From Ginglymostoma cirratum (taxonomy: Eukaryota): 64,000 bases of DNA. A program made the translations under genes and the position numbers. The notes beneath the pieces are model-generated. The model was not told where the DNA came from. It saw only the letters and a list, made by a program, of their open reading frames with translations, and ran no database searches. Below are positions 1 to 64,000 of the stretch, piece by piece. Numbering within the stretch: position 1 is the stretch's first letter; each line of letters opens with the position of its first letter. Location: assembly GCA_024137785.1 (NCBI GenBank), contig JAHRHZ010000107.1, positions 248,001-312,000 of the forward strand, written 5' to 3'.

Positions 1-262
1 TAATGACAAACATGAAAACCTATAAGTAGGTCAATAATTTGTACCCCAAAAGCAGCAATCCTTTTCAAATATGTGATTGCCTCCAAGCTTTTTTTTTTCT
101 TTTATCCAGCAAAGTAGGGATGAGAAATGGTCTAGTATTCAAAGATATTTGCACAGTCTTACAGATAGGGCACACTTCATAAACCACTTGCATTATTAAC
201 AAAAGAAATTACAATGTCGATATAAGACGGGCTCAGTTAAATAAATATTGCTCTCTTTACAG

Positions 263-645
263 TCAGTGAATTCCATCATCCTAAGGTTTATGTCCTACAT
301 CCATCGACAGATAAGATTGACACTGAGAATTCAACTACACTGGTGCGTCTAGCCACCGACTTTTACCCCGCTGAGATTTACATTGGTTGGATGGCCAATG
401 ACACCCTTTTGGATTCCAGGTACCAGACCCAACTGGAGAGCGAGAAGGGGAATGGTTCCACCTTCATCGTCAGCAGATTGAGACTCATAACGGCAGAATG
501 GAACAGTGACACCACTTACTCCTGCTTAGTGTGGCACCCATCCCTCAGCTGGGATTTAATCAGACGTACAAATAAATTTCATGGTAAACCAACATTAGTT
601 AATGCTTCAGATGTACTAAGCGACACTGTTAAATCCTGCACATAA
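263..645 (+). CDS. IgNAR: IgNAR heavy chain last constant-domain exon (C5) with secretory tail; possibly non-functional copy
   Basis: Acceptor ctctctttacag at 251-262, then (phase 1) SEFHHPKVYVLHPSTDKIDTENSTTLVRLATDFYPAEIYIGWMANDTLL...WNSDTTYSCLVWHPSL...GKPTLVNASDVLSDTVKSCT*. This is a C1-set Ig domain matching shark IgNAR C5 plus the secretory tail (N-x-S sequon, penultimate Cys). Internal donor CATG|gtaaac at 583/584 serves the TM form. First canonical Cys is Arg (cgt 346-348). Confidence 0.93.
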
Positions 646-1339
646 TTTGTGGTGATGGACTATGTTTTCCATGGATAGGTGAATGTCTATATGTAAATAA
701 CTGTTTTGGGAACTGAACCAATGTATTTTCAATTCATTGCACTGCACATTCATACTTCTGATCAGTGAACACTTTTGTAACAAAAAGAAAATAGCCACTA
801 TTTCAAATTCTATCTGCCGATAAAAGATAATTATGTTTAATATCTGAAATGCAAGGACAACTTTGTCTTGTGAGTGTAATCGTTCTGAAGATCGCTTGAA
901 GAGTTCCACCCCGTTATTGAAAGAACGAGAAATTATGTTTGCGTCTGACTTACTTATTCTTGGTTTCTATGCATTGTACTTTCTCAAGGATAGTTTAGCC
1001 TTTGATTGAAACTTGTGTTATATCCATTTCTGATATGCCAGCGCTGCATCCAGCTTACGTGTGCAGAATTTCAGATCCACGAGGGTTGGTTCTGATCAGG
1101 TCACATTTATCCTAGCCGTTTCTGTTAGAACTCTTCTGTTATGCTTGGCATGTGGGGTATCTAGTTGCTGAATGGAATGATGCGATGCCAACTTATTTTG
1201 TATGACAATTGGTCATCCAAATTGCTGTTACCTTCTCTTCACCAGTTTTGTCAAGTATTCTACTGGAGTGACTTCCAGTTCCCGTCCACAGTTTTAGTGT
1301 TGCATCCTCGCAAAGATCCGTACTTGGGGCCTGATCCAC

Positions 1340-2240
1340 ATATAGCCTACACACTGCCCCTGATTGACATCAGGTGAGCTCAAATTGAATCTCGGCACTG
1401 ATCCCACATAACGCTCACTCACAGTCGTCCATTTCTTCTCTGTGACTGTCCAATACCTCTTGATAAGTGAACGTCAATCAAATAATGCTTTTTCCTCTAT
1501 TCTGGTTACAACCCCAGTTCGTCCCTTATTTGCACCATTGATTTCTCTGGCCATTCTGTGGCGAGGTTTACTTCGTTTTTTGACTCGACAGCCTACAAAT
1601 CTAGTTGAATGTCCAATCTTTTTGCTCACACCGACAGATGGCTGCCATTTCTTTCAGTTTATCTGTTTTCAACTAGCTCAACCAGTTCTTTGGTGCCTCT
1701 TGAGCCAACTGTTCATTTGTCTGTTTATCTGCCATATATTGTACAGTCTCAATAGCCTTAAATTGGCACAAAGCTCGATAAGTAGATTATGAATTCGCAG
1801 CAGTTCACAATCATTCATCACCAACATGCTCATTAAACCATACTCAATAATGTCTGTTAATTCTCTCCATACAAAATTATTCCTCACTTACCCAAATTCC
1901 TCCACATCTTCTTCCATCACTATTAATGTGATTCCTTCCAACTTTAATTTCACTAAACCTTCTGGGGGTTCTGGCCTCTTACGCATGCATATTTTTATTG
2001 CTGCCATCATGTCCATCCTTACCTTCACTTAACCAGTCTTGGCAAATATTCTAATACAGTGATGTCGAATCCCACTCGTGCAGCAACACTACTGCATCCC
2101 CTCAAAAGTGTATGCTTAGAACCCCGTCCATTTATAACCTCCCGCTGTCCCTGGTTGATATCATGTGAGTTCGGATTTCACTTAGACAATGAAAACATAC
2201 ACTTCAAGTACTATAAGTGGATTGAACTCTATGGCGAATT
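1340..2240 (-). mobile_element. Highly decayed CR1 LINE fragment (endonuclease region)
   Basis: Minus-strand translation EEVEEFG*VRNNFV...MLVMND resembles the CR1 APE region seen more intact at 41203-41715. Confidence 0.4.
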
Positions 2241-3849
2241 ACCTATTCGATCAGTGCTGTAACGGTGTTGTGATATTTACGACGTGCAAACAGACCATTT
2301 TTAAAGTATCATGTTGAATTTTAATATTCAATAAGCTGAAACTAATGGAGCAATCTGGGGAATTGTTTGGCAGGGTGGTGTTTAGGTTCTATTGCACCTG
2401 CTCCCTCTCCCAAGCCCCCCTCAGAAAAAAAGACTTTAATTTTAAAATGAGGAAGACAATTTTTGGCAAATTTTCAGCGACATTCAAGATCTACCAGGCA
2501 CAAATTTCGCATTGACTTTTTTGACTTAAGTTTATTATCGAATGGTGTTTGGAATACGATACACGGGAGGAAAGCAAATCGGCTGCAGTTCTGAAATTTC
2601 TGCATTGTCACAAAAGTCTACACCTACAATCAGGTGTGAAATAGCACGCTCGGGTCAACTGCTTTGATGAACTTGCATGGATGACCAGCTGTTCGTGAAA
2701 ACAATGAAACTTTGTACATTCAGCTGTTGTCACTCTGCCATGACATGAGATATTTACTATCAATGGATTTTGTATTCGAATGAGACGCACTGCTTTGCTA
2801 TTTAGATGTACATTTTCGCATTCTGTAGGGCATATTTGTCCATAAATAATTCACTGTTTAATCTGATGTGATAACTCTTCATGCTGTATTTCGTGATTGA
2901 GAGGGGGCCTCCTATTGGCTGTTCTGTATAGCCATACGTGAGGCCGTCTCTGAGTTAGAAAGGACTTGTACATGGTTTATGATATCTCGTCATGCAGTGA
3001 CTCTTCGGGTGAATGGAAGAAACACTGTGCTGTGGATTTTCCCACTCGTCCATGTAGTTTGGGTGGGGGGGCAGGGGAGGAGGGTTGTCAGTACGTAGAG
3101 TGGCTTCCTTTCCTTCTTTTAGGTCATGTTACGGGGTATCTGTCCATGTTTGATACAGCCTGTCAATCGCCGAATGATGCTGCTACCGGAATTGGAATTT
3201 CTCCATGCAGTCTTGTGTGATTCACTGAAGAGACGAACTGCTCTGTTATCATGTGTGGCTTTTTTTCATACTCAAAAGTATCTCGTTTGTTGACGGATCT
3301 GTGGCTTTAAAAGTCTCCATGCCATATCAACTATTTGAAGTATTACTTTTGAATTAGGCAGAGCTGCAAAAAAGTTCGGGAATTGTCTTCTCCCTATGTC
3401 TCAAGTTCTCAATCAAAAAGCACAAAGTCGAAGAATCTGGCTTTCGCCGCCTGAATCCCTTCATATCTCATCATGTGTTCCGAGATAAATTGATGCCAAT
3501 GCACACATGTTACTGATGTTCTGGTATCGCATGAGAGTATTAAAATGTTTTGTTTTTGAGTTGAGATAGCCACCCAATTCAGCTGTTGCTGAGAATACAT
3601 AGCTTGGAATGGCAATGGGAGACGAAAGCCCTGAATGTGAGCAAAACTGAAAATTCATTATGTGAAATAGTTCACTTTGTGACAAGTAAGATACTTTTGC
3701 CATCATGATTCTATCAGATGAAAAAATCCAACCACCTGAATAAATTACAAATACTAATTCCTCTAAATGAAATTTACTAGCATCGATTCAGGATAACGAT
3801 CTTAATAACGATTATTATACTGGCATTGATTAAGATTTAACTAAATTGC

Positions 3850-4630
3850 TAGAAGATTGTTGTGAGGGAAGTATCACAAGGAACAACGCTTGCACACTTG
3901 TTATTAATATTCTTATCGATGTTTATGAGGACACTGTGTAATATTTCCAGAACTGTGAATGGCGCATATCTATGTGAGTTGCGATGAGAATCCAAGAAAG
4001 TTCCAAGCTGACATGGGCAGTCTGGATATCTGGGCAAGAATAGAGCAGGTGGAGTATCTTGTTGATTGAGTGTGAGGTTATCGACTTTGGTTGGACGACT
4101 TGTGATGAAGAGTGTTTCATAAAGGCCAAGAGTCGACAATTGTTGGTGCTAAAAGGGATTCATAAGTCCAAATAGACAAGAAATTGAAATATAACATGGT
4201 ACTGAGGAAGTAACGAAGAAGGTTGACTTTTAAGGACGTTTTAAGGACATCGTAAGTGAATTTGAAAGCATTTTTAACTGTGCCTTTCTTCAAATCTGAC
4301 GTCTTGATAAGATTGCACCTAGATACATCATTCATTTTGTTCCCTTCACTTAAGTAAGGATGTATTTTCCTTCAAATAGACATTTAGATCACAAATTTGT
4401 GAGATTGTCGGACTGTCCTGCGAAAAGATACTGAAGAGACTGGACCTAGTACATAGCCAATAGAAGAATGAGAGATTATAACATTTATCCAGCATGTGCA
4501 AGACAGAGATTTATAGATGCTAATGCCATCAACGAAAGTATGAATGTTTCGTAAAATAGCACGAAGTAGATGATCGTCCACCATCTAGAATGGTGAACCA
4601 GGCTCAAGAAGCTGAACAGTCTACTCCTCC
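3850..4630 (+). mobile_element. Decayed CR1 LINE fragment
   Basis: QADMGSLDIWARIEQVEY...CEVIDFG-like RT segment at ~4000-4095 and a CR1-type 3' tail near 4600-4640. Confidence 0.5.
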
Positions 4631-4689
4631 TTCTATGTTTCTCCGTTCGTATGGTCACAACATCTGGAAGCTTTAGAATCCAAGATAAT

Positions 4690-6545
4690 CTAAACAAAAA
4701 GGAAATTAGGAAAGCAAAGAGAGGATGCAAAAAAAGTTTGAACAAATTAAGGAGTATCAAATATATTTTCTTGGTACTTTAGGGAAAGATGGTGAATAAT
4801 GAAAGGATTGGGTCGAACAGAAGTGAGCATTGTAACTGTTTTTATAGAATAGTTTGTCTTTGACTTCACAAAGGAGACAGCTGATACAGACAATACATAT
4901 ACAGGCGTACAGTGAAATAGTAAATAAAATAATAACGAGAAGGGAAGTAATATTCAGACTGATCTGCTTGAAGATGTAAGAATATCTTGAGGTGAAGGGA
5001 AGTGAGTGAACAAATAACGGACATTTACAGGATCATTTTCCAATCCTCATGAGATGCATGTGATGTTCCAGAGAATTGCAAGTCCACAAATGTTGTTCCA
5101 GTATTGAAAATGATTTGCCGGTGAATTATATAATGATAGGTCGGTCAATCTGAATTCGGTGGAGCGCAAGTTACGAGAATCAATCGTTAGAGATCAGATT
5201 CAATGCTACTGGGAAAGGCTTGGATTAATCAGGGAAAATTAGCAAGAATTTGATAAGTGAATATCATTTCGTACAAACTTAATTGTTTTGTTTTTGGTGT
5301 GATGGCAACAAAATGATTTGTGGAATACTACGTGGGTGGTATCTAGATGGATATAATAAGGCATTTGACGAGGTCCAGCGTGGAAGACTGGTAAGAAAAA
5401 TAAATCACAGGATGCACGGGAAAGTAACGATTTTGGGTATGACACCGACAGACAGCAAATGTTAATACTGGCCAATTTTTTTGCGAATCAAATACAGTCT
5501 CCAATGCTGTATAATATGACTTACTGTTGTATCACTCACTATTTGTGTGAGCATTAATGATTTAGACTTTGATGCGAGATATCTGATTTGGATTTCGCTG
5601 ATGACACAAAACTGGTGGTGTCGTTGATAATGAAGATAATGGCTGTTGAATGCAGGTTGATATCAATGATTTAATTTCGTGGTCGAAAAGTGTTCGTTTG
5701 GATTCAGTCTGAAAGTGGGAATTTATGCACATGGGGAGTGGAACATTGCATATAAAAACACAGCTACCAGGAAGATATCAAGATGAGTAGAGCACGTTAG
5801 AGACCTCAGATACTATGTCCACGGTTCCGTGATTGCTGCATGACGGAGAGAAATTGGTGAAATAAAAGGCACGGGTGAGATGCTCTATTACTTTTGATGA
5901 AATATTGAATAGAAAAACGGGGATTTAATGCTCGAACTGTGTAGGATATTTGTTACATCACTGATGTAGTTTTGTGTAGAATTCACTTCATTACCGGAAG
6001 AATATAATTGTTTGGGACAGAGCAGAGCAGTGTTCAACAAGAATATTTTCAGGACTTTTAAGTTGTGGCAATAAGGAAAGATTGGATGTGCAAGTGTTTT
6101 CCTTACAACAGATGAGGAAGATGCCTTACTAAATTGAATAGTACAAAATAATGAGGGGCTTATATCGCAAGGGCAGCGAAGACGTGTCTTCCTGTGGTTA
6201 AGTCAAGTGGAATTACATTAATGTGGATAGCATAAAGATTAGAAAAGTAATGCTGCGTAGTCACATTCTGTCATTAGAAAAATTATATCTGACCATCATT
6301 TAATCAGAGGGTAATCTTCGAGGAAAATAAGATATTTTTATCCGATGGTGGGGGCTGTCTGGGGTTTGTTTCCTTGTTTGGTGGTTGAGACAGAAAGCTT
6401 CTAGTTATTTGTACTCAATCTCAACTTGTACCTGAGGTGCTGTAACCTGCAAGCCTATCTGCAAGACACTGGAAATTAGCATTAAAATTGACACTTACTA
6501 GATGTGGTGGGCTGACTGGCAGTTTACTGTGCACAATTTTTTATG
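4690..6545 (+). mobile_element. Old CR1 LINE (RT through 3' UTR), many stops and frameshifts
   Basis: Recognisable remnants of VPEDWRIANVVPLFK (~5064), KAFD (~5358) and FADDTK (5594-5611). Confidence 0.8.
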
Positions 6546-7239
6546 GTTCTATGTTTCTGCAAGATTTCATTCATATATTTGACCACAATATGGTTGATCG
6601 ATAACCTAGGTCACTTCAAAATTGTCAGTCGAACTTCATCAGTGCGAACTAGATTGGAAATAAAATGCATCATTCTGGATAAAATTATCAGTCAGTTGAA
6701 GAAATATGCATTGATTATACAAATGGAGCCATAATTTAATACAGGAAAATACTATTTAAATAACTTGCGTGCCATCTTTGACAAGGTAACAAAGTGAGTC
6801 CATGAATGTCATACTGTTGACATGCTGACATGGAATTCCAAGAGGCAGATAAACGATGTTTCTCCACAATGCAGAAGTCATGGAATAAAAAGAAAATTGT
6901 AAAACATGACAGAGCGTTGTTTAAATGTCAAATAACAGAGAATATCCGTGTACTACTGAATTGAGAAATATATGTTTTAAACTGCTGACGAGGCACTGGT
7001 TAAATCTTCAACTGAGAATTGATGCCTTCTTCCCCATCTCCTCGAGTTGACCTTATCATGTGATTAGTCCAACTTGCTGTACAGAGCAGTGCTAAGTTTA
7101 ATCTATTTAAATGATTTTTCATTAATTGCTGGTATCAAGAGGAAAAAATATGAATTATTGATCATCAGATGCTCTTGTCAGGCACACAAAGTATTGTCTT
7201 CCAGGACGTAAAAATCACAGTTATATGTGCCATTGACCA

Positions 7240-8515
7240 AATTCAGAACAATGCAGTAAAGGCCCTTTAGCCCATCAAGTCCACACCGATAAAACTAATA
7301 AAATTGCATTAATCCCAATTTCCTGCACTCGTCCCATGTCCTTGAATGCTATGATATTTGAGGTATTCCTCCAAATATATTTTAAAGTTTGTAAGGTTTC
7401 CAATCTCCACTCCCTTCCCAGGAAGTGCATTCTGGATTCCCTCCACCAGCTGAGTGAAGAAGTTCCTTTATTTTCCCATAACCCCTCCAAATCACCTGCC
7501 TCTTACCCTAAAACTATTCCCACTCGTGTTTGACACCTCAGCCGAAGGAGACAGCTGCTCTCTATTCACCCTGGTCATGCCCCTCAAAAATCTTTTACAC
7601 CGCCATCATATCCCCCTTACTCTTCTCTGCTCTGAAGAAAATAATCCAAGTCTATCTAGTCTCTGCATCATTCAATTTCTCCGTCCCAGACAATATCCTG
7701 GTGAAACTCCTCTGTACCCCTTCTACAGCTACCACATCCTTCCTGTAGTGAGGTGTCAAGAACTGCACTCTATCCTCCAGTTGGGCCCTGAGCAATGCTT
7801 TGTACAACTTCAGCACTACCTCCTTGCTCTTAAACTCAATACCACAACTGATGTAAGCAAGTGCCCCATATACGTTCTTAACGACCTTTTTCACATGTTC
7901 CACCGACTTCAGAAATCTGTGAATAATAATACCAAGATCCCCTGTTCCTCTAAGCTACCCTGTGTCCGGGCCTTCATTAAAAGCTCCATCATCTTGTTTC
8001 ATCTTCCAAAGTAGATCATCTCACACTTATCGGAGTTAAATTCCACCTACCACTGGTCTGCATATCTGACCAACTTATCCATATCTTCCTGTAACCACAA
8101 CCACCTTTGTAATTATTAACCACTCTACCAATTTTGGTGTTGTCTGTAAATTTACTTAACATTTCCCTCCACAGTTTCACCTATATCATTTATGTATATA
8201 AAACAATAAGGGCCGTAGTACTGGTTTTGTGGCACACCTTTGGACTTCAGACTCCAGTCACCTCAAACAGACTTCTACCACAACGCTCTGTGTCCTTTTA
8301 CGACGTCAGTTTCTGATCCATCTCGCCAAATTTCCCTGAATTCCATGTGCTTGAACCTTCTCAATCACTGTCCCATGCGGGGCTGTGTCAAAAGCTTTGC
8401 AAAAGATGATATCAACTAAACTCAGCTCATCCACATACTTGATTACATTTTCAATACAGTCTAACTAGTCCGTTAGGTATGGCTTGCATCTGACAGAGCC
8501 ATGTTGATTATTTTC
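7240..8515 (-). mobile_element. CR1 LINE 3' portion
   Basis: ORF 7652-7903: LKLYKALLRAQLEDRVQFLTPHYRKDVVAVEGVQRSFTR (CR1 RT C-terminus). Confidence 0.85.
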
Positions 8516-8699
8516 TGCCCTCTTTTGCTTGTTCTCACAACTACGTAATCTACAGTGTTATGAAAATCCCATGATATAGCATTAATTCAATTTTCAAGTT
8601 CACTTAGTCTGATGTGTCACATTCTTCATGATTGCAGTATTGTGGTATTGCAGAAACTTTGTCGATCTGACTAATTTTATATCCATCCATTTTTTTCAG

Positions 8700-8857
8700 A
8701 AACCCCTGAAATAATTGAACACCCAGAAGACAATGACGTTGAAGAATACGAACTAGAAAAAGTTGGTGAAGGTGCCAACAGCTCATTATCCGTAATGGCT
8801 TTCGTTAGCCTGTTTATTCGCAGTATGCGGTACAGCACATTTGTAACTGTCCTTAAG
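8700..8857 (+). CDS. IgNAR: IgNAR transmembrane exon 1 (acidic spacer + TM)
   Basis: Polypyrimidine acceptor ttttttcag at 8691-8699. In frame with the C5 internal donor it reads (E)TPEIIEHPEDNDVEEYELEKVGEGANSSLSVMAFVSLFIRSMRYSTFVTVLK, with the Ig TM CART pattern F..LF..S..YST.VT..K. Ends AAG|gcaata (GC donor). Absent from the ORF track. Confidence 0.85.
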
Positions 8858-9424
8858 GCAATAACACATTTCAATCGCAATGTGACATTGTGTGAGTCCA
8901 CTATATTCACAGATGAGGTGTCGCTAAGCGGTACATAAGAATGTATATGTTTTACTGAGGAGTAGTTACTCCTATACTAAAGAATGGCATTGGACTTCCC
9001 TTGTTGTCGCTGAGTAATTAACTCTCATCTTGAATAAACCTCCTAAATATAATCATTTCACAGAGGAATGCAAGCAAATATGTGGCATTTAGGAACCAAA
9101 CTATGTCAGCAACGAAATAGTGCTGAATTTATCGATTCTGCTTATAGAAGAAAACAGGAGCAAAAGAGTTAGTTCATTCCTATTGGTAATAAACCAGAAA
9201 CGGTGAAATATATTGAGACTAGACAGTGCAAAGATAAAGCAAAGATACCATGAAGTAATGAGGAAAGCATCAAGGAATAATCGGTGATGGATCACTGTGA
9301 AGAATTTAAGAAAGCTTGGGCATGTTTACAACTAAGAACGAGAGGCAACGTTATTTATAATATACAAGAATTTTACAGCTCTTAAGGTAATAGATGCAGA
9401 AAGATTGTTTTCCCTGGCGGGAGT

Positions 9425-10560
9425 GTCATAGAGCCTTAGAGCACAGAAAAGAAATTTTGACCCATCGAATCTGCGTCAAACTAGCTACTCCAATCTCACT
9501 TCCTAGCATTGAATTGAATGTTATGACACTTGAAGTGCTCATCTATGTTCATACTAAGTTTCTCATTTCAACTTCACTCCCAGATAATGCATTCCACATT
9601 CGCACCGCCGTAAGCCTGAACAACTGTTTCATCAAATCCACTTTAACGCATATGTCCTTCATTTTCCAATTATGTTCTTTCATTATGGACACTTTAACTA
9701 AGGGAAACAGAAGACTCCCATCTATACTGTCCACGCGACTCATATTCATATACTCTTCAATCAGGTCTCCCTTCTGTTTTCTCTGTTGTCAAGACAGAAA
9801 TTTTCCAATTATGTCCTTTCATTATTGATGCTTTAACTAAGGGAAGCAAAAGATTCCTATCTATGCTGTCTAAGCCGCTCGTATTCATAAACGTCTCAAT
9901 CAGGTCTCCCATCTGTTTTCTCCGTTGTAAGGAAAACAACCGGGAAGCATACATACTCTCTTCATATCTGGAATGCTTCAGCTCTGGTGAGTCGCCTCCA
10001 CTCTCCCTCCAGTGCAACCACATCTTTCTGATAGTGTGGCAACCAGAACTGCACACAGTACTCCAGCTGTGGTCTAACCAAAGTTTTGTAGAGCTCCAAC
10101 ATAACCGCCGTGCTCTTACAATCTATACAATCTATCCTGATAAAGGCAAGTGTCCAGTATGGCTTCTTAATATATTAAACTGCTCTGCCACCTCCAAGGA
10201 TCTGCAGATAAGCACTCAAAGATCTCTTCTGGTGGCCTGTCATTCATTGCATACTCTGTTGTCTTGTTATTCCCTCCAAGGTCATCACCTCACCTTTTTT
10301 TTAGTTAAATTCCATCTGCTAATGATGTGTCCATCTGACCAACCCGTATATACCTTCCTGTAACCTAAGATTGTCTTCCTTCCATCAAGGCAATCTTAGC
10401 ATCATCTGCGAAGTTACATATAATCCCCTGTACATTCTCATCTATGTCATTTACATATCATGAACAATAAGGGACACAGCAGTGATCCCTGTGTAATGCT
10501 ACCGGACACCAACCTCCAAACACATGAACAGCCTTTTACTACACTCTGCATCCTACCACA
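9425..10560 (-). mobile_element. CR1 LINE 3' portion with internal ~139-bp tandem duplication
   Basis: LFSLQRRKQMGDLIETF; segment 9662-9800 repeated at 9801-9940. Confidence 0.8.
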
Positions 10561-10574
10561 AAAACAAGGATAAT

Positions 10575-11535
10575 ACGCTAGGGTCAAAAGCTTTAACCTC
10601 AGAATAAATGAGCACATATTTAAGGCATAGATGAGGATGAGTTTCTTATTTCAGAGGGTAGTGAATTTGTCGGATTCTTTAGCTCAGAGAGCTATTGAAA
10701 CTGAATCACTAAATATATTCTCGGCTGAGATAGATTTTGATAGTGGAGGGCTGTTTTTCCGACTGGAGTGATGCGAGGTGTGCCACAAGAATTAGTGCTG
10801 GACCCATGATTTTAATTATTCATATAAATGATTTGAATGTATGGTTACTACGTTTACAGATGACAGCAAAACAGGTGGTGTAGTGGACAGTGAAGAACAT
10901 TATCTCAGAGTAAAACGGGACATTGACCAGATGAGCCAATGGGTTAGAGTGGCATTTGAAGTTTAATTTAAATGTCTGTGAGGTGTTGTGTATTGGTAAG
11001 CCAAACCAGGGCAGGGTGACACAGGAAATGGCAGTGTCCTGGGGAGTGTTAATGAACAAAAATGCATCGGGGCACAGGTGTACAATTCCTTGCAAGTGGA
11101 GTCACAGGTATACATGGTGATGAAGAAGGCATTTAGCATAATTGCTTTCATTGGTCATTACATTAAGTTTTGGAGTTGGGATGACAAGTGTGGCTACTTT
11201 GGTACAATGTGCGCAATTCTAGTCGATCTTCTATTTTTCCTAGGGTGAACGATCCAAAACTAGAGGTCATAGGTTTGGGGTTAAAGTGGAAAGATTTAAA
11301 AAGGACCTCATGGGTAACTTATTCGTTTAGAGGGTGTCATGTGTATGGATAGAGCACAGGAAGAGGGACAAGCGGGTACAATTGCAACATTTAAAAGACA
11401 TCTGGATGGACATATGAATAAGGATATTTAGGGAGATATGGGCCAAATGCTGGAAAATTGGCCTAGGTCAGATTGGGGTGTCTGGTCGGCATGGATGAGT
11501 TGGACAGACAGGTCTGTTCCGTATGACTATCTGAC
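10575..11535 (+). mobile_element. CR1 LINE fragments
   Basis: GVPQELVLGP/FTDDSK-like RT motifs (~10777-10870) and CR1 3' tail ending in gactat-type repeats. Confidence 0.8.
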
Positions 11536-12169
11536 TCAATGTAAATCAAGGTGTGGGGGGAAGCTCGGGTAATTGGATTTGAGGATAATCAGATCTGCAT
11601 AACTCCGTGGCAGAGTAGTACTCGGTGAGCTGATTGGCCCATTTCTGTTTCTACGTTTTATTCCTCTATGGATAACTGCAAAGAGATGAACACAACATCT
11701 ACGAAGGAGAAGAAGAAGGAACAATCCGAGAACATCCCAGGCCATACATCAGTGAACTCACAGAACGAGTTCATCAATAACGTGACCAGTGATCACAAAT
11801 TTCAAACCTGAGAAAACATATGCAAGTGGTGCACCACGGTGAAAGAGGATAGTTATTTTCAGTGACAAAATTGAGGTAGATATATTTTTCGTCACATATG
11901 ACGATGAAGGAGCAGACATTGTCTACCTTATTGGTGGACGATGAAAACTTTCGGTGAGGTGAAGATAATGCTTGGTTTAACTCACCTGAGCGAGTTTTAC
12001 ATTTGCACAAAACAAACAAAGCGGACTATAAGATGTCCGTGAGAAGTTACAACACAGGAGCAGAAGAAGGTGATTTTAAAACACCGCCCACTTTCACCAC
12101 TCATATTGAAAATGGATATTCCTTAGTGTCCCATCTGAGTAAAACTATATCTATATCATTTTTTTAACT

Positions 12170-12525
12170 GGGGACAGTGATGTCGTGATAATCTCACTGG
12201 ATTTGTAATCCACCAGCCTTGACGAATGTTCTGTAGGTATTTTTGTTCAAATACCTCGGTGGCAGCTCATGGAATTTAAATTCAATTATTAGTTCTGTGT
12301 TAGCAAACTAATCTCAGAGATGTAGATCATTAAACTTCCATAGAATGCTGTGAAGCTCATCTGGTACAACAATCTCCTTACTCACTGTGACCAATGTGAT
12401 CGAAACCCACAGAATTATCATTGAATCTTTCCCTGGAATAGTCAAGCAAGACACTCAGTTCAAGTGCAGTTTCTGTGGGCAATAAATGCTGTCCTTTCCA
12501 GAGATGCACATTTCCCAGAATACAA
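12170..12525 (+). mobile_element. Decayed tRNA-derived SINE (same family as 45571-45932)
   Basis: Colinear similarity to the better-preserved copy at 45571 (head, ggaatttaaattcaat, catctggt, aataaatgctg...cacatttcccagaat tail). Confidence 0.6.
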
Positions 12526-13039
12526 TATAACATAAATTGGCCCCCAATATCCACACAATTTTGAGGAGATGGGTTCAATATCTCCGGTATCATTATGTAA
12601 GAACATTCTTCATCGGATCACTCCCTAACAGATCAGCGCTAATTATGCTATTATCCTTCATACTTCTGTAATCTGTGATCATCATCATCATTATCATCAC
12701 CAGATAATGAAAATGGAGTTACCACCGAAGTATATCAGTTTCACTCTTCTCATCAGTTGTCTACTTCACCACATTTCTCGACCAACTAATTTCAGCCACC
12801 TGACTAATTCATCTTTAATAGAAATTTTGGCCTAATAACTGCAACGAGCCCTCAGGAACGGCGTCATTGTGGTGACTGTGTTATGCACAATATACAACCA
12901 ATATATGCTACTTGCTGTGCGGTGTCTCGAAAAAACATAAGATTAAGAGATTTATGTAACTGTAGCAGAATGTCTCTCTTTTTGTATCCCACACTTAGCT
13001 TTGAATTAGAAACCAACATTCTGTTCATCAAAAACAATC

Positions 13040-13178
13040 AAATCCAAACATTCCGAAAAGGGTTCACTGGACACGAAATTTTAACTCTGTTTTATCTCCA
13101 CAGATGCTGACAGACCTGCTGAGGTTTTTATTAGGCATTTCTGGTTTCTTGTTTGTTTGTTTTGTTTCTGATTTACAG
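13040..13178 (+). mobile_element. Penelope-like terminal repeat fragment with degenerate hammerhead motif, split by a solo LTR (resumes ~13883-13908)
   Basis: ccgaaaagggttcactggacacgaaattttaactctg...cacagatgctgacagacctgctgag; same family as 27034, 29760 and 53097. Confidence 0.7.
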
Positions 13179-13882
13179 TGAGATGTTATTGAGATAACAT
13201 TTCTATATTCTCTATACTTTAATGCTCTTTATCTGCTTACACAGAGGTATACAGAGGTATACAGACACTGCCTTAGAACTTCCTGCCTGACTAGAATTAG
13301 GTATAAACTTTGTAAATCTTTATCTTGCTGCCTAGGGCTATGTGGAAACTGTCTCAAATAAGATTAGGTGGGAAGCGTTTGTAAAGGTGTGAGACTTCTA
13401 AAATCCTGTAAAGTATGTAGCTTCTGTTTCTGCTAAAGGGGCCAGGGCACTGACTTTTGTTCAAGCCAGACACCTCGGCGGCTTGAAATTTCATTCTGTC
13501 ACTTCGGCAACTTGAAAGCGCCTCCTGTCGTTAGCAGTCACTTCGCGAACGATCAATACTGTATCCTGCTCTCTTTATGTTTTCGATGTGTAATTGTCTT
13601 TGTATCATGTCATTGTCCGATGCAGTGATTGTTTCGTGTGTCGTGCCATTGTGAGATGTAAAATTGCTTTATGTATAATGCACTCGATAAGGTATAAAAA
13701 GCGGGGACTGTCGGCTGCTCAGGAAGAATCGCTTACGACACTCTGCACTCTGTGCCGGGTTGAGTAGAGTGATCCTCCACGGCTTGTACTTGCTTTGTAA
13801 TAAAAGACTTGTGTTTTTCTAAACAGGTCAGTGCCTTGTTATTGCATCAAGTCCGTGAGGGTCTCCGAAAACGAACCTAATA
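13179..13882 (+). mobile_element. Solo LTR (~700 bp) in the IgNAR TM1-TM2 intron
   Basis: Starts TG; TATAAAAA at 13693; AATAAA at 13799; ~29-bp internal direct repeats at ~13471-13530; imperfect 4-bp TSD acag/aaag; interrupts the PLE terminal sequence atttacag|catc. Confidence 0.6.
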
Positions 13883-14662
13883 AAAGCATCACCAGTCCGT
13901 TGGTTTCAATGGTTGATGAACATGTTTTGTCTGAGAAATGAGGCATTCCTGCAGTCCAGCTGTACTCTCGGCAAGTAGGTCAAAAACTCATTTCACAACA
14001 CATTCGATTGAAATAGAGTAGTTGCTTCATAGTTTTTTTTTTATTTGAAAATGTCCAAGGAGCATGCAAAAGTCATATTGTAATTTTTAATTTTAATCTC
14101 TTGTATGTTAAACAGTCTCACAAAGACTTAGATAGGTTTTTCCAGGATTTCCAGCTCTAACTTTGGAAATTTGATATGCAATAGTGTAATTGTATATTCA
14201 TTATTGGATCTGACTTTTTGTAGAGTAATACCTGTATTATCATGACTGCCTTATATGATGCAGGGTGAGCTGCTACATTTTTTTTCATGAGCAGCCTCTG
14301 AAACATGTTATCCTCCAGCACTACTGAAACCACAATCACTTTGTCAACTGCACCCATAGTTTTCATTGAAGCAATTTCAAGTAACAGGGCAATTGTAGGA
14401 TGATGATGTAGAGTGAATCGGGGCTCCATTCATCTTTCTGCAAATCCAATTTGCTCCTTGTCCTTTTCGTATTTGAAGAAATACTTAACCAGTCGGATGC
14501 TGCCTGAGCATGGTCTGTTGCCAATCATTTCCAGACCATAAACTGTACCGCCTTATTTCACAATTACAGTAAACCAATTGTTTTTTTTTGTGTGTGTTCT
14601 TCAGAATATTCGGTGTTTTTATACATCTTACTCTGATAATCTTTGGGATTTTTCCCCTGCAG

Positions 14663-14671
14663 GTGAACTGA
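14663..14671 (+). CDS. IgNAR: IgNAR TM exon 2 (cytoplasmic tail VN-stop), followed by 3' UTR
   Basis: Strong acceptor tttttcccctgcag|GTG AAC TGA gives a K-V-N tail after TM1, as in short IgH cytoplasmic tails. AATAAA at 14962-14967. Confidence 0.7.
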   Translation: MN

Positions 14672-14961
14672 CGAAAACTGTTGAAGACGATTACTTCCCA
14701 TTTCATGGAAAGTTTGTGAATGAAGCTCCATCATATGCGGATCACAAATGGTGTTGAGTTGACTTTCCCTCTCAACCGCTGCGGCTGCTTTACAACATTA
14801 CTTCAGCTTGTATTCCTATGCAGTCTCAACTAAGCTATGAAAACTGTTTGGACCGTTTCAACGTTTAGAGTTTGCCTTTACTTTTTTCTTTGTTACACGT
14901 TGCTGTAAGATAAATTTCATGTAACTGCTACAAACTAAGGAAATCCCACTTCACGAATTAA

Positions 14962-14967
14962 AATAAA
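14962..14967 (+). promoter_or_regulatory. Putative poly(A) signal of the IgNAR membrane-form transcript
   Basis: AATAAA about 290 nt after the TM2 stop. Confidence 0.45.
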
Positions 14968-15600
14968 CTGAAGAAAAATTTTGAAAAGTTGCCATGATTC
15001 AGCAATATCTTGAAAGAAGGGAAGTGTATGTTATGTCACACGCTTTTTAGAGAAATGTTCAAGATGTCTTTGAGAATAGTAACCAGAGAAACCTTCCTAT
15101 CTGATCCAGGAGGCATGAAACGAAGGATATAACTCTTCCCAAATAACATTGGAAAGGTAAAAGCTGACTTATTTCATAAAAGATCCAGTCATTGCTATAA
15201 TAATAAAGTGTATTGCAATATCCAAAAATAGCGGTTCAAATGCTTGGAAACGAAACTAAAAGTGCAAACATTAATTTTGTAACTGATGTTATTAATAATC
15301 TAACTGCATGAGCTGATGATTTCCTCTCTTCACGATTTTTATTTGCCAAACATTCAGGCTATCAGATCTGAACGTGAGTAATAGTTTCGTTTCCTACACC
15401 GAACACAGGAAATGTTTGAGAATATCACTATATACAGAACACAAAGAACACTTAATACAATGTCATCCCCCCTCTAATGTGGATAACAGAACTGCACAGC
15501 GTACTCTGGTTGTGTTCCAGCCAATACATTGTACAGTTCTAGCATATTCCCCTAGCTCTTAAAGTCTATGCTTTGGGGATTTTTTTTTTCCACTAGAGTG

Positions 15601-16850
15601 TAAGAACAAAGAACAAAGAAAATTACAGCACAGGAACAGGCCCTTCGGCCCTCCAAGCCTGTGCCGATCAAGATCCTCTATCTAAACCTGTCACCTATTT
15701 TCCAAGGATTTGTATCCCTCAGCTACCTGCACACTCATGTATCTGTGTAGATACATCTTAAATGATGCTATGGTGCCCGCCTCGACCACCTCCGCTGGCA
15801 ACACATTCCAGACACCCACCACCCTCTGTGTAAAGAACTTTCCATGGATATCTCCCTTAAACTTTTCCCCTCTCACCTTGAAATCGTGACCCCTAGTAAT
15901 TGAGTCCCCCACTCTGGGAAAGAGCTTCGTGGTATCCACCCTGTCTATACCTCTCATGACTTTGTAAACCTCAATCAGGTCTCCCCTCAACCTCCATCTT
16001 TCTAATGTAAATGATCCTAATCTACTCAACCTCTCTTCATAGCTAACGCCCTTCATACCAGGCAACATCCTGGTGAACCTCCTCTGCACCCTCTCCAAAG
16101 CATCCACATCCTTTTGGTAACGCTGCGACCAGAACTGTACGCAGTATTCCAAATGTGGTCGAACCAAAGTCCTAAACAACTGTAACATGACCTGCCAACT
16201 CTTGTACTCAATACCCCGTCCAGTGAATGAAAGCATGCCGTATGTCTTCTTGACCATTCTATCGACCTGTGTTGCCACCTTCAGGATACAATGGACCTGA
16301 ACGCCCAGATCTTTCTGTGCACGAATTTTCCCCAGGGCTTTTCCATTTACTGTATAGTTCGCTCTTGAATTGGATCTTATAAAATGCATCACCTCGCATT
16401 TGCCTGGATAGAACTCCATCTGCCATTTCTCCGCCCAACTCTCCAATCTATCTATATTCCTCTTCATTCTCCGACCGTCCCCTTCACTATCTGCTACTCC
16501 ACTAATCTTAGTGTCATCTGCAAACTTGCTAATCGGACCATCTATACCTTCCTCCAGATCATTTATGTACATCATTTATGTAAACGACAGTGGTCCCAAC
16601 ACGGATCCCTGTGGAACACCACGGGTCACAGTTCTCTATTTTGAGAAACTCCCTTCCACTACAACTCTTTGTCTCCTGTTGCCCAGCCAGTTCTCTATCC
16701 ATCAAGCTAGTACACCCTGGACCCCAAACGACTTCAATTTCTGCATCAGTCTACCATGGGGAACCTGATCAAATGCCTTACCGAAGTCCATGTCTATGAC
16801 ATCTATAGCCCTTCCCTCATCTATCAACTTTGTCATTTCCTCAAAGAATT
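15601..16850 (-). mobile_element. Young 5'-truncated CR1 LINE, with 294-aa RT C-terminal ORF (15691-16575)
   Basis: YINDL, KFADDTK, RPHLEYCVQFWS motifs; 3' microsatellite tail (aagaaca)n on +; inserted into an older + strand CR1. Confidence 0.95.
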
Positions 16851-16854
16851 CTAT

Positions 16855-17255
16855 AAAGTGGGTAAAACTTTGAGGCGTGACCTTATTGGGGTTTATAAAA
16901 TCATCAGGGATATAGATAAGGGAAATGGCAAGTGCATTTTCCCTAGGGTGGGGGATTTCAAGACTAGGGCTCATATTTTTAAGGTGACAGACGAAAGATT
17001 AAAAAATACATGACGGTAATCTTTCTACACAGAGTGTGGTTCATTTGTGAATAAACTTCCAGAGCAAGTGCAGGATGTGAGTATGGTTATATTGTTTAAA
17101 AGACATTTGAATAGGCACACGAACAAAAAAAAAAGTTGCAGGGATACAGGCCAAGCGCAAGCAGATGGGACTAGTTTAGTTTGGGATTATGGGCAGCATG
17201 GACTGGTTGGACAGAATGGGTATGTTTCCTATGGGTATGACTCCCTGACTGTATG
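16855..17255 (+). mobile_element. CR1 3' fragment (its left part lies at ~15572-15600)
   Basis: LRRDLIGVYKIIRDIDK...FPRVG; continues the GLFSLE-like sequence left of the 15601 insertion. Confidence 0.8.
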
Positions 17256-18901
17256 TGTTTAACATCTATTTTTATTCCATATTGGCACAGTCTTAGGGTT
17301 TTACATTCTTCTGAAAATCTAATGGAAACTGTATATTGCTATTACTACATGTAACCACACTTAAATTTTGAAAAAAGTTGCAAATAAGGTTCCTTGTTTC
17401 AACCCATAGTTACAAATTCTCCGGAAATTTGTTGTGAGGGCCGGTTGCCCCAAAGAAAGTTCTCTAAGCAACATTTTCCAACGTATTATGAAATGATTCA
17501 TTGTTTCTCAACAAACAAAATCAAAGCAAAGACACAACTGCACCAGCTATTGCATAACATCACAGCACCCCCACATTTAAATTAAGGATTTCTCTGCTGT
17601 TTATTTAGCTGCAAACCTTCCGAGTTACAACGAATAGTGATTGATAATCATATAAGAGCGTAAATTTGGTTTGGAATGAGTCAGGGATTTATTCTTCATA
17701 TGAACGGATCATTCAACCACTAATACCATCTTTGCCATTACAAAGCACCTGTTTGCTCAGTACCTTCACTCTCGTCCCATGTATATTTCCGAGTCTTTCA
17801 ATTAACTTTATTGACAAGATTAATTCCTGTGATTTATCCAGAAAATTAAGTGTCAAAAACAGTGGAAACATTATCTAAATTCCTCAACCTGTGGAAATAT
17901 AGTGTTGTCATCTATAGATTTTAAGCATTTGTTTGCCTTCAATTTTAGTGTCGTATTCTTATTTAGTTATTTCCTTTAAACTATGTCTACACGGAAGTGT
18001 GAAAAGCAATTGTTACTATTCACATCTTGTTGTCATGTTTTGCTGAACATCTTGGCCTTAAATTTAACAGGCGTTTTCCGAATGCAATTTAATTCAGTTC
18101 GTCAATGATATACCTGTATTCGCCTCATTAGTGGCGTTCAATGAGCAAATAAAATCAAATAAATCATTTTTTAATCCGGTAACATGCGTTCAGAGACCTG
18201 TTTGTTTACTATTGATGTTTAAGACGTAAGAGCTGTCAAATTGAATCTCAACTCATTTCTTCGAGGTGGCCAGCATTCACATTATCAACTTTTATTACCC
18301 ATCTACAAATCCCCCTTGACTAGATGATCCTAGTCGTTTTACTTCATGTACTAAAATATATGTCATGTCGGGACCACAAAAAGCTGTCTGCTCGGATGTC
18401 AGGATCGTTAGTGAATTGAAGGGGAACTTGTAACCACTCGTGATCCAGTGCATTGGATGACTTTTCACTCCACATAATAGAGCAACATGGTTCGGAATTC
18501 ATCCTAGAACAAAGAAGATACGTAGAAAGCCACTGAATTGGTGTCACGGATTTTCACCGCCAGCAGTATCCAGTCTTCTGTTCTTCATTCTTCATGAAAT
18601 AATGAAATCATTATATCCATCTGTATTGAAATAGAAGCTTCTATTCTGTAATAAATGAATCAGTTATTCAAGAATAATTAGCTGATCTTGATGCCATGAT
18701 AATGGATATTATGTATCGTATTGAATTAACTTTTATATCTTTTATGAGTGCATTCGGGATTATTGCCGAGAGAAGGCAATGGTTTGAAATTCTGCAGTGG
18801 GTAATTCCTGACTCCCGAATGCCCAAGGGACTGGTCAATAAAACTATCATTTAAACAACCTGATAAGATGTCATCTCAAAATATTATTGCAATTGGACAC
18901 A

Positions 18902-19532
18902 CGTGACAATGCTATCATTTTAAGAATTTTTTTTCCCCTTTTTGTTTTGAGGAGAGGTTGTAAGGCAGAGATGAAAAGCTGGCTAATGAAGACCTCTTCA
19001 GTAAACAGCTTGGGAGACCTTGGGTTATTTTTAACAGCCTGAACGAGTGTGGCCAGCTTTCACAGATCCAGATTTCTGGGTTTTCAATTTTTTCAGTAAT
19101 ATCAGAAGATGTTGAGGTGTTAACAGAGTTAGAAGCTTCAGTGAATGTCTCTTGGCTGCTAGTCTCTCTGAATCCTCTTTTCATATATTTTACCTCCTGG
19201 ATTGGAGAACTGCATTTGAGACTCTGTATCTGAATTTTACTTTTTTTCCAAGGAGTGTGTTTATGGGATGTTGGAACAGTAAATTAGTAATAGTTACTGC
19301 ATATATTATTCAATTAAGTATCCAAACTGTTAAGTTATTCTAAATTCCACTTTCCTCGGTTGTATTTTAACTATAGTATTTGAATAAATTATGTTTTGCT
19401 TAACGTCAAATAGCTTAACTGGTCGTATTGCATCTGAAACACTTTACATTCGGCTTTAAAATAAGAAAAAGTTGGGGTCTATTCTATCTTCTTGAAATAT
19501 GTTGGGGGGGGGTTCTCAGCAGGTACATAACA
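18902..19532 (+). repeat. 5' LTR of the Gmr1-like element
   Basis: Colinear with 25260-25895; ends ...cataaca before the PBS. Confidence 0.88.
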
Positions 19533-20802
19533 AATTGAGGGCTCTTAGCAGGATCAAATTCTTTAATTCCAAATTAGGTTTAGGACTCAAAAGCTTCGAG
19601 TGCTAATTTTTGGTGACTTTTATTTCAGGTGCTGACTTCGTATGGTGTTAACAGGATATGTGTTGTGTAGTAATGGCTCATTCGGTCACTAAGAGTTTCC
19701 TGGGGGGTGGAAGAAATGCCTTCAGGGGTTTTAAAAATGTGAGCAAGGCAAAGATTTCGGAATTGGTAGACAAGGTGGAGTTGGTCTTGCCTGGGACTGC
19801 AAAGAAAGCAGAAACGGGTATGTTCGTTGTGCAGTGCTTAAAAATGTTGGAAATGCCATGGTAATTTTTGGAGATGTCTAAAATTCAAATGCAAAAGGAG
19901 CAGGTTGAATTAGAAGCAAAAGAAAAGGGAAGAATAGCGCTGGCAGAACGCAAAAAAATGTGAAAAGGAACGAAATAGTTTGAATTGCGATTAAAAGCAG
20001 AGCTAAAAGACAAGGAGAGGGTGGCCCTAGCTGAAGAAAGAGGGAAAGAGGGAGAAGAAAAACAGAAAGAGAAAGAGTTTGAACTTCAGCAGTTGGCAAT
20101 TAGAGCGGAAAGTTGACATAAAAGGGTGACAGTGGAGGCGTAAGGTAACCTTAGTGAGGAGATTAGTGATGATGAACAAACCCATTGTAGCCAGAGGCTT
20201 TGTGGGGATATGTTTAAATATATCAAATCATTGTCTGATTTCGACGAGAAGGATGCAGAAGCCGTTTTCATTTCATTTGAGAAGTGGTTAAACAAATGAA
20301 ATGGCCGGTGATCCAAACAAAGTTGGGAGGTAGAGCCAGCAAGGTATTTACGACACTATCATAGGAGGTATTTAGGGAATATGAGGAGGCGATGAAAGCA
20401 ATTTTAAGTGTATGTGAGCTAGTGTCAGAAGCTTACAGATAAAGTTTCAGTAATCTAAGGAGGGACCCTGGTCAAAGCTACGTTGAGTTTGAAAGAATCA
20501 AACAAAGCAATTTTAATAGGCGCATACGGGCATTGAAAATAGTTCAATGTTTAAAGAGTTTAAGGGAGACTATTATTTTGGAGGAGTTCAAAAATTCACT
20601 TCCAGAATCAGTGAGAACTCATGTGGTAGATTAGAGAGTTAAAACTGCAAGATTAGCAGCTGAAATGCCATATAATTATGAGTTGGTTCATAAATCAAAG
20701 TGTAGCTTCAGATATCAATGTCAATCTGTGAGGGATAGAAATTGGTAAAAAGAGAAATCCTCAGCTGCTAAGGGAAAGGAAGATTTTACAGAAGATAATA
20801 AA

Positions 20803-21788
20803 TAATAGATGATTTGGAGTTGGGGACTAAGTGTGGTGTGTCAAAATTTTGCAGATGACACGAAGGTGAGTGGTAGAGCAAAGAGCGCAGAGGACACTGA
20901 AAGTCTGCAGAGGGATATAGATAGTCTAAATGAGTGGGCAAAGGACTGGCAGATGGAATACAATGTTGATAAGTGTGAGGTCATCCATTTTGGTAGGAAT
21001 AACAGGAAAATGGACTATGTTTTAAATGGTAAAAAATTGCAGCACTTTGCTGTGCAGAGGGACTTGGGTGTCCTTGTGCATGAATTGCTAAAAGTAGGAT
21101 TGCAGGTTCAGCAGGTAATTAAAAAGGCAAATGGAATTTTGTCTGTCATTGCTGGAGGGATGGAGTTTAAAAACAGGGAGGCGATGCTGCACCTGTATAG
21201 AGGCCTGGTGAGGCCACACCTGGAGTACTGTGTGCAGTTTTGGTCTCCTTACTTGAGAGGAGATATACTAGCTTTGGAGGGGATGCAGAGGAGATTCACT
21301 CGGTTGATTCCAGAGCTAAGAGGGTTGGATTATGAGGAGGGACTGAGTAGACTGGGATTCTACACATTGGAATTCGGAAGCATGAGGGGAAATCTTATAA
21401 AAACATATAAAATTATGAAGGGAATAGATGAGGTGGAGGCAGGGAGGTTGGTTCCGCGAGCAGGTGAAACTAGGATTAGAGGGCATCATCTCAAAATAAA
21501 GGGAAGCAGATGTAGGACTGAGGTCAGGAGGAACTTCTTCACCCAAAGGGTTGTGAATCTTTGGAATTCCCTGCCCAGTGAAACAGTTGAAGCTACCTCG
21601 CTGAACGTTTTAAGTCAAGGCTAGATAAATTTTTGAACAGTAAAGGAATTAAGGGTAATGGTGAGTGGGCGGGTAAGTGGAGCTGAGTCTCAAAAAGATT
21701 AGCCATGAACTTATTAAATGGTGGGGCGGAGTCGAGGGGCCAGATGGCCTACTCCTGCTCCTAATTCTTGTGTTCTTATGTTCTTATG
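20803..21788 (+). mobile_element. CR1 LINE nested in the Gypsy gag
   Basis: ORF 20809-21624 (FADDTK, RPHLEYCVQFWSP), (ttcttatg)n tail, TSD taataaa at 20796-20802 / 21789-21795. Confidence 0.93.
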
Positions 21789-24700
21789 TAATAAACGTAG
21801 CTTACCACAGGGTAAAAAGAAACCGATGAGGGAGAAAGAGAAGTTAAGAAAAAAACCTCAGCTGTTTTCACTGCAATAAAGTAAGCCACAGCAAGTTGCA
21901 GTGTTGGTGGTTTAGCATAAGCATTCAGAAGACGGATGTCGTGAAATAGGTTTATCGAGTGAATTTTGTTGAAATGATGAAGTAAAGCACAGTGGCAGCT
22001 AAAACGCTAAACCAGATTGTAAAACCTGGTGAGGAATTGTTTGAAAGAAAGCCCCAGATCTTCTTAAACTAGTCACTTGCGAGGGTGAGGTTCACTCACA
22101 TATACCAGGAGGAGCAGCTAAATAGATTGCAATTTACAGAGATGCGGGCGAATGTCAATCTTTGATGTTGAGAGATGAGGATATACGCAATTCAGAAAGG
22201 CTATTGCCAGAAAATTTAGTAATATATGGAATTCATGATCAGGCAAGGAGTGCTCCATTAAGTAAAGTGATGTTGAAGTGTCCGCTGAATTGTGGAGAAG
22301 TGGTGGCAGGAGAACTGGAGGAACTCTTGGCTCTAGGAGTACAATTTGTCCTCAGTGATGATATAGCTGGATCACAAATGAGAGTGCTGCCTACCTTGGT
22401 TGAAAAGCCAGTAGAAAATCAGGCACCTGAGGTATTACAAGACGTGTATTTTGGGATTTGCCTTACTGTTAGATAACAAGGCCACAAAGTCAATAGTTGA
22501 GACAAGAGGAGAAATCAAAGAACACAATAAGGAAGTTGACGTAAAATTAATCAGAAACAATGTTTGATCAAATGGTTGAGACAAAAAAAGCAAGAACAGT
22601 TGGAGTCCAAAGTGGATATTTCTAGTTCAGGGAAATTAACTTACAACAGAAAGATTAAAAACTGAAGCAGTTGTATGAAAAGGTGTACACAGAAGAATTT
22701 GAGCGCATCCCAGAACTGTTACTGTCTTAAAAATTAGGTCTACATGAGAAAATGATGACCATCACATATTCATGCCGATGAGAAATGGACAGAAGTTCAT
22801 CAAGTTGTGTTACTGATGGTTTGTAAAAAAAGAAGGTGTAGTGTGTAGCATATGAATTACTAGTAGCAGGTTACTTGGGAGTAAACAAAACTCAAGCCAG
22901 AAAACAAAAACATTTTTACTGAACTGGATTGCCGAAGAATGCAGTTAAATTTTGCCAGACATGCCATACGTGTCATGTAATTGGGAAAGCTCAGGCAGTG
23001 AAAACACCAGCACTTTAAATACACATTACATCATTTGAGGACATTTTTAGAGTGGTCTTAATTGATTGTGTAGGACCTTTACGCAAAACAAAAATAGGGA
23101 ATGATATTTGTAGATATATCCATTGGATTTCCATAGACCATTCCGTTATATGTAATGTCACAACTAAAAGGATTGTAGTAAAGTTACTCAAATTTTTCAG
23201 TCGATACGGACTACCCAAAGAGACACAATCATATCAAGGGTCAAATTTTACATCAAAATTATACATCAAAGTTATGGGCTAGATTAGGAATAAAACAATT
23301 CAAATGCCCTGTGTACCATCCAGAATCGCAGAGAGCGTTAGAACGGCGGCATCAAATTTTAAACAGTGTTAAGGCCTTATAGTCAAGACTATCCCAGGAT
23401 TGGTACAAAGAAATTCCATTTGTACGTTTTGCAATTAGAAGTGCACCAATTAAATCTACTAAATTCAGTCCATTTGAATTCATTCTTGCCATGAAGTGAG
23501 AGCAACACTGAAATTAATTAAAAAGAAATTCTCAGGGTTCAGAGGCAATATATATGGATTATGTGTCAAATATTACAGAACGATTGCATAGAGTAGGTGA
23601 GTCGCCTAGACTGCATTTCAAAGTAGCGCAACACGCAATGAAACAGGAAGCAAACAAGAAATCAAAAATTGGTAATTTTGCTGGTGGATTTAAAATGTTA
23701 TTGTTACTTCCAGTGATAGTAAGGTTTAGTGGACATTATCAAATCGAAAGGAGATTGAGTGAGGTGAATTATTTGATACCAACGCCAGGTAGAAAGAAAT
23801 ATCACACAGTGAACCATGTGAATATGCTCAAAAGCTATTGTGATATAGAAGGAAAGCAAGAGGAGAATCTTTCACAGGTTACAAAAGAGAGCGAACAACC
23901 AAGTTCAGAGGATTCAAATTAAATTGGAAAAGGTTCTCTAAAATTGGGAGAAATTATTGTGGAGTTCACCCACAGCTTTGGTGCTAAAGCACGATATTCC
24001 AAGACTTGTACGTGCACTATCGCAAAGTCAGTGCAGTTATAAAGTGTGATTAATATTCTATTACACGTGTGGAAGACTGTATTGAGAAGGCCGAACAAGT
24101 AATGTATATTTCTAAGTTGGATTTACTCAGAGGATACTAGCAGAGGATCAGAGGATACCTTTATCCAAAAGGTTTGAAAGGAGCTTTGGTTTTCGTGAGT
24201 CTGAATGGTCTCTACCAATTTAGTATGAAAAATGTGCCAGCTACATTTCAAAGACTAACTAATAAAGTCATTTCTGGATTACTCAATTTTTTGGAGGACA
24301 CCAATAACGTGGTGATAACTAAGCACGCATGAACGTAACATTTCCCGCATCTATCAAATTGTTTTGTTTGCCCTCGGGAGGCAAGCTCAGTAATAAATCC
24401 GGCTAAGTGTGAATTCACAAAAGCCCATGTCACGTTCCTTGGTAATGTTATTGGATATGGACAGTCGGCTTCATGGGATGTGAAAACAAAGGTTATTGGG
24501 CAGTTTCCCATACTATCTACGAAGAGGGGTTTGCTGTGTTTTTGGGATTGAGAAGGTTTTGTCAAATGTTCATAACGAACTTTAGCAGTGTAGTTGCACC
24601 ATTGACTCACTTTGTGAAGAACTGCAGAAACTTTCCTTGGACGACAGACTGTCAGAAGTCATTTGACAGCCTGAAAACTGTGTTAACCATTGCCCCAGTG

Positions 24701-25259
24701 TAAACCACATCTAATTATGCAAAGCCATTCAAGGTGGCTTTCGATGCCAGTGACGTGGGTGTCAGTGCTATAGACTGACAAGAAGACGACGAGAAGACAG
24801 AAAGAAATTTTTTTTTGTGTATTTTTCCACAAAAATGAATACTCACCAACAGAAATATTCCATGATTAAGAAGGAAACCTTGAGCTTACTGTTGGCAAGA
24901 CAACGTTTCAACATTTATATATGAGACAACATATAGTGATCTTAATACATTGAAGTTTTTGGAGAAATTTAAAGTAAAAACTCCAGAATGTTTAGATTGA
25001 ACTTATTATTGCAGCCATTCAATTTGAAACTTATACATATGGCAGGACGATAAAATACAGCTGCTGATGCTTTGTCACGACTTTAATGAAGTGGTGTTGG
25101 GAATAAACAGACTGGAATGGATTATAGTAGTGAATTTTTGCATGCTTTGAGTCAATGTAATGTGTATGTATTGCAGTGTACTAAAGAGTAAGACTAAGAG
25201 TTTTAAAAATGAAGCTATCTTTGTATATTAAGGGTTCTTTTATTTTCTAAGGGGGCAGG

Positions 25260-25895
25260 TGTGACGATGCTGTCCCTTTAAGAAGTTATTTTGTCTTTTT
25301 TTTTCTATTGAAGAGAGGTTGTAAGAAGGACGTGCATAACTAGCTGCTGAAGACCCCTTCAGTAGTATTTCTGAAGCCTTGGGCTTTTACTTAACAGTCT
25401 CAACGTGCGTGGCCAGCTCTCACAAATCCAGATTGCTGGTTTTAGGTTTTTTTCAGTAACACCAGAAGATATTGGGGTCTCAAAAGAGCTGGAAGTTTCA
25501 ATGAATGTTTCTTAGCTGCTACTACCCGTGAGATTTCTCTTGATGATTTTCCTCCTGAATTGGAGAAGTGCATGCAAGAATCTGTGTCTGAATTTTTCTC
25601 TTTGCAAAGGGGTGTGCTTATGGGATGTCACTATATTTGGACAGTTAATTAGTCATAGTTTCTACACCTATTAATCTATCAAACTTCCAAACTGTTAAAT
25701 TATTCCAAATTCCTATTTCTTGTTTGCATTTTAACTACAGTGTTTAAATAAATTGTGTTTAGTTTAAAGTCGATTAGTTTGATCATTCGTGTTGCATCCA
25801 AGACACTTCAGGTTTGTCTTTAAAATAAGAAAATGTTCGGGTCCAGTCTACTTTCTTAAAATATTTTTTGAGTGGGTCAAATCTAGTCCATAATG
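25260..25895 (+). repeat. 3' LTR of the Gmr1-like element
   Basis: Begins tgtgacg after the PPT; colinear with the 5' LTR. Confidence 0.88.
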
Positions 25896-26889
25896 CACAT
25901 TGTCAATTTCAGTGGAATATCTTGAAATGGCAAAAAAGACAGAGAGACTAAAGATTTATTGGTGGTATTATCAATTATTATGCAATCTGTGGCTACCTTG
26001 TCTCCAATTTTAAGGCAAGCCTCATGTTGGCTACTTTCAACGATTTATCAGTTTTCAAAAACAACTTCATTTCATGCAATCACTGAGTACTGCAAATAGC
26101 CCAAAAGCTCTTGAAGAGACGCCTTAAGAGACAGACAATGATATCAACCGACAAAATCAGAGTTCAGTTAATACTTTACAATAATTATTGGCTATACATT
26201 CATTCAAACATCGTCGGAATTTATGTCAACAGGCCTAAGTGATCGTCAATTAACATGTCCTGCGGACAAAATCATTATTTTGCTGAAATGGCTTACAGCC
26301 TGTCATGAGGAATAATTGTACACGTGATATAAATTGAGATTCCAATAACACTGCGGTATTAATGCCCTGCAGAACCCAAGAACAACGGTCCAAAACAAAT
26401 GAATATGGAACATTACTTCCAACAGCCTGAAAACCACGTAAATAGATTCAAGGAGCAGTGAGTATGAATTCACCATACAATGTCCCTGATTAGTGGTCGG
26501 TTTTCATTTTTGCCGGTTTCACAAATCTGCTTCTTTCCAATGACAGAAGAAAAAATAAAACCTGCCAGAAAATTGATGCATTCATTCCCCTTCTTAACCA
26601 TTCTCCTTATTATCTGTAACTGTATACCATTCAATATTTGGGCAACTAACTTATCCAAGTCTGAGTAAACTGCATTTTTGCAACTTTTAGTGATTTTCCT
26701 GCGTGTTTCCTCCTCGTCTTTTTCTCATTCATTATTAAGAGACCTGCAGAATTGTTTGCAGTAGAGTAGGTTCCATATTTTCCCGTCAAGATAATTCGTT
26801 ATTTCCAAATGTAAAAACATGTTTCTAATCAACAATGACATTCAGCTTCTTTTTCAGTTTCTGAGCACCGTATAAGCTTGTGTGTTGAA

Positions 26890-27130
26890 CGAGTAGTCTT
26901 CACCATCCTTAAGCCGAATAGTCTGTCTAACTGTTCTTCTCTCTCTTTGGGTTATCCCAGCTATTGTTTACTCCTTATCCCTCCCGTCACCTTATTTTCT
27001 GCGTATAAACTGACATTTTCCTTAGCTACTATCAAGTCTAAGGAAGGGTCACTGGACCCGAAGCATTAACTCTGATTTTTCTTCTCAGATGCTACCAGAC
27101 CTATGAGCTTTTCCAGCAGCTTCTGTTTTT
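26890..27130 (+). mobile_element. Penelope-like element 3' terminus with degenerate hammerhead motif
   Basis: ctaagga agggtc actg gaccc gaag cattaact at 27038-27071, followed by cagatgctaccagacctatgagcttttccagc. Confidence 0.7.
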
Positions 27131-27139
27131 ATTCATTAT

Positions 27140-28510
27140 CAGTAAAGATAGTGTTGGGCAAGCTAATGCTGCTGAAGGTATACAAATATCCTGGCCCTGA
27201 TGAAATGCATGCCAAGGTTAAAAAAGAGATGGCGGGTGAAATAGCAAAATCACTTATGGTAATTGACCAAAATTCGCCGGACTCTTGGGCCGTTCTGGCA
27301 TATTGGAAAACAGCAAACATAATGCCATTGTTTAAGAAGGGAAGTAGACAGTGGTGGTAGGTGAATAACATTAGGCCAATTAGCTTAATGTCCGTAGCAG
27401 GGAAAATGCTTGAATCCAAACTCAAGAATGAAATAATGCAACACTTGGAATAGGAGTTGTCCCATCAGGTAGATGCACCATGGGTTCATGAAAGGCATCT
27501 CATATGTAACTAAGTTACTGGAATTCTTTCAGCATATTATAAGCATGGTAGACAACGGGAAACTGGTGGATGTGGTGTATCTGGATTTCCTGAAGGCAGT
27601 CGACAAGGTGTCGCACAAAACACTGCTGCAGAAGATAAAGGTACACAGTGTTACAGGTAATGTATTAGGATGGATAAAAGATTGGTTAATTAACAGAAAG
27701 CAAAGAGTTGGAATAAAAGGGTGTTTATCTGCTTGACGATCAGTGTCCTGTGGTGTGATTCAGGGATCAGTGTTGGACTGCAATTGTTTACAATTTACAC
27801 AGATAATTTAGAGTTGAGGGCCAAGTGTACTGCTTCAAAATGCGCAAAAGACACTAAAATGAGAGGCAGAGCAAAGTGTGCAGAGGGCACTGAAAGTCTG
27901 CAGAGGGATATAGATCGGTTTGATGAGCGGGCAATGGTGTGGCAGGTAGAATACAATGTTGGGTAATATCAGGTTATTCATCTTGGTGGGGATAATAACC
28001 AAATGGGCTGTTGTTTAAATGGTGAAAAACAGCAGAATTCTGCTGTGCAATCGGACCTGGACATCCTTATATATGTATCACAAAAAGATGGTTTTCAGGT
28101 GCAGCCAGTAATTAAGAAGACAAATGCAATATTGTCCTTCATTGATAGGGGGATAGAGTTTCAAAATAGGGGTGTTATGCTGCAGCTGCATAGGGTGCTG
28201 ATGCCGCCACACCTGGGGTACTGTGTACAGTTTTGGCCTCTTGAGAAAGGATGTACTGACACCGGACGGAGTGCAGAGGAGGTTCACGAGGTTGATTCTG
28301 GAATTGAGGGGCTTGGCTTATTGGGAGATATTGAGTGGACTGGGACAATACTCATTGGAATTTAAAAGAATGAGTGGGCATCTTATAGAATCATATAAAA
28401 TTATGAAGATGATAGATTAGCTAGAAGCAGAGAGATTATTTGGTGGGTGAAACTAGAACTGGGAGGCATAGCCTGAAAATAAGGAGAAGCAGGTTTAGAA
28501 TTGAGTTCTA
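27140..28510 (+). mobile_element. CR1 LINE RT region, frameshifted
   Basis: YPGPDEMH, WKTANIMPLFKKG, HGFMKG..TKLLEFF, VDVVYLDFLKAVDKV. Confidence 0.9.
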
Positions 28511-29658
28511 GTTCCACACGCCATTATCCCTTCTTGTATAGCCCTTCCTTTTTACTGCTACATACTTTTGCTGAGCACTGTGAAAAATCGCTTTCAAACC
28601 CTCCACTGTTCCTCAATTGTCCCAAAATATAGTCTTTGCTCCAAGTCTGCCTTAGCTAACTTCTCCCTCATCCCACTGTAGTCTTCTTTATTTAAGCACA
28701 AGATACTGGTACCAGATTTTACCTTCTCACTCTCCATCTGTATTTTACATTCAACCATACTATGATTGCTCCTTTCGAGATGGTCCCTAACTATGAGACC
28801 ATCAATTTTTCCTGTCTCATTACACAGGACCAGATCTAGAATAGTTTGCTCCATAGTGGGCTCCATGACATAATATTCGAGGAAACTATCATGGATATAT
28901 TCAATGAACTCCTCCTCAAGTCTGCCTTGACCGATTCGGTTTAACCAATCAATTTGTAGATTAAAATCCCCATGATAATTGCCCTACCGTTTTTACACGT
29001 GTCAATTATTTATTTGTTTATTGCCCATCCACTGTGATGTTATTATTTTGTCGCCTATAAACTACGCCTCACAAAGAATTTTTCCACTTACTATTTGTAA
29101 TTAATAAGTATATTGATTCTTTTTTATCCATAGAGTCTTTACCATCTCGCACTACCACTCTGATGTTATCCTTAAGTGTCAGAGCTACAATGCCTCCCTT
29201 TGCTTCCTGTCTGTCCTTCCGAATAATCTGATACCTCTGCATATTTAAATCCCAGTTGTGAACACGCTGCCACCATGTCTCTGTAATAGCCACTAAATTA
29301 TACCTGCTCTGGATGATTTGTGCCTTCAACTCATTTCCTTTGTTTCGAATGCTGACAACGTTCATGTGAAGTGCCTTTATATTAGTTTTTATACCTTCTT
29401 TTTGAATTCTAATACTTCCACCAGGAGAACTTGTTTTTTAAATATTCTCACATTTTCTGTCACTACCTTATTTCCACCCATCTTAATTCTACACTGCTCA
29501 GTTGCTTCTTACTTTTTATTTACTGGATTGATTCTCTTTTTCCTTAAGCCTTCACCCACTCTCGCTAACTCAGAGATCCTCCTTAGATTCTCATTCCCCT
29601 GCCAAACTAGTTTGAAATTCACCCACCAGAGCTAGTAAAACAACCCGCAAAAATATTG

Positions 29659-29899
29659 CATAAAAACCGAAAGAACTGCGGGTGCTGTAAATCAGGAACA
29701 AAAACAAAGTTGCTGGAAAAGCTCAGCAGGTCTGGCAGCATCTGTGAAGGAGAAAACAGAGTTAACGTCTTGGGTCCGGTGACCCTTCCTCCGACCCTTC
29801 CTGAGGTCACCAGAACAGAAACGTTAATTCTCTTTTCTCCTTCACAGATGCTGCCAGGCCAGACCTGCTGAGCTTTTCCAGAAACTTTGTTTTTATTCT
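29659..29899. mobile_element. Short palindromic Penelope-derived insertion (two inverted termini with hammerhead-like motifs), 12-bp TSD
   Basis: Arms ~29695-29790 and ~29805-29899 are reverse complements; gcaaaaatattg at 29647-29658 and 29900-29911. Confidence 0.85.
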
Positions 29900-30221
29900 G
29901 CAAAAATATTGGTCTCGTCACTGTTTGGGTGATGTATTGGCATCCAAGAACCCCCACAAGTTACAGGTGAAGCGTCCCTCTTACATAGGTCCCAGCTTCA
30001 TTATAAATAGTCCCAGTTATTCCGTTTTCCAAAGGTCAACCTCTTACACCACTCCCCTAGTCATGTATTAAACTGCTGAATCTGCCAATGCCCAGCATCA
30101 CTAGCACGTGGCACAGGTAGTAATCTGGAGATTTATGGTCCTGGCTTTCAGTCTGGTTCCTAACTCCCTAAACTCAGCCTTCAGGACCTCATCCCTCTTC
30201 CAACCTATGTCGTTGGTACCA

Positions 30222-30510
30222 TAAGACCATAAGACCATAAGACATAGGAGTGGAAGTAAGGCCATTCGGCCCATCGAGTCCACTCCACCATTTAATCACG
30301 GCTGATGGGCATTTCAACTCTACTTACCCGCACTCTCCCCGTAGCCCTTGATTCCTTGCGAGATCAAGAATTTATCAATCTCTGCCTTGAAGACATTTAA
30401 CGCCCTGGCCTCCACTGCCCTCTGTGGCAATGAATTCCACAGGCCCACCACTCTCTGGCTGAAGAAATGTCTCCTCATTTCCGTTCTAAATTGACCCCCT
30501 CTAATTCTAA
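30222..30510 (-). mobile_element. Young short CR1 3' end nested in older CR1
   Basis: (ataagacc)n tail; FFSQRVVGLWNSLP; TSD gtacca at 30216-30221 / 30511-30516. Confidence 0.9.
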
Positions 30511-31299
30511 GTACCAACGTGTAACATAAACTCTGTTTGGTTTCCTTTCCCCTTCCTCTCAAAAAATGCCCTGAAGTCTCTCTGTAACCTTCAGGACCCT
30601 TGCATCAGGGAGGCACAACATCATCCTGTTGTCATTAGATCGGCTGCAGAGGCTTCTCTCTGCTCCCTAAACGATTGAGTCTCCTATCACTACAGTTCTA
30701 ACCACCTTTTTCTCCCCGTTCTGTGCATCTGAGTGACCCGCGGTTCTGCCAGTTTTGCTTTGGTTTCAATTCACTACGGCATTATAACCATCGCCAGAAC
30801 TCAGCAGAGATTGCTGGTTGGCTATTGGAATGGCCATACGGGACTCTTGCACTACCTGCCTCTCCTTATGCTCGCATGCAGCGGTCACCTGTTGCCTATC
30901 CTCCTCCTTTTACACTGTGGGGTGAGCATCATCTATCTAAGTAACTTTTATTCTCCCAGCTGCTCCTTAGTGCCTCTAGACTCCGATCAAGCTCCATGAC
31001 GCGGCGTTTTGGAGATACTGACAGCACCTTCTGCACATTTGTTGCTCATTGATGCATCCTAGAATCTCCACATGTTACAGGTTAAACATTCCCCTTGAAG
31101 AAGTTACCCTGTTACCTCTTTAATTAATCCAAAACTTCCCACTAGAAAAATGAAATCTAATTCTCGCTAACATATACTATCAGTCATCTCATAAGTATAG
31201 TAATTTCAACAGGTTATTTGGGTAAACAATGCGAGAGTCATTCTCTTCATTTTTTTGTTCTCCGTTTCATTTTGTTATTATGAGTGATTATGAATTTAC

Positions 31300-32390
31300 A
31301 GAGTCACACAGCAAGGAAACAGACCCTTTCGTCCAAATCATCCATGCTGACCAGGTTTCATAAACTGAAATAGAGCCATTTGCCTGCGTTTGGCCCATGC
31401 CCCTCTGAACCTTTCCTATTCGTTTACCTATCCAATTGCCTGTGGCCCACCATGTCTATACTGACCAAAAAAGACCAAACTACATAAATCCCATTTAACT
31501 GCATTTTTTGATAGCTTACTATGCCCTGGCATGTCGAGTACTCAACCAGATTATCTTAAATGTTAAAGGAATGTCTCCACCACTTTCCCAGGAAGTACAT
31601 TCCATATTTCTATTATCTTCTAGGTGGCAAATCTTTTCCTCAGACCCCACCCAAGCCAACTTCTCCTCACCTTACATTTATGCCATCTGGTCTTAGACAT
31701 ATCTGCCATGTGGGAGATAAAATCTCACAATATTCTCTGCTTATGCCTCTCACAATTTTGTGCAGCTCAACCATATCTCCACCAATCCCTCAGTCCCCTC
31801 TGCTTCAGGGTAAACAGATTCGGCCTATCCAGTCTCTCCTCATAACTTTTCACCTCAGGCAACATCCTGGCGAATCTCTTCAGCACCCTCTCCAGTCTAA
31901 TCATTGTCAGTCCAGTACTCTGATAACCAGAACTATACACAAGATTCTATTAGTGTTCCAAACATTTTTTTCTACAGTTGAAACAAGACCCTTACTCCTA
32001 TATTCCAAGCCTTGCCTAGCGAAGGCAAGCATGCCGTATGCCTTTTTCACCTTTCTGTCTAACCGTACTTACACATTCAGGGACGTATAGACTTAGACAT
32101 CAAGGTCCCTCTGTTCCTCATACGACATAAGGGCTTAGCATTCGTCGTATATAACCTTCCCTTATTAGATCTCCCAAAATGCATCACCTCACATTCATCG
32201 GAAATAAGCTCCATCTACCATTGTTCGACTCAATTTACCAGCTGATCAATATCAGATTGAGACCATTCTGCTCACTACCAACAATACCACGAATTTTCAG
32301 TCATCTGAGAATGTGTTAATCAGACCTTCAATGTTCGCATTCAATTCGTTAAAGTATATAGCAAACAGTAAGGGTCTTAGCATCAATACA
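31300..32390 (-). mobile_element. CR1 LINE fragments
   Basis: CR1 3' tails at ~31300-31520 and RT remnants (KKAYGMLAF, CEVMHFG-like) on the - strand. Confidence 0.75.
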
Positions 32391-33460
32391 ACATCCTCAT
32401 GCAGAGCATCGTAAATAAAAAGGTCATTGACACCCCTCAGGGAAAGTCACTGAGCATACTGCAGCCCACAGGAACTTCAGAAACGGCACCATCACCTGGG
32501 TATTTCAGGCTCAGATAGTCATCACACTGTACCACTCTGGTTTATCACTAATTATAAACGGACTGCGACTGAAACATGAACTATTCCTCACCTTGTAGCA
32601 AAACCAAATTCTCCTGGTTCACTTCCAATGTTCGTAATATGCATTACAGCCTAAAATATCAAACATTTCATAAGCTTTCAGACAACTTGCAATTTCCCTT
32701 ACGCTCCATAATTTCGTCTACAAACTTAAATGACCCAGGACCAGGAAGTGATACTCACATTTCTCATGATAATTGGTGGACTATCAGGTTCCGTCAGGGC
32801 AAGAAAATTTACTGGTTCTATTTATGTGTACGGGGAGGTCACTCAGATATCCAAGCTACTGAAACACCATCGCCTTCACAAGTGATTGATGACAAATTTA
32901 GTTTTTAATTGCTGATGTTCATCACCTTGCAAATCAATGAATCAAATTGCATTTGGCAATGCATTTCTTTACTTGTTTTTATTACTTTAGATGTTAAATG
33001 ATGTAATTCATAGATACCAATCAGAGCAAATTTGGAAGAATCAATGTTTAAAGATCTTACTTACAATGCTGTAAAATAGGTTGAACACCACGATCTCCGT
33101 AAAATAATTGAGAAAAAAGTACAATGATTGCAACAGTGCATTTTGCTCTGGTGACCGTGGGGATTTGCTCGCACACACTTATCATACCCTGTAGTACATA
33201 CCGTGTCCAGCAGATGGGGTTGATTTCCTTTCAAAGCCTAAATTGTGGCTGCGTCGGACTGTCTGAACAAATTGTCAGCGCAAGAACATCAATATCTTAG
33301 TGTTCTCCTTCCCAGCACCCCCTCCAGCCTAATACCGTTATTTGTATCTATTCACTCCCTGGAAGTTCATTAGCTAACACTGAACATCTTGTACCTCACT
33401 TGAGCATCACAAACTCTACCTTTTCTCTTGGAAGAACTTTGAAAGAATGCTGATGATTCA

Positions 33461-33697
33461 GAACATGTCAGTCGGGAATCCTGAGTGTGATTCATGCCAA
33501 ATTCTTGCTTTTTAGTCTGCGGCCTTGCAAGCCAAAACACAAGGGCTCTCTCAGAAACTGCTTCCTCCCACAAACCGTCCAGGATACGTGCACATATTTG
33601 AAACACTTAAAATGTGGTGTCCCAAAATGACAGGGAAATACTTTTCCAGAAAAAGGCTCCTCAACCAGGGTAAATTTGGCAATGGGTCTCTGTTCAA
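33461..33697. repeat. 237-bp local duplication, copy 1 (copy 2 at 34859-35095)
   Basis: Only 4 mismatches by eye between the copies. Confidence 0.95.
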
Positions 33698-34858
33698 TGG
33701 AGGCAATTCCATTGCCATCCAAGTGTCATGAGTCCACATCACCAATGCTGTTGAATGTAACGATTTGCATTTATCCGAAATAGCGTTCACCTCTGAAGAA
33801 ACCGATTCTGAAGAAATACTTAGGTGTCACCTTTATTTCATGCATCAACCCAGTCTGAAACAAACTGCTCCAAAATCAGCATGATCGAGACAATCACCCT
33901 CACCTTCCACCTTTGGTCCATGATAAATAGTATTGCTCGTGTACCAGACTGAGTCACACTGACCTGCACACCCCCATCCCCACTACTTGATGCCAGTCTT
34001 GATCTCAAACACAATTGAAAACCTCATCAGTCCCATGTCAGACTGAACCGTCTTCTCTAAATTCAATACAAATTGTCGCAGATTGAACAACATGGCCCAG
34101 CTTAGCGTTACAAATTCCTGAATGACTGTCCCAGACATAACCTACACTGCCTGGCCTCTCGAGGTCTACATACAGGCTGAATTTCAGACTCCAGCTTATT
34201 TCCTCCCTGTCCCAGACTTAGACAGTCTGGAGTCATCTTCTGTTGAACCTCTCATAATATGTTTAAAAATATTCCACCAGGTACCTCCAATAGTTTCCTA
34301 CCTGTATGCCAAATTTGAATATCATAAACGCCCTTCTGTATCCAAAGTCGTATAAAGCACATTTATACCATTCACCAGTAAACATGTGGTTCTCATCGTG
34401 ATGCACTTCAACTTTGAAATGTTATTTGTGGTGGTTAATCCCCTTCATTTCTTTCCCCATTCATGTTTTTCTATGGAAACTTTCACAAACCAAGTCTTCA
34501 GAACATCCAATTTTCCATCTCTTGGAATTCAGTCTACTGTGTCTCCGATATCTTAGAACAGTTGCACCTGAACATATCTTTTCGCTTGCCCTCGAGTTAA
34601 TATTTGCATAATCTGCATGACATTGATCTTACTTCCCAATATGCCTCAAGTATATAAAGACATTTCTATCAATTACTAGTGTTTGGGAGAGATTACAGTT
34701 CATTTTTTTTCTGCAGTGAATACAGACGCTGTAAATTCTCTGTGTCGGCTTCTCAGGTGGTGAACAACGCACTGCTGCCCACAGCAAGTGTGTAAAAAGG
34801 GGAAATTGCTGGATGTAATGCTATGCGTTGATTGCTTCATGCGCATCCAATAAGGAAG

Positions 34859-35095
34859 GAACATGTCAGTCGGGAATCCTGAGTGTGATTCATGCCAAAT
34901 TCTTGCTTTTTAGTCTGCGGCCTTGCAAGCCAAAACACAAGGGCTCTCTCAGAAACTGCTTCCTCCCACAAACCGTCCAGGATACGCGCACATATTTGAA
35001 ACACTTAAAACGTGGTGTCCCAAAATGACGGGGAAATACTTTTCCAGAAAAAGGCTCCTCAACCAGGATAAATTTGGCAATGGGTCTCTGTTCAA
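34859..35095. repeat. 237-bp local duplication, copy 2
   Basis: Near-identical to 33461-33697, offset 1398 bp. Confidence 0.95.
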
Positions 35096-38000
35096 ACTTC
35101 AGCAGAAAATGATAGGAGAATGACTTTGACTCATGAGATTTCATTCTGAAGTACAGATAAGGAACAGTATGGTGAATGAATTATCTACAGGTGTGCCGTC
35201 TTGCTGATATGAATGTGCAGCTCTTTAATGACAGGATCTTGTGTCACAAACATTGCGTCCCTACCTCTGAGCCAGGAGGTCAGGGTTCAAGTCTAACATG
35301 TTACAGAGATATATAATAAAATCTCTGAACAGTGCAAATGCTCCTAACTCTAGGCAGTGGAGGCCTGAGTTCAAGCTCCAGCTGTTCCAGAGGTGTGAAC
35401 ATCTCTGAACACAACTTTTCAAAAAAAGCTGAATTTGTTGATGCGGGAATAAAAAAAGCCATTCAGCTGTCATGCAAAGGGTGGTGTGTGTATGGAATGA
35501 GCTGCCAGAGGAAGTGGTAGAGCAAGTAGAATTAAAACATTTACAAACCATCTGGATGGATAGATGAATAAGTAAAAGTTTAGACATATGCTGGTGATTG
35601 AAACTAAGTCACATTGGGATGTTTGGTCGATGCACGTGGGCGAGTTGTTATGAAGGGTCTGTTTACTTTTGTATAACTCTATGACTCTTTGTGTGTGAGA
35701 GCACTTCTAATTTATATTTAAAAATGTGAAGAGGGATTTGATGATGGGGAATGAAACTCTCAGTTGCATGTAAGAGTACTTCCAGACATAGATTTTTTAA
35801 AAAGACAAAGAGATTTTTAAAAAGATAATGCAAAGAGAAAAGACAAGGAGAAATTCTTCAGACGTGTAGAAGAGAATATTGTTAATTGGACCGTTACCAG
35901 TCTAAACTAGAAAGACGCAGGGATGAATCCATTGCTGGGATATTAAGTGGAAAGGAGTGAGAATTTTTCACTTGGATATTCCTATGGAAATATTGATCTT
36001 ATAATTGTAGCGTTTAAAATATTTATTGGAAAGGAAAAATTAATTCAAAAGTGATCAATACTGAACTTGTAGAATGATAGCTTCAGAGTGTTGAAAAATG
36101 TTCTGAACTATACATGCAGAGCAATGAAAACATACTGCACGGACGGAAGGCATACTTGTGCATCGAGGAATGCAAGGCTATTCATGGAAAGAACTCATTG
36201 GTTTGATAATTCCGAGACTAAAATAACACAGAAAGGAAGTTTTATGCTCTGCTTCAGAGTTATTAATCTGTAGGCAACATATAAAATGCAGGCTGGAGGT
36301 GTATGGAAATTAAAGTAGTTAAAGCAAGCAATGAGTCAAATAATTACTGAATGATATTAAAAAATGCACATTACGTTTCAAACGTAGGCTGTTAAATGAG
36401 AAGCATCAAATGATCGGGGACTGAAAGCGTGATTTTGAAATTCATGCTGAAGTCACAGTATGGACTGCTGCCATTTAATTTTTTTTTTTTTGCCTATCTG
36501 GAAAAGCATACTTCACAGGCATTCATTCAAAAGCACTTATCATAAATTCTAGTAGCGATCTAAATTGATCACTAAGTTTCAATTAATCATTTTGATCATT
36601 CTTCCTCAGCTGACAACATATAATCTTAGAACTATCTCTCTGAGTATTATCTTTTTCTGAATTCTGTTGCCCTGGTCCGAGCATCTTCCAGCCTCCTTTT
36701 TCTGCACTGAATATTTGATTTTATTTCTGTCCAAAGATGAAGTTTCAACGACATCTCTGCACAGTAATCCATTCAGACTGCTTTAGCCTCCAACTGCTGC
36801 CTCTTTCCTGGGCATAGGCAGACAAAGTAAACATATCTATGATATGCAGTGATGTCTAGGGTGTGCAAACAATTCATTCCAATGGATTTCTCTGCTTACT
36901 CCCTGACGCATGCATGAAGTACTTCCATCTTGCATCTTGAATAAATCCCAATCAACTATACATAAAATGTAAAATGTCTTCTGTATTGGAAAAATGAATG
37001 TTTGGTAATTTAAAGTCTCCACTGTCAACACGTAACTTAAAGCCAATTGCTATCTATCCAAAGAAACATGACATTTTCTTGTTAGGCAAAAAATCTAAGC
37101 CGTTCTTTCATGTCAAACAGTCCAAAAACTCAGTTGTACAATCTAACATGTACACGTCAGAATATGTCACATGCTCCACCTCATTTTACCTTAAACTAAA
37201 AACACACTCCCAAAACACAGCATATTGAAGGAGTGATCTCCTAAAGATTCAACTGTACTATCACGGTTATGGCATCTAGCTGTGGTATTATTGATAATTT
37301 TTTCATGTTTTATGCATTTGTAAGATGGTCTGCAAACTGTATCGCATGCATAACCAACTTGGAGCTTTTGAATGATATGTGCTTGCTTATATGAATTTTT
37401 GATCATCTGTTTTGAAGATATCAAGGGGTGGTGTGTCATGTTCATCTCAAAAATGATATCTTCTAACCAGACCGTTAAGAGTTAGTCATTAAGGGTTAGC
37501 CGGACATGACAATGAGCAATTGAATTGGAGCAGAAAGGTACATGTAAAACAGGCCTGATGCAAAAATAGCTTGACTTTAAGGCTCAGTGGGAACTATCTG
37601 CATGTGTGGTTTATGTTGGCCCAGCTGTATTTGTTTTTCACCGATTTTTGAGGACTCGAGAAGTATTGACATTATTATGACACAGGGATTTAACACATAT
37701 ACCGAGCTTCAAAGGACATTGGGGGCTATATCAAGGACTTTGCCCTACTCATTTTACTTTTAACCACTGGGCTGGGGTTCGTACAATCGATGGCATGAAA
37801 TCTGAGATAGAACTCCAGCGTCACCATTGTGAAGGCTCCTGACAAGGAGAAAATAGTGCAATACTCGTATGTACATTAAGCTAACAGACTCACTCATTAC
37901 TTTGCATATGCCTATGATATATAATAAGTGGATTACGTCAATAAATTTGCTTCAGACTTAAGGGCATGTATCTTCTTTTAAACGTTTTGATCACAACTTA

Positions 38001-38119
38001 AAGAACCCGTTAGGCGTTTTTAGCCTAATAATACTCTATTTTCTACCTCTGAAGGCAGGAGGTTCTCCACTATTGATTATGTTTAATGGTCAAATGAGCT
38101 ATTTTATTGTCTCTTGAGA

Positions 38120-38900
38120 GGAGTTTAATTTAGATAAACGTGAGGTGCTACATTTTGGAAAGTCAAAGCAGGGCTGGACTTATACTCTTCATGGTAATAT
38201 CCTGGGGAGTGTTGCCGAACAAAGAGATCTTGGAGTGCATGTTCATATTTCCTCGAAAGTGGAGCCACAGATAGACATTCAGCATGCTTGCCTTTATTGG
38301 TCAGTGCATTGAGTATAATACTTGGGGGGTCATGTTGCGGCTGTACAGGACATTGATTAGGCCACTTTTGGAATACCGCACTCAGTTCTGGTCTACCTGC
38401 TATAGGAAGGATGTTGGGAAAGTTAAAAATATTTACAAGGATGTTGCCAGGTTTGAGCTATAGGAAGAGGCTGAATAGGCTGGAGCTATTTTCCCTGAAG
38501 TGTTGGAGGCTGTGTGGTGACTATGTTGAAGTTTATAAAATCATAATGGGCATGGATACGACAATGAGCCAAGGTCTTTTTCCCAGGTGGGGGGGGGGGT
38601 CAAAAATTAGAGGACATGGGTTTAAGATGAGATATGGATATTTACAAGAGGCCTAAGGAACAACATTTTCTTGCAACAAGTGGTGTGTATATGGAATCAG
38701 CTGCCAGAGTAAGTGATTGAGGCTGCTACAATTACAATGTTTAAAAGGCATCTGGATGAGCACATGAATAGGAAGGGTTTAGAGGGATATGGGCCAAATG
38801 CCGTCAAATGGAACTAGAATAATTTAGGATATCTGGTCAGCATGGACGAGTTGCACTGAACAGTCTACTTCCAAGTTGTACTTCTGTATGTATGTATGGA
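38120..38900 (+). mobile_element. CR1 LINE 3' portion
   Basis: FTRMLPGLSYRKRLNRLELFSL...VEVYKI; CR1 tail. Confidence 0.88.
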
Positions 38901-38934
38901 CGTATGAATCAAGGATTAGAAAGCGTCCTGTCAA

Positions 38935-41900
38935 GATACATGAAAGCAGGATATGGCAACTCCTCTTCCAAAGACCACAAGAGGATCGTGAACAGAACCC
39001 AGTCCATCATGCAAACAAGCCTTCCAACCATTGCCTCCATCTATACTACCTGCTGCCTAGGGAACATAGAACAAAGAACAATACAGCGCAGAACAGGCCC
39101 TTCGGCCCTCGATGTTGCATCGACCTGTGAATTAATCTAAGCCCATCCCCCTACACTATCCCATCATCATCCATATGCTTATCCAAGGACTGTTTAAATG
39201 CCCCTAATGTGGCTGAGTTAACTACATTTGCAGGCAGGGCATTCCACGTCCTTATCACTCTCTGAGTAAAGAATCTGCCTCTGACATCTGTCTTAAATCT
39301 ATCACCCCTCAATTTGCAGCTATGCCCCCTCGTACAAGCCGATGTCATCATCCTAGGAAAAAGACTCTCACTGTCCACCCTATCTAATCCTCTGATCATC
39401 TTGTATGTCTCTATTAAATCCCCTCTTAGCCTTCTTCTCGCCAATGAGAACAGACCCAAGTCCCTCAGCCTTTCCTGATAAGACCTTCGCTCCAGACCAG
39501 GAAACATCCAGGTAAATCTCCTCTGCACCTTTTCCAACTCTTCCACATCCTTCCTGTACCGGGGCGACCAGAACTGCACGCAATATTCCAAGTGAGGTCG
39601 CACTTTGTATTGTACAGTTGCAGCATGACATCACGGCTCTGGAACTCAATCCCTCTACCAATGAAACCTTACATACCGTATGCCTTCTTAACAGCACCAT
39701 CAACCTGGGTGACAACTTTCAGGGATCTATGTACCTGGACACAAAGATCCCTCTGCACATCCACACTACCAAGAATCTTTCCATTGACCCAGTATTCTGC
39801 CTTCCTATTATTCTTCCCAAAGTGAATCACCACACGTTTATCTGCATTAAACTCCATTTGCCACCTTTCAGCCCAATTCTGCAGTTTATCCAAGTCTTCC
39901 CGCAACCTGCAACATTCTTCCACACTTTCCACCACTCCACCGGCTTTAGTGGCATCTGCAAACTTACTAACCCATCCACCTATGCCTGCGTCCAAGTCAT
40001 TGATAAAAATGACAAACAGCAGTGGTCCCAAAACAGATCCTTGGGGCACACCACTAGTAACCGGACTCCAGGCTAAATATTTTCCATCAACCACCACGCG
40101 TTGCCTTCTTTCAGAAAGCCAGTTTCTAATTCAAACTGCTGAATCTCCCTCAATCCCAAGCCTCCGCATTTTCTCCAATAGCCTACCATGTGGAACCTTA
40201 TCAAAGGCTTTACTGAAATTCATGTGCACCACGTCAACTGCCCTACCCTCATCCACATGCTTGGTCACCTTCTCAAAAAACTCAGTGAGGTTTGTGAGAC
40301 ACGACTTGCCCTTGACGAATCCATGTTGACTATCTCCAATCAAATTGTTGCTTGCTAGATGATTATAAATCCTATCTCTTATAATCCTTTCCAAAACTTT
40401 TCCTACAACAGACACAAGGCTCACTGGTCTGTAATTACCTGGGTCATCTCTACTGCCCTTCTTGAACAAGGGCAGAACATTTGCAATCCTCCAGTCCTCT
40501 GGTACTAAACCTGTAGACAATGACGACTCAAAGATCAAGGCCAAAGGCTCCGCCATCTCCTCCCGAGCTTCCCAGAGAATCCTCGGAAAAATCCCATCCG
40601 GCCCAGGGTATTTATCTACCTTCACACCTTCTAGAATTGATAACACCTCCTCCTTACTAACCTCAATCCTTTCAAGTCTAATAGCCCGTATCTCAGTCTT
40701 CTCCTCTACAATATTCTCCTTTTCCTGAGTGAAAACAGATGAGACATATTCATTTAGCACCTCTCCAATCTCCACAGGGTCCACACACAACTTCCCACTT
40801 CTGTCTTTGACTGGCCCTATTCTTACCCTAGTCATCCTTTTATTCCTCACATACCTACAGAAAGCTTTAGGGTTCTCTTTTATTCTACCTGCTAATGACT
40901 TCTCAAGCCCCCTCCTTGCTCTTCTTAACTCTCTCTTTAAATCCTTTCTAGCTAATCTGTAACTCTCCATCGCCTCATCTGAACCAACTCGTCTCAATGT
41001 CACATAAGCCTCCCCCTTCCACTTAACAAGAGATACAATTTCTTTCGTAAACCAAGGTTCCCTTACCTTATCACTTCCTCCCTGCCTGACAGGGACATAC
41101 CTATCAAGGACACGCAATATCTGCTCCTTAAACCAGCTCCACATTTCGATTGTCCCCATCGCCTGCATTTTGCTACCCCATTCTATCCCTCCTAAGTCTT
41201 GCCTAATCGCACTTCCCCCATCTATAAATCTTGCCCAGTGGCATGTTCTTATCCCTTTCCATCGCTAAACTAAACGTGACCGAATTATGGTCACTCTCTC
41301 CAAAGTGCTCACCTACCACTAAATCAAACACCTGGCCTGGTTCATGACCAAGTACCAGATCCAGTGTGGCCTCTCCACTTGTCGGCCCTTTGACATACTG
41401 TGTCAGGAAAGCCTCCTGCACACATTGGACAAAAACTGATCCATCCGACGTACTAGAGTTATAACATTTCCACTCAATGTTGGGGAAGTTAAAGTCTCCC
41501 ATAATGACCACCCTGTTCCTTTCACTCCTGCCCAGAATCGTTTTGCCAATCCTCTCCTCCACATCCCTGGAACTTTGCGGAGGCCTATAAAAAGCTCCCA
41601 GCAGTGTGACCTCTCCTCTCCTGTTTCTGACCTCAGCCCATACCACCTCAGTCGACGAGTCCTCGTCAAAAGTTCTTTCAGCCACCGTTATACTGTCCTT
41701 GACTAACAAAGCCACACCTCCCCCTCTTTTACCACCTTCTCTGATCTTTATGAAAGATCTAAACCCTGGAATCTACAACATCCATTCCTGACCTTGCTCT
41801 ATCCATGTCTCTGAAGTGGCCACAACATCGAAGTCCCAAGCACCTATCCACGCTGCAAGCTCACCTACCTTATTCCGGATACTCCTGGCGTTGAAGTAGA

Positions 41901-43218
41901 CACACTTCAAACCAGCTTGCTGTCTGCCAGCACAATCCTGTGACGGTGAAATCCTGTCCATGTCCTCCCTACTCTCATCCTCCTGTGTACTGGAACTACA
42001 CCACAGGTTCCCGTCCCCCTGCTGAGCTAGTTTAAATCCACCCGAATAGCACTAGCAAATTTCCCACCCAGGATATTAGTACCCCTCTGGTTCAAGTGAA
42101 GACCGTCCTGTTTGTAGAGGTCCCACCTTCTCTAGAATAAGCCCAATTATCCATATACCTGAAACCCTCCCTCTTGCACCATCCCTGCAGCCACGTGTTC
42201 AGCTGATATCTCTCCCTGTTCTTCGCCTCGCTGTCACATGGCACGGGTAACAAACCAGAGATAACAACTCTGTTTGTTCTAGCTCTCAGCTTCCACCGTA
42301 GCTCCCTGAAATCCTGCCTTACGTTCCTATCCCTCTTTCTACCTATGTCGTTGGTACCTATGTGGACCACGATTTGGGGCTGATCACCCTCTCCCTTCAG
42401 GACCCCAAAGACACGATCCGAGACATCACGGACCCTGGCACCTGAGAGGCAACACACCAACCGTGAGTCTCTTTCGTTCCCAACAAACCTTTTATCTGAC
42501 CCTCTAACTATTGAGACCCCAATGACTAACACTCTCCTCCTTTCCCCCCTTCCCTTCTGTGCAAGAGGGACAGACTCTGTGCCAGAGACCTGCACCCAGT
42601 GCATGCCCCCGGTAAGTCGTACCCCCAACAGTATCCAAAATGGTATACTTGTTTTTCAGGGGAACGACCACAGGGGATCCCTGCACTGACTGTTTTTCCC
42701 CCCTTCTAACAGTTACCCAGCTTCCTTCGTGCCTAGGAGTAACTACATCCCTGTAACCCTTATCTATCACAGACTCTGCCTCCCGAATGATCTGAAGTTC
42801 ATCCAGCTCCCGCTCCAGTTCCCTAACACGGTCTTGGAGGAGCAAGAGTTGGGTGCACTTCCTGCAGCAGCAACATCATCAAAAATGCTTTCACCCTGGC
42901 TATACTATCTTCAACCCTTTTTCATTGGGCAGAATGCATTAAAAAATTATACGATTCTGTACAAACACATTCGAGGACAGCTTCTTCCCCGCTGTTTTCA
43001 AATTTTTGAACAGATCTCTCTGATGTTAATTGTGATCTGTCTCTCTCTGTCTCTCTCTCTCTCTGTGCACCAACTCTCAGTCTGTAACATTGCATTCTGA
43101 ACTATTTTCTGCTACCCTGGTGTGCTTTAATTGGTACAATCTGCCTAGTAGCACGAAAAACAACAATTTTCACTGTTTTGAAACACATGACAAAAATAAA
43201 TCGATCGATCAATCAATT
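38935..43218 (+). mobile_element. Rex1/Babar-type non-LTR element 3' end, split by the CR1 at 39062-42866
   Basis: Left part GYGNSSSKDHKRIVNRTQSIMQTSLPTIASIYTTCCLG; right part (42866 onward) NIIK..HPGYTIFNP...DSFFPAVF..LN; tail ending (tcaa/tcga)n. Confidence 0.7.
39062..42866 (-). mobile_element. Near full-length young CR1 LINE (partial ORF1 with SGNH esterase, ORF2 APE+RT broken by a few stops/frameshifts)
   Basis: ORFs 42504-42845, 42092-42628 (VIGVSIVRG, VHIGTND), 41773-41961 and 41203-41715 (APE: NARSIRNK, YRPP, MGDFN, SDH), 40131-41168, 39669-40097 and 39151-39603 (RT). Confidence 0.96.
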
Positions 43219-44340
43219 TTAGGAGTGCTTGCAATGTGCGGGTAAAGTCTAAGATCAGTAGTGATTGTGTTCAATGTCTGAACAGGTTAGATCAATTGTA
43301 TAATCTGCCCTAATTTCTCTCTGTTGCCTTCTGGTGTTTTTATGGCCTTTTTGTACAATTCATTGTCTTAATCCAAAATTGACCTCTCTGCCTCATTACT
43401 TCACTATGGCCTTGAAATATTCTTGACAAAATTATATCATTAAATTTTTAAAGAAATCCAGCTAAAATACTCACTCTCAAAAACTCTACAGAAATTTTAA
43501 AAAAGCAATCTAATTACGATTTTTGCCCCAATGGTAATCTAAAACTAACTTCCTTGGACTTTGCACATAGGTTCATTTTTTCAACAGAAGTTATGTTCAA
43601 TATCATTATATCCTACACCACAAGTTTCAATCAATCCCAAACCCATCCGTTTTTCACATATTTTCTACATTGGCCTTCGTTATTATCATAATTACAATGT
43701 AGCAGTCCCAAAATAATTCCACTCAGATGCATCACACATTTAAATGATCCAAGCATTGGGTGTTTTGTGATCAGAAGTGATGCATAGTATTAAATCAATG
43801 CAGCAATTATCAGTTTCATTCCAGGTTTAGTACACAAATAACGGTTGATTTGCAACTGTAAAATGACGATGCTGTTTTCACAGACAAAGGAAATCATTTT
43901 ATCACAGCGCAAGACTTTGGAAAATCAAGCACAGATGTTAATATCAAGTTGTTTTCAGCATTCGCATTTGCAACTTGGAAAGTCAAGACCTCGTGGCGAC
44001 AACCATCTTGTTGCAGAATTAGGAAATTTAGGTTTAATTATCAGCAAACACAAAGGTTTCTATCAAGGCATAGTAAATTTTGAAGTTTGTTTTATTCTGC
44101 TCAGGCATGTCGCCAGTCAGTAAATTGATGTAACTTTGCAGGAAAATCACCTGTGGGCGCAATAGTATCTGCTGCAGGAAGTCAAGTATCAGCAAGTTAG
44201 GATGATTTTCTCACTGTGTCACTTCATGCGTCAGAAAATTGGGATTCTTGCTCCACTGCATGATCTGTTAGATTATTGATTCTTGTATTTTTCAATGAAG
44301 CAGGGAGATAATAGGAAAAGGCAAGCAGATTTTTTTTGTT

Positions 44341-45242
44341 TCATTTACTTAATTTACTCAATAGATTCAGGGGATATTTCACTGCACTTTTTATCTGCTC
44401 CCTGAATTTTCTCTGTGTCACTGAATAAATAAATGTGTTTGTGCAGCAACTAAGCATCTGCAACATGTTTGCACTTTCTTGCAGAATAAATTTGGGGTCA
44501 CTGAAGCCTTTCATTTTGTAATTACTTGTAAATCTGTCATAAAAGAACTGTGCAACGTAAGCCATCCACAAAAGGATGAAACTTCCAGAGATAGCAAAAA
44601 GTAAAACAATGGACTTTCTCCTGTTCTCCATTTCTGGGTCATTTGGATTTTCTTTCTTATTCTGCGCCCGGAGTCTCCTACGGGCAGTACTGCTCACGAC
44701 AATATGCCTGACGGTCAGAGCATTGAACAAAAGAATCAGAAGGAACGCGAGGCATGGCGTCAAAATACGGTCAGACCAATCAAACACTGTCCACACTGTT
44801 GAAGTATAACGAATTTTCTTCTGTCGGCAGTACCAGGGTACATTATCAATTACATAGATAGGTTCATGTATAAAGTACCAGGGAACACTTTTCAAACATC
44901 CCAGGGCACAAAGAAATCCTATAACAAACCCTGCACTTTTTTCAGTGCAATATTTTGATTTCAGCTTCTGGCAACAAATAGCCACAAATTGATCAAAGGT
45001 GAAAGCCACCGTTAACCAGACGGAACTGTCTCTGGTTGCGTGAATCAATGCAATGCTGAGACTACAAACAGGAGTAATGAACAGAAAACTACCAGGTGAA
45101 TAAATGCCAGGAATACGATTCATTACCACTGCAGTAATAATGACCAGGAGATCCATCACTGCCATGGACAACAAGTACTGAGTGATACATCGAGAGAGGC
45201 CACATCTTCCTTGGGACAGGATTACAATCGCCACTAAATTAA
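44341..45242 (-). CDS. GPR139-like class A GPCR, exon 2 (TM1-TM7); spliced CDS about 323 aa
   Basis: Acceptor ttttcctctcttgcag|TT AAT TTA GTG; seven hydrophobic segments, AVMDLL, VWLTVAFTFDQFVAIC, DPEMENRRKSIVLLF, SCCTNTFIYSVTQRKFR, typical of the shark-expanded GPR139/142-like family. Confidence 0.9.
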
Positions 45243-45570
45243 CTGCAAGAGAGGAAAAATATCACATGATACACTTCCAGCAGTAGCAATACGTAAAGTT
45301 TCTAGCTGCGAAATTTGAAGTGAAGAGGATTGTTTTACTTCAAGCTTCTGGTGAAATAAGCCAAAACATCAAACGGTATGATTGTTATTCTTATACAGCA
45401 TAAAAATATGAATAATGAATGTATTCAGATTTACATTGGTTAATTATTCAACAAATTAACAACGGGTTTAAATTTAAATAAGTTTAAATTCATAACAAGC
45501 AAAAATGGAAATGACTGGAGGACCTCAGCAGGTCTGACAGAATTTGTGGACAGTGAAGTGATGTGGACAA

Positions 45571-45932
45571 GGGAGGTGATGGCCAAGTGGCATTATCGCT
45601 AGACTGTTTATCCAGAGATCCAGATAATGTTCTGGGGATCCGGGTCAAATCCTGCCACTACGGATGGTGGAATTTGGACTCAATAAATATATGGAATTAA
45701 GAGCCTAATGATGACCGTGAATCCATTGTCGATTGTTGGAAAAACCCATCTGGTTCACTAATATCCTTTAGGGAAGGAAACTGCGATCCTCACCTGGTGT
45801 GGCCTACATGTTACTCCAGACCCACAGCAATGTGGTTGACTCTGAACTGCCCTCTGGGCAATTAGGGATGGGCAGTAAGTGCTGCCTGGTCAGTGACACC
45901 CTCATCCCATGAATGAATGAATAAAAAAAAAA
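45571..45932 (+). mobile_element. tRNA-derived SINE with LINE-derived tail ending (atga)n-A; inserted in a minus-strand PLE terminus (~45495-45972)
   Basis: A-box-like tggccaagtgg, B-box-like gggtcaaatcc, body ctggttcactaatatcctttagggaagg...gggcaattagggatggg...catcccatgaatgaatga. Confidence 0.8.
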
Positions 45933-47923
45933 CGTAGGGTTAACTTTGGAGTCCACTGACTCTAATCAGAACATTCTTCTGAAAGTAATATTTCAATGAA
46001 TGAAACACATTTAACATACATTTATGACAGTTCAACAGCTGACAGACCTTTGAAAGAATTAAGCCATTGTTCCTTGGCTGCTGCCAACAGATTTTGTGAA
46101 TGTTGTCTGAGAAACTAGAAACTACTTTGCAGTTGGCCTGCTACTGACAATGTTACACATGAAAAAAAATTGTTCGAATATCCAAGATTTTGGACAATCT
46201 TCTTCAATGTTGTCATTAACTTGCATCTAATGTCTAACTGGGACACTGATTGAAAACGTTTCATGTAAGACCTATTCGTTTCATGAGGCAACACCTCCTC
46301 AAAACTGAATATGAGCATACTTCTAAGAAAACCCTCCATTCCAAGGCAGAAGCAAATGCAGACCTTTATAAAGTTGGTAAGGTAAACCACATATCTTTTG
46401 AATTATGGCTTAAAATGTACACGTGAGCAAATTGATTAGTTTATCGTATTAAGGAAAACGATTTTTGAATATAAAGGATGAATACATAGGCCATGATATG
46501 TGGCTCAGGTTGCAAACGACAAAGGAGAGTTAAAAGTGGAAAGCCCATCTGCGCAAGTATTTGAATAAATCTTTAGGACATAGTCTCTAGCGTGAGAAAT
46601 TTTCAGCAGATAAGCATAAGTGGAAATCTTCGAAGAGAAATGAGAAAAAAAAACTAGGGCATCTGGGAGCCTGAGATGTATTTTTCTAGGAAATGGTTAA
46701 ATAATGATTACAGTCTGTTATTCTACTGTAATTAATGTTTTGATATTTAATTTGCCATGAATAATTCCAAGCATGAAAAACAGAATCAAATTTCAACATG
46801 TCAATGTTTTGCATCAGCAATTGTTTATTTTTGATATATCTAAGAAGACAGCAGAGTATTTAATAACTTGAACCACAGAACTACAACAAGCCCTTCTGAA
46901 TCCAAGGCTCTCGATAATTTTTTTATGAAGTCCAATGCATTTAATGTCAATGAGGAAAAATTAGCAATTGCACGTCAATCATAGATAGATGACCGTTACC
47001 CATGTGTTTCCATGTTATTCCAACAATCATGTCTATTAAGTAATGAATTGTTACTTTCACATGCTGTGCTTAATGCTGGAGACCAGGTTGCACATCTTCA
47101 TCTTACATTCACATTCCTAATACTTCTGTTGTTTCCTGGTGGTGTTACTATTGATGAGACGGACAGTTACTAAATTTTACAAAATCCTGGAGTTAACTGC
47201 TTATTGATAGACAATGAACAAGATAATTACAGGTGAACAGGGGCAGTCTGCCCAATCCTTGGATTCTGTTCTGCTGCTGAATTACACACTGTATGTCTGG
47301 AAAACTCTATTTCACCAGCCCAGATCTCAGATCCACATCTATTGTCACCAAAAAAGAATCAAGCGATATTTAATATTTTAACTTGAACTTCAGCCTCAGT
47401 TGCACAACTGTGGCAGACCAGGTAAAGAGAACACTTCTTATGAAGATGTGTGTCATGAGATAATGACTCGATGCCTGAACTCGAATTTTAAGGCAATGGA
47501 GTCTTATTCTGGGATATCCACCAAAATAATCGTATTTCTTTCTTCATGCATCCTCCTTGTTGTCCGAATGTTGTTAACCATGATTTTTGCATTCAAAATA
47601 TCTCTGGGATTGGCAAACATGCACAGGAGAGAACTGCCTCAGCTGGTACAGATATTCAATCGGTAATGCTGACGTTAATTTGCAACAGGTTCTCCCATCC
47701 AGCCATAAACTAACTGACACCCAAATGATAACATTCATCTAAGCCCAATAATTCAAATCATGTTTATTGAACTTTTACTCATAGATTAGTCCTCTAATCT
47801 CTGGATCATTCCAGTGAATAATTCCCCGCAAGTTGCATAATCAGAGCTGAATGCTAGAGCATAAGTATTGAAATAAAAACTGACGTTCAATCAAAAAATG
47901 ACTGATTTGCTGCAACACTTTAC

Positions 47924-47993
47924 CTGGAACTGCGATTGCTGCAAGGACCGTGTAGTAAATTGCATATATCAAGCCTCTTGGTGGAGCATGCAT
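47924..47993 (-). CDS. GPR139-like GPCR exon 1
   Basis: ATG...MHAPPRGLIYAIYYTVLAAIAVP G|gtaaag; the phase-1 donor joins exon 2 in frame to give ...IAVPVNLVAIVILS. Confidence 0.85.
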
Positions 47994-50280
47994 TTCCGAA
48001 TGAGAAGTGACAATGTCTATTCGAAGTGCCACAAGTACTCAGTCGACCATCAGGAGGGTTATTTATTGTAGTTGATGCTAAATACCAAGAGACTCCATTA
48101 ATGTTACTGACAGTCACTGAACAAAACAAGTTAGGTGACACCACCATATACATTGTTTAAAGTCATTGGAGATACAAGTTAGTGTGACTGTTTTTATCTT
48201 TACTTCTGAAGTGCTGCATGCACTTAAAGGAATTATTGTTAGAAAAGCTTTTATTTTTCTTACCTGATCTGGCTAACATCTAATGCAAACATTAAACAAA
48301 TCTGTATGATAGATTGGTTCTTAACTGTTCTCTGAAGTGACCATGAAAAACAATCTTTGCTGTCAATCCGGTCAAACAGACTAAAATAAGTCACCATGGA
48401 AACAAAAATGAGACAATAAAGACACAAATGGACACAGATAATGTATTTTTTCCACTTTTAGGAATCTGGCATCAAAGCTAGGGCAGCTGTGTCACATATT
48501 GGAGTAGCAAAAAATGTACATAGGCATATCTTGAGAATAATGCAATGAATCAAAGGTCAATCTCCTCCATCACCATCCTTGGGTATTTCTCGTACCACTA
48601 AAGTAGGAAAACTATGTGAATATAACAGCATATAGCAGGAATTCAAAGTCTTCAAAATCGTCTGCGCACCTTCTCATAGTCCATAGCTTCAAATCGAATA
48701 GGACTATAAACATTTAAAAAGCGAAAATAATCTAATACCATTCTCCAGTTCCTAATCTAATCTCTTCGAAAATAGATGTTTCACAGATTTTAAAATATTG
48801 GTGAATGAAACGAGGGAACAGAAGGAGTAGGCTATTCAGTGAAGTAATATCTGCATTGCCAAAAATGACTTGCTGCTGTTCCCAATGACGAACCAAGCGA
48901 ATCATGAAAGGTATAACTATCAATTTCTGTTTGTGGCAGCCATACAAAGAAATAACTTGAGATTATTGCATGTTTGAACTCTCATCTCTCTATATTAGCA
49001 TTTATGTCAATTCACAAATCTCTCCCTGGGTACCATTCCAATCTTGCCATCTTACTGCCATCTCACTACTTATAGTTACTTTTCTATAATGGTAATTCTC
49101 AACGTAAGTTTTTTTAAGTCTCGAATTCCTCTGTTTCCAATGTTCTGTCGTTTTCCTTTTCTCTGCGTCTGCAACTTTCTCTCTCCTTTCATCAGTGTAT
49201 TTGCAACAAGTCTTTCCTCTATCTCCGTAGGATAAAGCAGAAGCAGGTCACTCAGCCCAACATGGCTGCTCCACCATTCAATTAGGTCATGGTTGATCTG
49301 ATAATCCTCAATTCCACTTTACTGCTGTTCTCACAAAACTCTTGATTTCCTTACAAAGAAAAATCTGTTTATCACAGGGATCCAGCTTCTACAACCCTCT
49401 GCAGTAAGGATTCTACAGATTCATTCCCTTCTGACAGAAGAAATTCGGTTCATATTTATCTTAAAAGGGTGACTCCTTATTTTGTATTTGGAGAGCTATT
49501 AATGTCTTCTACTAAGAAGACTAGTGCAGTGTATTTAGTCAACTCTTCTGACATTTCCTTATGTCCATTATTATTTCCCACCCTTGTTCTCAAAGGCCTG
49601 TTTGAACTTTGGCCTCTGTCCTTATTTTTGTATGCAGAAACGGCCTGCACGTGTATCTGAAGCGACGTGAATGTTGTGAGCACTGTACAACCAATGACCG
49701 GAACAATTTCAGTGAATATGCTTTAAAGAAGTTCATTGATTCTGCTGCTGAAGATGTTTGCGTCGTGGAAATCCTAAAGAAGTAATGTGAAATCAGCTGT
49801 TGCTTTTTCTCAATGGATGTCAATCCCAGACACTGCTGAAGTCAATTCTATTGACTGTGTTTGGGAAATAGAGCAATGAAGTCAGATCCAAACTGACCAG
49901 TGAATAAGGAAGGGGCATATTGGTCTTATATAGAGTGCAGCATAGAAATACCAGTATTATATCAAAGTTGATGTTCGGAAGAAATATTGCACGACATTTT
50001 TATGAAACCTCCAATAAGCAGGATAGGGAATTATTTGGTCGATGAGTTCTATATAAGGGAACACGGAAGTTAGATGGTGGTAGTTCCGTACTGCAGCACG
50101 TAGATGAACATGATTAAGTTAACTCTTAAGGCACAGTTGAAGTTACAAATACTTCAAAATATATTCAAAATTTTTAATACAAGTACAAGAGTCTGACAAT
50201 GTTCATTCTGCCTTCTTAGAAATCCACAATGCCTCTTTCTACTGTCACTTTTTTACTAATTCATTAAGGAACCACTTTTT

Positions 50281-50595
50281 CCATAGAGAATCCCTACAGC
50301 GTAGAAACAGGCCCTTCGGCCCAACAAGTCCACACTGAACCTCAGAGCATCCCACCCAGACCCACCCCACCAACCCTACACCTCCCTGAACACTACGGGC
50401 AATTTAGCATGGCCAATCCGCCTAAACTGCACATCTTTTGGACTGTGGGAGGAAACCGGAGCACCCGGAGGAAACCCGCGCAGACACGGGGAGAATATGC
50501 AAACTCCAAACACACAGACGCCCGAGGCGGGAATCGAACTCTGTCCCTGGCGCTGTGAGGGAGCAGTGCTAACCACTGAGCCACCGTGCCGCCCC
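50281..50595 (-). mobile_element. HE1 (V-SINE) element, well preserved
   Basis: Reverse complement begins gggcggcacggtggctcagtggttagcactgc; V-domain ...ggagtttgcatattctccccgtgtctgcgcgggtttcctccgggtgctccggtttcctcccac. Confidence 0.92.
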
Positions 50596-51124
50596 AAACG
50601 CTGATTGTAAACATATGTATTCAGGTACTGTTAAATGTTAATCGTATTACTTTTGTTCGATATTTCTCCAACTGGCAAATTAAACACTCGTGCAATATAT
50701 TATTCGCTGATGTTCTATCCTTATTCATAATAGCCGTTGTGTTCTGCATTGCATGTACGCGGATGATCGATTTTTAGGCATTGATAATTATTTGAAGATG
50801 TCAGAAGACATCAAGTGCTGAAAAATGAAAAGGACTTGGACTTGGGATTCTTTCTTTCAAAAGATTGAAGTTAATGCTTTCAACGTTATATGCTATCTTC
50901 CTGTTCAGGGCGCACTAGAAAGTGATAGGTTCGAGTTAGCCTGGAGTTTTTTTTTAACTACTTCTTTTTCTTTATTTCAGAAACCAGGGTCAGGAATATT
51001 GAACATTTGTGCTCCAGAACCCGTCACGACCTTCGCCAAGAAAGGTATAGCTATAACATTGGCAACTACCATGTGTTGTGGATGTTTGAGAAGATATACC
51101 TTGTCAACAAACAGGGGGATAATT

Positions 51125-51465
51125 CGAATCATAGAATCCCTGAAGTGCAGAACCAGGACATTTGGCTCAACAAGTCCACATCGCCCTTCCAAAGAGCATC
51201 CCAGACAGACCCATTCCGCTACCCCTGCATTTCCCATGTCTAACCCACCTAACCGAAACATCCCTGAGGGCTATGGGCAACTTAGCATGGCCAATCCACC
51301 TACCTTGCAAATCTTTGGACTGTGGGAGGAAACCAGAGCACCTGGGGGAAACACACACAGACACGGGGAGAATGTGCAAACTCCACACAGACAGCTGCCC
51401 GAGGTGGGATTGAACCCAAGTCCCTGGCACTGCGAGGCAGCAGTGTTAATCCTTGATCCACCGTG
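51125..51465 (-). mobile_element. HE1 SINE
   Basis: Colinear with 50281-50595. Confidence 0.88.
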
Positions 51466-51479
51466 TAGAAAGGAAAAGG

Positions 51480-53195
51480 ACAAGCAAACGAAGAGGTAGC
51501 TGATGATAAGTTGAGAGAGACATGAATGCTAGGTAGGGTGCGAATGAGAAGTGTGAATACTTGAAAAGGGTTCGACTGTGCAGGACCTCTGTGGGGATGG
51601 GGCTGGTTGTGGGAGGGTTGAATAACCAAACTGAGGAGGGTGATCACGTTCTGAAATTCGTCACTTCTTCCAAGTCAAAGGAGTGGTTATGTGCACCAGC
51701 ATGCATCCCAGTTATGCCTGCATCTTTGTAGCCTTTGTGGAACAATCCTTATTCCAGTCCCTCACTGTGTCCGTCCCACAACATTTTCTTCCGTATATCA
51801 ATGTCTGTTTCAGGGCTGCTTCACACTCCTACCCGGACCTTGAAACATTTGTTCATTTTGCGTCCAATTTCTCCCCTCTCTAACTTTCACATCGTCCGTT
51901 TCCAACACTTCCCTTCCTTTCTTTGACCTCTCCATCTCCATTTCGGGAAATAAACTATCCACTGCTATCCATTACAAAGCCACAACTCCCAAAACTTCCT
52001 TCACTAAACTCTTCTCACCCTACATCCTGCAAAGATTCCATTCCATTCTCCCAGTTCCTTTGCATACATCGTATCTGTTCAGATGATGTCAACTTTCAAC
52101 ACAACGATACTGATATGACTTCCTTCTTCCATAACTGTGGTTTCCCGCCCACTGTGGTTGACAGGGCCCTCAGTTGCACTTGACTTACCACCCGTGCTTC
52201 CGCGCTTGCCATTTCCCATCACTCGCAACAGCGTGATTGGGTCCCCCTTGTCATGCCACTTTTGATCCCACCAGCCCCCGCAATCAAGATCATTCTCCGC
52301 TATTTCAGGCAACTTCAGGAAACCACCTTCACCAAACACATGTTTCCGTCACTTCCCCATCTGCATTTCTCAGGGATATCTCCCTCTGGGACGCCCCAGT
52401 CCATTCTTCGAACACCAACCCAATCCTCTCTTCACAAGGCACCTTCCCACATAACCACAGAAGGTGCAACATCTGTTCATTTAGCTCCTCCCTGCTCACC
52501 ATCCAAGGGCATAAACAGTCTTTCCAGGTGAAGCAGCATTTTGCCTGTACCTCCTCCAATCTTGTGTATTACATCTGCTGCATCCAATGTGGCCTTCTCT
52601 ACATTGGAGAAACCAAACGTACTCTGGGTGACTGCTTTGCAAAACACCTCCAGTCAGTGCAGGAGTATCACCTCGACCTTCCCATAGCCATTCACTTTAA
52701 CACAGCATCCTACTCGCTTGCAAATTTGTCTGTCCTCAGCATGCTATAATGCTCCAGCAAATCACCGCAAAAACTGGAGGATCAACATCTCATCTTCAAA
52801 TTAGGCTGTTTACAACCTTCTGGGCTCAATATTGAGTCCAACGCCGTCAGTTTATGAGCCCATTACTTCCTTTTCTTTCAGCTTTGCTTGTTACATTCTC
52901 TGTCACTATGTCCTCTCTCCACTCCCCAGTGGGATTAACTGTTCTTTCCAACCTGGCAGTTAGACACACAATTGTTCTGCTTTTCTCACATTCCAATCAT
53001 GTAATCTGAACAATCAACATCCTTTCTCCCTCAGCAATCCAACCACCACACCACCCCCACTCTTGCCAAAATGCTGCCCCCTCCACATTTCACTTCAGCT
53101 CTGATAAAGAGTCGTTTAGACTCGAAATGTTAGCTTCCTTTCTCTCTGTGGATGTTGCCTAACCTGTTGTGACCTCCAGCATTTTCGTTTTCAGC
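51480..53195 (+). mobile_element. Penelope-like retroelement (RT C-terminal half + GIY-YIG endonuclease + terminal repeat), decayed; 5' ~180 bp probably inverted
   Basis: QVKGVVMCTSMHPSYACIFV and SSHPTSCKDSIPFSQFLCIHRICSD (PLE RT); CTSSNLVYYICCIQCGLLYIGETKRTLGDCFAKH (GIY-YIG). Confidence 0.9.
53097..53135 (+). ncRNA. Minimal type I hammerhead ribozyme motif (PLE-associated), core partly mutated
   Basis: agct-CTGATAA-a-gagtc-gttta-gactc-GAAA-tgtt-agct: stem I agct/agct, stem II gagtc/gactc, core CUGANGA with G8->A. Confidence 0.7.
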
Positions 53196-53825
53196 TGGAA
53201 CTGTTAAACTCAGTTTAACTCACCCAGATTTTCAGCAAGCCAATCTATCAAATAGACCATTGGATTTGCTTTGAAATTACATAACTTACAAGCCTTAATC
53301 AATTCCTGTGGAAGCTGTAAACACTTAACAGGGAATCATGCTTCAATAATCAAAGCACAACTCATGAATAAATGTATAAATTCATAAAAATCGTAACAAG
53401 ACAACGAAAAGAACACTTGCCTGATTGATTATGATTCCTAGAACAAAAGCAAATTATATTAGGTTTTGTTTTGTAACAGTGAATTAAAAGCTGGCTGTGT
53501 AGATTTGCAGATTTACTGATTTAAGACTTGCAAAGTGTCAGTACGATTCAAGCGCAAAGGGAGAATTTTCAGAGAAATTTTGTACAGCCTTCCGATGAGA
53601 ACAATCAACTGTTGAGATAAACTACATTTTATAGCTCCCAACTGCAGTTGATGCCTGAAGCTGTTTACAATTCTTACATTTGATCCTTTCCTCACGTGCC
53701 TCTTAATACAACTTGAGTATTAGTATAGGGTCTAAGATTAAAGTTTCCTCTCTAATGTGGCATGGTTGGCATTGGAATTGCTCTCTTTCTTATTCGGATC
53801 TAATGTCTATTACATTATATCTCAT

Positions 53826-54135
53826 ATCATAGGACCCCTACAGTGTGGAAGGAAGCCATTCGATCCATCGAGTCCATACGAACTATCTGAACAGCATCTC
53901 ACCAAAACGCAGCCCTCCCCTACAATATCTCATAACCCCACATCTACCCTGGTTAATCCACCTAACCTGCACATCTTTAAACTGTGGGAGTAACCAGAGC
54001 ACCAGGAGGAAACTTACACGGACACTGGGAGAACATGCAAAAATGTGCGCAGACAGTCACCAGAGGATGGAAGCGAACCTGGGTTCCAGGTGCTGCGAGG
54101 CAACAGTGCTAACCAATGAGTCACCATGTTGCCCC
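53826..54135 (-). mobile_element. HE1 SINE (older copy)
   Basis: Colinear with the 50281 copy. Confidence 0.8.
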
Positions 54136-55479
54136 CAATTAAGCATAAATACACAAAGGAATTTTCATCTCCTATTTCCTTGTTCTATTTTACCGTATTA
54201 TTGCAAAGTCTTACATCTATATCCTCTTACGCAGTAGATCAGATATTAATACATATCGCTATTTCCACATCTTGTCTTCGTATCCCATCACCGCTAAAAA
54301 TTCTGATGCACTGTAATATCATATAGTACATCCCATGTCAGTATATTCTTAAATTTTCACCTCCTGTCTCCCAGCCTCCATAATACTATTGCACATCATA
54401 TGTGCAGTCTCATGATGCAGGTAATCACATATCAGTACACAGTGAGATTTGCACACAGTGATGATGAAATCCAAAATTTTCCATATTGCCATCACAGACT
54501 GCAAATAAACATATGTCGGCAATGCAAAACAACCAACAGTACTTAAAATCCACTATGCACAGCTGAGGATTTTTTGTTACCCCCGCAACTTTCTGTCTGC
54601 AAAATAATAATAGTGATCTCTTTTTCTCTCCCATTCTCTCTCTCTCTCTCTCTCTACATCACCCCCCCCCCCACCACCGCCCCGTCAGATGTGCATTCGG
54701 GAAGCCTATTATACCTGTATTCCTACTTGTTTCGACCTGCCTTTTTATCCATGTTTCCCTCCATCATTTCTATCATTATTTCCCTCATTTCTATCTATTT
54801 GACTATCCATTTCACAGCGAGTGGATGAGGATTTACTCTGTCTATATACCTCTGTGTTTCTACGAATTCAATCCGTATAAATGCATAAATTCTCAGGGTT
54901 TATTCTTCCTTTTCATATGCATATTCACTTGATATCAGCTTGCATTTGTATGTGTATGTGAATGGATGGATAGAATTTATTTTTCTTAAGCAGTTGCATC
55001 AGTATGACACTTCGTAAACCCAATACACACCCATTTTGTTTTGGACACTACTGAGAAGTAAAGCGTAGATATAATTCCAACACAACCTCCAGTTGCTTAG
55101 TATTTAAGCCTGCTTGATAATGAAGAGAAAGGCACCGTTGTGTTATTGCATTGATATGCCATTTCTTCACTCGACGGCTAAATATTGAGATTTTGTCGAA
55201 AAATGCTTGAAAATGTTATATTGTAAAAGGTACCAGGTGGAATCTTTACATTTTTATTTGTGCAGTACTTCTTTGAGGGTAAAAATAAGTTCCCATCCTT
55301 CTGTCATTGTAAGATCTGAAAAATACACGACTTCATTCCCTAACCACACTGGTCCACTATTTCTTAAGCGCGTGACATCATGTCTCCTAACGTTTTGCTT
55401 GACTGTTGAATAATTAGAGGTGGTCTTTATCCTGTAGATAGTGGCACATTAAAGAGTGAATGCACTCCATACATAGAAG

Positions 55480-56110
55480 CATAGAGTCATCAAGAAGCAC
55501 AGTGCAGAAACAGATCACTCGGTCCAACTCGTCCATGCTGACCAGATATCCTAAATTAATCTAGTCCCATACTTGCCAGCATTTGCTCAATATCCCTCTA
55601 AACCTTCCTATTCATATACCCATCTAGATGCCTTTTAAATGTTGTAATTGTACCATCTTCCACCACTTCCTCTGGCAGTGCATTCCATACACGCACCACA
55701 CTGTGTGTGAAAATGTTATCCCTTGGGTCACTTTTAACTCTTTCCCCGCTCACCTTAAACCTATGCCCTCTGGTTTTGGACACCCCGCTCCAGAGAAAAG
55801 ACCTTGTCTATTTACACTATCTATGCCCGTCATGATTTTATAAACCTATATAAGGTCACCCCTCAACCTCTGATGCTCCAAAGAAAATAGCCCCAGCCTA
55901 TTCAGCCTCTCCAGATAGCACAAACACTCCAAACCTGGCAACATCATTATAAATCTCTTCAGAACCCTTTCAAGTTCTACAATATCCTTGCTATAGCAGG
56001 GAGATCGGAATTGCACACAATGGCCTAACCAATGTCCTGCACAGCTGCAACATGACCTCCCAACTCTTCTACTTGCACACTGACCAATAAAAGAAAGCAT
56101 CTGGAGAACA
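55480..56110 (-). mobile_element. CR1 LINE 3' portion
   Basis: LNRLGLFSLEHQRLRGDLI; VVRVWNALPEEVVE. Confidence 0.9.
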
Positions 56111-56334
56111 TCTTTTCGTACATCCCTCAAAACATGACAACATATAAACGAACAAATTTAGCTGCTACATTATCCTTTTCTCCAATCAAACATCTGCTAT
56201 GGGTTTATCCATCTTGTTTTTTAGCTGTCCTTAATCTACAATGTAATGTCAGTTTATAAGAGTTGAACTGATTCTCCACTCTGAAAAAAGACATTTCTCC
56301 CCCTCGCGCAAAATCATCAAAATATAACCAAGAC

Positions 56335-56510
56335 TGATGTTCAAGTGACGGTGTTGAGGGAAAGCTGCTTAGCCTGATTGAGACATTAACCTGAAGGCAC
56401 GTATTTTCTGTTTTGGTCGATGTTAACCCTTTTCAAGCAATCACCATGGGGACAAGAAGAAATTGAAATTCTCCCTGATGATCTGGATTGAACTTTCTTC
56501 CCTCAATCAG
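56335..56510 (+). mobile_element. Decayed Deu-domain SINE fragment
   Basis: gtgttgagggaaagctgc...gagacattaacctgaagg...aagaagaaattgaaattctccctgatgatctgg resembles the Deu domain. Confidence 0.45.
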
Positions 56511-56559
56511 TGCATTCACCTCATTACCTGAGGCAACAATATGAATTTAAAATTAGAGC

Positions 56560-58000
56560 CACACAGGAAATATTAACCTTAGACCTCATATTTTGATTAT
56601 GTTCATAACTTGTAGAGAGGTAGGCATAGTCCGACGAAATGGAAGTCATTCCCTCCTCTCGACTGTCATTTAATTTATTGATGCAGTCAGCTTTGTATCC
56701 CTGCAGGCACCACTCGCCCTATCCCCATTTCTGTTTAATTACTCAATTTTCCCATATGGCACAAAATACATTCAAACAAACTTAGCAGTTAGTAATAGCT
56801 TTTGTTTTGTTAGCTGATCTTTTCTTTTCAGACTAAGTGTTGTTCTGGAGTTAGTTTCACCAAAACACGGTTCCAAAAAGAAAGGCTATGAATCCATAAC
56901 ATATCAATGTCTGATTGTAAGATACCATCTTTGCACACTTCCTGTCAATCTTTTCCAGGTTAAATTGTTATTGTCCAATATAACATGCATTGACTGCACC
57001 AAGCTGACAGAAGGTAATTTGGCCAGCTCACTAAAGACGAATTGCTCTTCACTTCTGCTAAAGATCATGCCCTAATCTTTGCTATTCGTGTGCATTTTAT
57101 AAATATTAAACCAAGGCATTATATTAATCTGAAAGTAAAACATGCGTATTTCGATTGGGGTTTAAATTATTTGCATATTCTAATAATGTAATTCTCCCCC
57201 TAGAGATCTGCTCCAGTCCAGATGAAGAACAGTTGAAGGAATTTTTCTCTGATAGAACGATGTCTACTTCCTTGCTCCTGAAAAGTTCTAACTTTTCATA
57301 ATTCGATTTCAATACTAATGACTAATAAATACTAATAAATGATTTCAAATACTAATAAAAAATATAGTATGATTTACACAAGACTATATATTTCTTGACC
57401 TTATAACGACAATTACAATACTTCTGCAGGTCCAGATTCAGAACTCTCTGCTCATCAATCCCATTCCAGCTAAAACAATACAATCTTAGTTCACAAAGAG
57501 GAACACCAATACCAATTGACCTGCATTAGTAAAATGCTAATTTATGCAATTCTTCCGTTCATGACCTACATAACTAGTTGTGCAAAATGGTGGAATAGCC
57601 CTTAGGGAAGACACAGCTGATGGATTATGCAGTTTTGGTCCTGCTTCACTTGTTTCCCATCACCCTATCACAATCAGCAGGTATATGTTATTCTGAGTAC
57701 ATTCAAATTATTGCGATTATTTTTTGTTATGACACGACACTGTTCTTATTTTAAAACCTATCATCTATTACACTAATAAACATCATAATTAAATTATATT
57801 TTTGTTATGGTGACCCTCTTGCACATCAGTAGAACTTCTAATGCACTAAAATCAATCCAGGGTTTCGTTCATAGGATCATGGCAACTTTTATAGCATGAT
57901 CTAAACAGTGCATCAGCATGGTCACCACTGAACGTTCTGGTACCTGGCAATGCATAGCAAGGGGCAAAAAAAAAGCAATAAATGAAGGGCCGAAGCAATA
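56560..58000 (-). pseudogene. Decayed TLR-like gene remnant (late LRRs, LRR-CT, TIR)
   Basis: Manual translation: LP*GLFHHFAQLVM, LCELRLY..WNGI...VLNLDLQ, IVLSEKNSFNCS (LRR-CT-like), GEWCLQGYKA..NKLNDSRE (56718-56660; TIR xEWC motif). Confidence 0.4.
57465..57667. repeat. 203-bp local duplication, copy 1 (copy 2 at 59023-59225 inside a CR1)
   Basis: About 12 mismatches by eye, no indels. Confidence 0.92.
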
Positions 58001-58329
58001 CCCCATAATGAGGCAGCAAGACTTATAAATAAAAGCCTATCCAAAATGTTTTATTTAAAGACACTTTTAAATGTGGCAATTTTTCATGATAAGATAGACA
58101 ACATTTGAAATCCTTATGTCTTAAAGTTGTGTTTAAAGCAGGGTCTTCAAGAGGAACAGGTCTCTGTTTTAGGATTATAATGAACAAAATTACTCGGCAA
58201 TGTTTTCTTAAGATGTTTCCTTCTTCATTCCACAGCAAAAAAAAACAGAAGCATAAAAATATATGATCTTGAGAAGGAAAAGACATTAAACGTATAGGTG
58301 CTTGACTATTATCTTTCAATGATACACAT

Positions 58330-61040
58330 ATAGTAACATAGAAACATAGAAATATAAAAAACAGGGGCAAGAATACTCCATTCAGCTATTCGAGCCTGCA
58401 CCATCATTCAATATGATCATGATTGATCATGCAATTTCAGGATTTCATTCCTGTTTTCTCTCCATATGCCTTAAACTCTTTCACCGCAAGGGTCACGTCC
58501 AGCTCCCCCATGAATATATCTAATGAATTGGCCCCAGAAGCTTCCTGTGAGAGAGAATTCCATCGGTTCACAACTGTCTGAGGAGAAAATCTTCATCTTC
58601 TCAGTCCTGAACGGCTTATTCCTTGTTCTTAGACTGTGACCCATAGTTCTGGATTTCCCAACATTTGAAACGTTCTTCATGCATTAGCTTGTCCAATCCC
58701 ATCGGGATTTTGTATGTTTCTATTAGATCCCCAATTCTTCTAAATTCCAGGGAACAAAAGTCCAGTGGATCCAATCTTTCTTTATATGTCAATCCTTCCA
58801 TCCGAGGAATCAGTCTGGCGAACGTTTGCTGGACTCCCTCGGTCGAAAGAATGTCCTTCCTCAGACTAGGAGACCAAAACTGCACACAATACTCAGGGCG
58901 TAGCCTCACCAAGGCCCTGCATAACTGTAGTAAGACGTCTCTATTCCTATGCTCAAGTTGTCTTGCTATGAAGGAAAGCATTCCATTAGCTTTCTTCTCT
59001 GCCAGCTGTAGGTGAATGCCACTCCAGCTAAAACAATACAATCTTAGTTCACAAAGAGAAACACCAATATTAATTGACTTGCATGAGTAATATGCTAATT
59101 TATGCATTTCTTCCATTCATGACCTACATAACTAGTTGTGCAAAATGATGGAATAGCCCTTAGGGAAGACACAGCTGATAGATTATGCAGTTTTGGTCCT
59201 GATTCACTTCTTTCCCATCACCCTACCTCAAACAGACTGTCCCACAATGAAAGTCGAAGAGATTACGAGAGAGTTGCAGTGGGAGAAAACCCAGGTCTTG
59301 GTACACCTCACATTTTTCATAGCTTCCACCAATGAAATAATAATCTGGCTTCCTGTTTTTGTTGTAACAAAGATATATAACCTCACATTTATCCACTTTA
59401 TATTGCATTTGCCAAATATTTGCCCACTCAGCCAGTCTGTCCAAGTCATCCTGCAGCCTCTCAGCATCCTCCTCATAGCACAAGCTGCCACCCAGTTTAG
59501 TGTCATTTGCAAATCTGAAGATATGGCATTCAAATCGTTATGTTGTGAATAGCTGGTGTCCCAGCACTAAATTCTTCAGCACCCCTCTCTTCACTGCCTC
59601 CCACTCAGAAATGGACCCGTTTGTTCCAACTCCCTGCCTCCTGCCTGACAACCAGTTCTCTAGCCATGTCAAAACATTACTTCCAATACTATGAGCAACA
59701 TCTGCTGATTCACCCTTGCCCATGTCACTGGTCACATCTTCAAAAAATTCTGAGACGATTCATCAAGCATCATCCTAGGATGATGATGTCGGCTAGTACG
59801 AGGGGGCATAGCTGCAGATTGAGGGGTGATAGATTTAAGACAGATGTCAGAGGCAGGTTCTTTACTCAGAGAGTGGTAAAGGCGTGGAATGCCCTGCCTG
59901 CCAATGTAGTTAACTCAGCCACATTAGGGGCATTTAAACAGTCCTTGGATAAGCATATGGATGATGAGGGGATAGTGTAGGGGGATGGGCTTAGATTAGT
60001 TCACAGGTCGGCGCAACATCGAGGGCCAAAGGGCCTGTTCTGCGCTGTATTGTTCTATGTTCTATGTTCTATGTTCTATAATTTTCCTTTAGTGAATCCA
60101 TGCTAACTTGGATCAATTCGGTCACTGTTTTCCAAACGCTCCGTTGTTACACCACATATAGTTGTCTCCAGCATTTTCCCCACTAGCGATGTCAGGCTAA
60201 CTGGCCTATAATTCTGTGTTTTCTCTCTCCCTCCTTTTTTTTAGAAAGTAGGGTTACATTAACTGTCGTCAAATCCATTGAATCTCTTCCAGAATCTATA
60301 GAGTGCTGGAAAATGATCACCAATATGTCCCCTATTTCTCGGGCCACTTCCTTAAGTACTCTGGGATGCAGAGCATCAGACCCTGGGCACTTATTGGGGT
60401 TTAATTCCCATCAATTTCTCCAATAACATTTCCTGACGGATAAGAATTTCCTTCAATTCCTCCTTTACGCTTGACTTTCTTTCCCGTAGCATTTCCAGAA
60501 GGTTATTTGTGTTCTCCTTAGTGAAGACACTTTCAAAGTATCTGTTCAATTAGTCTGCCATTTCTTTGTTTCCAATTACGAATTCACCTGTTTTTAACTG
60601 CAAGCGACCTACATTTATCTTCACCAGTCTTTTTCTCTTCACACATCTATAGACGTTTTTGCAGTCAGTTTTTGTGTTTTCTGCATGCTTGTTTTCATCT
60701 TCTACTTTCCCCTTCCAAATTAATCACTTTGTCTTCCTCTGTTGAATTTTAAACTATTTCCAGTCCTCAGGTTTGCTGGGGTTTTTTTGCTGGCCAAATT
60801 ATATGCCTCCTTTTCAACACTGTCCCTGCTTTTCCCTGTTACCCATGTTTGAGCCACCTTCCCTGTTTTACTGTTATACCAGACATGGATGTACAATTGT
60901 TGAAGTTCATCCATATGTTTTTAAATGTCTGCCATTGCAGATCCATCATCAACCCCTTAAGCATCTGTGGCCAGTTTATCCTAGCCAATGCATGCCTCAT
61001 ATTGTCAAAGTTATCTTTCTTTAAGTTCAGAAGTTCTTGC
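58330..61040 (-). mobile_element. CR1 LINE with internal deletions, a captured local fragment (59023-59225) and a nested young CR1
   Basis: KKANGMLSFIAR...EYCVQFWSP; LQDDLDRLAEWANIWQMQY; WLENWLSGRRQGV. Confidence 0.88.
59770..60079 (+). mobile_element. Young CR1 3' end, same subfamily as 39062-42866
   Basis: Near-identical to the reverse complement of ~39062-39360; (gttctat)n tail. Confidence 0.92.
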
Positions 61041-62789
61041 ATTTCTGTGGGTCGTGTTCTTGTATATTTCTATTTGCTTGTGTGTATGAATTGCCATTGT
61101 TTTTATAAAGCAAGGACAAAGATTATGGATTCAACATGATGGTGCACACTTTGCTGACTGCTTTTATTATGATTACATTATCCAAAGATTCAAATAGCAT
61201 TTTTCAGCAAATTTCAACAGGCAATGAAAGAGGTCGACGATGAGTACTCAAGTCATCGTTGACAAGTTGTGCTTCTTTGTGAAGAAGCGTTTCATTTATG
61301 CTTTTCATTCTTTGAACAAATGCGTGTGCTAACATAGAGAAATGGCCGAAATTATCAACGGATGAATAGAATAAAACCTACACATTGTGCATTTCTGCCA
61401 AGCGAGCTCTAGAAGTGTGTAATAAGGTCTCTGAGCAGAATAATTAGAAAACATATTTGTAGTTTCCTTCCTGGGTTCTTCTTGTGCAGTATTAGTATCC
61501 CCACCTCTGGGCCAAGAATCTTACCTACTCTAGGGAGTGCAATAACATCTCTCAGTCGGTTGATTCGATTTTTTTTCACGTGTGAATTCCTTCCATGTTC
61601 CTCATACCCATGTTTAAACTGAAACTGATCACAATAAGTATTCTGACCTCTTCGCCCTGTACTTATTTTCATTCAAACACCATTATCACTGTTTAATAGT
61701 ATGTCAATCCAAAATAGTGTCTACTGCTCCCTCTGTTGCCATTTTGTTTAATTACCCCATTTTCCCATGCAACATAACTGAAGGGGCCTCAGATCACTCC
61801 ATGCCCCAAGATCAGTCCATTTCCTTGTCTTTAATAAAATCCCACAGATAATCTTGAACTAAGCTAACAGTCTAGCTCTCCCACAGGTATATAAAAGTCT
61901 TTTGACAACATTTTCTCCGCATCTCCCAAAGGACATCCTGACCAAATCCCACTTGTGCCTCGATCTGCAGACCTGCATTAATTCAAAATTGTTCCGAATA
62001 CTGCTGCTCTTCTCTTCACTGTAAATCAATGTGAAACTATCACTACTGCTCCAGTATGCTGGACGCAATCTAATTCAGACTCTTTCTATTCCATCCATGT
62101 GGAGTTAGCCAATTCAGAAATGAGGGAATTGTTGAAAAATTACAAAACATTAAACTAACCAGCATGTAATTTCACTGCCTGTTCTCTGCAAAAGTAGACT
62201 ACTACGTATCATTTCCTTGTCATCCTTCCTCATTTTTATCCAGTTGCTTTACTAATCCCCTTTGATAACCATAACTGAATTAGCCCTTCATCAGATTCTT
62301 GGAAGTACATTCTGGACCTTCGAAATGTAGAATTGCTGTAATCAAATCTCAAAATAATTTCTAAAGAAGGCTTTCCAGAAATATTTATATCTTTCAATTT
62401 CCTCTTGCCCTAGGACCCATTTTTCTGAACCTGACCCCCAAAGTACACCACACTTGCCCCCACAAACCCATCAAACCGCCCACACGTGGTTTTCAGTGAG
62501 AGAGCAGAAAAAAAATGAATAGTTTAGACACATAATTAATCTACATGCAACAAAGTTCACTTATGATTTGGAGACCAAGATAATGTCAGACTACATCAAT
62601 AACTATGAAGTGAATTACTGCCAAGTGCTATCCTAGTTTATGATAATAGGTAATAGACGTTTACGTAATATTTAACAGATGGAATAATGTAATTGATATA
62701 AACGTGATGGCGACAAGAGTCCAAAAAATAGTACCCGCTAGTCCCATCGTGGATCAGTTGGAATCACCCTTGCCTATGAAACGCAAGAT

Positions 62790-62980
62790 TTTATGTTCAA
62801 GACCCTCACCAGAAAAGTGATACCGTAAGTTAAGACTCATGTTTCAGTGCAAAACTAAAGGGATACTGCACTATCAGAGATGTGGTCTTATCAGCGAGGC
62901 ACTTAACCAAGGCCCACGCTGTTCTCAACGGTGATGCAAAGAATTCTAAAAGACTGTACTAAGCAGAACGGAAAATCGTT
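62790..62980 (+). mobile_element. Decayed Deu-domain (SacSINE1/AmnSINE-like) SINE
   Basis: cagtgcaaaactaaagggatactgcactatcagagatgtggtcttatcagcgaggcacttaaccaaggccc matches the Deu-domain pattern. Confidence 0.55.
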
Positions 62981-63224
62981 ATTCAGCAATATACAATGGA
63001 GAAAGGTAAATGTATATTATGGCCAAAGTCTGTTTGGAAAGGAAGTGATGTTTGGAAATGAGAAGTGAATGCCTTAAGTAAAATGTTAATTAAATATGAG
63101 TTAATAGGTTTAGAAGTGATGACGGATAGACAGATGGCTGAATGTATAGATTGAGGAATGGATGGACAGAGGAATGGATAGATGAAAGCATATACAGGAT
63201 CGAACCCCAACCACCAATATGGAA

Positions 63225-64000
63225 TTAAGGAAGGCTTCTGGGTCCCACTTTACCATGGAGTATGCGTTTCCCAAAACAGAAATTTGTTCTACACTGAAAG
63301 GCTTGAGATCTGAAAATGTAGAGCAGTGGATTGAAAACAGTGTTAAGAGATGTGAAGGCCCAAGTATACGGTCGAATATAGCAAATGTACCACTTTATGG
63401 ATTCTCCCGAGATACCCAACAATTTCTTCAACACAAAATACAATTCAAAGAAGTGGAATGGAGCAAAACAGCAAAGGAGAAGAGCCAGAATGGCCAGAAT
63501 AGTTCTCAGAACCTTCTTCTTTATAACTCTCATGGATTCCTTCCCAGAACCGACTGCAACCAGTTTCTTAGCGGTTAAGGCATAGCAGGTCAATAGAATC
63601 AGGATTGGGACGAAAAATGCAAACAATTCGGGGCACAGTAGCACCACTAGATTCTCCTCCCAGAGAGCAATTTGAGCATTGCATGTTAGCGAATCGTGCA
63701 ACGGGCCTGTTGTAACGAAAAAGACCACCAGACTCTGCACGAACAAAGTAAACCAAGTTGCAGTCATCAGAATAACATAATATTGGGGCTTTCTCCACAC
63801 ATGAGCTTTGATGGCATGTACTACAGCGATGTATTGGTCAATAGCAATGCAGGTCATGAAGACTGGATTGCCATACAGGATGAATACATTCATGGTAATA
63901 GAGATATAACCAAGAAGCTGTCCTGAGATAAATGGTTCTATAATTTGCAAGTATAACACCGTGTCAGACATCATGATCAGAATGTTCATTATAGTTAAGT
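63225..64000 (-). CDS. Class A GPCR (GPR132/GPR65/GPR68- or P2Y-like), 5' end beyond the window
   Basis: Open frame to the window edge; TM2-TM7 with MTCIAIDQYIAVVH, FFVPILILLTCY, CCFAPFHF, SLNTVFNPLLYIF. Confidence 0.85.
   Translation of the reverse strand, partial: LTIMNILIMMSDTVLYLQIIEPFISGQLLGYISITMNVFILYGNPVFMTCIAIDQYIAVVHAIKAHVWRKPQYYVILMTATWFTLFVQSLVVFFVTTGPLHDSLTCNAQIALWEENLVVLLCPELFAFFVPILILLTCYALTAKKLVAVGSGKESMRVIKKKVLRTILAILALLLCCFAPFHFFELYFVLKKLLGISGESIKWYICYIRPYTWAFTSLNTVFNPLLYIFRSQAFQCRTNFCFGKRILHGKVGPRSLP

Follow-up and report, generated by a model that had tools for sequence, protein, structure and literature searches.

Hammerhead copies in the window

The window, a stretch of 64,000 nucleotides of the Ginglymostoma cirratum genome (contig JAHRHZ010000107.1, positions 248,001 to 312,000), contains six minimal hammerhead motifs and the remnant of an ORF encoding a reverse transcriptase (RT), a linker and a GIY-YIG domain (Table 1). 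Judged from their sequence, the motifs are likely mutated, dead relics of the terminal-repeat hammerhead that Penelope-like elements (PLEs) carry. A preliminary description had placed six motifs at these positions, and both direct reading and a profile search agree with it. The profile, built from intact genomic copies, detected exactly these six in the 64-kb window and none in the reversed window used as control. E-values were 1e-12 for 13052-13128(+), 2e-17 for 27036-27130(+), 2e-22 for 29794-29699(-), 3e-15 for 29805-29894(+) and 5e-19 for 53097-53190(+). The motif at 45972-45937(-) is weak by itself (E 0.26), and its collinear downstream half follows at 45556-45502(-) (E 6e-5) past a 360-bp repeat insertion, of which 72 BLAST pieces were present in the genomic loci retrieved (best 85-86%). 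A strict hammerhead descriptor that tolerated no more than one mismatch in the core gave no match in the window, and an Rfam scan of the window gave no ribozyme match and two snoRNA matches, which were judged to be chance.

Table 1. PLE-derived features of the window, with positions counted from its first nucleotide
Feature	Position	Strand	Basis
Family A minimal hammerhead, decayed; starts a short solo copy reaching ~13178	13049..13086	+	sequence, profile E 1e-12
Family A end, 5'-truncated: 3' UTR, TATA-like box, hammerhead, short 3' end at ~+100	26921..27134	+	
TATA-like box of the 27034 copy	27004-27009	+	
Hammerhead of the 27034 copy, three core changes	27034-27071	+	
Target-site duplication, 12 bp, left copy flanking the inverted pair	29647..29658	.	
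Left arm of head-to-head insertion: family A leader with long (+138) tail	29660..29797	-	sequence, profile
Hammerhead within the left arm of the inverted pair	29797-29760	-	
Right arm and seam of the inverted pair; truncated inside stem II; short end without tail	29798..29899	+	
Intact GAAACGUU box in the right arm of the inverted pair	29818-29825	+	
Target-site duplication, 12 bp, right copy flanking the inverted pair	29900..29911	.	
Split leader, downstream half	45494..45556	-	profile E 6e-5
Abundant unrelated 360-bp repeat interrupting the split leader	45571..45930	-	
Hammerhead, heavily decayed, stem II with 5/5 pairs intact; 5' half of the split leader	45939..45972	-	E 0.26 alone
RT-linker-GIY-YIG ORF remnant, probably Neptune-type; 5'-truncated, frameshifted, catalytic YIDD decayed	51661..52857	+	
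3' UTR of the family B copy	52858..53096	+	
Minimal hammerhead of family B with G8>A, C15.2>U and both stems intact; element end ~53194	53097..53135	+	E 5e-19

All loci had been thought to carry the same terminal repeat; what recurs are related ends of at least two families and not one repeat. The copies at 13051, 27034, 29760 and 29800 belong to family A and the copy at 53097 to family B, and 45972(-) mixes features of both, with a B-type stem II and an A-type stem I. The 12-mer duplicated around the inverted pair was found in the window at 29647 and 29900 only. The motif at 53097, described as lying directly after a PLE ORF, does lie downstream of an RT/GIY-YIG ORF, but about 240 bp past its stop, and this ORF is broken and 5'-truncated.

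Scored against the family majority, none of the six motifs has an intact core, as the preliminary description had stated for every copy, and the number of changes ranges from one to four or more. The copy at 53097 carries one essential change (G8>A plus C15.2>U), the other five three or more: G5>A, A15.1>G and G16.2>A at 27034; U4>G, G12>A and A14>G at 29794(-); U4>C, G8>A and CG>UU in stem III at 13051, where stem II is broken; and G8>U and G12>C at 45972(-), where the extra A and C15.2 are missing. The motif at 29800(+), which forms the second and truncated arm of an inverted insertion, retains the GAAACGUU box only, without a usable first box.

Family motif and element architecture

Because 11,698 exact intact cores were found in the genome compared with 9 for a reversed control, the family motif was identified as the standard PLE minimal hammerhead (PMC4209133); as such it is of a known kind, already described for PLE ends. 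The consensus keeps the CUGANGA/GAAA core, whose absence had been named beforehand as an argument against the ribozyme, together with the NUH site, and 31 of 68 sampled copies have all invariant bases. The genomic copies likewise bear out the proposal of minimal type I hammerheads at Penelope-like termini, with a loop-less, palindromic stem III (ACGU), which shows CpG decay. Families A, B, D and E and one F copy have an additional base between 9 and 10.1 as well as the pair G10.1-C11.1. CpG sites are changed in 27.6% compared with 4-6% elsewhere. Core positions are changed in 3.7% and other non-CpG sites in 6.4% (p 0.013), a difference which we set aside because the choice of copies required a match as far as +5 and because variation among subfamilies raises the figure for the other sites. 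In nearest-neighbour folding the hammerhead dimer is not favoured over other dimers (family A, -16.1 kcal/mol versus -24.0 kcal/mol for other dimers).

Covariation of the stems, originally reported between copies, is seen between families and not among copies of one family. Among 11 aligned motifs, four of nine stem pairs change on both sides (7 cells; shuffles 33/500), in events which are not independent, and family E has a mismatch in stem I. Within-family covariation was rejected: of 340 stem II cells in family A copies, one showed a compensatory double change. Being present between families and absent within one, the covariation therefore amounts to a handful of events.

At the genomic loci the motif sits in the pLTR of the PLE. 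The family A unit consists of a TATA-like box, 29 nt, the hammerhead (+1 to +38), a 100-nt leader, the ORF and a 3' UTR, followed by the next TATA-like box. This box lies 29 nt ahead of +1 in 46 of 58 long family A copies and 31 nt ahead in 17 of 34 long family B copies, and both families have an initiator-like TCAGTT/TCAGCT at +1. In 14 of the 15 best ORF matches the family A motif was found downstream. The ORF begins 147 nt downstream, preceded by an in-frame upstream ORF of 30 codons, and encodes RT, a CX4CxxC linker and GIY-YIG in this order. Open family A frames show DKG, YIDD, CX4CxxC and GIY-YIG; a fully open ORF was absent from the 15 + 20 loci examined. The single ORF with RT and C-terminal GIY-YIG is present in the family and broken in the window copy, which has 56% and 49% identity to an open family A ORF, lacks the first Cys of the linker and matches the GIY-YIG Pfam model with an E-value of 0.031, below the cutoff. 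Partial tandems, an inverted 5' copy, an optional tail and target duplications were all observed at genomic loci. The elements are probably Neptune-type PLEs, a clade name based on the linker and on the occurrence of Neptune as the linker-bearing clade in vertebrates; according to the accessible text of PMC8557442 this linker class is common to Nematis too.

Copy ends and the probable insertion template

Ends of family A copies were determined for the first 100 of 23,771 matches to a downstream anchor. Fifty-three of them start within -3..+5 of stem I, three at +33..+37, none at +35, and eight extend more than 100 bp upstream. The 3' ends fall into two classes at about +100 and +138 (39 at +93..110, 58 at +134..139, 3 other). 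Genome-wide junction patterns gave 985 junctions at +2 versus 14 at +35, the cut site, with 14 at +33 and 10 at +37; the ratio of 985 to 14 is an order of magnitude and not a rate, since the patterns use different strings without denominators. Of the 14 junctions at +35, three are whole motifs into which 2 bases are inserted, and the other 11 are seams to an inverted arm. A cleavage footprint in family A was rejected, junctions showing no excess at the cut site.

In 25 of 30 loci selected through the 5' end of the ORF, leader and ORF are directly joined, and these leaders start at -1..+2 (5), run to scattered upstream points (15) or start inside the leader (5). The start peak of family B is weak (6/30 in -3..+5), and 12/30 copies extend at least 36 bp upstream. 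Copies often have target duplications of 8-15 bp or a head-to-head inverted arm. The arm is present in 40 of the 100 anchor-picked family A copies. Of 37 short copies without inversion, 15 carry duplications of 7 bp or longer, against a mean of 0.5 after shuffling.

In a hand count of the first 100 of the 985 junctions, the base before +2 was G in 51, T in 32 and C in 17. The excess of G could reflect a copied cap, an A>G change or microhomology with the inverted arm and was given no weight.

About half of the family A copies begin immediately ahead of the motif, whereas hardly any begin at the cut site, and they were therefore likely copied from uncut RNA starting ahead of the motif. Our main reading, to which we assign a probability of roughly 0.7, is that the motifs are dead-copy hammerheads of a Neptune-type PLE terminal repeat and that the short copies were reverse-transcribed from uncut RNA starting at the first base of the ribozyme. 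The element RNA would begin at this base and be copied uncut. The element protein would nick the DNA, and reverse transcription would start inside the leader at +100 or +138. Priming on the first leader of the RNA would lead to run-off at the 5' end after 100-140 nt and leave solo stubs, priming of both strands on this leader would give inverted pairs, and priming on the second leader would copy UTR and ORF (53097, 27034). Inserted copies would then decay neutrally, fastest at CpG. From published work, an intact motif is predicted to need dimerisation or the help of a protein to cut after GUU, and the cut would not be required for insertion. According to the available text of PMC11167929, ribozyme mutants of the anole element PAc insert normally, its cleavage needs the protein, two internal start sites produce its tail and anole PLE RNA is copied uncut in vitro. 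A more far-reaching version, which we regard as rather unlikely, is that capped RNA starts at the hammerhead and a dimer-dependent cut at +34 strips the cap when the RNA is abundant, a concentration-sensing brake by which only uncut RNA would be translated and copied; the tens of thousands of stubs would then document, across the genome, internal priming at +100/+138 and run-off where the RNA begins.

The core is invariant in five family representatives while the stems vary, as would fit a ribozyme that cuts tandem transcripts to unit-length or circular RNA as the real template, a model discussed in PMC4209133 as far as accessible. Circles which are cut and religated would also give copies spanning the cut site. 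However, with no junction excess and 0/100 anchor copies at the cut site, and with the +1 start peak left unexplained by a circle, which has no 5' end, we consider this model improbable.

The short copies outnumber the long ones and have fixed ends and target duplications, and retrozymes derive from PLE ends (bioRxiv 10.64898/2026.07.22.740005, accessible part). A separate non-autonomous, SINE- or retrozyme-like mini-element with its own master, mobilised in trans, is nevertheless quite improbable: ORF-linked copies start at the same place (5/25) and share both 3' end classes, tandem arrays are absent from the window, and by eye the short copies have no sequence private to them.

It is similarly doubtful, and slightly more so, that promoter function or protein binding preserves the motif and that it does not cut in the cell. 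The motif overlaps the initiator-like site, a genomic cleavage footprint is absent at the junctions, and the cut site is GUU in families A and B, where A14 and U17 can pair, families D and E being of the GUC type; ribozyme activity was low in PMC4209133, and the accessible text of PMC11167929 reports no RNA-seq ends at the site. Against this, all catalytic bases are kept together with the extra base and G10.1-C11.1 in families A, B, D and E and in one F copy, and stem changes are compensatory between families.

That the shared start marks a stall of the reverse transcriptase at a hairpin or a splice acceptor is hardly credible, although CAG and a pyrimidine stretch lie ahead of +3 and the Drosophila Penelope intron ends at helix I (PMC4209133, in part), because a stall is expected at the structure's 3' side (+26 to +38), a region with few ends, and splicing would leave a common upstream exon, whereas the flanks vary from copy to copy. 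Separately, an acceptor for splicing at CAG-ATG, past the cut site, was rejected, as families B and D lack the AG.

The tens of thousands of insertion junctions in this genome bear on the role of PLE hammerheads, which is still open according to the available text of PMC8557442, and they favour uncut templates and an RNA start at the ribozyme. On such a start site we found nothing direct in the literature, with thin coverage of subscription journals.

Comparison with known systems

Small PLE hammerheads reportedly cleave as dimers and are said to have the architecture found here. With the PLE hammerheads of PMC4209133, as far as accessible, the shark motifs share type I topology without loop III, the palindromic 15.2-16.2, the extra base between 9 and 10.1, G10.1-C11.1, motifs that number in the thousands and are mostly single, pairs on opposite strands and several families per genome. 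Stem II has 4-5 bp here and 7-8 bp in Schistosoma, and the 11,698 exact cores are more than the 4,000-9,000 reported for coelacanth and Xenopus. The accessible text and searched supplement of PMC4209133 name no shark, and our literature search, in which subscription journals were thinly covered, gave nothing specific on shark PLE hammerheads.

Poseidon of Anolis carolinensis (PAc; Frangieh et al., 2024, PMC11167929) likewise has a ribozyme at the front of the unit, an uncut RNA template, priming of both strands and 3' ends in two classes that are separated by about 35 nt. Unlike Poseidon PAc, the elements described here have a Neptune-type linker, and the PAc ORF starts in stem II, the family A ORF instead 147 nt downstream. 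The available part of the PAc paper maps no start site at the ribozyme.

With Neptune-clade EN+ PLEs (Craig et al., 2021, PMC8557442; Arkhipova et al., 2013, PMC3846280; both in part) the shark elements share the C-terminal GIY-YIG, the CX2-5CxxC linker, partial tandems, an inverted 5' copy, target duplications, a one-sided tail of 30-40 bp, and TATA and initiator-like sites in the pLTR. Dominant stubs of 100-140 bp with one shared start are not described in the accessible text of these papers. Non-LTR retrozymes form tandem arrays of hammerhead units, whereas the copies within the window are dispersed or inverted.

Hammerhead families and their elements

The 4.36 Gb genome from which the window derives was searched with two window copies, which yielded 1,784 and 1,336 candidates, and 40 from each search were scored. 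Among the scored matches, family A has stem I AGUU/AACU and stem II GGGUC/GACCC, and family B has AGCU/AGCU and GAGUC/GACUC. The CUGANGA/GAAA core, proposed as consensus in the preliminary description, is intact as the majority core of both families, and the intact-core descriptor had 11,698 exact genomic matches versus 9 in the control. The flanks of fetched loci additionally contained families D and E and one copy of F (see table); F has C-G as first stem I pair and stem I of E contains a mismatch.

In 14 of the 15 best protein matches, the Penelope-like element (PLE) ORF is followed by a family A motif, which bears out the assignment of the hammerhead to Penelope termini. The open frames among these 15 carry DKG, YIDD, a CX4CxxC linker and GIY-YIG. 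Under the definitions given in PMC8557442 and PMC3846280, the element is classed, by its sequence, as Neptune/Nematis type.

Stem covariation had been described between copies. It was recovered between families: in an alignment of the six window motifs with one representative from each of five families, pairing was present in 87% of the cells and both sides had changed in four of nine pairs, representing few independent events and judged against a shuffle control that ignores kinship. Between copies of family A it did not hold, with a single compensatory double change among 340 cells of stem II, and change was mostly CpG decay (27.6% of CpG sites changed, versus 4-6% elsewhere). Since covariation is nearly absent within the family and events between families are few, it is the core, invariant across families, that argues for selection.

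Unit layout and copy ends

Positions are numbered from the first base of stem I (+1), with the predicted cut at +34/+35. The leader, the ~100-nt segment from hammerhead to ORF, is joined to the ORF in 25 of 30 loci chosen by the ORF 5' end. Because it runs straight into the ORF in these loci, the unit begins with the hammerhead, and the apparent 3' end is where the following unit starts. Five of the 25 start at -1 to +2, 15 upstream at scattered points and five within the leader. Of 58 long A copies, 46 have a TATA-like box 29 nt upstream of +1; of 34 long B copies, 17 have one 31 nt upstream. The sequence at +1 is initiator-like. At the leader-ORF joins (loci L272-L299) an upstream ORF of 30 codons begins with an ATG at +57; it is in frame with the main ORF, and its stop lies 8 codons ahead of the next ATG; the frame is retained in 18 of 22 copies and the stop in 17 of those 18. 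The pyrimidine tract and CAG before the second ATG are possibly an intron acceptor.

Family A ends were mapped with an anchor downstream of the cut, which matched 23,771 times; the first 100 of these matches were used. Starts fell at -3 to +5 (53), +6 to +32 (22), +33 to +37 (three, none at +35), +38 to +55 (seven, two of them bounded by N), -4 to -20 (seven) and beyond -100 (eight); 3' ends fell at +93 to 110 (39), at +134 to 139 (58) and elsewhere (three). An inverted arm was present at the 5' junction of 40 of the 100 copies, and 15 of 37 non-inverted short copies carried duplications of 7 bp or more (shuffled mean 0.5). Genome-wide junction patterns, matches to different strings whose contrast is an order of magnitude and not a rate, numbered 985 at +2, 14 at +33, 14 at +35 and 10 at +37, with no excess at the predicted cut site in family A; the 14 at +35 resolved into three small insertions and 11 inverted seams. 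Family B was less clear: 6 of 30 starts lay at -3 to +5 and 12 of 30 copies extended at least 36 bp upstream.

Condition of the window motifs

All six motif positions were re-found by direct reading, and a profile derived from intact copies of the motif in the genome matched these six and no others in the window, with zero matches in the reversed window. The copies at 13051, 27034, 29760(-) and 29800(+) are alike at 73-85% identity (self-BLAST). As described before, every copy carries a core mismatch (intact core in 0 of 6); the descriptor permitting at most one core mismatch found zero motifs in the window, and an Rfam scan of it no ribozyme. The best-kept copy, 53097, retains both stems and has the core change G8>A. 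An RT/GIY-YIG ORF does lie upstream of it as stated, but not directly: it ends 240 bp away, truncated and frameshifted. The motif at 29800(+) stands as a position but not as a separate motif: it belongs to a single head-to-head insertion, of which it is the right arm, in truncated form. That at 45972(-) is weak by itself (E 0.26, intact-motif profile); the remainder of its leader lies beyond a 360-bp repeat insertion.

Features of the window and of loci (L numbers) fetched from the same genome
Feature	Position	Remarks
Hammerhead motifs	13051(+), 27034(+), 29760(-), 29800(+), 45972(-), 53097(+)	
Remainder of 45972(-) leader	45556-45502	
Duplication flanking head-to-head insertion	29647 and 29900	12 bp
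PLE ORF	51661-52857	same kind as family A ORFs
Pyrimidine-rich inverted piece	51470-51640(-)	5' end of PLE ORF remnant; one weak match in fetched loci
Further PLE hammerhead families D, E (GUC site), F	L064:1259-1294, L093:1757-1792, L208:569-604	
Leader-ORF join with upstream ORF, example	L280:1404-1535	oriented
Immunoglobulin C1-set exon	241-645(+)	Pfam E 2e-16; closest in PDB: Ig heavy-type constant domains
Intronless rhodopsin-family GPCR frame	44341-45261(-)	306 aa, Pfam E 8e-19; ~240 bp from split PLE leader
LINE remnant, near full length	39151-42875(-)	GDSL-like ORF1, AP endonuclease, RT; presumably CR1/L2-like
Further RT fragments	15691-16575, 20809-21624	
Inverted pair	39062-39358, 59773-60069	297 bp, 95% identity (self-BLAST)
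Direct pair	33461/34859	237 bp, 98% identity (self-BLAST)
LTR-retrotransposon integrase C-terminal fragment	23518-23922(+)	Pfam E 1e-6

Proposed insertion route and known systems

Beside the observed PLE identity, layout, end distributions and decay of the copies, a route of insertion can be proposed. Transcription would start at +1, and the element protein would prime reverse transcription at +100 or +138, positions within the leader. Stubs would be left where synthesis runs off the 5' end of the RNA, priming of both strands would give head-to-head pairs with a tail on one side (as 29660-29899), and priming on a second leader would give copies bearing UTR or ORF (27034, 53097). Priming of this kind has been demonstrated in vitro with the Poseidon element of the anole, for which PMC11167929 also reports normal insertion of ribozyme mutants and a requirement of the protein for cleavage. 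By folding energies the hammerhead dimer is not favoured over alternative dimers.

The literature searched, covering few subscription papers, yielded no paper that treats PLE hammerheads of sharks and none that places a start site at the ribozyme. Lunse 2017, going by its title, reportedly treats the same kind of PLE hammerhead. A PLE hammerhead of this kind is already published in PMC4209133, and the motif architecture found here agrees with that min-HHR on each point.
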